DNA of 64,000 bases from Eledone cirrhosa (lineage: Eukaryota). The position numbers and the translations under genes were made by a program. The DNA is taken from the NCBI GenBank assembly GCA_964016885.1, contig OZ024741.1, positions 353,586,001 through 353,650,000 on the forward strand, read 5' to 3'. A model generated the notes under the pieces. It did no database searches. It saw nothing but the letters and a program-made list of their open reading frames with translations, and was not told where the DNA came from. Position 1 is the first letter of the stretch. Each line of letters opens with the position of its first letter. Shown piece by piece: positions 1 through 64,000 of the stretch.

Positions 1-344
1 GTACTCCTACAATTCCATCGGGAGTTAAGTGCCATTCCCTTCCTATTCTCTATTGTACGTATCTATGTCGCATAAACATACACACAGACTTCCCTCTGGG
101 TTTTTTGTTCCTGGTTTTTATCTTCCCTTATTTCTAAACTCCTTCCATTGCCCAATTGCCAGTTCCAAATAAAAGGTCAAGGATTCGAAAAAAAATTTCT
201 TAATTTAATTTGAATTCGTTTTACAAGAGATTACTAAGAACTAAAAGAAAGATAGAAAAATAGAAAGGAAGAATTGAAAAAATAAACACATAGAAAAAAA
301 GAAAGATTGCAAGGTAGAAATATAGATAGATTTATAGATAGATA

Positions 345-2435
345 AATTTCTTTATTAGTCACAAGGGCACAAAAGAAGGGGACAAATACAAATGGGGAGT
401 TTACATACAGGTATATGAAAATAAAACTATTAATACAATAACAAATAACAATTGAAATCCCCAATAAGGGGGAGGTGTTACACAGGTGTTATACACACCC
501 CGAAAAAATGTACAACCCTCATCTCCAGGAGCACCAAGATTGAGTACTCCCTTCCTCTCTTCCTCTTTTTCCTCGACCTACAGGCTTATATAGAGAGAAG
601 GCCCAACCACTCGGGCCATCTTTGCCACATTCACCCACCTTTTATAACATTTGCTGGGGTATAACACCTCTCTCTCCATCCTGATTCTTCTTGCAAAATG
701 ATATTTGAAAAAACGAATCAGTTGCTCGCCGGAGAGAAAGGTGTCTGACCTCAGCCCTTTTAACCTCGTCCACCATATAACCTCTTTCACCATAGCCATA
801 ACACATAGGAAAACCGCCTCTCCCTCGTTTTTGAAGGAGGGTGGCGGTTTGATCATAACAATGGACTAGGTGGTCAACTGGATTGGTCCCACCCACGACA
901 ATAGTCGTTCTACATAGCCCCACAAGTGTACAAATGCGTGTGCGACGGTTTCCTCGTCGCGCACGAATCTCGGACAGATCTTTTTCGAAGGGTCCCTACC
1001 CGGGCGCCCGTGTCTGTAGAGCTTGTCTCGAACTGGTAGAGCTCCTCGGTAGCACTTCCAGGCCAGGGACTTTTGGAAGTTGTCCACTGGTCCCGGGCGG
1101 AAGATCCTACCGAACAGACAGGCCAGTTCGTCCTCCTCTACACCTAGAGTTTCTCCGAGCGTGTCGTCGCACTTGCTGCGGACCAACCCTCTATAGAATG
1201 TCGAAGTGAAGTCTCCACTGATCGCCGGGTCCGTTTGCCAGAGGACTGTGAGCGCCTGAGCACATTCGATGTGCCAGTCGCCCATTTTCCTCGGTCTTTG
1301 CTTGACCCAGGACTGCAGCTCGGTCAGCGAGACGAGACGTGGGAAGGCACACCTCACGAACGGGGCCAACACCGGTGGTCTGGTGAGGAATACGTGAAGG
1401 TGCTGCAGCCTGAGCGCGTGTTTGCGCATCGTCAACCACAGCATCCCCAGCCCTCCGTTTGAAGGGTGTTGGCAGCAGATGGATCTTCTCTCCGCCCGTT
1501 TCTTCCAAAGGAATTGGAAGAGCGCGCGCTACATTTTGGTGAGCGTCTTGGCTGGACAAGGCACGACGGTCAAGCGGTAGTAGATGACGGACGCTATAAA
1601 AGGGTTCGCCACCTCCGCTCGATCTTTCAAGGATAGTTTGCACTCGGCCCACTTCTGGGTGAGCGCAAACACCTTGGCCGTCACTTCGTTCCAGTTCTTC
1701 TCCACCTGGAGGTCCGGACCAAACCAGACCCCGAGCAGCTTTACCGGTCCTTCCGTCAAGCGTCCGACGACGTCATCGGAAGGCATCGGTTTGCCTCTCC
1801 ACGTTCCGAGTTGCAAACCGACAGATTTGTCCCGGTCCAGCCTCGCTCCTGTGAACCTTTCGTATTCCTCCAGTAAGGTGCCGATCTCCCCTATTTCCGA
1901 GGTGCTCGACACCATTACTGTCACGTCGTCCGCGTAGCCCGACGCCGCTTTTCGCAGTCCCGGTTCCAAAGGGATTCCCTGCAATAGCTCCAACTTCCGC
2001 AGTAGTGGCTCGAGAGTCAGTACGTACAGAAGGGAGGAGGAGCGCATCCCTGTCGGATGGATCGCATGATATGGAACGGCTCCGAGAGGTAGCCGTTCAC
2101 CTTGACCCTTGAGCAGATGTTGCTGCTGTGCATTGCAGCAATCCATCCCCTGAACACGGGTCCGAAGCCAGCCGCCTCGAGCACCGCATCCAGGTAACGA
2201 TGGTCAACCCTATCGAAAGCCTTAGACTGATCCAAGTTGACCAGGGCCCCACCGAAGCCGGGTTTACACCCAACCCTCTCTATGATGTATCGCATGAGGT
2301 GGAGGTTGTCGTGTTTGTACCTGGTCGGGATTGCGCATGTCTGCGCTTCTCCCATCAGGTTTTCGACGACAAGCGCCAGCCTCTTTGCCAACACCTTGGC
2401 CAAAATCTGTAACTATGAGCAGAGTTATAGGCCGG

Positions 2436-2436
<1 letters not shown>
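345..2436 (-). mobile_element. 5'-truncated L1/Tx1-type non-LTR retrotransposon (copy T1) in (GATA)n
   Basis: Frameshifted ORF2 fragments (DQSKAFDRVDH, YADD, LLGVWFG, CPRF..EETVAH). Minus-strand 3' end reads AATAAAGAAATT then TATC repeats; 5' truncation abuts (GATA)n at 2437. Confidence 0.93.
578..2433 (-). pseudogene. Degenerate Tx1-type ORF2 (RT plus C-terminal domain), several frameshifts
   Basis: ORF pieces 2017-2403, 1529-2146, 866-1444 and 578-856 align colinearly with the 1068-aa ORF2 of T2. Confidence 0.9.

Positions 2437-2476
<40 letters not shown>
2437..2476. repeat. (GATA)10 microsatellite between T1 and T2
   Basis: Read directly. Confidence 0.97.
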
Positions 2477-2477
<1 letters not shown>

Positions 2478-2707
2478 ATTTCTATTTATTTGCCACGAGG
2501 GCACAAAAGAAGGGGACAAATACACAGTGGGGGAGTTTACATAAAACGAGTAAAGAAAAAGGAATAACAATAATAATATAATAATAAAAAGTCCTCAAAA
2601 GGGAGGGGGCGTGTTCGGGATTGCACATACCCCCGAAAAATGTGCAACCCTTTTCGCAGGGGAAGCCCAGAGAGGAGGCGCTCCCCCTTTCCTCTTCACT
2701 TCTTCAC

Positions 2708-5700
2708 CTACAGAACAATGTAGAGAGAAGGCCCATTTACACGAGCCATTCTCGCTTCTTTCACCCACCTTTCATAAAACTGTCTGGGGCCAAGCACTTC
2801 TCTCTCCATCCTGATCCTTCTTCCGAAGTGGTATCGGAAGAAGTAAACCAGGTGATGGCCGGAGAGAAAGTCACCCGACCTCAGACCTTTCAGGCGCGTC
2901 CACCACACAACCTCTTTCATCATAGCTATTACGCACAGAAAGACCGCTTCTGCTTCGTTTCTGAAGGGAGGAGGCGGCTTGATGTTCACCACAGACTCGG
3001 CGGTTAATCGAATCGGCGCCACACGCGACAGCAGTCGTTCGACGTAGCCCCACAGATCGGCAACGCCCGGGCAGTGTACCAGTGCATGCGCAACGGTTTC
3101 CTCGTCGCGCACGCATCTGGGACAGATCTTTTTCGCTGGATCCCTGCCCGGGCGCCCGTGTCTGTAGAGCTTTTCTCGAACGGGCAGAGCCCCCCGGTAA
3201 CACTGCCAGGCTAGGGACCTCTGGAAGTTGTCCATGGGTCCCGGGCCGAAAGTTCTACCGAACAGGCTGGCCAGTTCGTCCTCCTCCATGCCTAGCGACT
3301 CTCCAAGGGTGTCGTCGCCCCTGCTAGCCACCAGCCCTCTATAGAATGTCGAGGTGGATTCTCCACTGACAGTCGGGTCCGCTTGCCAGATAGCCGTGAG
3401 CGCCTGGGCACACTCGGTGTGCCAGTTGCCCAGTTTTCTCGGTCTTTGCTTCACCCAGGATTGCAGCTCGGTGAGCGAGACGAGCTGTGGGAAGGCTCGC
3501 CTCACAAACGGGGCCCACACCGGCTGACCGGTGAGGAATACCTGTAGATGCCGTAGCCTCAATGCGTGCCTACGCATCAACAGCCACGGCATACCCAGCC
3601 CTCCTTTCGAAGGGTGCTGGCAGCAGATGGATCTCCTCACCATGGGAGGCCGCTTCTTCCAGAGGAAGTGGAAGAGCATGCGTTCCATGATGGTGATCTT
3701 TTCCTTGGGGCAAGGCACGACGGTCAGGCGGTAGCAGATGACGGACGCTATGTAAGCGTTCGTCACCTCCGCCCAACCTTTCAGTGATAGTTTGCACTTG
3801 GCCCACTTCTGGGTCAGCGCAAACACCCTGCTTGTCACCTCGCCCCAATTCTTCTCCACCTGGAGGTCCGGTCCGAACCAGACCCCGAGCAGCTTCACCG
3901 GGCCCTCCGTCCACCGCCCGACGACACCGTCTAACGGCATCGGTTTGCCCCTCCACGTTCCGAGTTGCAAACCGACTGACTTGTCCCGGTTCAGCCTAGC
4001 CCCCGTCAGCCTTTCGTATTCCTCCAGTAGGGTGGCGATCGCCCCGATTTCCGAGGCGTCCGCCACCATTACTGTTACGTCGTCGGCATAGGCCGAGACC
4101 GCTTTGTGCAATCCCGGTTCCAGGGGTATGCCCCGCAGCAACTCCAACTTCCGCAGCAGTGGCTCGAGAGTCAATACGTACAGAAGGGAGGAGAGGGGGC
4201 ACCCCTGTCTGATGGACCGGGTGATTTGAAACGGCTCCGCGAGGTAGCCGTTTACTTTAATCCTAGAGTAGATGTTGCCACTGTGCATGGCAGAAATCCA
4301 GCCCCTGAAAACGGGTCCGAAGCCCGCCGCCGCTAGCACCGCTTCCAGGTAACCATGGTCGACCCTATCGAACGCCTTAGATTGATCCAAGTTGATCAGG
4401 GCCCCACCAAAGCCGGGTTCGTTGCCAACCCTCTCTATGATGTATCGCATGAGGTGGAGGTTGTCGTGAATGGACCTGGACGGGATAGCGCATGTCTGCG
4501 CGTCTCCCACCAAACCACCCACCACAAGCGCCAACCTCTTCGCCAACACCATGGCCAAAATCTGTAACTCTGCATTCAGCAGAGTTATGGGCCTAAAGTT
4601 ACTTAAGTCGTCCCCCTTGCTCTCGTCCTTCCTCACTAGCGTGACCACGCCCTTGGTCACGGAACAGGGAATTCTCCCGTTCTGTTGCCAGTTGCAATAG
4701 ACAGCCTCGAGGAGTTCGGAGAACAAGACCGGCATAGCTAAATAAAGTTCGTATGGTAGACCATCGAGACCCGGAGATTTGCGTCTGCTGCATTGGCTGA
4801 GCGCTTCCCCGATTTCAGTGGCTGTGATTGGCCTTTCGCAGCACTCCGCTTCGCCGCTCGAAAGACGCGGTAGACCGTCGAGGTATGGACCGAAGTCCAC
4901 ATCCCCGTCCGGCCCCCCGCCCCCTCCGAACAGTCGAGCAAAGTGCCTTTGAAAGGCCTCGCACATCCGCTCAGGCTCAAGGATCACCCGTCCATCCTGG
5001 TCTCGCAAAGACCGAATGGTGGATTTAATCCCACTCTTGGCTTCTGTCACGCGGGCCCAGCTAACAGCTTTGGTCCCCTCGTTTCCTAAAGCACGTATTT
5101 TTCTTCGGACAACGCAGCCTTCGTGCTTCGCGTCAAAGAACTGGCTCAACGCCGTTCTAGCCGCTAACACTCTGGCTACGTCTCCGCTCCTAATCGCCTC
5201 TTCTAGTTTATCTGTTAACTCCCTTTCCTTCCTATTTCTATTCGCCGCTAGTTCCTTACTGTAACCTATCGAACTTACTCTAATCTCTCTCTTTAGAGAT
5301 ACCCACCACCTACTGTTGACAATCGCTCCCGTCAACCGCATCTTAACTAAGCTACTAATCCGGTTCCTGTAATCTTTCTTTGCCGGCAAGGACAAGTTCA
5401 TCTTCCAGTAACCGGGACCCTGTCTATGCGTTCTATCAAGGTTGACCACGCAGGTCACTAATTTGTGATCTGAATAGCCAACCATGATCAATTCTGGACA
5501 ACTAAATACGTCCCTATCCTTACTCCTAACCAAAAACCTATCTAGGTACGATCTAGATTGTCCACTGCGGTTTGCCCAGGTCCAGGTTGGCGCAGTTGGA
5601 CAATCTAGTCGAAATCTATCGACCAGGTCGAATCGATCGAGTAACCCCTTGAGGCTGCTACACCCCCCTCTATCGGGACATGCCCCTGCATAGTCCCAAC

Positions 5701-6153
5701 GCGCATCTAGGATTCCATTCCAGTCCCCCACTAAAAGCAGGGAACGCGACGTTCCTAGAAAAGTCTCCAGACGCTGGAAGAAGTCGGCTCTTTCAGCCCC
5801 GAAGGGGGCATAAAGACCGACCAGTCTGAAAGCCCCGCCTTCACCGCCTCCGACGTCCAGCACCAGTATTCGAGCCCCCGGGTCCGAGTGAACAATCTGT
5901 ACGTCGAGAGCCATACGTTTATCCAGCAGTACGGCAACTCCCCCCCCCCCCCCCCGCCTCCGGGTTGACAGAGAGATGCGTGCATCTCAAAGTCATCGAA
6001 GGCGGGAGCCAGCTGTCGCACGCTGCTGATCCGACTCTCGCAAACAACCATCACATCTATACTTCGTGACCTGAGTTCACTTAGTAGCTTTGCTTGCTTC
6101 CAAGCTGAGCCCAGGCCACGCGCGTTCAAACAGCCAACTCTTAATTGATCTAT
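2708..6153 (-). pseudogene. T2 ORF2: APE endonuclease + reverse transcriptase + C-terminal zinc finger; one frameshift in the C-run at ~5940-5955; no ATG
   Basis: LNARGL..CESR (5755-6129 frame) joins the 1068-aa ORF containing GDWN, YLDR, SDH, PGLDG, KAFD, QGCPLS, YADD and CPRC..EETVAH..C. Confidence 0.92.
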
Positions 6154-7965
6154 TTTGGTGTTGAAAGTGAAGAAAGAAAAGCACTTACCTCTCCGGGTTG
6201 TGTAATTTCCATGGCGTCAGGTGTGTTGGGTGGAGGGATGTTTTGTGGTGGTGTGGGGGTGCCCGAGTGTGGTTGGGTTGGGGTGTTTGGAGTTGTGTCG
6301 GGGTGAGGGGAGGTTATGGGGAAATCTTTCAAGAGGACGCGATTTAACGGTTTTAAACAGGGAGGGGTCACGTCCTGTCTAAATTGTTCTTTTAAGGAAC
6401 GATAAAGGTCCAGAGGGACCTTTATCATTTTTAAATGGGTGAAGTTCTCTGTTGAGATAAAGTTTGGCCCTTCGGTCTGCACCAAAGGGCTATTGTTTAT
6501 TAATTTAAACAGTTTTTTGTTTTCTTTATTTATATATGTGTATTGCAATGTCTTTTTTTGTGATGCTGTCAATGTTTCGGAGAGGGGAGGCGCAGATTTA
6601 TTTTTGTTTGTTGAGGGTGGGGTGTTTTTTATTGGAGTTGGTGTCTGTGTGTGGGTTATTTGTGGTGTGCTGGGTGTGTGCTTTCTTTTTTTTCTTTTAA
6701 CTTGTCTGAAGGCTTCTCCTCCTTCTTCTTCAGAAGTTGGGGGAAACTCTTCAGCGCTAGGTGGGAGGGACGTCGTGTCTGGTTTTTTTTTTGCGGGAGG
6801 GGTAGATTTGTTGCTGTTTTTTTTTATTATTTGTTTGGAATGCGTTTTGTGGTGGTGGTGGTGCTGTTTGTGTCGTGCTTGTGGTTGGTAATGGTGGTGA
6901 TGGTGTTTGTGTTGGTGATGGTGGTGGTGATTTTTGTGTCGAGCTTGTGTTTGCTGCTGGTGGTGGTGATGTGCTTGGTGGTGTTTGTATTTTGTTTGCT
7001 GTGTGTGGTATTAGTATATTTTTGGAGGTGGGTGGTGTTGGTGTACTGTTTGTGGTGGGTGTGGGCAATAGTCCTTTTTGGGGGACACGTTTCGGGCAGT
7101 TAGCCTTAATGTGTCCCGTTTCCATGCATAAATAGCATGCTGGTCTTCTCCCCTCTACAATTATATCTATTGGGGTGAGCTCATCCAGCCAGATGCGATC
7201 CGGGATTTGTGCTATTCTTTCGGGCCTCATTTGGACTAGTAGGTCGAGGCCCATTCCCAGAAACGCATCTCCGGATGCCTTCCCCATTGACAGCACTGTG
7301 TCCTCGCCCATGTCTATGAAGCCAGCAATAGCCCACCAGAAGTCCATTGTGGGCAGCATTGTTTGTATTTTTACTCTCTGTGTTCTTCTACCCATGTAGG
7401 AGGGATAGAAGCTGTATGTTGTCGATGAGAGTGGGCTTATGGAAAGCTTCTCCGCCGTTTCCTTGTCTTTTGTTAAGACCGAAATGCTGCCATAGAGTCG
7501 GTCCTTTCGTATGAAGAGAATATTCTTCATATAGTCTTTTAGGACCAACTCTATCTCCATTTGGCTGGGCTGTGCTGGCTTTCTTGTTTCGTTTAGGATT
7601 GTTCTGAAGAGAACTGTGTTCTCTGTTCTCGTTTTCTTGAATTCTGGGGGGGAGTTAATGGAAAACATTCCATTTTCCCCCAAAACAATGTGTTTCTTTG
7701 CTTCGGCCAGTTTTTCTCTGGCGGCCGTTAGGTCAATTGGTGTGTATGTAATGGATTGTTTTGTTTTCTGGGCGAAAGTTGCCCTGTTGTTATTTGTATT
7801 ATTTTCTGTTTGTTTGTTTTCCGTTTGCTCATTTTCCTTAACATTCGTTTTTTCATTTTCTTTGTTTGTTTCTTTGTCTAATTTTGTTGTAATTATTTTT
7901 TGTTCTTCAGACTTGGGGGGCGTGGCAGAGCTAATGGCAGACATGTCTGCCATCTTTTCCGCCAT
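6150..7965 (-). pseudogene. T2 ORF1 (gag-like, CX2CX4HX4C knuckle, Pro/Thr-rich); frameshift in a T-run near 6783-6825
   Basis: CYLCMETGHIKANC; first ATG at 7965. The 6150-6572 frame is similar to the T3 ORF1 C-terminus. Confidence 0.85.
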
Positions 7966-8617
7966 GCTGCCAAGAACGAAATTTTTCGGCAAAATTAGAT
8001 ATTTATTTTACCCCCTAAAAAGGGGGTAAATGCAAAAATGTTTCCCTAAATAACAGGGGTTAGTGTTCCAAATGTGTTGCACTGAAAAATTTATCCGGTA
8101 CTTACAATAGTAAGGGTAAATCCCGATAGAATAGCGGAGCCGATGTGAAGCGTGTCTTACTCTATCAAGATAGATAGATAGATACATGTAGAGAAAGGGG
8201 AAGTGAAGGAAGAAATAATTATGGGGAAAAACAAAAAAATATAGAAAGAAAAGAAAAAAGAAAAAAAGAAAGGAAGAAAGAAAACAGAAAGAAGGAATTG
8301 AAAAAAGAACAAGAACATAGAGAGACAAATGAGTGTAATTAATTATAATTTCATCTCTACTGTAATATAATTAATTTTAGAATTTGTCTTGAATAAACAA
8401 AGAAATAAATAGACAATGAAATAAGTAAATGAATAAATAATTAAATAATGCAATTAAAACTAAAACTGAAAGAAAACTAAATAAAGTGATTAAGTTTTAA
8501 TTGAATGTTTTCTAACTGAATCAATAAAATTGATTTCTTCTACACCGGCTCAAATAGAACTAGAAATGGTAGGGTGAGGAGAATATGAGGCTCAATGATA
8601 TTTATGTATATTATATC

Positions 8618-8827
8618 CTTCTTCTTCTTCTTCTTCTTCTTCATTTCTTTATTTATTTATTTTCCTTCTTTCTTTCTTCTTTCCCTTCCTTCTTTCTTTC
8701 TTTTCCTCCTTCTACTTCTTTCTTTCTTTCTCTCTTCTTTCTTTCTTTCTTCTTTCTTTCTTCCTTTTCCTTCTTCTTTCTTTCTTCCTTTTCCTTTTTC
8801 TTTCTTCTTCTTCTTCTTCTTCTTCTT
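8618..8827. repeat. (CTT)n/(CTTT)n polypyrimidine tract, probably the expanded tail of the adjacent RTE
   Basis: Read directly; abuts the RTE 3' end. Confidence 0.9.
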
Positions 8828-9530
8828 CGCCCACTTATTCCTGAAAAGGTCATGGGACAAGAGTCCTCAAACACTGCTTATAGCGAGTCTTGTCTGAAGC
8901 AACTGTCTCCAACTGATTCGGCTAGATCCCTAAACGAAACCAGGCGAGTTCATGGATGTTATTTAACCAGTGTCTAACCTTTGATCTCCTGCTGGTTGGT
9001 CTTGCCCGTAGAATTTGTCCAGCGATTCTTTTCTGGGACATGCTAACCACATGCCCATAGTTTTGGGGCTGCGATTTCTCAATTCGGAGAAGTAACAGTT
9101 CTATCTGATCTCTATCGAGTTACCTTACCCCAAAGATCCTTCGGATGAACCCATTTCGGCTGCTTGCATTTGCGATCGTATTCTTTTGGTCGTTACCCAA
9201 GATTCATGACCTTAGGTAAAGGTTCGCACGAATACCGAATTGAAGATTGTCAGTTATTCTTTTACACCTTCCTCCCTTCTTTTGATTACCGTATGCTGAA
9301 GTTGATACATTACTGCACTAGCTCCTGCAATTCTTACGCTTAATTCAACATCCTGTCTTCCATCACTCGTGAACACGATCCCCCAGATATTAGACCTTCT
9401 CCACCCGCTTCAATTGAACTCTATTCGCATGTAAAGCGCACTGCGCATACTTCTTTGAGAAACTCTTTGTTTTTGCAGCACTGATTTTTATTCCAGCCAT
9501 GCAGCGCACAGCATCAAACCAATCAAGTGC
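8828..9530 (-). mobile_element. Decayed 3' fragment of an RTE-clade LINE
   Basis: Manual minus-strand translation gives YLGIVFTSDG, GHESWVTTKRIRSQMQAAEM and LRIEKSQ..YGHV, typical of the RTE C-terminus; ends in (GAA)n. Confidence 0.8.
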
Positions 9531-9589
9531 AATTCTATGTAAATATTGATCTAATTGAAATGAAAGGGAAACAATTATGATAAGAAATT

Positions 9590-9730
9590 AGAGCGTTAGG
9601 TAAAATGCCTTGCAATATTTTGTTATAGCCCTTTATGTTCTGACAGCCTACCAAGGTCAACGATGCTTTTATTTCATTTGAGGTCGTTAAAATAAATTAC
9701 CAGTTATATACTGGTGTTGATATGATCGGC
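9590..9730 (+). mobile_element. Degenerate tRNA-derived SINE
   Basis: aggtcaacgatgcttttatttcatttgaggtcgttaaaataaattaccagt resembles the core of the SINEs at 10659 and 58155. Confidence 0.65.
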
Positions 9731-10658
9731 TTTCTCCTCCTCGAAACTGACAAGTTTGCTAACATTACTGATTTTAAAAACTCCATTATAGTGGACTACA
9801 ATCAACTCCTTTGAATCAACCTCGAAAGATTCTGAAATGTACAACAACTTCGTTGGTGCAATGAAGTCGAAAACAAACAATACATGTAAATATATATGCG
9901 TGCTCACATGATTCAATAGTACAAATTTCACAGTAATTTCTCTCTTTCTACCTATCTCTTTTTCTCTCCATCTCTCTTTCTCTCTATCTATCTTCCAACA
10001 CATCTCGCTATCTCATTTGCCTCCATGAACATAAGTATATAATCAGAAGATGACGAGTAAAGCTTGTTACATTGATGAGTTGACCATTCGTTTAAGTTGA
10101 TTGATGATTTCGCCATTTCCTAATGGGAAACATAATCCAAAATGGTCCACTGAAAATCACAGTAATTCTTTTTACACAGAAAGCTGAATCTAATACTCTT
10201 CTTACTGTAATTCTAATACTTTTCTTTAGATGAAACTAATCTTTTTGATGTAGTTTTCACATCTCACGCATATATTAACAGTTTATTGCCAAATAGAAAG
10301 AATACAGTCATTATTATATACACATGTACATAAATAACGACGAAATATTTTTTATACCGTCTGCAAAAAGGTTAGGATAAATTGCCTGAGTTGCCTTGAT
10401 CAAAGGTAACCACTAATTATTTTAGTAGCTATTTTCTTTTAATTAAGAATTGTGCTAGTTATATTCAGTTAGTTAACTAACTGATGTGTATAGAAATAGA
10501 TATCGCGTCTATAAACAAAACGCTATGTTACTCATTATTTCTCAATAACTATTCAATAACCAAGATTCATTACTCAATATGAATGACTCTATACTTATTA
10601 TCTCAATACTTATTGAATTCCTTAATTTAATACACTTAGACCTTTATATATATATAAC

Positions 10659-10842
10659 TGTTTCTACTTTTGGCACAAGGCCAGCAATTATCCCACTGTA
10701 TTACTGGTACTTTATTCTATCGACCCCGTAAGGATGAAAGGCAAAGTTAATCTCGGCGGGATTTGAACTCAGATCATAACGGGGCGTAACTCTATGCTTC
10801 AAAGCATGGCGTCTGACTCGCTACTGAAACTGCCAATCCGCC
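10659..10842 (-). mobile_element. tRNA-derived SINE (Pol III A/B boxes) in (TA)n
   Basis: Minus strand has a TGGCAG.. A-box-like motif, GTTCAAATCC B box and core GCCTTTCATCC..GGTCGATA..AGTACCAG; homologous to 58155-58332. Confidence 0.88.
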
Positions 10843-11283
10843 TATATATAATAACAATAAGTATGACACCAGGAAAAACACCTATGTATATATATATGTG
10901 TGTGTGTGTTAGTGTGTGTGTGTTTGTGTGCGTGTGTGTGTGTGGGGGGATAATTATAGTGACGTATTCCACTATTATTTTTGGTAAAGTGAGAGAAGCT
11001 CTATGCACACTAAAATCCTCAGCTCAAAAGGAGTTTAAATCAACGAATAAGTGTTCGAAAGTTAAAGTTCTTGTTGTTGGGGACAGTTCAGGTAGCAAAG
11101 CATTCGTCATTTTGAATATATATATGCACGGTCTCGTAACTCCGGGTGGAGCCTTAGTGGCACCGCAGTGGTGTGTCTAGGGCATTTTAAGCTCTAATGT
11201 CTGAACACACCACATTTAATCCATTTCTTCAATGGAACGATAGAAAGTGAAAGAAAAGAAGTGAGAAAGAGATGTAGAGGAAG

Positions 11284-11412
11284 AATCGACATCAGTACTA
11301 TACTGATACATTTTTTTTTCGACCTCGAAAAGATGAAAGGCAAAGTTGACCTCGGCAGGATTTGAACTCAGTAAGCAGAAATCCGCAACGAATGGCGCGG
11401 AATATCTTATCC

Positions 11413-11414
<2 letters not shown>
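11284..11414 (-). mobile_element. Partial related SINE
   Basis: gatgaaaggcaaagttgacctcggcaggatttgaactc shared with the other SINEs. Confidence 0.8.
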
Positions 11415-11475
<61 letters not shown>

Positions 11476-11477
<2 letters not shown>

Positions 11478-12061
11478 TTTCTGAATTTGTTTAGCAAGAT
11501 TCTTTATCTGAAAACGTGTGTTGAAACCGATATTGTTATACCTTGGGAGGGTCATGTTGCCAGTAAGACGCTATGTTTAGACAAATCACAGAGGCAATAA
11601 ACATAAATGAACTCCAACCAAAATTAAATAGAAAGCATGAATGGAATAGCAACATCACAACTTACAATTAAGGACAAAATGAAAACACACACACACATAG
11701 AACAAACAACCAACCAGTAACATGTAAATAAGCAAATAAATAAACAAATATAAACACACACAGACACCCGGATGTAACACATGCGCAAACTAAGCACACA
11801 ACACACACAAAAACAAGATGGCGTAGGACAGAACAAAGGAGAGGCACAAAAACAAAGAAAAGAATCCCCAGTCACTGAAGAGGTCAGAGAATGTGTAACG
11901 AAAGAACTTTGACAATATATGAACAATCGTCTGGTTGTGGAACCAACCAACCAACCGGAAATTTATAAATTCCTAAATTTATAAATTTAATTTATAATAA
12001 ATTGAAGTGAAAGCAACTGGTGCGTGTGTTTCTTATTGGCAACATGACCCTCCCAAAGTAT

Positions 12062-12068
<7 letters not shown>
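11476..12068. mobile_element. Penelope-derived non-autonomous element with inverted termini, in (TA)n
   Basis: gttataccttgggagggtcatgttgcc (~11535-11560) is inverted at ~12038-12064. Terminus similar to the Penelope 3' end at 59820-59900; degenerate hammerhead core at 11871-11913. Confidence 0.72.
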
Positions 12069-12106
<38 letters not shown>

Positions 12107-12111
<5 letters not shown>

Positions 12112-12752
12112 TTGCGAGGCTTTTGATATGAAATCGTGTGTCGAAACAAATATTGTTATACTTGGGGAGGGTCATATTTGTGTAATATTTATTGCCAGAA
12201 TTAATAACAGAACACACTCACTGTTTGGTTGGTTTTCGCTTTTCGCTTCTGTGTCTTTTATATCGGTTAATTTAATTTATTCGGTCCCCAATGTTGCCAT
12301 TGACTGACCAACGATAAAAAATACAGATACAATATAGACACAAACACATATATATAGTCTATGAAATTTCTTTCGTTGCATATCTGCAACATCGTCAGTG
12401 GTGCTATTGTTTCCTCCCGTTGCATTGTATTTGGCGTAGAAAATACGATGCAACAGGAGGAAACATTTGGCGTTGAAAATAAAATGCAAGGGGAGGAAAC
12501 AAAAAATAGCACCACTGACGATGCTGCAGATGTGCAACGAAAGAATTTTGATAGACTATATATATGTGTTTGTGTCTATATTGTATCTGTATTTTTGACC
12601 GTTGGTCAGTCAATGGTAACATTGAGGATCGAATAAATTAAATTAACCGATATAAAAGACACAGAAGCGAAAAGCCAAAACCAACAAATCAGTGAGTGTT
12701 CTGTTATTAATTCTGGCAATATTACACAAATATGACCCTCCCCAAGTATAAC
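12107..12752. mobile_element. Palindromic (inverted pLTR) Penelope derivative
   Basis: 12155-12430 is the reverse complement of ~12440-12752; 12107-12430 matches 59820-60135 in direct orientation. Confidence 0.85.
12506..12559 (+). ncRNA. Minimal hammerhead ribozyme-like motif (mirror copy on - strand ~12353-12407)
   Basis: CTGACGA, stem II (GCTGCA/TGCAAC), GAAA; stems I and III imperfect. Confidence 0.55.
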
Positions 12753-12754
<2 letters not shown>

Positions 12755-12848
<94 letters not shown>

Positions 12849-12989
12849 GTATATATATATATGTATATATATATGTATATGTATATACATATATATGTAT
12901 ATGTATATGTATATGTATACATATATATATATATGTATATTTATATATATATATGTATATATATTTATATATATATATATATATACATA

Positions 12990-13040
<51 letters not shown>

Positions 13041-13088
13041 ATATATATATACATATATATATACATATACATATATATATACATATAC

Positions 13089-13120
<32 letters not shown>

Positions 13121-13126
13121 GTATAT

Positions 13127-13172
<46 letters not shown>

Positions 13173-13310
13173 GTATGTATATATATATATATGTATATGT
13201 ATACATATATAGATATATATACATATATATATACATATACATATATATATACATATACATATAGATATATATACATATATATATACATATACATATATAT
13301 ATACATATAC

Positions 13311-13344
<34 letters not shown>

Positions 13345-13350
13345 GTATAT

Positions 13351-13419
<69 letters not shown>

Positions 13420-13620
13420 TGTATATGTATACATATATATATATATATATGTATATATATGTATATATATATATATGTATGTATATATATATATATGTAT
13501 ATATGTATATATATATATATGTATATATATGTATATGTATATAAATATATATATATGTATATATATGTATATATATATATGTATATATATATATACATAT
13601 ATATATATATACATATACAT

Positions 13621-13651
<31 letters not shown>

Positions 13652-13653
13652 CA

Positions 13654-13704
<51 letters not shown>

Positions 13705-13721
13705 GTGTGTATATATATATG

Positions 13722-13814
<93 letters not shown>

Positions 13815-13826
13815 ATATATATATAC

Positions 13827-13857
<31 letters not shown>
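12755..13857. repeat. ~1.1-kb complex (TA)n/(TATG)n/(TACA)n microsatellite
   Basis: Read directly. Confidence 0.98.
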
Positions 13858-14029
13858 CTCAATATGCAATATGCAGTGGAAGGCACCTAGGTGGCTGGGT
13901 TTATGCAGAGGTTAGGTGCACAGAACTGGAAATATTCATTAGTTAAGCAAAACAAGACAACAAATTTCACAAGGAAGACATTTTTAAAAGATTGTCAACA
14001 TAGTCTTAGTTTAATGTAAGGAATGTAGA

Positions 14030-14030
<1 letters not shown>
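13854..14030. repeat. Outer left arm of an interrupted foldback element
   Basis: Reverse complement of 59011-59188 (e.g. ggaaatattcattagttaag / cttaactaatgaatatttcc; tttaatgtaaggaatgtagaga / tctctacattccttacattaaa). Confidence 0.92.

Positions 14031-14078
<48 letters not shown>
14031..14078. repeat. (AAT)16 at the T3 3' end
   Basis: Read directly. Confidence 0.97.
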
Positions 14079-14079
<1 letters not shown>

Positions 14080-14321
14080 TTTTCTTTATTAACCACAAGG
14101 GTTCACATAAAGTAGACATTAAGGACAGTACAGGACAATACAGGACGGTACAAATGGGCATTTCTGCGTGTAAAAAAACAGAGGTTGAAATAAAATAACA
14201 AAGAAAAATTCCCCAATAGGGGGGAGACTTCCAAGGGACATTTGTGGAGAAAGCCCATTAAAAGACCACAGTGGCCCTGACCACCAGGGCAAGTGCCCTC
14301 TCCCAGTTTTCCACCTTTAAT

Positions 14322-17300
14322 TTACAGACACATACTCAGAGAAGGCCCATTCATTCGGGCCATACTTGCTTCTCTCACCCATCTTTCAACAAAATGCTGG
14401 GAAGAGAGCACTTCCCTCTCTACCCTGATTTTCCTTTTCAAATGAAATTTGAAAAAGTTAATCAGGGCATCACCGAAGAGGTAAGTGCTCGTCTTCAGCC
14501 CTTTCAAACGTGTCCACCATACTATCTCTTTCGCCATGGCCACCAGACAGATAAAAACTGCCTGCCCTTCCAGGCTAAAGGAAGGGGGCGGGGCAATCCT
14601 CACGATGGACTCAGCTGATAGCTGGATCCATCCTACACGTGACAGCAGGTGTTCGACATAAACCCACAAGTCAGCAATGCTCGGACACTGGACGAGTGCG
14701 TGCAGGACGGTTTCGTCGCCCTGCGCGCATCTCGGACATGCCCGGCTGACGGCACCTCCATGCCTGTAAAGTTTATCCCGAACTGGCAAAGCTCCTCGGT
14801 AGCACTGCCAGGCCAGGGATTTCTGGAAGTTGTCCATACGCCCCGGCCCGAAAGTCCTTCCGAAGAGATTGGCTAGTTGATTTTCGTCGACGCCTAGAGT
14901 TTCTCCAAGTACGTCGTCGCTCTTCCCCTCCACTAATCCCCTATAGAACGCCAAGGTGGAGTTTCCACCGATCACATTGCCCGATTGGTCGAGGGCTGTG
15001 AGCGCCTGAAGACATTCCAGTCTCCAAGCGCTCCCTCTCGGTCTTCGCTTGACCCAGGACTGCAGCTCCGTCAAGGAGACGAGCTGGGGAAAAACGTGTC
15101 TTGCAAACGGCGACCACACCTGATCACCGTCGAGGAAGAGGTGGAGATGTCGTAGCCTGAGCGCGTGTCTGCGCATTATCAGCCACGGCATGCCCAGCCC
15201 TCCACGTAGCGGGTGTTGACAGCAGATGGACCGCCTGACCATCGGAGCGCGTCCCTTCCACAAGAAGCGAAAGAGCAAACGCTCCAGCGCAGTCAGGCGG
15301 GGCTTAGGACAAGGTACGACGGTCAGGCGGTAGTAGATGACGGATGCGATGTACGCATTCGCCACCTCCGCTCCACCTTTCAGGGATAGCTTCCTCTCGG
15401 CCCATTTCTGGGTGAGAGAAGACACCCTGCTCGTCACCTCGTCCCAGTTTTTGTCCGTCTGGAGGTCTGGACCGAACCAGACCCCTAGCAATTTAACCGG
15501 TCCGTCCGTCCAGCGCCCGGCGACGCTGTTGGACGGCATGGACCTGCCTCTCCAGGTGCCGAGCTGCAGGCCCACTGACTTTTCCTGGTTGATCATTGCT
15601 CCTGTCACCGCTTCGTATTCTCTTAGTGTAGTGCCGATCGCCTCGATGTGTCTGGCGTTCGACACCACTACGGTGACATCGTCGGCATACGCTGACACGG
15701 ATCTTCCGCATCCTAGTTCGCGCGGGACCCCCCCTCAACGTCTCCAGTTTGTGCAGTAATGGCTCGAGAGTCAATACGTACAATAGGGACGAGAGGGGAC
15801 ATCCTTGGCGGACCGAGCGCATGATGTTGAACGGTTCCGAAAGGTGACCGTTCACTCTCACTACAGAGCAGATGTCGCTGTGCATGGCAGCGATCCAGCC
15901 TCTGAAGACGGGCCCAAAGCCAGCCGCCCTCAGGACTGCCGTTAGGTAACGATGGTCGACCCTGTCGAAGGCTTTCGACTGATCTAAATTGATCAAAGAC
16001 CCACCCGTGCCAGGTTCCCTAGCTACCCTCTCTACGATGTATCGCATGAGGTGGAGGTTGTCGTGGATGGATCTGTCGGGAATGGCACATGTCTGTGCCT
16101 CTCCCACCAGACCACCAACGACAAGCGCCAACCTCTTTGCTAGCACCTTGGCCAAAATCTTGAACTCTGTGTTTAGCAGAGTTATGGGCCTAAAATTATC
16201 TATGTTATCCCCCTTGTTCGGATCCTTTCTCAGCAGCGCCACCGCTCCTCGGCTCACAGAGCTGGGAATTCTCCCGTTCTGTTGCCAGTTGCAGTAGACG
16301 TCCGCCAAGAGGCCTCCGAACAAGTTTGGCATTTGTACGTAAAGTTCATAGGGCAGACCATCCAAACCAGGCGATTTACCCCTTGTGCAACTAGTCATTG
16401 CATCCCGTACTTCAGCGGTTGTTATCGGCTTTTCGCAACACTCCGCCTCAGTGGCCGAAAGCCGCGGCAGTCCGTCGAGGTAGACACTAAAGTCCATTCC
16501 TCGATGCGGCCCGCCACTGCCCCCGAACAGTTGAGCGAAGTGTCGCTGAAAAGCTTCACACATTTTCCCGGGATCGAGTAGCATGTGCCCGTCGTGGTCC
16601 ACCAAAGACCGGATCGTGGCTTTGTTGCCACGACGCGCCTCCGCCACTCGGGCCCATTGAACGGCTTTCGTCCCCTCGTGTCTGAGAGCACGCACCCTAG
16701 CTCTGACAACGCAGCCTTCGTGCTTTGCATTGAAGAATTGGTCAAGGGCCAATTTCGCCGCAAGTACGTCGGTCGCGATGCCTTTGCTAAGCGCCTCATC
16801 TAATTTTCTAACTAATTCTCCCTCTGCTCTATTTTTCTCTATTGCTAAAGTCTTACTAAACCTAATGGACTCTATTCTAATTGCTCTTTTCAGAGCAAAC
16901 CACCACTTGTTGTTGACGATGGCCCCCGTCAACGCCCGCTTAACTAGTTCGCTAATCCGGTTTCTGTAGGCCTTGCGCGCTGGTAAGGACGCGTTTAACT
17001 TCCAGTAGCCGGGTCCTCGTCTATGAAGCCTATCTAAGTCAAGCACACAGATCACGAATTTGTGGTCCGTGTAGCTGACTATCTTGAATTGTGGACAGCC
17101 TATGCTAGACCTATCTATTTCCCTACAAAATACTCTATCTAGATATGATCTGGATGACCCTATGCGATTTGTCCAAGTCCACATTGGTACATTCGGGAAA
17201 TCCATTCGGTACCTGTCAGACAGTTCAAAACGTCTGAGCAGGTTGGTGAGACTCTTGCACCCTCCTTCCCTATCCACTAATCCCACACAATCCCAGCGTG

Positions 17301-17742
17301 CATCTAAGATCCCGTTCCAGTCGCCCACTAACACTAAAGAGCGGGACGTTCCAAGAAAGGTCTCCAGACGCCGGAAGAAATCAGGCCGCCCTGCTCCTGT
17401 CGGGGCATAGACGGCCACTAACCTGAAAGCTTGCCCGTCTCCGCTGGTCACGTCCAGCACCACCAACTTACCTTCTGGGTCCAGGAAGATGGCCCGTATG
17501 GCAAGATCCAAACCTCTCCGAAAAAGCACAGCAACTCCTCCCCCCGATCCCGGACGGCTGGGAGATGCGTACACATCGTAGCCGCCGAAGATCGGTGCGA
17601 AAGCCTGTGCTTCGGAGATTCTGGTCTCGCTGATGGCCACTACATCTATGTTTAGTGACCTGAGGTCGTTGAGCAGGTGGCCCTGCTTCCATGACGACCC
17701 CAAGCCACGCGCATTTATGCTGCCTATTCTGAGTGAGGTCAT
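14322..17742 (-). pseudogene. T3 ORF2 (APE + RT + zinc finger); single frameshift near the C7 run at 15728-15734
   Basis: MTSLRIGSINARG, GDWN, TDH, KAFD and QGCPLS in the 749-aa part; YADD and CPRC in the 458-aa part. Confidence 0.93.
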
Positions 17743-19790
17743 GTTGAAAAGTAGTGGAAAAGATGGGAAAGACCACTGACTTTACTTCTCGTAGGGGAAG
17801 GACGGCTTTTCCATCCTTTTCACTGCTTGTGGCCTCCTCAGGAAGGATGTCCTTATAAATCCTCCTGGAGAGTGCTTGTCGGAAGTCTCCGATGTCTTTG
17901 GGGAATTTTTGTTTTAGTGTCATGTACGTTTTCTGTGTGATGCGAGTGATTTGTATGTGTGGAGGTGGTGTGAATTTTGGGGTTGTTGTGTAGTCTTTTT
18001 CTGTGATGCTGGTGTTGTGTTGGATATAGTGTAATAATTGCTTGTTGTTCAAATTTAATGCTGTGTAGTGTGTATCGTTTTGGTTGTTTTGTTTTGTTTG
18101 CGTTTGTTGTGGGTTTGTTTCTGTTTCGCATTTTGGTGACTTTTGTGGTGTAGGTGATGGTGGTGCTGGGGATAATGATGGTGATGGTGTTGGTGTTTGG
18201 GTTGATGGGGTTGGTGATGCTGGTGTGGATGGTGGCATATCTGTCCTAACTTTTTTGTTTCTTAGTTTATTTGTTTCCCTCTGTATTTTGTTTTTGGAGG
18301 GGGAAGGAAGAGAATTTTTTCTTTTTTGGTTTCTTTTTTTTTTTCCGGATATCGTTTCCCACTCCTCGTCGTCACAATCTGTCTCCAGTTGTGATAGGCC
18401 GGGGAGTGGAAAATCCTCCACAGTCGTTAGTTTTGGTTGTGGTGTGGTGGATGGTGTAGGCGCTGGTGCTAGTTCTGAAGCGTTGGGTGGTGGTGGTGTT
18501 GGTTTTGCTGGTGGTGGTAGTGGTGTTGGTTTTGCTACTGTTGCTGGGGTTGTTGCTGTTATAGTTGCTTCTGTTGTTGCTGCTACAGTTGTTGCTGCCA
18601 TCTCTGCTACTGGTGGTGTTGATGGTTGTGTCACTGGGGTGGGTAGGAGAGGTGGCCTCAACCTTTTAGCCTGAGGGCAGAAAGCCCTTAGGTGGGTTCC
18701 TTCACCACAAACGACACACCTAGGTCTTCTGCCCTCGACAATTACCGTGAGGTGGCTGCCGTCAGTGAGGTCTATTACCTCTGGGATCTCCTCAATGCTT
18801 TTTTGGTCCGCTTGGATCAGGAGCTCCATCCCAGATCCGGACCAGTTTTCCTGCTTTTCTTTTGCTACTGCTATTATTTTCGTGTTGGCTTCGATGCCGG
18901 CGAGGACAGCCGCTATTAGCCAGGGAATTTCGATGGCCGGTGGAACGTGGGTCACCCTGATCTTTACGAGTCTCTGGCCACAATAGCTTGGGACGAGTGT
19001 GAAGTCGTCACTTTTTAATGGGGCCATGGAGTGTTCTCTAGCCTCCTCTGGTGTTTCAAAGAACACATCCACGGTTCCATACTTTTGCCCACGTCTGATG
19101 TGGTTTTTTCTTGCCCACACATGTCCCAAAGCTTTTTGGATTTGGGACTCGGATGCCCGTTCCACTCGGCGCGATTTTACATTTATTGTTCTATACAACA
19201 CGGTGCATAGGCGCCGATGCTCCATTTTATTAGGTGGGGGGGGGGCTGACCCTGTACCCATCTTTCTTTACCATTTGTTTGGCATTTTCTAAATCCTCTT
19301 GAGTTACCGTGAACGCTTCGAATTGTTTTGCTACGATGGCGAAACTGAGGGTCGGTTTTATAATGTCATTGTTGTTGTTGTTGCTATCGTTATTTGTGTT
19401 AATCTTAATTTTAGTTTCAGTTGTGGTGGTGGTGACGTCAGTCGTCTTTGGTGGGGAAGAGTCCATTTTGCTTGATTTCATTTCGACATCACGAGTTAAT
19501 TTATTTTTTTCTTCTTTTGTTTCTGTTGTCGCGGTGGTGGTGGGGGTGGTGGTGGGGGTGGTGGTTGTCGCGGTGGTGGTGGTGGTGGTGGTGGTGGAGG
19601 CTTTAACACCTGCAGTCATTGGTAATGGCGGGAAATGAATGTCTGCCTGAGACAAATTTAAAATATTGCTACTGCTTATATTTTTTTTTGTGTTGGCAAA
19701 CGTAGTAACATTTACAATGGTGGTGTCGGTGTGAGGTGTTATTTTGTGAGGAAGGCTTTCAGCTGCTTCGTGCAGAGGGGAATTAGCCAT
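17468..19790 (-). pseudogene. T3 ORF1 (CCHC knuckle, Pro/Thr-rich); frameshift at the G-run 19235-19245
   Basis: ORFs 19230-19790 and 17468-19261; CVVCGEGTHLRAFC; similar to T2 ORF1. Confidence 0.85.
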
Positions 19791-19998
19791 TTTTTTTCAA
19801 AGAAATGTTTGGATAATAATAAAAGTTAAAATTTTGGGCACAAGGCCCCAATCTTTTTGGGTGTCCTTTTCGGAAAACAATGTATGTGTGCTTATAAACA
19901 GTTAACAATAAAATTTTCCATAAATGACAATTTTTAACAAACGGAAATAACAAACCTTTGCGGAGCTCACGATGATACGATATACTACGTAGGTCGCC

Positions 19999-20066
<68 letters not shown>
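19999..20066. repeat. (TAA)n between the T3 5' end and Dong-like A1
   Basis: Read directly. Confidence 0.97.
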
Positions 20067-22113
20067 GGTGCCAGAGTGGTTGACAAAAGGTACCACAGTT
20101 CTGATAATGAAAGACCGAATCAAGGGTAATGATGTTACCAACTATAGACCTATCACATGTCTGTCCGTAATGTGGAAACTGTTGACGAGCATTGTGTCTG
20201 AGGAAATCTACCAAATCTACAAAGGACCAGTTACTTATTGATAAGATGGTAATGGGGAATTGCAGGAGGAGACACACTGATCTTGCCATGGGATGGATAG
20301 ACTACAGAAAGGCATTTGACATGGTGCCTCATTCTTGGATCACCAAAAGCCTGGAGATCTTCAGGGTGGCAGATAACATCAGACAGTTGCTGGGCAGGAG
20401 TATGGGATCCTGGGAGACAGAGTTGACATCAACTGGAGTATCCTTGGGAAGCGTGAAGATCAAGAGAGGTATCTTCCAGGGAGATAGCCTGTCCCCTCTG
20501 TTGTTTGTCCTTGCCCTGATGCCCTTGACCATTATGCTGCGAAAAGTGAGAGTAGGATACAAGTTGGGAAAGGGAGAGCTTACCATCAATCACCTTCTCT
20601 TCATGGACGATTTTAAGCTCTTCGGGAAAAGTGAGAAGGAGTTGGATGTGCTTGTTGACACTGTCCGTATTTTCAGCAGTGATATATGTATGCAGTTTGG
20701 TATTAGTAAATGTGGAGTCATTGTGATGAGGAGGGGTAGGTTGAGCAGAAGTAACGGGATCCAGATACCAACAGGTGAGATGATAAAGGAAATTGACTCT
20801 GGGGAAGGATACAAGTATTTGGGCGTTCTGGAGGCTGATGGCATAAAGAACAAAAAAATGAAGGAATTGTTAAGAACTGAATACATTCGGAGAGTAAGGA
20901 GCGTATTGAAGTCACATCTGAACAGCAGAAATGCCATAAGCGCAGTAAATTCCCGAGCTGTGTCTATTATTAGGTACGGTGCGGGAATTCTGAGATGGAA
21001 TGTTGCTGAACAAAAAGAAATGGATAGGAAGACTAGGAAGCTATTGACTATCTACAACATGTCCCACAAGAGGAGTGATGTCGATAGACTCTACCTAAGG
21101 AGATCTGAGGGTGGAAGAGGTCTTATCAGCATAGAGGACTGTGTTCAGATGGAGAAAAACAACCTATACAAATACGTGACCTATAGTAAGGAGCCAATCC
21201 TCAGAACTGTACTGAAGGAGGGGACAGTAGGCCAGGGGATGTCCAAGGAGGAAATAACATCAAGGAGGAAGAGCAGCCTTAAGGGCAAATCCCTTCATAG
21301 TACCTTCTTTGAGAAAACTGAATTTAGAGATCCACAGACATGGAACTGGTTGAGAAGAGGAGACCTCAAAAAGGCTACAGAAGGAATGCTAATGGCTGCG
21401 CAGGAGCAGGCCCTCAAAACGAAGTGGTTGAAGCACCATATTTACAAGGAGGAGGCTAGCCCACTGTGCAGGATCTGTGGAGAGAGAGAGGAGACTGTGG
21501 CTCACATTGTGTCCGAGTGTAAACACCTAGCTCAGACCCACTATAAGGGCTGGAGACACGATGTGATGGGCAGGGTGATCCACTGGCACCTGTGCAAAGT
21601 AAACAATTTACCACATTCTGAGAAATGGTATGAGCATAGGCCAGAGGCGGTGATGGAGAACAATCAGGTGAAGGTGCTGTGGGATTTTAGGATACAGACG
21701 TACAAAAAACTGGAACACAATAGACCTGACCTGGTGGTTGTGGACAAAGAAAAAAGATCGTGTCTGATTGTGGATGTGGCCTGCCCTTTCGACACGAGAG
21801 TGCAAGAGAAGGAGAGGGAGAAAATTAACCGATACCAGGACCTAAAGTGGGAGGTGAAAAGGATTTGGAACTGCCATGAAGTCAAAGTGATCCCGATTGT
21901 CATAGGCGCACTGGGGACTATCTCCAAAAGTTTCCAGGGATGGTTAAAGAAAATCGGCCCCTTCACGCTTTTTGGAACGCTTCAAAAGGCATGCTTGCTT
22001 GGAACAGCAAGAACCCTCCGATACGTCCTGAATATCTGAGGCTGCAGGTAGTGGCATGATATTCATTCCAACGGACTTTCCAGTTAACCAACATCAATGA
22101 CTGAGATTCAAGG
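20067..22113 (+). mobile_element. 5'-truncated R4/Dong-type retrotransposon, family A (A1)
   Basis: Starts in NYRPITCL region; ORF 20192-22039; short 3' UTR followed by (AAT)n. Confidence 0.93.
20192..22039 (+). pseudogene. Truncated RT + CCHC + restriction-like endonuclease ORF
   Basis: DYRKAFD, QGDSLSP, FMDD, YKYLG, CRIC..ETVAHIVSEC, RHD, RPD..DV..K..Y. Confidence 0.92.
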
Positions 22114-22122
22114 AATAACAAC

Positions 22123-22201
<79 letters not shown>
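22114..22201. repeat. (AAT)n tail/target
   Basis: Read directly. Confidence 0.97.
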
Positions 22202-22203
<2 letters not shown>

Positions 22204-22469
22204 GTAGGAGGTGAAAAGGATTTGGAACTGCCATGAAGTCAAAGTGATCCCGATTGTCATAGGCGCACTGGGGACTATCTCCAAAGGTTTCCAGGGATGC
22301 TTAAAGAAAATCGGCCCCTTCACGCTTTTTGGAACGCTTCAAAAGGCATGCTTGCTTGGAACAGCAAGAACCCTCCGATACGTCCTGAATATCTGAGGCT
22401 GCAGGTAGTGGCTTGATATTAAATCCAACGGACTTTCCAGTTAACCAACATCAATGACTGAGATTCAAG

Positions 22470-22470
<1 letters not shown>
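22202..22470 (+). mobile_element. Very short 5'-truncated family A copy (A2), followed by (AAT)n 22471-22514
   Basis: Near-identical to 21844-22113. Confidence 0.93.
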
Positions 22471-22512
<42 letters not shown>

Positions 22513-22518
<6 letters not shown>

Positions 22519-25499
22519 CTAAACATTACTGATTTAAATCATCTCTATTATGCATCGGCTAAAGTCACCACTCACTTATGTGGAGTGAAGATGAAAAAAC
22601 AAAGGAATTCCCACAAGAAATCTACTTGGCAAGAGAACATCAATCGCCAAATAAACCTTCTCCGATCTGACATAGAAATTTTAACAAACTATAAAGTAGG
22701 TGAACATGTTAAACAAACTAAACTTAGAAAATTGAAAAGAAAGTACAGTATAAAATCAACAAGTGACATAGACATGCTGATAGAAATAATCAAGCAAAAA
22801 GTGTCGGCCAAAGCTGCTCGTATAAGGCGCTTTGAAAAACGATTAGGATTCTATAAGGACAATAATATGTTCAAAAACAACCAAAGAAACTTCTACAGAA
22901 AAATTGGTAAATCAACAATAACTGCTAAATCAATACCACCCAAGGAGGAAGTGCAAGAATTCTGGGAAAAGATCTGGCCGAAGAAAAAGTTCATAACATA
23001 CATGCCCCATGGATAGACAGCCAAATGAAAGATACAGTTCACCTTGAGGAACAAACATGGGAAAATATAACAGTTGAACAGTTGCGCTTGGCTCTAAGAA
23101 AAACCAGCAAATGGAAATCCCCAGGAAAAGACAAAATACAAAATTTTTGGATAAATGCCTTCACAGAGTCTCATGAGCTGTTAGCCCAACTTTACAATGA
23201 AATAGTTAAGGAGCCAGAAAAGATACCTTCATGGCTAGTTAACGGCATTACATTCCTGCTTCCGAAGAATGATGAGACAAACAATCCCCAAAATTACAGA
23301 CCGATAACTTGCTTGACCACAATGTATAACATTTTAACATCAGTCCTAACTGAATACACATATGACCACCTGATAACAAATGACCCATTTCCCATTGAGC
23401 AGAAAGGGTGTAAACGAGGCTCATATGGCTGTAAGGATCAGCTTCTGGTTAACAAAATGATACTGGAAGATTGTCATAATAGACACAAAAATCTATCGAT
23501 TGCTTGGATAGATTATAAAAAAGCATTCGATACTTTGCCACACAGTTGGATTGAAAAATGTTTAGAGATTTTCAAAATATCCCCCGTTGTCAGGAGGTTT
23601 TTGTCATTCAGTATGAAGACATGGAAAACGACACTCCTTTTGAATAGTGAAACAAAATCACTGGAAGCTGGAGAAGTTAATATTAATTGTGGAATTTTTC
23701 AGGGTGACTCTTTATCACCGCTTTTATTCTGCATCGCACTTATACCATTAAGTAAAATGCTCAATAAAACAAAACATGGATATAAAGTCTATGACAAAAC
23801 CATTAATCACCTGTTCTACATGGATGACCTGAAACTATTTGCAAAAAAATGATGAACAATTGCAAGGGCTATTATCCACTGTGAAGCAGTTCAGTGATGA
23901 CATTAAAATGGTGTTTGGACTAGATAAATGCGCCAAAGCAACGTTCACCAGAGGAAAGCTGCTGAAGCGTTCAGACATTAATCTTGATCGGGGGAACGTG
24001 ATAAGAGAACTTGATCAAGAAAAAACTTACAAATATCTAGGTGTTTGTGAAGGAGACGGAATCAAGCACTCTACAATGAGGGAAAGGATAAGGAAGGAAT
24101 GTTACCGCAGAGTAAGAGCAATCTTAAGAACGGAATTGAATGCAAGGAATAGGATCGATGCCATAAACACGCTTGCCATACCAGTAGTAACCTACAGTTA
24201 CAATGTCATCAACTGGTCAAGCACAGAGATCCGTAGGCTCGATACAAAAATTCGAAAATTCTTAACCATGCACAGAATGTATCACCCTAAGGCAGATATA
24301 GATAGAATATATCTCCCTAGGAAAGAAGGAGGACGTGGGTTAATCCAGTTAGACATTGCGTTGAAAACTGCAACAATTGGATTATCTACATATCTAAGGG
24401 AATCACATGATTGGATGATCAAACTCGTTTTGAAACACGAAAGCATCAAAAGATCATATTCCATTACAAAAGATGCACAAAGATACAGTAATGGACTACA
24501 AATTTCAGAAGTCCCATTTACTGCTGAAATGGAAAACACAGAAAAAGCAAAGCAGGTAAAAGTAACTGCAAAGAAAGAACTGCTACAGAAAATGGCTAAG
24601 AAATGGCAAGAAAAGCCTCTGTATGGAAAATACCAAGAGCGATCTAACAATCCTGATGTTGACAAAACTTTAACCCATCAGTGGTTGGCATCCTCTGGAC
24701 TGAAATCAGAGACTGAAGGACTGATTATACCGGCACAAGATCAGTGTCTGCCAACAAAAAATTACCAAGCCAACATAATAAAAAATGGGTGCAGCCCATT
24801 ATGCCGTGTATGCAAAAAACAACCAGAGACCATTGACCATATAATTTCAATGTGCAGTCCTATAGCTCCAACCGAATACCTAAACAGGCATGACAGAGCT
24901 GCACAATACATACATTGGATAATGTGTAAGCATTTTGACCTGCCCCATCAAAAGAATTGGTGGGAGCATCAACCACCTCCCATACTTGAAAAAGATCACA
25001 TCTCAATCTTGTGGAACTTTAGCATCCAAACAGACCGAAAAATAGATGCAAACAGACCTGATATAATATTGAAAGACTTTCAAAAGAGGGTATGCCTGCT
25101 AATTGATATGTCTGTTCCAATAGACAAGAATGTATCTATAAAAACATTTGAAAAATTGAGCTGGAGATAGAAATTGGAAAAATATGGAAATTGAGAACTA
25201 AAACAATACCAGTGGTTGTAGGCGCTCTGGGAATGATACCTAAGGGGTCTAATGATTACTTATCGCAAATCCCAGGAAACCCGCGTATAGGAGAAATACA
25301 AAAGATAGTACTAATGGGAACTGCCCATATACTAAGGAAGATTCTGTCAATATAAGTACATCACAAGTCTAAACACTAAAGATGCATGTGTGAATATGTA
25401 TGTTCTTTCTTGAACATGGCGGACCTTGGTGTCTCTTGAGGTCACTGGTTGTGACTTGGTGATAACTCGTATGAACATAAAGCAAGATAAATGTAACTG
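22513..25499 (+). mobile_element. Dong-like B1, 5'-truncated, frameshifted
   Basis: ORF pieces 22585-23016, 23025-23852 (YMDD) and 23839-25170 (CRVC, RHD, RPD); ancestral stop at 25353-25355. Confidence 0.93.
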
Positions 25500-26503
25500 T
25501 AATAATAATAATAATAATAATAAGGGAAGAAGACGCACGTGGTGGATAGAAGGTCATGAAATCGCTCCCGTAAGTTTTTGATTTTTAACATATCTAAATC
25601 AATTGTGAAATAACAATTCTTAGTACAAATGATACATAAAGCACCAGACTCAAGTCTCAGAAAATTCGGATCCATAATATCCTGTTATATCGCTCAAATA
25701 TTTAATTTTGTATTATACATTTTATAGTCAAAAAAGAAAATGGTTATAAATGGAAGAAAACCCCCTCTGTCTACACTATATAGAACAGCCAATAACAGCA
25801 ATTTCACCAACACCACAAACTAGATATACCACCTATCCCATCACCCCTCTGTGTACACTAAATACAACAGCCAGATAACGGCAATTTCACCACCACCACC
25901 AATCCCAGCATAATAATAATAATTACTATTATTATTGTCTCAAGTTTTCACAAAATGTTTAATTCCAATATTAAGTGAATATGTCAACACATATATTAAA
26001 CATACGCGACAAACGCATAGATACACAGATCAAACAAAACTACAGTCTATTCAACAAAACTCAGTAACGACAACGCCATCACTATAGTCACCGACGCCAC
26101 CACTCCATACATCATTGCTACCACTATCCCATCACCGCCGCCACCACTCCTTCATTGCTACCACCACTATTCCCCCATTACCTTCTGTTAACTTAAGAAA
26201 GGGGAAGGTGGCGGTATCACTAGACAAGGGAGAGGCTAGCAAAAGATATAAATAGATTGACTTAGTGACCCGGCCACCGGCCAAACGTCAACGAAAATGG
26301 CACTGCTGGCTCCCCCCTTCCCCACCAACAATAGGAAAAGCCCCAGCACCACCACCGACATAGCCAACAACAATAACAGGCAACTTCAGCAAAAAGTATA
26401 TTATATTATTAATAATTTCATTCTTAAGCCACGCAATGCTCACATTAAGGAACCACTCATGATAATAACAATTTAAAAAAAACAACAAAAAAGAAAACCC
26501 CGT

Positions 26504-26700
26504 GACCAAGAAATACCGGGATGGCGGCCTACGGGGAATAGCCGTGTCTCTAGGGGAGGACGACCCCTCTAGTCTTGGTTGACACTCGTCCTAGAAGTGG
26601 TAACACGAAATGATTACCCCTTGGCGGATAAGGATAAAACGCGACAAAATAAAGTAAATGTCTAATGATAAAATCTCATACCGGATCGGCCGTCACCCGG
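26504..26700 (+). ncRNA. Structured 5' leader, candidate HDV-like ribozyme fold (repeated in every unit)
   Basis: Pairings GACCAA/TTGGTT, AGGAC/GTCCT and GAC/GTC in nested-pseudoknot order; catalytic strand non-canonical. Confidence 0.35.
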
Positions 26701-29700
26701 GTAAAAAAGGGCCGCGTCCCTCAGAGAGGAACCAGACTGGGGTCGAAAAATCAGCTAATGGTTCAAACCTTCCCATCACTTCGGAGCTGGAGACCTCCCA
26801 TAACCGGAATACTCCTACTGTTGGCCCTCCATGCTCACCACCAAGAAATCAAAAGAAAAAGAGAGAAAAATGGTCAAGGGAAGATAATAAAGAAGTCCTT
26901 GAGGCTTTCTACACTGCCATGTACTACCCATCAAATACATCGAATACAGAACAGACATATATCAACTGGAAAAAGAAACATCCCGAAAACAGAGGCTATA
27001 TTGACAGTAACAAACTAGCCAATATACGAAGAAATATTGTAACTGATATAGACATTGATCAGATCAAGCTATTAGCACAAAGTCAGCGAAGGGAAAATGA
27101 AACATGTGTCAGTGGAAATGAGGTAAATTGTAACACTTCGAATCCCAGGGTTGGGGCGGAATCACTGACAACAGAATAAATTAAAGAAAGGATCGAAAAA
27201 GTGGAGGGAGTGCATGCTCAAGATGAAACTCAAAATGGAAACAATGAGATCGTAAATGATAAAGAAATGAATGAGAATGAACTTGCCAACTTGAAGGATG
27301 AAATTATGATCGAATGGATGAAAATGAAAGAATCTGACATGGGGGAACGAGACACCCTCCCTAAGATCCAGAACTCCAAACAGAACCACAAGACTAACAT
27401 AATTCTCAAAAACATTATCATCACAAACAAACTAAACATTACTGATTTAAATCATCTCTATTATGCATCAGCTAAAGTCACCACTCACTTATGTGGAGTG
27501 AAGATGAAAAAACAAAGGAATTCCCACAAGAAATCTACTTGGCAAGAGAACATCAATCGCCAAATAAACCTTCTCCGATCTGACATAGAAATTTTAACAA
27601 ACTATAAAGTAGGTGAACATGTTAAACAAACTAAACTTAGAAAATTGAAAAGAAAGTACAGTATAAAATCAACAAGTGACATAGACATGCTGATAGAAAT
27701 AATCAAGCAAAAAGTGTCGGCCAAAGCTGCTCGGATAAGGCGCTTTGAAAAACGATTAGGATTCTATAAGGACAATAATATGTTCAAAAACAACCAAAGA
27801 AACTTCTACAGAAAAATTGGTAAATCAACAAACTGCTAAATCAATACCACCCAAGGAGGAAGTGCAAGAATTCTGGGAAAAGATCTGGGCCGAAGAAAAA
27901 GTTCATAATATACATGCCCCATGGATAGACAGACAAATGAAAGATACAGCTCACCTTGAGGAACAAATATGGGAAAGTATAACAGTTGAACAGTTGCGTT
28001 TGGCTCTAAGAAAAACCAGCAAATGGAAATCCCCAGGAAAAGACAAAATACAAAATTTTTGGATAAATGCCTTTACAGAGTCTCATGAGCTGTTAGCCCA
28101 ACTTTACAATGAAATAGTTAAGGAGCCAGAAAAGATACCTTCATGGCTAGTTAACGGCATTACATTCCTGCTTCCGAAGAATGATGAGACAAACAATCCC
28201 CAAAATTACAGACCGATAACTTGCTTGACCACAATGTATAACATTTTAACATCAGTCCTAACTGAATACACATATGACCACCTGATAACAAATGATCCAT
28301 TTCCCATTGAGCAGAAAGGGTGTAAACGAGGCTCATATGGCTGTAAGGATCAGCTTCTGGTTAACAAAATGATACTGGAAGATTGTCATAATAGACACAA
28401 AAATCTATCGATTGCTTGGATAGATTATAAAAAAGCATTCGATACTTTGCCACACAGTTGGATTGAAAAATGTTTAGAGATTTTCAAAATATCCCCCGTT
28501 GTCAGGAGGTTTTTGTCATTCAGTATGAAGACATGGAAAACGACACTCCTTTTGAATAGTGAAACAAAATCACTGGAAGCTGGAGAAGTTAATATTAATT
28601 GTGGAATTTTTCAGGGTGACTCTTTATCACCGCTTTTATTCTGCATCGCACTTATACCATTAAGTAAAATGCTCAATAAAACAAAACATGGATATAAAGT
28701 CTATGACAAAACCATTAATCACCTGTTCTACATGGATGACCTGAAACTATTTGCAAAAAAATGATGAACAATTGCAAGGGCTATTATCCACTGTGAAGCA
28801 GTTCAGTGATGACATTAAAATGGAGTTTGGACTAGATAAATGCGCCAAAGCAACGTTCACCAGAGGAAAGCTGCTGAAGAGTTCAGACATTAATCTTGAT
28901 CGGGGGAACGTGATAAGAGAACTTGATCAAGAAAAAACTTACAAATATCTAGGTGTTTGTGAAGGAGACGGAATCAAGCACTCTACAATGAGGGAAAGGA
29001 TAAGGAAGGAATGTTACCGCAGAGTAAGAGCAATCTTAAGAACGGAATTGAATGCAAGGAATAGGATCGATGCCATAAACACGCTTGCCATACCAGTAGT
29101 AACCTACAGTTACAATGTCATCAACTGGTCAAGCACAGAGATCCGTAGGCTCGATACAAAAATTCGAAAATTCTTAACCATGCACAGAATGCATCACCCT
29201 AAGGCAGATATAGATAGAATATATCTCCCTAGGAAAGAAGGAGGACGTGGGTTAATCCAGTTAGACATTGCGTTGAAAACTGCAACAATTGGATTATCTA
29301 CATATCTAAGGGAATCACATGATTGGATGATCAAACTCGTTTTGAAACACGAAAGCATCAAAAGATCATATTCCATTACAAAAGATGCACAAAGATACAG
29401 TAATGGACTACAAATTTCAGAAGTCCCATTTACTGCTGAAATGGAAAACACAGAAAAAGCAAAGCAGGTAAAAGTAACTGCAAAGAAAGAACTGCTACAG
29501 AAAATGGCTAAGAAATGGCAAGAAAAGCCTCTGTATGGAAAATACCAAGAGCGATCTAACAATCCTGATGTTGACAAAACTTTAACCCATCAGTGGTTGG
29601 CATCCTCTGGACTGAAATTAGAGACTGAAGGACTGATTATACCGGCACAAGATCAGTGTCTGCCAACAAAAAATTACCAAGCCAACATAATAAAAAATGG

Positions 29701-30267
29701 GTGCAGCCCATTATGCCGTGTATGCAAAAAACAACCAGAGACCATTGACCATATAATTTCAATGTGCAGTCCTATAGCTCCAACCGAATACCTAAACAGG
29801 CATGACAGAGCTGCACAATACATACATTGGATAATGTGTAAGCATTTTGACCTGCCCCATCAAAAGAATTGGTGGGAGCATCAACCACCTCCCATACTTG
29901 AAAAAGATCACATCTCAATCTTGTGGAACTTTAGCATCCAAACAGACCGAAAAATAGATGCAAACAGACCTGATATAATATTGAAAGACTTTCAAAAGAG
30001 GGTATGCCTGCTAATTGATATGTCTGTTCCAATAGACAAGAATGTATCTATAAAAACATTTGAAAAATTGAGCTGGAGATAGAAATTGGAAAAATATGGA
30101 AATTGAGAACTAAAACAATACCAGTGGTTGTAGGCGCTCTGGGAATGATACCTAAGGGGTCTAATGATTACTTATCGCAAATCCCAGGAAACCCGCGTAT
30201 AGGAGAAATACAAAAGATAGTACTAATGGGAACTGCCCATATACTAAGGAAGATTCTGTCAATATAA
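26658..30267 (+). pseudogene. Dong-like B2 ORF (unit 25524-30411): RT-CCHC-RLE with one stop and three frameshifts
   Basis: ORFs 26658-27179, 27201-27839, 27817-28764, 28751-30082. Confidence 0.93.
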
Positions 30268-31568
30268 GTACATCACAAGTCTAAACACTAAAGATGCATG
30301 TGTGAATATGTATGTTCTTTCTTGAACATGGCGGACCTTGGTGTCTCTTGAGGTCACTGGTTGTGACTTGGTGATAACTCGTATGAACATAAAGCAAGAT
30401 AAATGTAACTGTAATAATAATAATAATAATAATAAGGGAAGAAGACGCACGTGGTGGATAGAAGGTCATGAAATCGCTCCCGTAAGTTTTTGATTTTTAA
30501 CATATTTAAATCAATTGTGAAATAACAATTCTTAGTACAAATGATACATAAAGCACCAGACTCAAGTCTCAGAAAATTCGGATCCATAATATCCTGTTAT
30601 ATCGCTCAAATATTTAATTTTGTATTATACATTTTATAGTCAAAAAAGAAAATGGTTATAAATGGAAGAAAACCCCCTCTGTCTACACTATATAGAACAG
30701 CCAATAACAGCAATTTCACCAACACCACAAACTAGATATACCACCTATCCCATCACCCCTCTGTGTACACTAAATACAACAGCCAGATAACGGCAATTTC
30801 ACCACCACCACCAATCCCAGCATAATAATAATAATTACTATTATTATTGTCTCAAGTTTTCACAAAATGTTTAATTCCAATATTAAGTGAATATGTCAAC
30901 ACATATATTAAACATACGCGACAAACGCATAGATACACAGATCAAACAAAACTACAGTCTATTCAACAAAACTCAGTAACGACAACGCCATCACTATAGT
31001 CACCGACGCCACCACTCCATACATCATTGCTACCACTATCCCATCACCGCCGCCACCACTCCTTCATTGCTACCACCACTATTCCCCATTACCTTCTGTT
31101 AACTTAAGAAAGGGGAAGGTGGCGGTATCACTAGACAAGGGAGAGGCTAGCAAAAGATATAAATAGATTGACTTAGTGACCCGGCCACCGGCCAAACGTC
31201 AACGAAAATGGCACTGCTGGCTCCCCCCTTCCCCACCAACAATAGGAAAAGCCCCAGCACCACCACCGACATAGCCAACAACAATAACAGGCAACTTCAG
31301 CAAAAAGTATATTATATTATTAATAATTTCATTCTTAAGCCACGCAATGCTCACATTAAGGAACCACTCATGATAATAACAATTTAAAAAAAACAACAAA
31401 AAAGAAAACCCCGTGACCAAGAAATACCGGGATGGCGGCCTACGGGGAATAGCCGTGTCTCTAGGGGAGGACGACCCCTCTAGTCTTGGTTGACACTCGT
31501 CCTAGAAGTGGTAACACGAAATGATTACCCCTTGGCGGATAAGGATAAAACGCGACAAAATAAAGTAA

Positions 31569-34500
31569 ATGTCTAATGATAAAATCTCATACCGGATCGG
31601 CCGTCACCCGGGTAAAAAAGGGCCGCGTCCCTCAGAGAGGAACCAGACTGGGGTCGAAAAATCAGCTAATGGTTCAAACCTTCCCATCACTTCGGAGCTG
31701 GAGACCTCCCATAACCGGAATACTCCTACTGTTGGCCCTCCATGCTCACCACCAAGAAATCAAAAGAAAAAGAGAGAAAAATGGTCAAGGGAAGATAATA
31801 AAGAAGTCCTTGAGGCTTTCTACACTGCCATGTACTACCCATCAAATACATCGAATACAGAACAGACATATATCAACTGGAAAAAGAAACATCCCGAAAA
31901 CAGAGGCTATATTGACAGTAACAAACTAGCCAATATACGAAGAAATATTGTAACTGATATAGACATTGATCAGATCAAGCTATTAGCACAAAGTCAGCGA
32001 AGGGAAAATGAAACATGTGTCAGTGGAAATGAGGTAAATTGTAACACTTCGAATCCCAGGGTTGGGGCGGAATCACTGACAACAGAATAAATTAAAGAAA
32101 GGATCGAAAAAGTGGAGGGAGTGCATGCTCAAGATGAAACTCAAAATGGAAACAATGAGATCGTAAATGATAAAGAAATGAATGAGAATGAACTTGCCAA
32201 CTTGAAGGATGAAATTATGATCGAATGGATGAAAATGAAAGAATCTGACATGGGGGAACGAGACACCCTCCCTAAGATCCAGAACTCCAAACAGAACCAC
32301 AAGACTAACATAATTCTCAAAAACATTATCATCACAAACAAACTAAACATTACTGATTTAAATCATCTCTATTATGCATCAGCTAAAGTCACCACTCACT
32401 TATGTGGAGTGAAGATGAAAAAACAAAGGAATTCCCACAAGAAATCTACTTGGCAAGAGAACATCAATCGCCAAATAAACCTTCTCCGATCTGACATAGA
32501 AATTTTAACAAACTATAAAGTAGGTGAACATGTTAAACAAACTAAACTTAGAAAATTGAAAAGAAAGTACAGTATAAAATCAACAAGTGACATAGACATG
32601 CTGATAGAAATAATCAAGCAAAAAGTGTCGGCCAAAGCTGCTCGGATAAGGCGCTTTGAAAAACGATCTAGATTCTATAAGGACAATAATATGTTCAAAA
32701 ACAACCAAAGAAACTTCTACAGAAAAATTGGTAAATCAACAAACTGCTAAATCAATACCACCCAAGGAGGAAGTGCAAGAATTCTGGGAAAAGATCTGGG
32801 CCGAAGAAAAAGTTCATAATATACATGCCCCATGGATAGACAGACAAATGAAAGATACAGCTCACCTTGAGGAACAAATATGGGAAAGTATAACAGTTGA
32901 ACAGTTGCGTTTGGCTCTAAGAAAAACCAGCAAATGGAAATCCCCAGGAAAAGACAAAATACAAAATTTTTGGATAAATGCCTTTACAGAGTCTCATGAG
33001 CTGTTAGCCCAACTTTACAATGAAATAGTTAAGGAGCCAGAAAAGATACCTTCATGGCTAGTTAACGGCATTACATTCCTGCTTCCGAAGAATGATGAGA
33101 CAAACAATCCCCAAAATTACAGACCGATAACTTGCTTGACCACAATGTATAACATTTTAACATCAGTCCTAACTGAATACACATATGACCACCTGATAAC
33201 AAATGACCCATTTCCCATTGAGCAGAAAGGGTGTAAACGAGGCTCATATGGCTGTAAGGATCAGCTTCTGGTTAACAAAATGATACTGGAAGATTGTCAT
33301 AATAGACACAAAAATCTATCGATTGCTTGGATAGATTATAAAAAAGCATTCGATACTTTGCCACACAGTTGGATTGAAAAATGTTTAGAGATTTTCAAAA
33401 TATCCCCCGTTGTCAGGAGGTTTTTGTCATTCAGTATGAAGACATGGAAAACGACACTCCTTTTGAATAGTGAAACAAAATCACTGGAAGCTGGAGAAGT
33501 TAATATTAATTGTGGAATTTTTCAGGGTGACTCTTTATCACCGCTTTTATTCTGCATCGCACTTATACCATTAAGTAAAATGCTCAATAAAACAAAACAT
33601 GGATATAAAGTCTATGACAAAACCATTAATCACCTGTTCTACATGGATGACCTGAAACTATTTGCAAAAAAATGATGAACAATTGCAAGGGCTATTATCC
33701 ACTGTGAAGCAGTTCAGTGATGACATTAAAATGGAGTTTGGACTAGATAAATGCGCCAAAGCAACGTTCACCAGAGGAAAGCTGCTGAAGAGTTCAGACA
33801 TTAATCTTGATCGGGGGAACGTGATAAGAGAACTTGATCAAGAAAAAACTTACAAATATCTAGGTGTTTGTGAAGGAGACGGAATCAAGCACTCTACAAT
33901 GAGGGAAAGGATAAGGAAGGAATGTTACCGCAGAGTAAGAGCAATCTTAAGAACGGAATTGAATGCAAGGAATAGGATCGATGCCATAAACACGCTTGCC
34001 ATACCAGTAGTAACCTACAGTTACAATGTCATCAACTGGTCAAGCACAGAGATCCGTAGGCTCGATACAAAAATTCGAAAATTCTTAACCATGCACAGAA
34101 TGCATCACCCTAAGGCAGATATAGATAGAATATATCTCCCTAGGAAAGAAGGAGGACGTGGGTTAATCCAGTTAGACATTGCGTTGAAAACTGCAACAAT
34201 TGGATTATCTACATATCTAAGGGAATCACATGATTGGATGATCAAACTCGTTTTGAAACACGAAAGCATCAAAAGATCATATTCCATTACAAAAGATGCA
34301 CAAAGATACAGTAATGGACTACAAATTTCAGAAGTCCCATTTACTGCTGAAATGGAAAACACAGAAAAAGCAAAGCAGGTAAAAGTAACTGCAAAGAAAG
34401 AACTGCTACAGAAAATGGCTAAGAAATGGCAAGAAAAGCCTCTGTATGGAAAATACCAAGAGCGATCTAACAATCCTGATGTTGACAAAACTTTAACCCA

Positions 34501-35178
34501 TCAGTGGTTGGCATCCTCTGGACTGAAATTAGAGACTGAAGGACTGATTATACCGGCACAAGATCAGTGTCTGCCAACAAAAAATTACCAAGCCAACATA
34601 ATAAAAAATGGGTGCAGCCCATTATGCCGTGTATGCAAAAAACAACCAGAGACCATTGACCATATAATTTCAATGTGCAGTCCTATAGCTCCAACCGAAT
34701 ACCTAAACAGGCATGACAGAGCTGCACAATACATACATTGGATAATGTGTAAGCATTTTGACCTGCCCCATCAAAAGAATTGGTGGGAGCATCAACCACC
34801 TCCCATACTTGAAAAAGATCACATCTCAATCTTGTGGAACTTTAGCATCCAAACAGACCGAAAAATAGATGCAAACAGACCTGATATAATATTGAAAGAC
34901 TTTCAAAAGAGGGTATGCCTGCTAATTGATATGTCTGTTCCAATAGACAAGAATGTATCTATAAAAACATTTGAAAAATTGAGCTGGAGATAGAAATTGG
35001 AAAAATATGGAAATTGAGAACTAAAACAATACCAGTGGTTGTAGGCGCTCTGGGAATGATACCTAAGGGGTCTAATGATTACTTATCGCAAATCCCAGGA
35101 AACCCGCGTATAGGAGAAATACAAAAGATAGTACTAATGGGAACTGCCCATATACTAAGGAAGATTCTGTCAATATAA
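31569..35178 (+). pseudogene. Dong-like B3 ORF, same lesions
   Basis: ORFs starting 31569, 32112, 32656, 33662. Confidence 0.93.
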
Positions 35179-36479
35179 GTACATCACAAGTCTAAACACT
35201 AAAGATGCATGTGTGAATATGTATGTTCTTTCTTGAACATGGCGGACCTTGGTGTCTCTTGAGGTCACTGGTTGTGACTTGGTGATAACTCGTATGAACA
35301 TAAAGCAAGATAAATGTAACTGTAATAATAATAATAATAATAATAAGGGAAGAAGACGCACGTGGTGGATAGAAGGTCATGAAATCGCTCCCGTAAGTTT
35401 TTGATTTTTAACATATTTAAATCAATTGTGAAATAACAATTCTTAGTACAAATGATACATAAAGCACCAGACTCAAGTCTCAGAAAATTCGGATCCATAA
35501 TATCCTGTTATATCGCTCAAATATTTAATTTTGTATTATACATTTTATAGTCAAAAAAGAAAATGGTTATAAATGGAAGAAAACCCCCTCTGTCTACACT
35601 ATATAGAACAGCCAATAACAGCAATTTCACCAACACCACAAACTAGATATACCACCTATCCCATCACCCCTCTGTGTACACTAAATACAACAGCCAGATA
35701 ACGGCAATTTCACCACCACCACCAATCCCAGCATAATAATAATAATTACTATTATTATTGTCTCAAGTTTTCACAAAATGTTTAATTCCAATATTAAGTG
35801 AATATGTCAACACATATATTAAACATACGCGACAAACGCATAGATACACAGATCAAACAAAACTACAGTCTATTCAACAAAACTCAGTAACGACAACGCC
35901 ATCACTATAGTCACCGACGCCACCACTCCATACATCATTGCTACCACTATCCCATCACCGCCGCCACCACTCCTTCATTGCTACCACCACTATTCCCCAT
36001 TACCTTCTGTTAACTTAAGAAAGGGGAAGGTGGCGGTATCACTAGACAAGGGAGAGGCTAGCAAAAGATATAAATAGATTGACTTAGTGACCCGGCCACC
36101 GGCCAAACGTCAACGAAAATGGCACTGCTGGCTCCCCCCTTCCCCACCAACAATAGGAAAAGCCCCAGCACCACCACCGACATAGCCAACAACAATAACA
36201 GGCAACTTCAGCAAAAAGTATATTATATTATTAATAATTTCATTCTTAAGCCACGCAATGCTCACATTAAGGAACCACTCATGATAATAACAATTTAAAA
36301 AAAACAACAAAAAAGAAAACCCCGTGACCAAGAAATACCGGGATGGCGGCCTACGGGGAATAGCCGTGTCTCTAGGGGAGGACGACCCCTCTAGTCTTGG
36401 TTGACACTCGTCCTAGAAGTGGTAACACGAAATGATTACCCCTTGGCGGATAAGGATAAAACGCGACAAAATAAAGTAA

Positions 36480-39400
36480 ATGTCTAATGATAAAATCTCA
36501 TACCGGATCGGCCGTCACCCGGGTAAAAAAGGGCCGCGTCCCTCAGAGAGGAACCAGACTGGGGTCGAAAAATCAGCTAATGGTTCAAACCTTCCCATCA
36601 CTTCGGAGCTGGAGACCTCCCATAACCGGAATACTCCTACTGTTGGCCCTCCATGCTCACCACCAAGAAATCAAAAGAAAAAGAGAGAAAAATGGTCAAG
36701 GGAAGATAATAAAGAAGTCCTTGAGGCTTTCTACACTGCCATGTACTACCCATCAAATACATCGAATACAGAACAGACATATATCAACTGGAAAAAGAAA
36801 CATCCCGAAAACAGAGGCTATATTGACAGTAACAAACTAGCCAATATACGAAGAAATATTGTAACTGATATAGACATTGATCAGATCAAGCTATTAGCAC
36901 AAAGTCAGCGAAGGGAAAATGAAACATGTGTCAGTGGAAATGAGGTAAATTGTAACACTTCGAATCCCAGGGTTGGGGCGGAATCACTGACAACAGAATA
37001 AATTAAAGAAAGGATCGAAAAAGTGGAGGGAGTGCATGCTCAAGATGAAACTCAAAATGGAAACAATGAGATCGTAAATGATAAAGAAATGAATGAGAAT
37101 GAACTTGCCAACTTGAAGGATGAAATTATGATCGAATGGATGAAAATGAAAGAATCTGACATGGGGGAACGAGACACCCTCCCTAAGATCCAGAACTCCA
37201 AACAGAACCACAAGACTAACATAATTCTCAAAAACATTATCATCACAAACAAACTAAACATTACTGATTTAAATCATCTCTATTATGCATCAGCTAAAGT
37301 CACCACTCACTTATGTGGAGTGAAGATGAAAAAACAAAGGAATTCCCACAAGAAATCTACTTGGCAAGAGAACATCAATCGCCAAATAAACCTTCTCCGA
37401 TCTGACATAGAAATTTTAACAAACTATAAAGTAGGTGAACATGTTAAACAAACTAAACTTAGAAAATTGAAAAGAAAGTACAGTATAAAATCAACAAGTG
37501 ACATAGACATGCTGATAGAAATAATCAAGCAAAAAGTGTCGGCCAAAGCTGCTCGGATAAGGCGCTTTGAAAAACGATCTAGATTCTATAAGGACAATAA
37601 TATGTTCAAAAACAACCAAAGAAACTTCTACAGAAAAATTGGTAAATCAACAAACTGCTAAATCAATACCACCCAAGGAGGAAGTGCAAGAATTCTGGGA
37701 AAAGATCTGGGCCGAAGAAAAAGTTCATAATATACATGCCCCATGGATAGACAGACAAATGAAAGATACAGCTCACCTTGAGGAACAAATATGGGAAAGT
37801 ATAACAGTTGAACAGTTGCGTTTGGCTCTAAGAAAAACCAGCAAATGGAAATCCCCAGGAAAAGACAAAATACAAAATTTTTGGATAAATGCCTTTACAG
37901 AGTCTCATGAGCTGTTAGCCCAACTTTACAATGAAATAGTTAAGGAGCCAGAAAAGATACCTTCATGGCTAGTTAACGGCATTACATTCCTGCTTCCGAA
38001 GAATGATGAGACAAACAATCCCCAAAATTACAGACCGATAACTTGCTTGACCACAATGTATAACATTTTAACATCAGTCCTAACTGAATACACATATGAC
38101 CACCTGATAACAAATGATCCATTTCCCATTGAGCAGAAAGGGTGTAAACGAGGCTCATATGGCTGTAAGGATCAGCTTCTGGTTAACAAAATGATACTGG
38201 AAGATTGTCATAATAGACACAAAAATCTATCGATTGCTTGGATAGATTATAAAAAAGCATTCGATACTTTGCCACACAGTTGGATTGAAAAATGTTTAGA
38301 GATTTTCAAAATATCCCCCGTTGTCAGGAGGTTTTTGTCATTCAGTATGAAGACATGGAAAACGACACTCCTTTTGAATAGTGAAACAAAATCACTGGAA
38401 GCTGGAGAAGTTAATATTAATTGTGGAATTTTTCAGGGTGACTCTTTATCACCGCTTTTATTCTGCATCGCACTTATACCATTAAGTAAAATGCTCAATA
38501 AAACAAAACATGGATATAAAGTCTATGACAAAACCATTAATCACCTGTTCTACATGGATGACCTGAAACTATTTGCAAAAAAATGATGAACAATTGCAAG
38601 GGCTATTATCCACTGTGAAGCAGTTCAGTGATGACATTAAAATGGAGTTTGGACTAGATAAATGCGCCAAAGCAACGTTCACCAGAGGAAAGCTGCTGAA
38701 GAGTTCAGACATTAATCTTGATCGGGGGAACGTGATAAGAGAACTTGATCAAGAAAAAACTTACAAATATCTAGGTGTTTGTGAAGGAGACGGAATCAAG
38801 CACTCTACAATGAGGGAAAGGATAAGGAAGGAATGTTACCGCAGAGTAAGAGCAATCTTAAGAACGGAATTGAATGCAAGGAATAGGATCGATGCCATAA
38901 ACACGCTTGCCATACCAGTAGTAACCTACAGTTACAATGTCATCAACTGGTCAAGCACAGAGATCCGTAGGCTCGATACAAAAATTCGAAAATTCTTAAC
39001 CATGCACAGAATGCATCACCCTAAGGCAGATATAGATAGAATATATCTCCCTAGGAAAGAAGGAGGACGTGGGTTAATCCAGTTAGACATTGCGTTGAAA
39101 ACTGCAACAATTGGATTATCTACATATCTAAGGGAATCACATGATTGGATGATCAAACTCGTTTTGAAACACGAAAGCATCAAAAGATCATATTCCATTA
39201 CAAAAGATGCACAAAGATACAGTAATGGACTACAAATTTCAGAAGTCCCATTTACTGCTGAAATGGAAAACACAGAAAAAGCAAAGCAGGTAAAAGTAAC
39301 TGCAAAGAAAGAACTGCTACAGAAAATGGCTAAGAAATGGCAAGAAAAGCCTCTGTATGGAAAATACCAAGAGCGATCTAACAATCCTGATGTTGACAAA

Positions 39401-40089
39401 ACTTTAACCCATCAGTGGTTGGCATCCTCTGGACTGAAATCAGAGACTGAAGGACTGATTATACCGGCACAAGATCAGTGTCTGCCAACAAAAAATTACC
39501 AAGCCAACATAATAAAAAATGGGTGCAGCCCATTATGCCGTGTATGCAAAAAACAACCAGAGACCATTGACCATATAATTTCAATGTGCAGTCCTATAGC
39601 TCCAACCGAATACCTAAACAGGCATGACAGAGCTGCACAATACATACATTGGATAATGTGTAAGCATTTTGACCTGCCCCATCAAAAGAATTGGTGGGAG
39701 CATCAACCACCTCCCATACTTGAAAAAGATCACATCTCAATCTTGTGGAACTTTAGCATCCAAACAGACCGAAAAATAGATGCAAACAGACCTGATATAA
39801 TATTGAAAGACTTTCAAAAGAGGGTATGCCTGCTAATTGATATGTCTGTTCCAATAGACAAGAATGTATCTATAAAAACATTTGAAAAATTGAGCTGGAG
39901 ATAGAAATTGGAAAAATATGGAAATTGAGAACTAAAACAATACCAGTGGTTGTAGGCGCTCTGGGAATGATACCTAAGGGGTCTAATGATTACTTATCGC
40001 AAATCCCAGGAAACCCGCGTATAGGAGAAATACAAAAGATAGTACTAATGGGAACTGCCCATATACTAAGGAAGATTCTGTCAATATAA
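36480..40089 (+). pseudogene. Dong-like B4 ORF, same lesions
   Basis: ORFs starting 36480, 37023, 37567, 38573. Confidence 0.93.
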
Positions 40090-41390
40090 GTACATCACAA
40101 GTCTAAACACTAAAGATGCATGTGTGAATATGTATGTTCTTTCTTGAACATGGCGGACCTTGGTGTCTCTTGAGGTCACTGGTTGTGACTTGGTGATAAC
40201 TCGTATGAACATAAAGCAAGATAAATGTAACTGTAATAATAATAATAATAATAATAAGGGAAGAAGACGCACGTGGTGGATAGAAGGTCATGAAATCGCT
40301 CCCGTAAGTTTTTGATTTTTAACATATTTAAATCAATTGTGAAATAACAATTCTTAGTACAAATGATACATAAAGCACCAGACTCAAGTCTCAGAAAATT
40401 CGGATCCATAATATCCTGTTATATCGCTCAAATATTTAATTTTGTATTATACATTTTATAGTCAAAAAAGAAAATGGTTATAAATGGAAGAAAACCCCCT
40501 CTGTCTACACTATATAGAACAGCCAATAACAGCAATTTCACCAACACCACAAACTAGATATACCACCTATCCCATCACCCCTCTGTGTACACTAAATACA
40601 ACAGCCAGATAACGGCAATTTCACCACCACCACCAATCCCAGCATAATAATAATAATTACTATTATTATTGTCTCAAGTTTTCACAAAATGTTTAATTCC
40701 AATATTAAGTGAATATGTCAACACATATATTAAACATACGCGACAAACGCATAGATACACAGATCAAACAAAACTACAGTCTATTCAACAAAACTCAGTA
40801 ACGACAACGCCATCACTATAGTCACCGACGCCACCACTCCATACATCATTGCTACCACTATCCCATCACCGCCGCCACCACTCCTTCATTGCTACCACCA
40901 CTATTCCCCATTACCTTCTGTTAACTTAAGAAAGGGGAAGGTGGCGGTATCACTAGACAAGGGAGAGGCTAGCAAAAGATATAAATAGATTGACTTAGTG
41001 ACCCGGCCACCGGCCAAACGTCAACGAAAATGGCACTGCTGGCTCCCCCCTTCCCCACCAACAATAGGAAAAGCCCCAGCACCACCACCGACATAGCCAA
41101 CAACAATAACAGGCAACTTCAGCAAAAAGTATATTATATTATTAATAATTTCATTCTTAAGCCACGCAATGCTCACATTAAGGAACCACTCATGATAATA
41201 ACAATTTAAAAAAAACAACAAAAAAGAAAACCCCGTGACCAAGAAATACCGGGATGGCGGCCTACGGGGAATAGCCGTGTCTCTAGGGGAGGACGACCCC
41301 TCTAGTCTTGGTTGACACTCGTCCTAGAAGTGGTAACACGAAATGATTACCCCTTGGCGGATAAGGATAAAACGCGACAAAATAAAGTAA

Positions 41391-44300
41391 ATGTCTAATG
41401 ATAAAATCTCATACCGGATCGGCCGTCACCCGGGTAAAAAAGGGCCGCGTCCCTCAGAGAGGAACCAGACTGGGGTCGAAAAATCAGCTAATGGTTCAAA
41501 CCTTCCCATCACTTCGGAGCTGGAGACCTCCCATAACCGGAATACTCCTACTGTTGGCCCTCCATGCTCACCACCAAGAAATCAAAAGAAAAAGAGAGAA
41601 AAATGGTCAAGGGAAGATAATAAAGAAGTCCTTGAGGCTTTCTACACTGCCATGTACTACCCATCAAATACATCGAATACAGAACAGACATATATCAACT
41701 GGAAAAAGAAACATCCCGAAAACAGAGGCTATATTGACAGTAACAAACTAGCCAATATACGAAGAAATATTGTAACTGATATAGACATTGATCAGATCAA
41801 GCTATTAGCACAAAGTCAGCGAAGGGAAAATGAAACATGTGTCAGTGGAAATGAGGTAAATTGTAACACTTCGAATCCCAGGGTTGGGGCGGAATCACTG
41901 ACAACAGAATAAATTAAAGAAAGGATCGAAAAAGTGGAGGGAGTGCATGCTCAAGATGAAACTCAAAATGGAAACAATGAGATCGTAAATGATAAAGAAA
42001 TGAATGAGAATGAACTTGCCAACTTGAAGGATGAAATTATGATCGAATGGATGAAAATGAAAGAATCTGACATGGGGGAACGAGACACCCTCCCTAAGAT
42101 CCAGAACTCCAAACAGAACCACAAGACTAACATAATTCTCAAAAACATTATCATCACAAACAAACTAAACATTACTGATTTAAATCATCTCTATTATGCA
42201 TCAGCTAAAGTCACCACTCACTTATGTGGAGTGAAGATGAAAAAACAAAGGAATTCCCACAAGAAATCTACTTGGCAAGAGAACATCAATCGCCAAATAA
42301 ACCTTCTCCGATCTGACATAGAAATTTTAACAAACTATAAAGTAGGTGAACATGTTAAACAAACTAAACTTAGAAAATTGAAAAGAAAGTACAGTATAAA
42401 ATCAACAAGTGACATAGACATGCTGATAGAAATAATCAAGCAAAAAGTGTCGGCCAAAGCTGCTCGGATAAGGCGCTTTGAAAAACGATTAGGATTCTAT
42501 AAGGACAATAATATGTTCAAAAACAACCAAAGAAACTTCTACAGAAAAATTGGTAAATCAACAAACTGCTAAATCAATACCACCCAAGGAGGAAGTGCAA
42601 GAATTCTGGGAAAAGATCTGGGCCGAAGAAAAAGTTCATAATATACATGCCCCATGGATAGACAGACAAATGAAAGATACAGCTCACCTTGAGGAACAAA
42701 TATGGGAAAGTATAACAGTTGAACAGTTGCGTTTGGCTCTAAGAAAAACCAGCAAATGGAAATCCCCAGGAAAAGACAAAATACAAAATTTTTGGATAAA
42801 TGCCTTTACAGAGTCTCATGAGCTGTTAGCCCAACTTTACAATGAAATAGTTAAGGAGCCAGAAAAGATACCTTCATGGCTAGTTAACGGCATTACATTC
42901 CTGCTTCCGAAGAATGATGAGACAAACAATCCCCAAAATTACAGACCGATAACTTGCTTGACCACAATGTATAACATTTTAACATCAGTCCTAACTGAAT
43001 ACACATATGACCACCTGATAACAAATGACCCATTTCCCATTGAGCAGAAAGGGTGTAAACGAGGCTCATATGGCTGTAAGGATCAGCTTCTGGTTAACAA
43101 AATGATACTGGAAGATTGTCATAATAGACACAAAAATCTATCGATTGCTTGGATAGATTATAAAAAAGCATTCGATACTTTGCCACACAGTTGGATTGAA
43201 AAATGTTTAGAGATTTTCAAAATATCCCCCGTTGTCAGGAGGTTTTTGTCATTCAGTATGAAGACATGGAAAACGACACTCCTTTTGAATAGTGAAACAA
43301 AATCACTGGAAGCTGGAGAAGTTAATATTAATTGTGGAATTTTTCAGGGTGACTCTTTATCACCGCTTTTATTCTGCATCGCACTTATACCATTAAGTAA
43401 AATGCTCAATAAAACAAAACATGGATATAAAGTCTATGACAAAACCATTAATCACCTGTTCTACATGGATGACCTGAAACTATTTGCAAAAAAATGATGA
43501 ACAATTGCAAGGGCTATTATCCACTGTGAAGCAGTTCAGTGATGACATTAAAATGGAGTTTGGACTAGATAAATGCGCCAAAGCAACGTTCACCAGAGGA
43601 AAGCTGCTGAAGAGTTCAGACATTAATCTTGATCGGGGGAACGTGATAAGAGAACTTGATCAAGAAAAAACTTACAAATATCTAGGTGTTTGTGAAGGAG
43701 ACGGAATCAAGCACTCTACAATGAGGGAAAGGATAAGGAAGGAATGTTACCGCAGAGTAAGAGCAATCTTAAGAACGGAATTGAATGCAAGGAATAGGAT
43801 CGATGCCATAAACACGCTTGCCATACCAGTAGTAACCTACAGTTACAATGTCATCAACTGGTCAAGCACAGAGATCCGTAGGCTCGATACAAAAATTCGA
43901 AAATTCTTAACCATGCACAGAATGCATCACCCTAAGGCAGATATAGATAGAATATATCTCCCTAGGAAAGAAGGAGGACGTGGGTTAATCCAGTTAGACA
44001 TTGCGTTGAAAACTGCAACAATTGGATTATCTACATATCTAAGGGAATCACATGATTGGATGATCAAACTCGTTTTGAAACACGAAAGCATCAAAAGATC
44101 ATATTCCATTACAAAAGATGCACAAAGATACAGTAATGGACTACAAATTTCAGAAGTCCCATTTACTGCTGAAATGGAAAACACAGAAAAAGCAAAGCAG
44201 GTAAAAGTAACTGCAAAGAAAGAACTGCTACAGAAAATGGCTAAGAAATGGCAAGAAAAGCCTCTGTATGGAAAATACCAAGAGCGATCTAACAATCCTG

Positions 44301-45000
44301 ATGTTGACAAAACTTTAACCCATCAGTGGTTGGCATCCTCTGGACTGAAATTAGAGACTGAAGGACTGATTATACCGGCACAAGATCAGTGTCTGCCAAC
44401 AAAAAATTACCAAGCCAACATAATAAAAAATGGGTGCAGCCCATTATGCCGTGTATGCAAAAAACAACCAGAGACCATTGACCATATAATTTCAATGTGC
44501 AGTCCTATAGCTCCAACCGAATACCTAAACAGGCATGACAGAGCTGCACAATACATACATTGGATAATGTGTAAGCATTTTGACCTGCCCCATCAAAAGA
44601 ATTGGTGGGAGCATCAACCACCTCCCATACTTGAAAAAGATCACATCTCAATCTTGTGGAACTTTAGCATCCAAACAGACCGAAAAATAGATGCAAACAG
44701 ACCTGATATAATATTGAAAGACTTTCAAAAGAGGGTATGCCTGCTAATTGATATGTCTGTTCCAATAGACAAGAATGTATCTATAAAAACATTTGAAAAA
44801 TTGAGCTGGAGATAGAAATTGGAAAAATATGGAAATTGAGAACTAAAACAATACCAGTGGTTGTAGGCGCTCTGGGAATGATACCTAAGGGGTCTAATGA
44901 TTACTTATCGCAAATCCCAGGAAACCCGCGTATAGGAGAAATACAAAAGATAGTACTAATGGGAACTGCCCATATACTAAGGAAGATTCTGTCAATATAA
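41391..45000 (+). pseudogene. Dong-like B5 ORF, same lesions
   Basis: ORFs starting 41391, 41934, 42550, 43484. Confidence 0.93.
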
Positions 45001-46301
45001 GTACATCACAAGTCTAAACACTAAAGATGCATGTGTGAATATGTATGTTCTTTCTTGAACATGGCGGACCTTGGTGTCTCTTGAGGTCACTGGTTGTGAC
45101 TTGGTGATAACTCGTATGAACATAAAGCAAGATAAATGTAACTGTAATAATAATAATAATAATAATAAGGGAAGAAGACGCACGTGGTGGATAGAAGGTC
45201 ATGAAATCGCTCCCGTAAGTTTTTGATTTTTAACATATTTAAATCAATTGTGAAATAACAATTCTTAGTACAAATGATACATAAAGCACCAGACTCAAGT
45301 CTCAGAAAATTCGGATCCATAATATCCTGTTATATCGCTCAAATATTTAATTTTGTATTATACATTTTATAGTCAAAAAAGAAAATGGTTATAAATGGAA
45401 GAAAACCCCCTCTGTCTACACTATATAGAACAGCCAATAACAGCAATTTCACCAACACCACAAACTAGATATACCACCTATCCCATCACCCCTCTGTGTA
45501 CACTAAATACAACAGCCAGATAACGGCAATTTCACCACCACCACCAATCCCAGCATAATAATAATAATTACTATTATTATTGTCTCAAGTTTTCACAAAA
45601 TGTTTAATTCCAATATTAAGTGAATATGTCAACACATATATTAAACATACGCGACAAACGCATAGATACACAGATCAAACAAAACTACAGTCTATTCAAC
45701 AAAACTCAGTAACGACAACGCCATCACTATAGTCACCGACGCCACCACTCCATACATCATTGCTACCACTATCCCATCACCGCCGCCACCACTCCTTCAT
45801 TGCTACCACCACTATTCCCCATTACCTTCTGTTAACTTAAGAAAGGGGAAGGTGGCGGTATCACTAGACAAGGGAGAGGCTAGCAAAAGATATAAATAGA
45901 TTGACTTAGTGACCCGGCCACCGGCCAAACGTCAACGAAAATGGCACTGCTGGCTCCCCCCTTCCCCACCAACAATAGGAAAAGCCCCAGCACCACCACC
46001 GACATAGCCAACAACAATAACAGGCAACTTCAGCAAAAAGTATATTATATTATTAATAATTTCATTCTTAAGCCACGCAATGCTCACATTAAGGAACCAC
46101 TCATGATAATAACAATTTAAAAAAAACAACAAAAAAGAAAACCCCGTGACCAAGAAATACCGGGATGGCGGCCTACGGGGAATAGCCGTGTCTCTAGGGG
46201 AGGACGACCCCTCTAGTCTTGGTTGACACTCGTCCTAGAAGTGGTAACACGAAATGATTACCCCTTGGCGGATAAGGATAAAACGCGACAAAATAAAGTA
46301 A

Positions 46302-49300
46302 ATGTCTAATGATAAAATCTCATACCGGATCGGCCGTCACCCGGGTAAAAAAGGGCCGCGTCCCTCAGAGAGGAACCAGACTGGGGTCGAAAAATCAGCT
46401 AATGGTTCAAACCTTCCCATCACTTCGGAGCTGGAGACCTCCCATAACCGGAATACTCCTACTGTTGGCCCTCCATGCTCACCACCAAGAAATCAAAAGA
46501 AAAAGAGAGAAAAATGGTCAAGGGAAGATAATAAAGAAGTCCTTGAGGCTTTCTACACTGCCATGTACTACCCATCAAATACATCGAATACAGAACAGAC
46601 ATATATCAACTGGAAAAAGAAACATCCCGAAAACAGAGGCTATATTGACAGTAACAAACTAGCCAATATACGAAGAAATATTGTAACTGATATAGACATT
46701 GATCAGATCAAGCTATTAGCACAAAGTCAGCGAAGGGAAAATGAAACATGTGTCAGTGGAAATGAGGTAAATTGTAACACTTCGAATCCCAGGGTTGGGG
46801 CGGAATCACTGACAACAGAATAAATTAAAGAAAGGATCGAAAAAGTGGAGGGAGTGCATGCTCAAGATGAAACTCAAAATGGAAACAATGAGATCGTAAA
46901 TGATAAAGAAATGAATGAGAATGAACTTGCCAACTTGAAGGATGAAATTATGATCGAATGGATGAAAATGAAAGAATCTGACATGGGGGAACGAGACACC
47001 CTCCCTAAGATCCAGAACTCCAAACAGAACCACAAGACTAACATAATTCTCAAAAACATTATCATCACAAACAAACTAAACATTACTGATTTAAATCATC
47101 TCTATTATGCATCAGCTAAAGTCACCACTCACTTATGTGGAGTGAAGATGAAAAAACAAAGGAATTCCCACAAGAAATCTACTTGGCAAGAGAACATCAA
47201 TCGCCAAATAAACCTTCTCCGATCTGACATAGAAATTTTAACAAACTATAAAGTAGGTGAACATGTTAAACAAACTAAACTTAGAAAATTGAAAAGAAAG
47301 TACAGTATAAAATCAACAAGTGACATAGACATGCTGATAGAAATAATCAAGCAAAAAGTGTCGGCCAAAGCTGCTCGGATAAGGCGCTTTGAAAAACGAT
47401 CTAGATTCTATAAGGACAATAATATGTTCAAAAACAACCAAAGAAACTTCTACAGAAAAATTGGTAAATCAACAAACTGCTAAATCAATACCACCCAAGG
47501 AGGAAGTGCAAGAATTCTGGGAAAAGATCTGGGCCGAAGAAAAAGTTCATAATATACATGCCCCATGGATAGACAGACAAATGAAAGATACAGCTCACCT
47601 TGAGGAACAAATATGGGAAAGTATAACAGTTGAACAGTTGCGTTTGGCTCTAAGAAAAACCAGCAAATGGAAATCCCCAGGAAAAGACAAAATACAAAAT
47701 TTTTGGATAAATGCCTTTACAGAGTCTCATGAGCTGTTAGCCCAACTTTACAATGAAATAGTTAAGGAGCCAGAAAAGATACCTTCATGGCCAGTTAACG
47801 GCATTACATTCCTGCTTCCGAAGAATGATGAGACAAACAATCCCCAAAATTACAGACCGATAACTTGCTTGACCACAATGTATAACATTTTAACATCAGT
47901 CCTAACTGAATACACATATGACCACCTGATAACAAATGACCCATTTCCCATTGAGCAGAAAGGGTGTAAACGAGGCTCATATGGCTGTAAGGATCAGCTT
48001 CTGGTTAACAAAATGATACTGGAAGATTGTCATAATAGACACAAAAATCTATCGATTGCTTGGATAGATTATAAAAAAGCATTCGATACTTTGCCACACA
48101 GTTGGATTGAAAAATGTTTAGAGATTTTCAAAATATCCCCCGTTGTCAGGAGGTTTTTGTCATTCAGTATGAAGACATGGAAAACGACACTCCTTTTGAA
48201 TAGTGAAACAAAATCACTGGAAGCTGGAGAAGTTAATATTAATTGTGGAATTTTTCAGGGTGACTCTTTATCACCGCTTTTATTCTGCATCGCACTTATA
48301 CCATTAAGTAAAATGCTCAATAAAACAAAACATGGATATAAAGTCTATGACAAAACCATTAATCACCTGTTCTACATGGATGACCTGAAACTATTTGCAA
48401 AAAAATGATGAACAATTGCAAGGGCTATTATCCACTGTGAAGCAGTTCAGTGATGACATTAAAATGGAGTTTGGACTAGATAAATGCGCCAAAGCAACGT
48501 TCACCAGAGGAAAGCTGCTGAAGAGTTCAGACATTAATCTTGATCGGGGGAACGTGATAAGAGAACTTGATCAAGAAAAAACTTACAAATATCTAGGTGT
48601 TTGTGAAGGAGACGGAATCAAGCACTCTACAATGAGGGAAAGGATAAGGAAGGAATGTTACCGCAGAGTAAGAGCAATCTTAAGAACGGAATTGAATGCA
48701 AGGAATAGGATCGATGCCATAAACACGCTTGCCATACCAGTAGTAACCTACAGTTACAATGTCATCAACTGGTCAAGCACAGAGATCCGTAGGCTCGATA
48801 CAAAAATTCGAAAATTCTTAACCATGCACAGAATGTATCACCCTAAGGCAGATATAGATAGAATATATCTCCCTAGGAAAGAAGGAGGACGTGGGTTAAT
48901 CCAGTTAGACATTGCGTTGAAAACTGCAACAATTGGATTATCTACATATCTAAGGGAATCACATGATTGGATGATCAAACTCGTTTTGAAACACGAAAGC
49001 ATCAAAAGATCATATTCCATTACAAAAGATGCACAAAGATACAGTAATGGACTACAAATTTCAGAAGTCCCATTTACTGCTGAAATGGAAAACACAGAAA
49101 AAGCAAAGCAGGTAAAAGTAACTGCAAAGAAAGAACTGCTACAGAAAATGGCTAAGAAATGGCAAGAAAAGCCTCTGTATGGAAAATACCAAGAGCGATC
49201 TAACAATCCTGACGTTGACAAAACTTTAACCCATCAGTGGTTGGCATCCTCTGGACTGAAATCAGAGACTGAAGGACTGATTATACCGGCACAAGATCAG

Positions 49301-49911
49301 TGTCTGCCAACAAAAAATTACCAAGCCAACATAATAAAAAATGGGTGCAGCCCATTATGCCGTGTATGCAAAAAACAACCAGAGACCATTGACCATATAA
49401 TTTCAATGTGCAGTCCTATAGCTCCAACCGAATACCTAAACAGGCATGACAGAGCTGCACAATACATACATTGGATAATGTGTAAGCATTTTGACCTGCC
49501 CCATCAAAAGAATTGGTGGGAGCATCAACCACCTCCCATACTTGAAAAAGATCACATCTCAATCTTGTGGAACTTTAGCATCCAAACAGACCGAAAAATA
49601 GATGCAAACAGACCTGATATAATATTGAAAGACTTTCAAAAGAGGGTATGCCTGCTAATTGATATGTCTGTTCCAATAGACAAGAATGTATCTATAAAAA
49701 CATTTGAAAAATTGAGCTGGAGATAGAAATTGGAAAAATATGGAAATTGAGAACTAAAACAATACCAGTGGTTGTAGGCGCTCTGGGAATGATACCTAAG
49801 GGGTCTAATGATTACTTATCGCAAATCCCAGGAAACCCGCGTATAGGAGAAATACAAAAGATAGTACTAATGGGAACTGCCCATATACTAAGGAAGATTC
49901 TGTCAATATAA
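46302..49911 (+). pseudogene. Dong-like B6 ORF, same lesions
   Basis: ORFs starting 46302, 46845, 47389, 48395. Confidence 0.93.
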
Positions 49912-51216
49912 GTACATCACAAGTCTAAACACTAAAGATGCATGTGTGAATATGTATGTTCTTTCTTGAACATGGCGGACCTTGGTGTCTCTTGAGGTCA
50001 CTGGTTGTGACTTGGTGATAACTCGTATGAACATAAAGCAAGATAAATGTAACTGTAATAATAATAATAATAATAATAATAAGGGAAGAAGACGCACGTG
50101 GTGGATAGAAGGTCATGAAATCGCTCCCGTAAGTTTTTGATTTTTAACATATTTAAATCAATTGTGAAATAACAATTCTTAGTACAAATGATACATAAAG
50201 CACCAGACTCAAGTCTCAGAAAATTCGGATCCATAATATCCTGTTATATCGCTCAAATATTTAATTTTGTATTATACATTTTATAGTCAAAAAAGAAAAT
50301 GGTTATAAATGGAAGAAAACCCCCTCTGTCTACACTATATAGAACAGCCAATAACAGCAATTTCACCAACACCACAAACTAGATATACCACCTATCCCAT
50401 CACCCCTCTGTGTACACTAAATACAACAGCCAGATAACGGCAATTTCACCACCACCACCAATCCCAGCATAATAATAATAATTACTATTATTATTGTCTC
50501 AAGTTTTCACAAAATGTTTAATTCCAATATTAAGTGAATATGTCAACACATATATTAAACATACGCGACAAACGCATAGATACACAGATCAAACAAAACT
50601 ACAGTCTATTCAACAAAACTCAGTAACGACAACGCCATCACTATAGTCACCGACGCCACCACTCCATACATCATTGCTACCACTATCCCATCACCGCCGC
50701 CACCACTCCTTCATTGCTACCACCACTATTCCCCCATTACCTTCTGTTAACTTAAGAAAGGGGAAGGTGGCGGTATCACTAGACAAGGGAGAGGCTAGCA
50801 AAAGATATAAATAGATTGACTTAGTGACCCGGCCACCGGCCAAACGTCAACGAAAATGGCACTGCTGGCTCCCCCCTTCCCCACCAACAATAGGAAAAGC
50901 CCCAGCACCACCACCGACATAGCCAACAACAATAACAGGCAACTTCAGCAAAAAGTATATTATATTATTAATAATTTCATTCTTAAGCCACGCAATGCTC
51001 ACATTAAGGAACCACTCATGATAATAACAATTTAAAAAAAACAACAAAAAAGAAAACCCCGTGACCAAGAAATACCGGGATGGCGGCCTACGGGGAATAG
51101 CCGTGTCTCTAGGGGAGGACGACCCCTCTAGTCTTGGTTGACACTCGTCCTAGAAGTGGTAACACGAAATGATTACCCCTTGGCGGATAAGGATAAAACG
51201 CGACAAAATAAAGTAA

Positions 51217-54200
51217 ATGTCTAATGATAAAATCTCATACCGGATCGGCCGTCACCCGGGTAAAAAAGGGCCGCGTCCCTCAGAGAGGAACCAGACTGGG
51301 GTCGAAAAATCAGCTAATGGTTCAAACCTTCCCATCACTTCGGAGCTGGAGACCTCCCATAACCGGAATACTCCTACTGTTGGCCCTCCATGCTCACCAC
51401 CAAGAAATCAAAAGAAAAAGAGAGAAAAATGGTCAAGGGAAGATAATAAAGAAGTCCTTGAGGCTTTCTACACTGCCATGTACTACCCATCAAATACATC
51501 GAATACAGAACAGACATATATCAACTGGAAAAAGAAACATCCCGAAAACAGAGGCTATATTGACAGTAACAAACTAGCCAATATACGAAGAAATATTGTA
51601 ACTGATATAGACATTGATCAGATCAAGCTATTAGCACAAAGTCAGCGAAGGGAAAATGAAACATGTGTCAGTGGAAATGAGGTAAATTGTAACACTTCGA
51701 ATCCCAGGGTTGGGGCGGAATCACTGACAACAGAATAAATTAAAGAAAGGATCGAAAAAGTGGAGGGAGTGCATGCTCAAGATGAAACTCAAAATGGAAA
51801 CAATGAGATCGTAAATGATAAAGAAATGAATGAGAATGAACTTGCCAACTTGAAGGATGAAATTATGATCGAATGGATGAAAATGAAAGAATCTGACATG
51901 GGGGAACGAGACACCCTCCCTAAGATCCAGAACTCCAAACAGAACCACAAGACTAACATAATTCTCAAAAACATTATCATCACAAACAAACTAAACATTA
52001 CTGATTTAAATCATCTCTATTATGCATCAGCTAAAGTCACCACTCACTTATGTGGAGTGAAGATGAAAAAACAAAGGAATTCCCACAAGAAATCTACTTG
52101 GCAAGAGAACATCAATCGCCAAATAAACCTTCTCCGATCTGACATAGAAATTTTAACAAACTATAAAGTAGGTGAACATGTTAAACAAACTAAACTTAGA
52201 AAATTGAAAAGAAAGTACAGTATAAAATCAACAAGTGACATAGACATGCTGATAGAAATAATCAAGCAAAAAGTGTCGGCCAAAGCTGCTCGGATAAGGC
52301 GCTTTGAAAAACGATCTAGATTCTATAAGGACAATAATATGTTCAAAAACAACCAAAGAAACTTCTACAGAAAAATTGGTAAATCAACAAACTGCTAAAT
52401 CAATACCACCCAAGGAGGAAGTGCAAGAATTCTGGGAAAAGATCTGGGCCGAAGAAAAAGTTCATAATATACATGCCCCATGGATAGACAGACAAATGAA
52501 AGATACAGCTCACCTTGAGGAACAAATATGGGAAAGTATAACAGTTGAACAGTTGCGTTTGGCTCTAAGAAAAACCAGCAAATGGAAATCCCCAGGAAAA
52601 GACAAAATACAAAATTTTTGGATAAATGCCTTTACAGAGTCTCATGAGCTGTTAGCCCAACTTTACAATGAAATAGTTAAGGAGCCAGAAAAGATACCTT
52701 CATGGCTAGTTAACGGCATTACATTCCTGCTTCCGAAGAATGATGAGACAAACAATCCCCAAAATTACAGACCGATAACTTGCTTGACCACAATGTATAA
52801 CATTTTAACATCAGTCCTAACTGAATACACATATGACCACCTGATAACAAATGACCCATTTCCCATTGAGCAGAAAGGGTGTAAACGAGGCTCATATGGC
52901 TGTAAGGATCAGCTTCTGGTTAACAAAATGATACTGGAAGATTGTCATAATAGACACAAAAATCTATCGATTGCTTGGATAGATTATAAAAAAGCATTCG
53001 ATACTTTGCCACACAGTTGGATTGAAAAATGTTTAGAGATTTTCAAAATATCCCCCGTTGTCAGGAGGTTTTTGTCATTCAGTATGAAGACATGGAAAAC
53101 GACACTCCTTTTGAATAGTGAAACAAAATCACTGGAAGCTGGAGAAGTTAATATTAATTGTGGAATTTTTCAGGGTGACTCTTTATCACCGCTTTTATTC
53201 TGCATCGCACTTATACCATTAAGTAAAATGCTCAATAAAACAAAACATGGATATAAAGTCTATGACAAAACCATTAATCACCTGTTCTACATGGATGACC
53301 TGAAACTATTTGCAAAAAAATGATGAACAATTGCAAGGGCTATTATCCACTGTGAAGCAGTTCAGTGATGACATTAAAATGGAGTTTGGACTAGATAAAT
53401 GCGCCAAAGCAACGTTCACCAGAGGAAAGCTGCTGAAGAGTTCAGACATTAATCTTGATCGGGGGAACGTGATAAGAGAACTTGATCAAGAAAAAACTTA
53501 CAAATATCTAGGTGTTTGTGAAGGAGACGGAATCAAGCACTCTACAATGAGGGAAAGGATAAGGAAGGAATGTTACCGCAGAGTAAGAGCAATCTTAAGA
53601 ACGGAATTGAATGCAAGGAATAGGATCGATGCCATAAACACGCTTGCCATACCAGTAGTAACCTACAGTTACAATGTCATCAACTGGTCAAGCACAGAGA
53701 TCCGTAGGCTCGATACAAAAATTCGAAAATTCTTAACCATGCACAGAATGTATCACCCTAAGGCAGATATAGATAGAATATATCTCCCTAGGAAAGAAGG
53801 AGGACGTGGGTTAATCCAGTTAGACATTGCGTTGAAAACTGCAACAATTGGATTATCTACATATCTAAGGGAATCACATGATTGGATGATCAAACTCGTT
53901 TTGAAACACGAAAGCATCAAAAGATCATATTCCATTACAAAAGATGCACAAAGATACAGTAATGGACTACAAATTTCAGAAGTCCCATTTACTGCTGAAA
54001 TGGAAAACACAGAAAAAGCAAAGCAGGTAAAAGTAACTGCAAAGAAAGAACTGCTACAGAAAATGGCTAAGAAATGGCAAGAAAAGCCTCTGTATGGAAA
54101 ATACCAAGAGCGATCTAACAATCCTGACGTTGACAAAACTTTAACCCATCAGTGGTTGGCATCCTCTGGACTGAAATCAGAGACTGAAGGACTGATTATA

Positions 54201-54826
54201 CCGGCACAAGATCAGTGTCTGCCAACAAAAAATTACCAAGCCAACATAATAAAAAATGGGTGCAGCCCATTATGCCGTGTATGCAAAAAACAACCAGAGA
54301 CCATTGACCATATAATTTCAATGTGCAGTCCTATAGCTCCAACCGAATACCTAAACAGGCATGACAGAGCTGCACAATACATACATTGGATAATGTGTAA
54401 GCATTTTGACCTGCCCCATCAAAAGAATTGGTGGGAGCATCAACCACCTCCCATACTTGAAAAAGATCACATCTCAATCTTGTGGAACTTTAGCATCCAA
54501 ACAGACCGAAAAATAGATGCAAACAGACCTGATATAATATTGAAAGACTTTCAAAAGAGGGTATGCCTGCTAATTGATATGTCTGTTCCAATAGACAAGA
54601 ATGTATCTATAAAAACATTTGAAAAATTGAGCTGGAGATAGAAATTGGAAAAATATGGAAATTGAGAACTAAAACAATACCAGTGGTTGTAGGCGCTCTG
54701 GGAATGATACCTAAGGGGTCTAATGATTACTTATCGCAAATCCCAGGAAACCCGCGTATAGGAGAAATACAAAAGATAGTACTAATGGGAACTGCCCATA
54801 TACTAAGGAAGATTCTGTCAATATAA
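51217..54826 (+). pseudogene. Dong-like B7 ORF, same lesions
   Basis: ORFs starting 51217, 51760, 52304, 53310. Confidence 0.93.
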
Positions 54827-54997
54827 GTACATCACAAGTCTAAACACTAAAGATGCATGTGTGAATATGTATGTTCTTTCTTGAACATGGCGGACCTTGG
54901 TGTCTCTTGAGGTCACTGGTTGTGACTTGGTGATAACTCGTATGAACATAAAGCAAGATAAATGTAACTGTAATAATAATAATAATAATAATAATAA

Positions 54998-57900
54998 GGG
55001 AAGAAGACGCACGTGGTGGATAGAAGGTCATGAAATCGCTCCCGTAAGTTTTTGATTTTTAACATATTTAAATCAATTGTGAAATAACAATTCTTAGTAC
55101 AAATGATACATAAAGCACCAGACTCAAGTCTCAGAAAATTCGGATCCATAATATCCTGTTATATCGCTCAAATATTTAATTTTGTATTATACATTTTATA
55201 GTCAAAAAAGAAAATGGTTATAAATGGAAGAAAACCCCCTCTGTCTACACTATATAGAACAGCCAATAACAGCAATTTCACCAACACCACAAACTAGATA
55301 TACCACCTATCCCATCACCCCTCTGTGTACACTAAATACAACAGCCAGATAACGGCAATTTCACCACCACCACCAATCCCAGCATAATAATAATAATTAC
55401 TATTATTATTGTCTCAAGTTTTCACAAAATGTTTAATTCCAATATTAAGTGAATATGTCAACACATATATTAAACATACGCGACAAACGCATAGATACAC
55501 AGATCAAACAAAACTACAGTCTATTCAACAAAACTCAGTAACGACAACGCCATCACTATAGTCACCGACGCCACCACTCCATACATCATTGCTACCACCA
55601 CTCCTTCATTGCTACCACCACTATTCCCCCATTACCTTCTGTTAACTTAAGAAAGGGGAAGGTGGCGGTATCACTAGACAAGGGAGAGGCTAGCAAAAGA
55701 TATAAATAGATTGACTTAGTGACCCGGCCACCGGCCAAACGTCAACGAAAATGGCACTGCTGGCTCCCCCCTTCCCCACCAACAATAGGAAAAGCCCCAG
55801 CACCACCACCGACATAGCCAACAACAATAACAGGCAACTTCAGCAAAAAGTATATTATATTATTAATAATTTCATTCTTAAGCCACGCAATGCTCACATT
55901 AAGGAACCACTCATGATAATAACAATTTAAAAAAAACAACAAAAAAGAAAACCCCGTGACCAAGAAATACCGGGATGGCGGCCTACGGGGAATAGCCGTG
56001 TCTCTAGGGGAGGACGACCCCTCTAGTCTTGGTTGACACTCGTCCTAGAAGTGGTAACACGAAATGATTACCCCTTGGCGGATAAGGATAAAACGCGACA
56101 AAATAAAGTAAATGTCTAATGATAAAATCTCATACCGGATCGGCCGTCACCCGGGTAAAAAAGGGCCGCGTCCCTCAGAGAGGAACCAGACTGGGGTCGA
56201 AAAATCAGCTAATGGTTCAAACCTTCCCATCACTTCGGAGCTGGAGACCTCCCATAACCGGAATACTCCTACTGTTGGCCCTCCATGCTCACCACCAAGA
56301 AATCAAAAGAAAAAGAGAGAAAAATGGTCAAGGGAAGATAATAAAGAAGTCCTTGAGGCTTTCTACACTGCCATGTACTACCCATCAAATACATCGAATA
56401 CAGAACAGACATATATCAACTGGAAAAAGAAACATCCCGAAAACAGAGGCTATATTGACAGTAACAAACTAGCCAATATACGAAGAAATATTGTAACTGA
56501 TATAGACATTGATCAGATCAAGCTATTAGCACAAAGTCAGCGAAGGGAAAATGAAACATGTGTCAGTGGAAATGAGGTAAATTGTAACACTTCGAATCCC
56601 AGGGTTGGGGCGGAATCACTGACAACAGAATAAATTAAAGAAAGGATCGAAAAAGTGGAGGGAGTGCATGCTCAAGATGAAACTCAAAATGGAAACAATG
56701 AGATCGTAAATGATAAAGAAATGAATGAGAATGAACTTGCCAACTTGAAGGATGAAATTATGATCGAATGGATGAAAATGAAAGAATCTGACATGGGGGA
56801 ACGAGACACCCTCCCTAAGATCCAGAACTCCAAACAGAACCACAAGACTAACATAATTCTCAAAAACATTATCATCACAAACAAACTAAACATTACTGAT
56901 TTAAATCATCTCTATTATGCATCAGCTAAAGTCACCACTCACTTATGTGGAGTGAAGATGAAAAAACAAAGGAATTCCCACAAGAAATCTACTTGGCAAG
57001 AGAACATCAATCGCCAAATAAACCTTCTCCGATCTGACATAGAAATTTTAACAAACTATAAAGTAGGTGAACATGTTAAACAAACTAAACTTAGAAAATT
57101 GAAAAGAAAGTACAGTATAAAATCAACAAGTGACATAGACATGCTGATAGAAATAATCAAGCAAAAAGTGTCGGCCAAAGCTGCTCGGATAAGGCGCTTT
57201 GAAAAACGATCTAGATTCTATAAGGACAATAATATGTTCAAAAACAACCAAAGAAACTTCTACAGAAAAATTGGTAAATCAACAAACTGCTAAATCAATA
57301 CCACCCAAGGAGGAAGTGCAAGAATTCTGGGAAAAGATCTGGGCCGAAGAAAAAGTTCATAATATACATGCCCTATGGATAGACAGACAAATGAAAGATA
57401 CAGCTCACCTTGAGGAACAAATATGGGAAAGTATAACAGTTGAACAGTTGCGTTTGGCTCTAAGAAAAACCAGCAAATGGAAATCCCCAGGAAAAGACAA
57501 AATACAAAATTTTTGGATAAATGCCTTCACAGAGTCTCATGAGCTGTTGGCCCAACTTTACAATGAAATAGTTAAGGAGCCAGAAAAGATACCATCATGG
57601 CTAGTTAACGGCATTACATTCCTGCTTCCGAAGAATGATGAGACAAACAATCGCCAAAATTACAGACCGATTTCTGTAATTGATATGTCCGTTCCAATAG
57701 ACAAGAATGTATCTATAAAAACATTTGAAAAATTGAGCAAGTATGAGGACCTGGAGATAGAAATTGGAAAAATGTGGAAATTGAGAACTAAAACAATACC
57801 AGTGGTTGTAGGCGCTCTAGGAATGATACCGAAGGGGTCTGATGATTACTTATCGCAAATCCCAGGAAACCCGCGTATAGGAGAAATACAAAAGATAGTA

Positions 57901-58089
57901 CTAATGGGAACTGCCCATATACTAAGGAAGATTATGTCAATATAAGTACATCACAAGTCTAAACACCTAAAGATGCATGTGTGAGTATGTATGTTCTTTC
58001 TTGAACATGGCGGACCTTGGTGTCTCTTGAGGTCACTGGTTGTGACTTGGTGATAACTCGTACGAACATAAAGCAAGATAAATGCAGCT

Positions 58090-58090
<1 letters not shown>
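54998..58090 (+). mobile_element. Dong-like B8: complete 5' part, ~1.8-kb internal deletion removing the RT core, intact C-terminus
   Basis: NYRPI is fused to SVIDMSVP at 57671-57677; KLSKYEDLEIE is retained; stop at 57945. Confidence 0.93.

Positions 58091-58154
<64 letters not shown>
58091..58154. repeat. (TAA)n
   Basis: Read directly. Confidence 0.97.
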
Positions 58155-58332
58155 TGTTTCTACTTTAAGCACAAGGCCAGCAATTACCCAGTGCATTACT
58201 GGTACTTTATTTTATCGACGCCGTAAGGATGAAAGGCAAAGTCAACCTCGGCGGGATTTGAACACAGATCGTAAAGGGACGTAACTATGCTGGAAAGCAT
58301 GGCGTCCGGCCCTCTACCGATACTGCCAATCC
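58155..58332 (-). mobile_element. tRNA-derived SINE inserted in (TAA)n
   Basis: Minus strand: TGGCAGTATCGG A box, GTTCAAATCC B box; homologous to 10659-10842; (AAT)n on both sides. Confidence 0.9.
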
Positions 58333-58370
58333 AATAATAATAATAATAATATAATATTAATAATATAATA

Positions 58371-59188
58371 TTAATAATGTTTCGCTATTCCATATAATGT
58401 TTCTGGATCAAATGATTATAGATCATTATTGATCTGGTTCAGTTGAAGATATTTAACTTAGGTACAATTAGAGCAGCTCATCGGAACTTCAAAAGGAATA
58501 TAAATTAAAATAAAGAATGTTACATGAATGTAATGTTCCATATATTGGTATTTCACTATGGTGTCCTAGATATATCTTTTGTCTGCCATAGTCGAACTGT
58601 ATTCTTCTGTCGAGGCTGCATTGTGTGAGATCTGCCTATGGGTAACAAGATGACCGCCAATGGACATATTTAGCTTACTAATTAGAGGGTGGTTTCAGGG
58701 GAAGTAACTCCTCGAGAAATTAGAAATTTGTGCTAAATTTTTTAATTGAGGGAGGTAACTTATAATTATCTAAGTTAGCTATAACTATTTAACTTATTTG
58801 ATATAAGTAAAAAGAGGAATTATAACATTCTTTCTTTATTTTAATTTATATTCCTTTTGAAGTTGCGATGAGCTGCTCTAGTTATACCTAAGTTAATTAT
58901 CTTCAACTGAATCAGATCAATAATGATGTATAATCATTTGATCCAGAAACATTATATGGAGTAGCGAAACAATTGTAAACGGACATTATTAATATTATTA
59001 TTATTATTATTCTCTACATTCCTTACATTAAACTAAAACTATGTTGACAATCTTTTAATAATGTCTTCCTTGTGAAATTTGTGGTCTTTTTTTTCTTAAC
59101 TAATGAATATTTCCAGCTCTATGCACCTGACCTCTGCATGAACCCAGCCACCTAGCTGCCTGCCACTGCATGTTGAACATTGAGCACA
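58371..59188. repeat. Inner left arm, loop and complete right arm of the foldback element
   Basis: 58379-58523 is the reverse complement of 58822-58971; 59011-59188 is the reverse complement of 13854-14030. Confidence 0.9.
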
Positions 59189-59272
59189 TGCCTTTACGCC
59201 TTGGCTTCTAACTAATTCACCAATCTCTCTTCTCCTATCCTATCTCCATCTCTCTCTTTAAGATTGGTTACT

Positions 59273-59336
<64 letters not shown>

Positions 59337-59606
59337 TAAACGGAATAGAAAATGCTGACAAATTGTTCACAGTGAAAAATAGTTTAATAAGGAATAAGTG
59401 AGAATTAGTAATGGTATTGGTTAGTATTCAGTTTTGGTTTTTAGTTTTACCGGTTGCGCATTTCTAATGCTTTTCAAAAACAATTTTGAGATAGGGCGTC
59501 CGTGATGTTTGCTCTGATCAGAGCAAACATCCGGATCGCTTTCAAAAACAATGGTTGCATTTTAATAGGGTACGTCAAAGCTTATTTGTAAAACTGTTAT
59601 ATATTG

Positions 59607-59671
59607 TATTTTGTCTGATGAAGGCATACCATAATTTAATTTGGTATCCCTGAAATATGTATAATGAAATA
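59607..59671 (+). ncRNA. Type I hammerhead ribozyme
   Basis: TATTTTGT-CTGATGA-AGGCATACC/GGTATCCCT-GAAA-TATGTA-TA^ATGAAATA; stem I pairs fully with G-U. Confidence 0.78.
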
Positions 59672-59710
59672 AATATGGTTTTATAAATATAGTTTCCATT
59701 TATTAATATC

Positions 59711-62275
<2,565 letters not shown>

Positions 62276-62303
62276 AAATACGGTGAAAGCTTATAATTTC
62301 TAA

Positions 62304-62473
<170 letters not shown>

Positions 62474-62474
62474 G

Positions 62475-62589
62475 TCCTATGCGAGCAAGACAACCACTCT
62501 TGCCTCAAGTGGGAAAACCCCCGTCCAAACCCATGCAAGCGTGGAACACGGACGCTAAACCTGATGATGATGATGATGATGATGATGAT
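62475..62589 (+). mobile_element. Short 3' fragment of a SINE/LINE ending in (GAT)n
   Basis: ccaaacccatgcaagcgtggaacacggacgctaaac followed by (TGA)n; tail-like layout, family from recollection only. Confidence 0.5.
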
Positions 62590-62597
62590 ACATATAC

Positions 62598-62628
<31 letters not shown>

Positions 62629-62867
62629 TATATATATATATACACATATATATATACACAGTTCAAAAGTAACCTTTGCCGATGATCTAAGATTTGGCAT
62701 CTATGATTCATCGATTAATGGTGAAATATATTTCTTCAATGGAATATATACAAAGGAGATTTATCATTATTGCAAGGTTCTTGTTAATTTTTAATATGTT
62801 ACCTCCGTAACTATGTGTGTTTACACTCTTTACAAATTATCCCCTGTAATTGTTTGATTGGTTTATT

Positions 62868-62976
<109 letters not shown>

Positions 62977-63242
62977 CCTTCGACTTTTAATTTAATGTTA
63001 ATAATTGCTCGGATTTACTACTTGCAATCTTTGAGCTTATTCCACAGGTGATATGGCGCATGCTTCTGATATTCTCAGACATGGCATCTTTAATCTAATT
63101 ATATGCATATATATATATGTAGGAGGTGAGTTTTATTGTAGTACAATAAAGCAATGCAGATATCGGATAAGTACCACTCTACAGTTTGTAGGACTGGAGT
63201 ATAAATAATATAAGATCAAAAGATGGTTAAAAGAGTTCCATG

Positions 63243-63313
63243 TATTTTATTATGCGCATTTCAAAAGCAAATATCATCAAGAGATGATATTTGCATTTTC
63301 GTCAGATAAAATA
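63243..63313 (-). ncRNA. Type I hammerhead ribozyme with palindromic stem III
   Basis: TATTTTAT-CTGACGA-long stem II (GCAAATATCATC/GATGATATTTGC)-GAAA-TGCGCA-TA^ATAAAATA. Confidence 0.85.
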
Positions 63314-63438
63314 GGGATACGTGATATGAAGCTTAACAAACACTTGTGAATAGTGAAGTTTAAATCAACATATCATGATATGTTGATTTAATACTTCACT
63401 ATTCACAAGTGTTTTTTAACCTTCATATCACGTATCCC

Positions 63439-63509
63439 TATTTTATCTGACAAAAACGCAAATATCATCTCATGATGATATTTGTTTTTGAAATGCGCAT
63501 AATAAAATA
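63439..63509 (+). ncRNA. Mirror hammerhead copy with mutated core (CTGACAA)
   Basis: Same layout as 63243-63313; G8>A. Confidence 0.7.
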
Positions 63510-63607
63510 CATGGAACTCTTTTAACCATCTTTTGATCTTATATTATATATATATATATATATTAAAATACAAATATTAATAAAATAGATGTTCTTTTGA
63601 TCAATTA

Positions 63608-63662
63608 CATTTTATTATACATATTTCGGAGGTGCGACAATACGTCCTCATCAGACAAAATA
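63608..63662 (-). ncRNA. Type I hammerhead ribozyme
   Basis: TATTTTGT-CTGATGA-GGA..TCC-GAAA-TATGTA-TA^ATAAAATG. Confidence 0.78.
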
Positions 63663-64000
63663 TAATGATACATGACATACCCTGAGATGTTAAATGGTTA
63701 AGATTTAATCAAGGTAGTGATTAACCTAAGAGAAAATTCAACATTTATACCCTAATAATGAGAAAATGCGAAAACGTAATAAATTCAATAGAGAATGTGT
63801 GAGTAAGAAAAACGTTGGTTAATGTGACAGCTATAGAGATTTTAAAATGTAGGATACTACAAGTTATGTTTATCTAGGAAAACATCTCATGGATTATAAC
63901 ACTCAATGAGGGCCGCTGAAAGGGGATTTAAAGAGAGGGAAATATAAAGGGGAGTAATATATTCGGAAAGAGATTTTTTCCAAGAGCTAAACGGTTTAGT

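Follow-up and report, generated by a model that had tools for sequence, protein, structure and literature searches.

What decides the choice when related LINEs sit in different microsatellites? The window analysed here, 64,000 nucleotides of the Eledone cirrhosa genome, contains three such copies, T1, T2 and T3, arranged with their flanking repeats as follows.

321..344: (GATA)n, imperfect, bordering T1 at its 3' junction
345..about 2433, minus strand: T1, a 5'-truncated, degraded LINE of the T2 lineage
2436..2476: (AGAT)10.2 tract common to the 5' junction of T1 and the 3' junction of T2
2477..8167, minus strand: T2, a full-length two-ORF LINE of the GATA lineage
2708..6153, minus strand: T2 ORF2, with APE endonuclease, reverse transcriptase (RT) and zf-RVT
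6150..7965, minus strand: T2 ORF1, whose zinc-knuckle-like motif matches PF00098 at E 0.0017, under the curated cut-off
8168..8184: (AGAT)4.2 at the 5' junction of T2
14031..14078: (AAT)16 at the 3' junction of T3
14079..19998, minus strand: T3, a full-length two-ORF LINE of the AAT lineage
14322..17742, minus strand: T3 ORF2, with intact APE, RT and zf-RVT
17468..19790, minus strand: T3 ORF1 region (31% identity to T2 ORF1 over 196 aa)
19999..20066: (AAT)22.7 at the 5' junction of T3

Three LINE copies and their repeat flanks

The three copies belong to the L1 group of APE-type non-LTR retrotransposons. They are built on two ORFs, lack LTRs and include a 5'-truncated copy (T1), and both T2 and T3 match PF03372, PF00078 and PF13966, corresponding to the APE, the RT and the C-terminal zinc-binding region. 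ORF1 of the Tx1 clade carries a gag-like CCHC zinc knuckle; the T2 motif scores 18.8 bits against PF00098 (cut-off 20.8), and the T3 ORF1 piece has no match to this profile, its Cys/His motif being aligned by eye. Membership of the Tx1 clade is likely, a label that draws on the original prediction, on general features of the clade and on octopus, where L1-Tx1 is described as an active class (PMC13282606); those relatives that bear a name are annotated as hypothetical proteins or as RT-domain proteins.

Frameshifts at homopolymer runs are present in T2 and T3 alike. These lie at a C-run in T2 ORF2 (5940-5955), near a T-run in T2 ORF1 (6782-6792) and at a G-run in the T3 ORF1 region (near 19235), and T3 ORF2 has a single frameshift near 15728-15734, at a site where T3 is one letter longer than other copies. 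T2 ORF2 reads ATA at the position of the start Met of T3 and of the relative P0175, and its start is presumed there. The T1 remnant comprises the second half of the RT, the C-terminal region and the 3' UTR, with the APE absent, and is 79.8% identical to T2 in nucleotides and 78.6% in amino acids. T1 and T2, about 21% apart in protein, both lie in GATA, an observation that we counted for an APE-based choice.

That T2 is bounded by (GATA)n and T3 by (TAA)n at both ends, as the original prediction had it, is confirmed from the flanks, and the truncated T1 is likewise bounded by GATA. All six junctions fall on the repeat of their own lineage (n = 3 insertions, of which two share a tract), and each copy is bordered at either end by one and the same repeat, in a single orientation (3/3). 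All three 5' junctions resume at A after T, and the 3' junctions of T1 and T2 carry a one-base ambiguity. At a minimum length of about 16 bp, the perfect runs in the window include two of AGAT, both at the T1/T2 junctions, and 14 of AAT (516 bp in total, 0.8% of the window); of its 26 AT runs, none is touched by a Tx1-type LINE. Since T1 and T2 share a tract, with T1 downstream of T2, a joint arrival is possible.

The surroundings of T3 are themselves rich in mobile DNA. A 171-bp repeated element (13860-14030) directly precedes its (AAT)16, and the second copy of this element (59012-59182) also adjoins an AAT run. Beyond the (AAT)22.7 tract lies a 5'-truncated R4-type element on the plus strand, which we take, from its restriction-like motifs, to be of the Dong type.

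Divergence of the two lineages and their copies elsewhere

T2 and T3 had been described as sisters aligning almost residue for residue. The ORFs are indeed collinear; near-identity does not hold, as ORF2 is identical at 759 of 1135 residues (66.9%). Within ORF2 the RT is better conserved (184/240, 76.7%) and the APE is the most diverged domain (136/239, 56.9%), while ORF1 is the most diverged part overall. APE domains may outpace RT in divergence anyway. With 103 differing APE residues and changes at 96/185 four-fold degenerate sites, the two copies do not form a "natural pair" if a minimal pair is meant.

The sister relationship itself fails in the trees. T1 and T2 group with 100/100 support, and T2 joins the Argonauta hians protein P0002, apart from T3, in three trees (97-99/95-99). 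Set against T2 + P0002 at 97/97, a T2 + T3 clade is rejected by the AU test (p = 4.5e-5, 8 rows), the groups for which were named only after the trees had been inspected; P0002 is flagged as a long branch in one of the trees. A placement of P0002 outside all four others is weakly rejected (p = 0.038). We therefore discarded T2 and T3 as each other's closest relatives. Because T2 is nearer to T1 and to the Argonauta protein than to T3, the split is old: T2 and T3 are distantly related lineages, long-separated cousins within one LINE family.

T3 represents a high-copy family, as seen in four of 24 sequencing runs, those compared with T3; in one of them, X1, which may come from the source sample, T3 depth drops toward the 5' end. 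A total of 1085 raw reads over the T3 ends could not be assigned to one end and were excluded as evidence. A single collapsed contig carrying another organism label (X5 record 24, depth 160) spans the T3 5' end together with all 18 flank bases, and differs from T3 at 15 positions, nine of which are listed inside the element. To read its flank as GATA would take at least 10 more differences, and as AT 9; AAAT, AAG or ATC would each need 6 and are set apart less strictly. We counted this AAT-type 5' flank in favour of an association between lineage and target. The evidence for target fidelity thus comprises three insertions and a single contig from a different organism.

Searches further afield were negative. 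Of the pattern matches to an ORF2 C-terminal alignment, 0/128 were confirmed in viral contigs and 0/112 in those from metagenomes. A motif at the 3' end is common to T1, T2 and T3 (3 matches in the window against 0 in 100 shuffles). It occurs at 13 metagenome loci, none with an ORF2-like protein (0/13) and none with a GATA or AAT tract after the motif, although L006 shows a brief run of AAAT; two have only a 30-nt match to T1, and all 13 were dropped as chance. A SINE with a 3' end similar to Tx1-like LINEs has one copy in (AAT)n and one in (TA)n, which hints at a looser or third specificity.

Endonuclease residues, priming and competing explanations

Structural comparison was made with the T3 APE, as the T2 domain is split by its frameshift. 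The predicted T3 structure (pLDDT 93.4) has L1-EN or L1 ORF2p as its 12 best PDB matches in Foldseek (best E 5.8e-20), and the best phmmer matches are L1-EN variants (E 1e-5). Neither TRAS1-EN nor R1Bm-EN is among the Foldseek matches listed. The regions with predicted DNA-contact residues are as follows.

5801..5803, minus strand: T2 Phe codon at the L1 Asn118 / R1Bm Tyr98 position
17398..17400, minus strand: T3 Thr115 codon at the L1 Asn118 / R1Bm Tyr98 position
5672..5692, minus strand: T2 loop YAGACPD, from the L1 Arg155 position
17269..17289, minus strand: T3 loop 152-158, CVGLVDR, from the L1 Arg155 position
5549..5581, minus strand: T2 hairpin loop TWANRSGQSRS, equivalent to L1 T192-S202
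17146..17178, minus strand: T3 hairpin loop 189-199, TWTNRIGSSRS

Every motif quoted in the original prediction was found as written, and its first candidate, the WTW hairpin, does align with the DNA-contacting loop of L1, T192-S202, which enters the minor groove (PMC8565326). The hairpin differs between T2 and T3 at only three of nine residues, the 6/9 identity lying above the APE mean, and its variation does not track lineage: it is equally large among T3-side relatives, and the loop of P0001 is T2-like. L1-EN fitted with the Tx1L hairpin did not acquire the specificity of Tx1L (PMC1950540), and we rejected the hairpin as sole determinant. The second candidate, the stretch before S/TDH, lies partly on strand E218-221 of the model and is absent from the base contacts named in the portions of the literature drawn on here.

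The Asn118/Tyr98 position and the 152-158 loop are better candidates than the hairpin. T3 position 115 aligns to L1 Asn118, one of three residues that contact bases in the crystal of L1-EN with DNA (PMC8565326), and mutation of the corresponding Tyr98 of R1Bm altered the +2 preference, with Phe found there in R1 relatives (PMC1919474). The residue is Phe in T2 and P0002 and Thr in T3; among the seven other close relatives covering the position, five have Thr and none Phe, and distant homologs mostly carry Asn (46/69). Similarly, ACPD at 155-158 occurs only in T2 and P0002 among the relatives compared. In the shared motif as first written, the first dot after YAP falls on the Asn118 position and concealed the best candidate. 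The residue pattern tracks lineage and not target, and any of the 103 differences could match as well. Published work also urges caution: L1-EN reads DNA almost wholly via the backbone (PMC8565326), its point mutants retained L1 specificity (PMC1950540), and so did most R1Bm point mutants retain theirs (PMC1919474).

The 3' ends suggest a contribution of RNA. AATAAA ends 6, 8 and 6 nt before the 3' junctions of the three copies, none of which has a poly(A); the repeat follows directly. If this putative signal acts, transcripts would end in the downstream repeat. RNA folding of six 3'-end sequences gave no stem beyond shuffles (z -1.26 to +1.10). Pairing between RNA and target is reported to help L1 (PMC3649969), as well as SART1 and R1Bm (PMC7265360), in reaching their sites.

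We postulate, with confidence that goes about halfway, that two long-separated lineages insert into (GATA)n and (AAT)n as the APE of each prefers its own repeat and read-through RNA units then prime. Orientation and the mechanism of TPRT suggest that the A-rich strand (GATA or AAT) is nicked, presumably at a TpA step as in L1 (GAT/AGAT and AAT/AAT). On this TpA reading the targets would share AT/A and differ at -4, -3, +2 and +3. The discriminating surface would be the cleft downstream of the nick, formed by the Asn118/Tyr98 position, the 152-158 loop and the hairpin tip (S-G-Q in T2, I-G-S in T3), the three sites acting jointly rather than through one loop. Each APE would preferentially nick its own repeat, and a few read-through units at the end of the transcript may pair with the nicked strand, so that reverse transcription starts there.

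Alternatively, the endonucleases may nick any AT/A step in AT-rich repeats, and the repeat that the RNA inherits from its source locus decides priming; each lineage would then perpetuate the repeat around its source copy, and a switch could occur without protein change. We regard this as possible but doubtful. It would fit the AATAAA positions, the absence of poly(A), the ATA common to GATA, AAT and (TA)n, and the SINE in two different repeats; furthermore, four matching bases are enough to prime in L1 (PMC3649969), and an LTx chimera with changed nicking is reported to be still constrained at integration. An RNA-only memory should however drift each time a copy inserts elsewhere, and GATA was kept by T1 and T2 over 21% protein divergence; the APE changes are lineage-specific at known contact positions, isolated Tx1L-EN is sequence-specific in vitro without RNA (PMC1950540), and the role of AATAAA is putative. 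An extension of this reading, in which a loose AT/A-nicking endonuclease is shared across an octopod LINE radiation and steered by read-through units, lineages inheriting or switching their targets, seems to us unlikely; if true, it would describe a naturally re-programmable LINE.

The remaining explanations have less to commend them. A loose preference for various AT-rich repeats, or for sites beside earlier elements, would make the sorting a small-sample effect. The three insertions, the common tract of T1 and T2, the chain of R4/Dong-type elements supplying many AAT runs around T3 and the SINE copies agree with this, but the sole two perfect AGAT runs in 64 kb lie at T1/T2, AT runs are untouched, and the contig of another organism label has an AAT-type 5' flank, and we judge it improbable. 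More improbable again is a tether, by which ORF1 or the C-terminal region would attach the particle to chromatin or proteins specific to the repeat. In SART1 and R1Bm, ORF1p has been proposed to play a guiding part (PMC1919474), and ORF1 is the most diverged part; it is fast-evolving and low-complexity in any case, and tethering leaves the base-level phase of the junctions unexplained. We give very little credence to repeats made by the elements themselves as slippage-built 3' tails. Although 3' ends without poly(A) pass directly into the repeat, all three 5' junctions, including that of truncated T1, lie on it as well, which a 3' tail does not explain and which we counted for the main reading; the 3' tract of T3, moreover, follows a repeated element whose second copy adjoins an AAT run too.

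Relation to known LINE systems

It is already known that Tx1-type lineages occupy different microsatellites. Kibi on (TC)n and Koshi on (TTC)n in teleost fish, and crocodilian Tx1 on (TTCC)n or (TTTC)n (PMC4494074, PMC3812793), resemble the present case, since they too are Tx1-type APE LINEs in which the preferred unit varies between related lineages. In contrast to Kibi and Koshi, the targets here are AT-rich and the host is an octopod; the likeness is one of description. No (GATA)n or (AAT)n target of Tx1, and no octopus Tx1 target, was found in the literature searched; Repbase reports or supplements may list some.

The R4-clade element Dong is described on (TAA)n (PMC3812793), and R4/Dong-type elements share the tract of T3, but these are oriented the other way on it and carry motifs of a restriction-like endonuclease. 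R1Bm, TRAS1 and SART1 of the silkworm are also APE-type LINEs in which the Tyr98 position or its neighbour and the hairpin affect target reading and RNA pairing aids priming (PMC1919474, PMC2868851, PMC7265360); they belong, however, to the R1 clade with rDNA or telomere targets, whereas the T3 model best matches L1-EN. With the Xenopus Tx1L and human L1 endonucleases, T2 and T3 share fold and catalytic motifs (PMC1950540, PMC8565326), and with L1 also the 11-residue T192-S202 span and a probable TpA nick. They depart from Tx1L and L1 in Asn118 (Thr or Phe), Arg155 (Cys or Tyr) and Lys203 (Tyr), in lacking a poly(A) tail and in entering repeats instead of T-tracts or Tx1D.

The choice of microsatellites by APE-type LINEs was called poorly understood in 2013 (PMC3812793), and the value of T2 and T3 lies in a testable pair rather than in surprise. 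The pair yields a brief ranking of residues and allows protein to be tested cleanly against RNA. Its endonucleases are 57% identical, and its targets probably have AT/A in common, with differences at four positions, so that it is a closer test pair than L1 and Tx1L.

Repeat flanks of the LINE elements

Three LINE copies lie on the minus strand at one end of the window.
345 to about 2433, minus strand: T1, a 5'-truncated LINE related to T2
2477-8167, minus strand: T2, a full-length LINE with ORF1 and ORF2
14079-19998, minus strand: T3, a full-length LINE with ORF1 and ORF2

In both T2 and T3, ORF2 carries APE endonuclease, RT and zf-RVT domains. T2 is bounded by (AGAT)10.2 on one side and (AGAT)4.2 on the other, while T3 lies between (AAT)16 and (AAT)22.7. 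T1 is flanked by an imperfect GATA run and by the AGAT tract that it has in common with T2, downstream of which it lies. Across these three insertions, all six junctions carry the lineage's own repeat. The original prediction that two related LINE lineages occupy different microsatellites, GATA for T2 and AAT for T3, is thus borne out at both ends.

T3-like sequence is plentiful in four sequencing runs under three organism labels. In one of these, run X5, a record of depth 160 (record 24) matches T3 from 19606 onward and across the full 18 bases of flank in the reference, with 15 differences, 9 of them listed inside the element. Its flank requires at least 10 mismatches when read as GATA and 9 when read as AT; AAAT, AAG and ATC readings each require 6, which leaves these three open in strict terms. 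Coming from another organism label, this record appears to support an AAT-type flank for T3. Pattern scans of viral and metagenome contig collections found no loci related to T1, T2 or T3.

Further features were observed within the elements. Over 14061-20016, run X5 (organism label C) reaches a depth near one million in ORF2 bins and only hundreds in most ORF1 bins, suggesting that subfamilies with a common ORF2 either exchange ORF1 or differ far more in it. The T3 5' UTR holds a LINE/SINE 3'-end-like motif (19810-19860; CCTTGTG, then A/T-rich sequence and a few TTA units) that would fit either capture of a short element or an internal signal. A splice-donor-like AG/GTAAGT occurs towards the end of ORF1 in T2, immediately ahead of ORF2 (6183-6192, minus strand).

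The window also contains other repeats.
12110-12750: short palindromic element related to the RT-like ORF at 59800-62310
20067-22470: second R4/Dong-type family, 5'-truncated, with 36% amino acid identity to that of the array; lies on the (AAT)n tract of T3 in opposite orientation, with 271 bp of its 3' end duplicated
22513-58114: head-to-tail array of an R4/Dong-type element, 4912-bp unit
58379-58985: fold-back element between AAT-rich runs, 140-bp terminal inverted repeats 95% identical
59800-62310, minus strand: RT-like ORF (PF00078, E 1.2e-5) between (TA)n tracts

The array, which we take to be R4/Dong from its RT and restriction-like motifs, has six full copies that are 99.8-99.9% identical and have frameshifts in common; in addition to these, a 5'-truncated copy stands first and an internally deleted one last, and (TAA)n ends each copy. 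It represents a recent tandem duplication or an assembly collapse, not independent insertions. By eye, the RT-like ORF and the short palindromic element are putatively Penelope-like.

Kinship of T2 and T3

The ORF2 proteins of T2 and T3 are identical at 759 of 1135 residues, distributed as 136/239 in the APE, 180/274 in the linker, 184/240 in the RT and 259/382 in the C-terminus; 96 of 185 four-fold degenerate sites are unlike. T1 and T2 show 78.6% identity and form a joint clade (support 100/100, tree of 9 rows). The closest named protein comes from Argonauta hians, which makes an octopod host likely. The Argonauta protein P0002 groups with T2 in three trees (98/99, 99/95 and 97/97). In an AU test of 8 rows, with groupings chosen after the trees were seen and with P0002 a long branch in one of them, a T2+T3 clade was rejected (p = 4.5e-5) and a position of P0002 outside T2, T3 and the relatives P0001 and P0006 was weakly rejected (p = 0.038). 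T2 and T3 are cousins rather than the sisters originally proposed, and their difference in target does not reflect a recent change of repeat by near-identical enzymes. If no horizontal transfer occurred, their split is likely at least as old as that of host and Argonauta. Another relative, from the limpet Patella caerulea (P0016 cluster), comprises 11 or more nearly identical proteins whose locus tags run consecutively, suggesting a tandem, possibly site-specific array.

Junctions, candidate residues and target choice

In each of the three 5' junctions, the repeat picks up again at A after T (AGAT, AGAT, AAT). The 3' junction of T3 reads AAT, then G; those of T1 and T2 fit either GAT/A or GATA/, an ambiguity of one base. 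As TPRT is the established mechanism, the GATA- or AAT-reading strand would be the nicked, priming strand. From the junctions we infer that an L1-like nick at a TpA step (L1 step as given in the available text of PMC8565326) would be compatible with every copy; the targets would then have AT/A in common and differ at -4, -3, +2 and +3. The AATAAA hexamer ends 6, 8 and 6 nt ahead of the 3' junction in the three copies, none of which has poly(A). Since cleavage normally falls 10-30 nt beyond the hexamer, it would lie inside the repeat, and the RNA would bear a few units of the target. Pairing between primer and RNA plays a part in L1 (PMC3649969) and has been put forward for SART1 and R1Bm (PMC7265360).

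A structure model of the T3 APE (70 sequences, pLDDT 93.4) has L1-EN as its best structural match, at ranks 1-12 of the matches listed, and residues were mapped onto L1-EN by phmmer. Overall, 103 APE residues differ between T2 and T3. The available text on L1-EN crystallized with DNA names Pro197, His198 and Asn118 as contacting bases (PMC8565326). At the Asn118 position (115 in T3), a dot in the common motif of the original prediction, T2 and P0002 have Phe. Thr occupies it in T3 and in five of the seven other close relatives covering the site (one Ile, one Cys, no Phe); among 69 distant homologs, 46 have Asn there. The site corresponds to R1Bm Tyr98, whose mutation moved the +2 base preference (PMC1919474), and is close to TRAS1 Asp130 (PMC1919474; PMC2868851). 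The loop 152-158 starts at the position of Arg155, a residue that touches DNA on the downstream side of the nick. The loop sequence is YAGACPD in T2, against CVGLVDR in T3; T2 has ACPD in common only with P0002.

The original prediction placed candidate specificity differences in the hairpin (189-199 in T3) and in the stretch before S/TDH. The hairpin stands as the T192-S202 loop, with differences including the Pro197 position (Ser in T2, Ile in T3), but only three of its nine inner residues differ, and it is not lineage-diagnostic because the T3-side relatives P0001 and P0175 carry ANNSGTSR and SKRDGSSR. Grafting the Tx1L loop onto L1-EN altered nicking without transferring the specificity of Tx1L (PMC1950540). 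The segment preceding S/TDH is indeed divergent (2/8 identical), but in the T3 model part of it forms a strand, and it is the weaker candidate. Across the aligned sequences, the apparent candidate-residue pattern is one that follows lineage.

We postulate, at roughly even probability, that the APE of each lineage would read and favour its own repeat through the cleft downstream of the nick, and that repeat units read through onto the RNA would then fix priming. The main rival, a shared loose nuclease with the target inherited through RNA, is possible at about half that weight. Bearing on it is a SINE whose 3' end resembles those of T1, T2 and T3 (common CCTTGTG core).
58155-58332, T3's orientation: SINE with (AAT)n on both sides
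10659-10839: second SINE copy, in (TA)n
11293-11371: third SINE copy, partial

A LINE-like 3' end in both (AAT)n and (TA)n fits an RNA-inherited target, or else a third lineage. The remaining explanations are less likely than either the APE or the RNA-inherited reading. Loose insertion is improbable: T1/T2/T3-type LINEs occur in none of the 26 AT runs of the window, and the only two perfect AGAT runs of at least about 16 bp are both T1/T2 junction tracts. Tethering by ORF1, which shows 31% identity between T2 and T3 across 196 aa, is still more doubtful as the determinant of the target. That the elements made the repeats themselves is the most improbable, and the three 5' junctions on repeat are not explicable as 3' tails.

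Relation to known microsatellite-targeting LINEs

T1, T2 and T3 belong to the L1 group and are putative members of the Tx1 clade; L1-Tx1 counts among the active classes of Octopus vulgaris (PMC13282606, Table 1). Literature searches, including the available text of PMC13282606 and PMC8967140, returned neither GATA/AAT targets for Tx1 nor, for octopus, any Tx1 targets; their coverage did not extend to Repbase, to Kojima and Fujiwara 2004 or to a figure and the supplementary material of PMC4494074, which may be relevant. The present analysis contributes the placing of the lineages, a new ranking of the candidate residues and a proposed test of protein against RNA as the determinant. The GATA/AAT LINE pair itself is a real feature. 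As far as the accessible text of PMC4494074 and PMC3812793 describes them, Kibi in (TC)n, Koshi in (TTC)n and the crocodilian (TTCC)n/(TTTC)n families work like T1, T2 and T3, and lineage-wise microsatellite targeting is already known from them.

Follow-up and report, generated by a model that had tools for sequence, protein, structure and literature searches.

The window analysed here is a stretch of 64,000 nucleotides of Eledone cirrhosa DNA (contig OZ024741.1), and the features identified in it are listed in Table 1. Two pairs of inverted segments frame the locus. The outer segment lies at 13854-14031 and, as its reverse complement, at 59011-59188 (178 bp, 92.1% identity, E 2e-71); the inner segment lies at 58379-58517 and, again as its reverse complement, at 58832-58970 (139 bp, 95.0% identity, E 1e-59). 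Both pairs were part of the original prediction, in which the limits of the inner pair (58523 and 58822) were a few bases too wide. As also predicted, the outer and inner segments of the right arm are separated by only 40 bp (58971-59010) with a short, interrupted (TTA)n at 58985-59010.

The equivalent position in the left arm holds 44,347 bp. It contains, in agreement with the predicted arrangement, a LINE of family T (T3), two LINEs of family A (A1 and A2), an array of family B, which together with its end copies spans 22515-58090, and a SINE, all separated by (TAA)n tracts of, in order, 47, 68, 89, 44, 24-27, 64, and 44 nt. About 15 kb (~14.9 kb) of the insert consists of six insertions of four families, and 29,454 bp (66%) of tandem LINE units.

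Table 1. Features of the locus, with positions in the window.
Feature	Position	Strand	Remarks
Imperfect (TA)n/(TG)n tract	12753..13853	.	Flank of the Penelope-like left end
Left pseudo-LTR, outer part	13854..14031	-	Terminal ~86 bp missing; 92.1% to 59011-59188; rare variants shared with right arm
(TAA)n tract 1	14032..14078	+	47 nt
T3, L1/Tx1-like LINE	14079..19998	-	Full-length, frameshifted; 3' end at left with (ATT)n tail
(TAA)n tract 2	19999..20066	+	68 nt
A1, Dong/R4-like LINE (restriction-like endonuclease)	20067..22113	+	5'-truncated; 63-bp internal gap relative to another copy
(TAA)n tract 3	22114..22202	+	89 nt
A2, 3' fragment of family A	22203..22470	+	268 bp; 97.8% to A1
(TAA)n tract 4	22471..22514	+	44 nt
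B1, second restriction-like-endonuclease LINE family (B)	22515..25499	+	5'-truncated; likely left parent of array
Tandem array	25500..57671	+	Six extra units = 29,454 bp; period 4911-4915 bp, one unit 4895
B2	54998..58090	+	Complete 5' head; ~1.8-kb internal deletion; likely right parent of array
(TAA)n tract	58091..58154	+	64 nt
tRNA-type SINE	58155..58334	-	A-box- and B-box-like motifs; 3' end like that of T3
(TAA)n tract	58335..58378	+	Duplicated 14-mer; adjoining 14 bp of native site lost
Left pseudo-LTR, inner part and 3' UTR	58379..58813	-	Stops just before the GIY-YIG stop codon of full copies
Right Penelope-like 3' end	58823..59274	+	Shorter, 5'-truncated; empty site 58985-59010; hammerhead-like motif ~58862-58980
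(TA)n tract	59275..59333	.	Right-end flank

The host element

The inverted arms were originally taken for a ~1-kb foldback. The arms are present, but their sequence identifies them as a fifth retroelement family: the "foldback" consists of two 3' ends (pseudo-LTRs), inverted relative to each other, of a Penelope-like element that inserts into (TA)n and has motifs of the Hydra clade. Many copies occur in the genome (2168 first-look candidates for the outer segment, a dispersed repeat), and in at least nine distinct other copies the arms continue, at 86-90% DNA identity, into an ORF with a GIY-YIG domain. One copy, L179, has a continuous frame of 727 amino acids from the reverse transcriptase (RT) to GIY-YIG, with the YRDD and YIG motifs. 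The Pfam match of the host ORF to GIY-YIG is weak (E 0.038). The window copy lacks the ORF and is assigned by the 85-96% DNA identity of its arms and UTR. RWK and DKT are present in L163 and DKT in L180, a CxCX5C linker is found as CNCRYPNAC, and the CDxC..E..N..CQH motif, with CxxC and CxH around a conserved E and N, occurs in L143, L147-L149, and L153. Insertion into (TA)n was seen, and both direct and inverted pseudo-LTR layouts occur among 60 loci selected by their RT.

In most copies, the long arm ends in ...GAACTG, followed by (TA)n. This resembles the CAG terminus and TA target of a Tc1/mariner-type MITE or a Foldback DNA transposon with long inverted repeats in (TA)n, and the short copies are indeed palindromes without coding sequence. 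However, the arms lead into the RT and GIY-YIG ORF, they are also found in direct orientation around it, and one end is usually 164 bp longer than the other, with no tail of 30-40 bp at one end, so that a DNA transposon is hardly conceivable as the host. A Tc1/mariner MITE or a Sola-type host was dropped once the arms had been traced into the GIY-YIG ORF. A hammerhead-like motif with a CCGAUGA core, a 5-7-bp helix II, GAAAC, a palindromic loop, and a GUA site is present in 60 of 73 arms and represents a putative ribozyme, non-canonical in its core and in a long insert in helix II; Rfam gave no hammerhead match in four host loci.

The outermost ~86 bp of the right arm have no counterpart in the left arm, a feature absent from the original prediction, and this terminus was found neither in the first 13.8 kb of the window nor in the 20 kb upstream of the window. 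The left arm has also lost 14 bp of the native site beside the SINE. Given the missing terminus, the left outer segment could belong to a different copy, joined through a deletion between two piles, and its identity to the right outer segment (92.1%) does not exceed its identity to 46 other arms (mean 92.2%). Yet the left outer segment and the right arm have in common a 1-nt insertion that none of the 46 other arms carries, a T otherwise seen in 2 of the 46, and four minority alleles. Because these are rare variants of the right arm of the same copy, the 44,347 bp appear to sit inside one Penelope-like insertion, and an origin from two copies is extremely unlikely.

The (TAA)n site across the genome

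The original prediction was to be refuted if the outer segment were a common dispersed repeat with no regular link to the inner segment. The outer segment is common and dispersed, yet in other host copies a site of 37-49 nt normally connects it with the inner segment. Of 90 host sites, 55 are empty, 27 contain one SINE, three contain two SINEs, and five lack the outer segment, one of these being a LINE pile. The proposal that the right arm preserves the empty site is borne out by these copies. The ~29-nt (TAA)n is thus filled in about one third of the arms (31/90 sites). Three further LINE-filled copies of the same site hold 16.3 kb (A, A, B, T), 4.8 kb, and 4.9 kb.

The median TAA-like length is 29 nt at the 55 empty sites, 43 nt at the 27 sites with one SINE, and 72 nt at the three sites with two, consistent with the predicted renewal of the target by each insertion. 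(TAA)n tracts are also longer without insertion, since 22 of 30 long-TAA arms are unfilled, at up to 69 nt. A native ATTAAT interruption is found on both sides of the SINE in 14 of the 30 SINE-filled sites, and the density of SINEs per base is, as a rough estimate, 300-fold that of the rest of the host element. Inheritance, and not independent insertion, may account for some of the SINE-filled arms, because both pseudo-LTRs of L196 carry the same SINE variant.

LINE and SINE families and their target

The ORF1 of T3 contains a CCHC knuckle, and its ORF2 contains an AP endonuclease, an RT, and a zf-RVT domain (Pfam), with LINE-1 ORF2 as the best PDB match (E 1e-39). The 5' end of T3 gave 1439 first-look candidates in the genome. 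Only one homolog of T was named, a hypothetical protein of Argonauta hians, and an Atlas search with ORF1 of T3 returned only leads below 0.8. In families A and B, a single frame encodes an RT followed by a CCHC motif and a PD..D restriction-like endonuclease, and the best PDB matches are R2 proteins. The two families are 36-50% identical at the amino acid level and have a 700-bp 5' head in common that is 96% identical. No informative names were present among the 120 homolog matches listed for A and B. Rfam gave no match to a 5' ribozyme of A or B in the window at 13800-31000; for this region and the four host loci it returned only matches below the gathering score (microRNA-like and similar), mostly on simple repeats. 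The names L1/Tx1-like for T and Dong/R4-like for A and B follow domain order and motifs, rather than a tree with named references. The SINE has A-box- and B-box-like motifs. Its last ~22 nt are similar to those of T, with the same polarity and target, which makes it the likely partner of T and a putative substrate for mobilisation by it.

A TAA-type tract adjoins 23 of 24 T 5' ends, 18 of 18 A/B 5' heads, 28 of 29 A 3' ends, and 23 of 23 B 3' ends. The L1/Tx1-like LINE, the two Dong/R4-like LINEs, and the tRNA-type SINE thus flank (TAA)n in 92 of the 94 ends examined, as expected if four families target this repeat, which had been predicted. Another member of this set of families abuts 78 of the 94 ends, with the polarity seen in the window in 74 of these 78, among copies that were the best-scoring (young) matches rather than a random draw. 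Piles therefore appear to be the normal state of young copies of these families, and the proposed landing pad holds genome-wide but is not peculiar to the window locus. A DNA search with the junction sequence returned only T3 3' ends.

The tandem array of family B

Each array unit consists of (TAA)8-9, a 973-bp 5' head, and a B body. The 973-bp piece was considered as a separate element and rejected, as full-length B has it as its 5' head and A carries it too. The deletion junction in B2 lies at 57671/57677 and contains no TAA. At the positions equivalent to 22557, 22821, and 23065, the internal units carry private alleles of the last unit, and at 23228 the private allele of the first unit. 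The switch from the allele type of one end copy to that of the other falls within a 95-bp interval (23087-23183 equivalents), and because of it, the array of this broken 4.9-kb LINE is likely to have arisen by unequal crossing-over and not by fresh insertions. At 22844-22846, the interior of the array is mosaic, with U2 and U5 matching the first unit, and a single private allele of the last unit (23008) lies on the left side of the inferred crossover; one event of exchange or conversion is therefore not enough.

The original prediction had the locus growing to ~44 kb by insertions alone, which is not supported, as two thirds of it are a DNA-level tandem array. If all 44 kb came from successive retrotranspositions, seven or eight of them would be separate B insertions. 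Each unit is indeed a whole element bounded by (TAA)n, and B copies adjoin B copies elsewhere too. However, the internal units are only 1-8 substitutions apart and have in common a stop, frameshifts, identical junctions, and 26 alleles that are found in all array units and absent from other copies (5-31 copies compared per site), whereas other B copies are just 94-98% alike. Furthermore, the period is phased by the chimera of the two end copies, with its allele switch, and roughly half of the remaining B copies that were examined show a 5' truncation within 1.5 kb of flank. Insertions alone are thus a very unlikely source of the array.

The pile could also be real and the copy number of the array inflated by the assembler. 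The units are 99.8-99.98% alike over 34 kb, a length that exceeds typical accurate long reads, and no spanning read was seen. Seven of the ten sequencing runs listed contain part of 57600-59700. The four runs examined gave family-wide rather than locus-specific depth, with one 89-nt contig identical to 58836-58924, and in these four there was no record spanning the array or an empty allele of the window locus. The B2 deletion joint was absent from the joints listed for the four runs, which were all but 12. On the other hand, the units differ by recurring, non-random alleles: U2 resembles U5 and U6 resembles U7, one head has a 20-bp deletion, and some units have TAA8 and others TAA9. The alleles also require at least one duplicated chimeric unit, and a second pile elsewhere contains a similar duplication, of a B-SINE-B cassette (99.6%) between two T copies that are 98% alike. 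We therefore consider inflation unlikely and favour unequal crossing-over.

Proposed history of the pile

With a probability of roughly 85%, retroelements that target (TAA)n piled up to form the 44-kb block within the short (TAA)n in one arm of an inverted Penelope-like insertion, and unequal crossing-over between two LINE copies next to each other is the likely source of the tandem array that makes up two thirds of the block. Homology shows that the Penelope-like element first entered (TA)n, as a pair of 5'-truncated 3' ends that face opposite ways and carry ~29 nt of (ATT)n each. The pattern of tails and strands shows that the AP-endonuclease LINE and its likely SINE partner insert with (ATT)n tails on one strand, and the two restriction-like-endonuclease LINEs with (TAA)n tails on the other. 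Target duplication and tail would, by the enzymology we infer, leave (TAA)n on both sides, so that each insertion adds a target, and six insertions would give ~14.9 kb. Finally, as the alleles indicate, B1 and B2, which are direct repeats at a distance of 4.9 kb and ~98% identical over 790 bp, would have recombined unequally between the equivalents of 23087 and 23183, and further unequal exchanges would have produced the six extra units.

A broader reading, to which we give somewhat less than even odds, is that a target-propagation cycle across three retroelement classes operates in this genome. The Penelope-like element would spread thousands of (ATT)n seeds, 7 nt past a putative ribozyme-like cleavage site; unrelated AP-type and restriction-like endonucleases would have converged on the triplet from opposite strands, which would give strand-polarised piles; the piles would let families exchange 5' heads and travel along with the Penelope element; and in time the piles would mature into LINE-based macrosatellites through unequal crossing-over.

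The window locus is an extreme case of a common process and not a new kind of element. It suggests that two successive steps, targeted insertion followed by unequal crossing-over, can turn a 29-nt repeat into tens of kilobases. The other arm is a built-in empty-site control in thousands of copies, and insertion rate, strand choice, and array growth are therefore measurable from one assembly. Two unrelated endonucleases directed at one triplet offer a clean test case for convergent target recognition. In such genomes, what is called a "foldback" or MITE may consist of Penelope ends, and counts of recent activity come out too high where LINEs form tandem arrays.

Comparison with known systems

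The individual ingredients are already known, while their combination was not found in the literature searched. Tandem duplication between neighbouring repeats by non-allelic homologous recombination gives a chimeric unit with a period equal to the spacing of the two direct repeats. The window array is similar in both respects, but differs from the usual case in that a polarised microsatellite pile supplied the direct repeats.

The Hydra clade of Penelope-like elements (PLEs) is described by Craig et al. 2021 (PMC8557442) as having a C-terminal GIY-YIG, RWK, DKT, a CxCX5C linker, and CxxC/CxH around E and N, and as inserting into (TA)n with tandem and inverted pseudo-LTRs. The host element resembles it in all of these features. 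PLEs often have a 30-40 bp tail at one end, whereas the ends of the host differ by 164 bp. The host also differs in its non-canonical hammerhead-like motif and in that its pseudo-LTR carries an (ATT)n used by other elements.

Families A and B are similar to Dong of the R4 clade, for which the literature (review PMC3812793; PMC3774820) reports a (TAA)n target and one frame with RT, CCHC, and restriction-like endonuclease. They differ from Dong in that two families have a 96%-identical 700-bp 5' head in common, in that the target is shared with an AP-endonuclease family on the opposite strand, and in that Rfam found no 5' ribozyme at 13800-31000. In Octopus vulgaris, Dong-R4, L1-Tx1, and Penelope families are reported as recently active (PMC13282606), so that the same three classes are active together in another octopod genome; the main text of that paper says nothing on targets or nesting, and the words "target" and "nested" do not occur in it.

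Target-specific LINEs of the Tx1 clade include Tx1 in Tx1D, Kibi/Koshi, and Tx1-Mar, which together with SINEU-3 inserts into Mariner-N4_AMi (Kojima 2015, PMC4494074). The passages of that paper on targets give (TC)n, (TTC)n, (TTCC)n, and (TTTC)n as targets, and not (AAT)n. Similar to these systems, T and the SINE are an AP-endonuclease LINE and a SINE with a common target inside another mobile element, and the pile resembles sequential tandem insertions that sandwich a target duplication. However, T targets (AAT)n anywhere in the genome rather than in one host family, and the host here, unlike Mariner-N4_AMi, is a retroelement.

Arms of the host and the empty site

Both inverted arm matches of the original prediction are real, as established by direct alignment and by comparing the window with itself after masking of simple repeats (see table). 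The outer and inner segments are 40 bp apart in the right arm, where they enclose an interrupted (TTA)n. In the left arm, they are separated by 44,347 bp that comprise T3 (an L1/Tx1-like LINE), A1, A2 and the B block (Dong/R4-like LINEs), and a tRNA-type SINE, with (TAA)n bordering every member. The arm is a dispersed repeat, with 2168 first-look candidates in the 3.0-Gb assembly, where the window spans C2:353586001-353650000; the best 40 of them were scored, and a site of 37-49 nt joins both segments in other copies, so that the linkage on which the prediction depended is also found elsewhere.

Coordinates of features in the window
Feature	Positions	Strand	Remarks
Two copies of an L1/Tx1-like family related to T3	345-8200		71% DNA identity over ORF2; flanked by (GATA)n, not (TAA)n
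Short (TA)n-flanked element	12107-12757 (inverted pair); 59810-60146		Hammerhead-like core CTGANGA...GAAA
Outer segments, left and right arm	13854-14031; 59011-59188		Inverted; 92.1%, E 2e-71
700-bp 5' head common to A and B	25524-26227		96.5% DNA identity (also L158-L160)
Inner segments, left and right arm	58379-58517; 58832-58970		Inverted; 95.0%, E 1e-59
Interrupted (TTA)n of the right arm	58985-59010
Different Penelope-like family	60381-62306	minus	RT and GIY-YIG-like frame; 5'-truncated at (TA)n tract

Overall identity does not pair the two arms, since their 92.1% is no higher than the level of the pool (mean 92.2%, n=46). The left outer segment and the right arm have in common a 1-nt insertion that occurs in 0/46 other arms and a T allele that occurs in 2/46, and the two inner segments have common alleles found in just 2/73 and 3/73. 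Because these rare alleles pair the left and right segments, the 44-kb insert lies within one arm of one insertion. Missing from the left arm are 14 bp beside the SINE and the outer ~86 bp, the latter not being found in the 33.8 kb upstream.

Two other loci, L012 and L020, are single inverted copies in which private changes inside the TAA site are common to both arms, a pattern that copying from one RNA, or later homogenisation, would produce. Another inverted insertion is present on the short contig C382 and again on C22 (L010 and L011), probably as an uncollapsed haplotype.

The host is a Penelope-like element

The structure had been described as a foldback, which is correct for the inverted arms but not for the identity of the host: in longer copies the inner arm end runs on into a GIY-YIG frame and a reverse transcriptase (RT), and the host is thus a Penelope-like retroelement. 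These copies also refute a reading as a Tc1/mariner MITE, taken from the ends in GAACTG followed by TA. A protein search, in which the best 150 of 26,312 first-look candidates were scored, yielded a single 727-aa frame from RT through GIY-YIG (L179), and the motifs RWK, DKT and CNCRYPNAC (CxCx5C) are present among L163, L180 and L179. Direct and inverted pseudo-LTR layouts both occur among 60 loci chosen on RT. The copy in the window consists of two 3' ends, both 5'-truncated and non-coding, and measures ~1.1 kb minus the insert. The host ends are unequal, one usually being 164 bp shorter than the other.

The arms contain a putative hammerhead-like motif, with a long insert in helix II, a palindromic loop and a GUA site, that ends 7 nt ahead of the (ATT)n. 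The CCGAUGA core is present in 58/60 motif-matched arms, 13/73 arms have no match to the motif, and Rfam gives it no score.

Judged from its sequence, the short (TA)n-flanked element likely represents the ends of another Penelope-like family, and the host would therefore lie within a (TA)n pile. At L144, a piece of the family at 60381-62306 is fused to the 3' UTR of the host family.

The site as a landing pad

Among 90 arms reaching the site at 60 RT-selected loci, 55 were empty, 27 contained one SINE and three contained two; the other five lacked the outer segment, one of them being a LINE pile. SINE enrichment at the site is roughly 300-fold, compared with 8 SINEs in ~187 kb of remaining element. 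The median TAA-like length rises from 29 nt in empty sites to 43 nt with one SINE and 72 nt with two, and the ATTAAT interruption of the site is found on both flanks in 14/30 filled sites, as target duplication would predict. The SINE-site junctions vary, and most insertions are therefore independent. At L196, one rare SINE variant is present in both the upstream and the downstream pseudo-LTR; these copies may be inherited rather than independent, and the SINE may have travelled inside a Penelope transcript.

A LINE pile of 16.3 kb at C2:228.39 Mb consists of one A copy plus full-length A, B and T copies and closes on the outer segment. A query with a long-TAA arm gave 156 exact matches, the first 30 of which were classified: two contained A-family LINEs (4.8 and 4.9 kb), three contained SINEs, three were rearranged and 22 had no insert, from which it follows that slippage alone lengthens the tract too. 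The landing-pad proposal is right in kind, given the SINE enrichment and the increase in TAA length with insertions; the process is common in this genome, and the window locus represents an extreme instance of it.

Targeting was also seen in the best-scoring copies elsewhere, window copies excluded. A TAA-type tract, allowing CAA and GAA units, was present at 23/24 T 5' ends, 18/18 A/B heads (5' ends), 28/29 A 3' ends and 23/23 B 3' ends. Another member of the set (T, A, B, SINE) adjoins 78/94 examined ends, 74 of these 78 with the polarity of the window, in which A and B have the same sense as the TAA strand and T and SINE are antisense to it. For T 3' ends the number is 20/30, obtained with a query that itself contained TAA.

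Inserted families

In T3, ORF1 contains a CCHC knuckle, and the frameshifted ORF2 comprises AP endonuclease, RT and zf-RVT; among solved structures T3 is nearest to LINE-1 ORF2, and its sole named homolog is an Argonauta hians protein (58%). Families A and B each contain RT, CCHC and a PD..D endonuclease motif and are 36-50% identical in protein sequence; R2 proteins are the closest solved structures to A, for which the comparison was done. The SINE has box-like motifs, and its 3' end resembles that of T3.

The two L1/Tx1-like copies at the left of the window form a second microsatellite pile, likely reflecting a target switch between sister families. The head common to A and B starts with GGGAAGAAG, with no further A-B DNA match downstream, and the heads of other B copies are just 74-84% alike, a pattern in the DNA that suggests a recent 5'-end swap between the two families. 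At L063, L065, L067 and L078, a long (GAA)n rather than (TAA)n lies immediately 5' of the A/B head, possibly from template slippage at second-strand priming.

Most of the length is tandem amplification

The B array has a period of 4911-4915 bp (one unit 4895) and comprises seven units and a further 790 bp. The internal units are 1-8 substitutions apart, and all units have broken frames in common, along with 26 alleles that are absent from 5-31 other copies per site. Over the 790-bp stretch that all eight copies have, internal units are of the type of the last copy, B2, up to 23087 (private alleles 22557, 22821, 23065) and of the first copy, B1, from 23183 on (private allele 23228); they lack the alleles private to B2 at 23183 and 23287. 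Internal units are the chimera that unequal crossing-over between B1 and B2 predicts, which argues for such an exchange: B1, which is 5'-truncated, and B2, which has an internal deletion, were set 4.9 kb apart by the pile and would have recombined unequally into chimeric units. Two features speak against one single exchange: positions 22844-22846 are mosaic, and there is one private allele at 23008.

The six extra units amount to 29,454 bp (66% of the insert) and the six insertions to 14,893 bp. The proposal that all 44 kb arose by insertion is therefore not upheld: the allele switch and the common lesions attribute most of the length to amplification. The same outcome is seen in a pile at C4:181.87 Mb, where a duplicated B-SINE-B cassette (99.6% alike) lies between T copies that are 98% alike. 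Host arms are 5-8% apart and inserts ~97-99.6% identical to the nearest copies compared, from which we infer that the host would have come first, then the inserts, and the array last.

Comparison with known systems

In the accessible parts of the literature, (TAA)n is the target of Dong elements (PMC3812793, PMC3774820), microsatellites, or sites within other transposons, serve as targets of Tx1-clade LINEs, SINEU-3 made sequential tandem insertions in Mariner-N4_AMi (both PMC4494074), and Dong-R4, L1-Tx1 and Penelope families were recently active in Octopus vulgaris (PMC13282606). The accessible text of PMC9115989 and PMC4758252 added no target data. We found neither cephalopod work on shared (TAA)n piles nor a paper on an (AAT)n-targeting Tx1 family; both may be covered in subscription papers, Repbase or supplements.

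Palindromic-loop hammerheads of Penelope-like elements are described in PMC4209133, and inverted 5'-truncated copies that make flanking inverted repeats in PMC8557442, as far as these sources are accessible. The host family matches the Hydra clade as characterised in the accessible part of the latter, in RWK, DKT, CxCx5C, the CxxC and CxH motifs and (TA)n insertion, but differs in its end asymmetry, which is 164 bp compared with the 30-40 bp tail given there.

Follow-up and report, generated by a model that had tools for sequence, protein, structure and literature searches.

Layout of the array and its surroundings

Within the window analysed here, a stretch of 64,000 nucleotides from Eledone cirrhosa, positions 22513-58090 hold eight head-to-tail copies (B1-B8) of one Dong/R4-like non-LTR retrotransposon, all on the plus strand and joined solely by (TAA)8-9. 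Self-comparison gives a period of 4.91 kb across 22513-57671, with long blocks that are 99.1-99.8% identical. The limits of the copies were set by anchors and a MAFFT alignment of B1-B8, in which the successive periods measure 4912, 4911, 4911, 4911, 4914, and 4915 bp; the numbers of inner copies (six) and of units (seven) are those of the assembly.

The array is preceded by an (AAT)14 tract (22471-22512), the target microsatellite, which forms the 5' junction of B1. B1 (22513-25499) is a 5'-truncated copy that starts at approximately codon 278 of its 1230-aa homologs and carries lesions of its own (-1 at 22975, +1 A after the YMDD motif, and a 13-nt deletion at 25160). It is followed by a (TAA)8 tract (25500-25523), which would be the junction of the founder dimer. 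B2 (25524-30411) is a full-length chimeric copy consisting of a leader of approximately 1.13 kb (25524-26657) and a single, broken ORF (26658-30267). The alignment places the further chimeric copies B3 at 30436-35322, B4 at 35347-40233, B5 at 40258-45144, B6 at 45169-50055, and B7 at 50083-54970. B8 (54998-58090) has an intact 5' end with a private 20-nt deletion in the leader and keeps 13 nt that are missing in B1-B7, but is internally deleted: 1794 bp have been exchanged for 5 nt at 57672-57676, so that the RT core and the zinc knuckle are gone. A (TAA)21 tract (58091-58153) closes the array. The initial annotation had described B1 as lacking the 5' end and B8 as lacking the RT core, and the alignment agrees. 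The deletion in B8 (57671-57677) joins the NYRPI motif to the endonuclease region and preserves the reading frame of the family ORF (net loss of 1788 nt, with the extra A of B7 discounted), which may be chance.

All nine boundaries of B1-B8 are AAT/TAA tracts. The seven internal junctions hold 8, 8, 8, 8, 8, 9, and 9 TAA units, each followed by the same 5' start (7/7), whereas the other four junctions of the train hold 14, 21, 22, and 26 units.

Several other elements lie in the vicinity. Adjoining B1 upstream is a second Dong-like family (A, 20067-22113) with an open frame of 617 codons that is approximately 40% identical to the homologs of B, and a short copy of the 3' end of family A (22200-22470, six differences in 271 bp) is arranged head to tail with it in AAT tracts. 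On the minus strand, positions 304-8000 and 14079-19800 hold three LINE copies of the APE type or related to it, which are 72-80% alike, encode RT and zf-RVT domains (with APE in two and a zinc knuckle in one upstream ORF), and end at AGAT or AAT tracts. A (TA)n tract of 1.1 kb is located at 12753-13838.

Identity of the element and of its leader

The pieces of the B2 ORF match four tblastn segments that tile single-ORF homologs of 1229-1237 aa. The ORF contains an RT domain (Pfam RVT_1, E 3.9e-20), a CCHC motif (CRVC..H..C), and a C-terminal RPD..LID..P..K motif, which we take to be of the restriction-like endonuclease type. No Exo_endo_phos match, as expected of an APE domain, was obtained among the four B ORF pieces scanned with Pfam. 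A profile built from 50 sequences matches R2 structures best (9nl3, positions 438-1168, E 2e-51). Two Trp are invariant across the 50 aligned N-termini, and a Myb/SANT-like domain was found there neither by Pfam nor among the structure matches. At the 5' end, an Rfam scan for an HDV-like ribozyme returned four weak matches, none of them a ribozyme, and a descriptor of such ribozymes, run without a positive control, gave no hit in B2 or in the relatives L003 and L010. The protein homologs found are at most 67% identical to the B element, and none is labelled Dong or R4. A metagenome scan yielded 22 relatives, all of them distant (33-76% identity on the best segment) and none close enough to the family to polarise DNA sites; TAA tracts flank the relative L003 on both sides, and 8 of the 22 loci have a tract of at least four units.

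Based on domain layout, motifs, and insertion into (TAA)n, the B element is best described as Dong/R4-like. Dong elements, which belong to the R4 clade, share the same layout and target (TAA)n (PMC7998251), and Dong-R4 elements have recently been active in Octopus vulgaris according to Table 1 of PMC13282606. Like members of that clade (PMC7998251, PMC3774820), the B element has one ORF of approximately 1200 aa with RT and a CCHC knuckle, a C-terminal restriction-like endonuclease motif, and no APE, and it resides in (TAA)n; the searches above did not find an HDV-like ribozyme at the 5' end of this dead copy. The published literature searched yielded no tandem array of near-identical Dong copies.

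Four public contig sets of the family (X1, X4, X5, and X7) were aligned to one unit. In X1, X4, and X5, contigs cover the leader of B2 without an empty bin, and contigs of X5 (record 21, 1505 nt) and X7 (record 25, 3750 nt) run from 26230 and 26323, respectively, into the ORF. A loose end in X4 reads through AAT repeats into the same 5' start as the array copies. Among the contigs listed, none bridges 25524-26230 to the ORF. In L003, approximately 700 nt separate the upstream TAA tract from the first ATG. The idea that the 0.94 kb between copies (25524-26465) is unique host DNA was dropped after this comparison; the segment is likely the element's own 5' UTR rather than a host spacer, and the repeat unit thus likely corresponds to one full-length element.

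Two further observations were made in these contigs. Approximately 45 nt present in family contigs are missing from B2 (26405-26410), and the letters of the X4 loose end at this site resemble, by eye, the reverse complement of a repeat starting just past the tail of B8 (58155-58200). The depth in X4 also exceeds that over the ORF several-fold at the ends of the element and near the start of the ORF (25355-25682, 26339-26666, and 30111-30265), and a short non-autonomous family derivative may be the reason.

The switch between parental alleles

The inner copies had been proposed to match B8 upstream and B1 downstream of a switch at 27999-28095, and this location was borne out, as were the positions of all diagnostic sites named with it. 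In the alignment, all six turn from B8-type to B1-type alleles inside one 95-bp interval (28000-28094 in B2, in the same register in B3-B7, and corresponding to 23088-23182 in B1 and 57454-57548 in B8). Twenty-seven markers separate B1 from B8, 12 upstream of the switch and 15 downstream, with three columns at the B8 deletion junction, the tail lengths, and site 28074 left out. Upstream, 10 of the 12 are B8-type in all six inner copies, and the diagnostic states include the 2-nt deletion (27830) as well as 27933, 27950, 27968, 27977, and 27999; the exceptions are TAG/CTA at 27757-27759, which is B1-type in B2 and B5, and 57374, which is private to B8. Downstream, all 15 are B1-type in every inner copy, with 28095, 28140, the 13-nt deletion (30072), and the 3' UTR alleles among the diagnostics. 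The A7 run after YMDD is present in B1-B7 as described, but it cannot discriminate between the parents because the region is missing in B8.

One breakpoint, shared by 6/6 inner copies, accounts for 26/27 markers in B3, B4, B6, and B7 and for 25/27 in B2 and B5. This fit was equalled in 0-10 of 200,000 permutations; the test loses strength when confined to the continuous 5' block with its 15 markers (p 0.011 for B3 and 0.035 for B2). Position 28074, not mentioned in the initial annotation, is T in all six inner copies and C in B1, B8, and the family (4/4 runs), which points to a single founder chimera. That T28074 might be a mutation induced by the crossover itself was set aside as a weak hint, the site being one of four that separate U1 from the other units; the chance that one of four sites falls into 95 of 4911 bp is approximately 7.5%.

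The comparison with the family contigs, which drop rare variants, covers the 40 of 212 difference rows and the 15 of 65 joints that were listed. The family has C at 27177 (no stop), G at 27470, T at 27734, A at 27977, and A at 28140, as well as one A fewer at 28755, and it retains the 13 nt at 30072 (13-gap pieces in X4, X5, and X7). The inner copies therefore carry B8-derived states upstream (the stop at 27177, 27470, 27734, 27977, and the 2-nt deletion) and B1-derived states downstream (28140, the +1 at 28755, and the 13-nt deletion). As derived states come from both parents, the chimeric pattern consists of shared lesions and not of shared ancestral sequence. The 2 nt at 27830 that are missing in B2 are present in X4, X5, and X7, yet in X1 at just 2472 of 32253 depth, a shortfall that may be due to short contigs with their ends at this site.

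Array alleles at 26335, 27470, 27734, 27977, 28074, 28984, and 29504 have zero depth in the X1 contigs, and array-private alleles were absent from the family contigs among the 40 of 212 rows listed. Dispersed copies with the chimeric haplotype were likewise not seen in these rows, in a test that is weak because contigs drop rare variants and the runs may come from other individuals, and the deletion junction of B8 does not recur among the 15 of 65 joints listed.

In B2, the ORF is broken by a stop at 27177-27179, by -2 at 27830, by +1 at 28755, and by -13 at 30072 in the endonuclease region. Judged by these four lesions, the 4.9-kb unit cannot encode the protein, in line with its earlier description as a coding-dead 4.91-kb unit. 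The suggestion that the locus reveals a route to reassembling full-length elements holds for length and structure and fails for function: the stop lies upstream of everything that B1 retains, and the lesions of B1 lie partly where B8 is deleted, so that the two parents can give length and not an open frame. The family contigs are free of these lesions (with X1 to be read cautiously at 27830), and intact family copies likely exist without this rebuilding route.

Three sites, which the initial annotation did not mention, do not follow the simple parental pattern. B1 and B8 share A at 27824, where the family has G (58275.9 of 58288.4 X1 depth, 99.98%, and single contigs in X4, X5, and X7), and they share C at 28201, where the family has A (92% in X1) and 124/136 homologs have Lys. 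Such sharing would be unexpected for two unrelated family members and would call for a common source element or for conversion. At 27757-27759, TAG is found in B1, B2, and B5 and CTA in B3, B4, B6, B7, B8, and the family. Given CTA in the family and Ser as the most frequent residue among homologs at this site (51/115), TAG is derived and has moved between B1 and the array, likely as a short gene-conversion patch. A single tract of conversion between 27734 and 27830, with a B2/B5-type unit as donor and B1 as recipient, would account for both TAG and 27824; descent from a common source element would account for 27824 and 28201. The ancestral CTA sits in an 8-bp palindrome (57209-57216), and reverse complementation of CTA gives the derived TAG, suggestive of a single template-switch mutation.

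Origin of the array and its significance

The six inner copies probably stem from one unequal crossover between B1 and B8, followed by stepwise duplications at the DNA level within a TAA repeat. In a first step, B1 and B8 would have come to lie side by side: as the family inserts into (TAA)n and also ends in (TAA)n, it renews its own target, and dimers are to be expected. The pair could have arisen by two insertions or by a single round of reverse transcription in which the enzyme, on reaching the 5' end of one RNA, switched to the tail of another. R2 proteins are described to jump from full-length cDNA to further templates (PMC11371274), and a similar jump would give a complete right-hand and a truncated left-hand copy; the sequence does not choose between these routes. 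Both copies carry separate lesions and would then have decayed independently to approximately 1.3% from the family. In a third step, B8 would have paired out of register with B1, and an exchange inside the 95-bp interval would have yielded a unit with the 5' half of B8 and the 3' half of B1. Because such an exchange in the 790-bp shared 5' block duplicates the stretch between homologous points, the inner copy is necessarily chimeric. The new, near-perfect 4.9-kb repeat would have misaligned more readily, and further unequal exchange together with gene conversion would have led to the seven units with their six haplotypes. The single crossover put forward in the initial annotation thus draws support from the shared breakpoint and from the derived lesions of both parents. 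Against this reading stand TAG in B1, B2, and B5, which lies upstream of the switch and requires an extra conversion, A27824 and C28201 in both parents, T28074 in neither parent, and the low X1 depth at 27830.

Between B1 and B8, 25 of 1190 aligned bases are mismatched (2.1%) and no frame-breaking lesion is shared in these bases, while B2 differs from family contigs at 47/3577, 49/3821, and 49/3588 positions (1.3-1.4%). As the distance between B1 and B8 is near twice that from copy to family and no disabling lesion is shared, their split would fall near the time of insertion. Two distinct founder insertions are thereby indicated, their full independence being weakened by the two shared rare alleles. 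The seven units (cut from switch to switch) differ by 0-9 events, with a mean of 5.6 (0.11%). The time before the expansion would be approximately 15-20 times that since then (1.3% versus 0.06-0.08% per lineage), so that the dimer would have formed near insertion time and expanded in roughly the last fifteenth to twentieth of its life, or later still if the unit differences are allelic variation from homologous chromosomes, which they may be. The description of a macrosatellite caught at birth is therefore relative.

The array could instead be an older, homogenised one of intact-length units whose edges escaped, with the truncation of B1 and the deletion in B8 acquired later, in which case nothing would have been rebuilt. 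The rare alleles shared by B1 and B8 at 27824 and 28201 would fit such a history, as would the position of the switch upstream of the B8 deletion, which precludes dating the deletion directly against the crossover. We nevertheless regard this history as unlikely: B1 begins directly on the (AAT)14 tract like a 5'-truncated insertion, the parents lack a shared disabling lesion and differ by approximately twice the copy-to-family distance, and the long interval before the expansion makes an earlier deletion more probable. The B8 deletion likely predates the crossover. As for the two complementary defective parents proposed at first, B1 is truncated and B8 deleted at present, and B8 would likely have been so at the moment of exchange.

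The order of variants among the units bears on how the expansion proceeded. Six haplotypes are present among the seven units (U3 = U5), and variants are shared by U2-U5, by U6 and U7, by U2 and U4, and by U2, U3, and U5. Four of the 21 informative site pairs are incompatible (Rm = 2), which requires at least two later exchanges. A B1/B8 recombination on one chromatid could also have excised a 4.91-kb chimeric circle that was amplified by rolling-circle replication and reinserted as one concatemer, a mechanism depicted in Fig. 1B of PMC5932611. It would yield the same single switch point and uniform junctions and could still have been the first step, but one burst predicts identical units or private changes, not the seven variable sites common to unit subsets with their alternating U2/U4 pattern. 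Stepwise exchange is favored by these subset-shared variants, and a burst as the whole explanation seems unlikely. The same haplotypes argue against an assembly artefact, in which mixed haplotypes or reads would have inflated the number of units or shuffled their variants. U3 does not differ from U5, two of the variable sites are changes in repeat length, and the count is that of the assembly; however, six haplotypes among seven units, substitutions common to subsets, and T28074 in all six inner copies and neither parent make this quite improbable, and a miscount would still require a chimeric unit to be present.

That the expansion took place at the DNA level and not by retrotransposition, as first proposed, is supported by the 7/7 junctions with the same 5' start and by their (TAA)8-9 tails, against 14-26 units elsewhere in the train; such uniform junctions speak against repeated insertion. 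It is hardly credible that six retrotransposition events in trans placed copies of a chimeric non-coding RNA in one and the same TAA tail, even though the family forms trains within TAA tracts (A, A', and B here) and R2 proteins can copy templates in tandem (PMC11371274), given that both parents flank the array in the order predicted by a crossover, that the six copies agree in start and tail length and none of them is truncated, and that seven array alleles have zero depth in the X1 contigs, which drop rare variants.

The route from dimer to satellite has been published, and the locus offers a new instance of it. McGurk and Barbash (2018, PMC5932611) describe transposable element dimers that arise by double insertion, propose expansion by unequal exchange, and cite the R1 array and a hobo array of approximately 16 copies in Drosophila melanogaster. 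Any dimer that grows by unequal exchange should end up with inner copies that are chimeric. The present array resembles these cases in the double insertion at a preferred site, the target kept at each junction, the head-to-tail order, and the unequal exchange, and differs in that both parents survive at its ends, 2% apart, with the founding crossover mapped to 95 bp. In the main text of PMC5932611, "chimer" occurs twice, neither time about array units. The macrosatellites DXZ4 and D4Z4 likewise have kilobase-size units in direct tandem order, but the array described here has just seven units and consists wholly of one LINE. A mapped founder crossover in an array of full-length LINEs was not found among the titles and starts of abstracts searched, in which subscription journals are sparsely represented. 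Further related literature includes PMC8967140 and bioRxiv 10.1101/782904.

TAA-targeting Dong elements might act more generally as seeds of macrosatellites: one template jump would make a dimer from one source (the first copy complete, the second truncated), and an error-prone crossover would rebuild a full-length unit and leave a mutation at the exchange site. Among thousands of dimers, some would then rebuild and amplify an element with an open frame, giving arrays of revived source copies. We offer this as a long shot; revival of a retrotransposon is not demonstrated here, as the unit carries disabling lesions from both parents.

The locus is a clean new example of the known dimer-to-satellite route, to which it adds resolution, as both founders are kept and the first crossover is mapped. 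How satellites arise from whole transposons that lack internal repeats has mostly been judged by the junctions alone, unequal exchange and rolling-circle replication being the competing models. At this locus, surviving, diverged founders map the first crossover to 95 bp and the unit haplotypes record later exchanges, so that the two models could be compared directly at one site.
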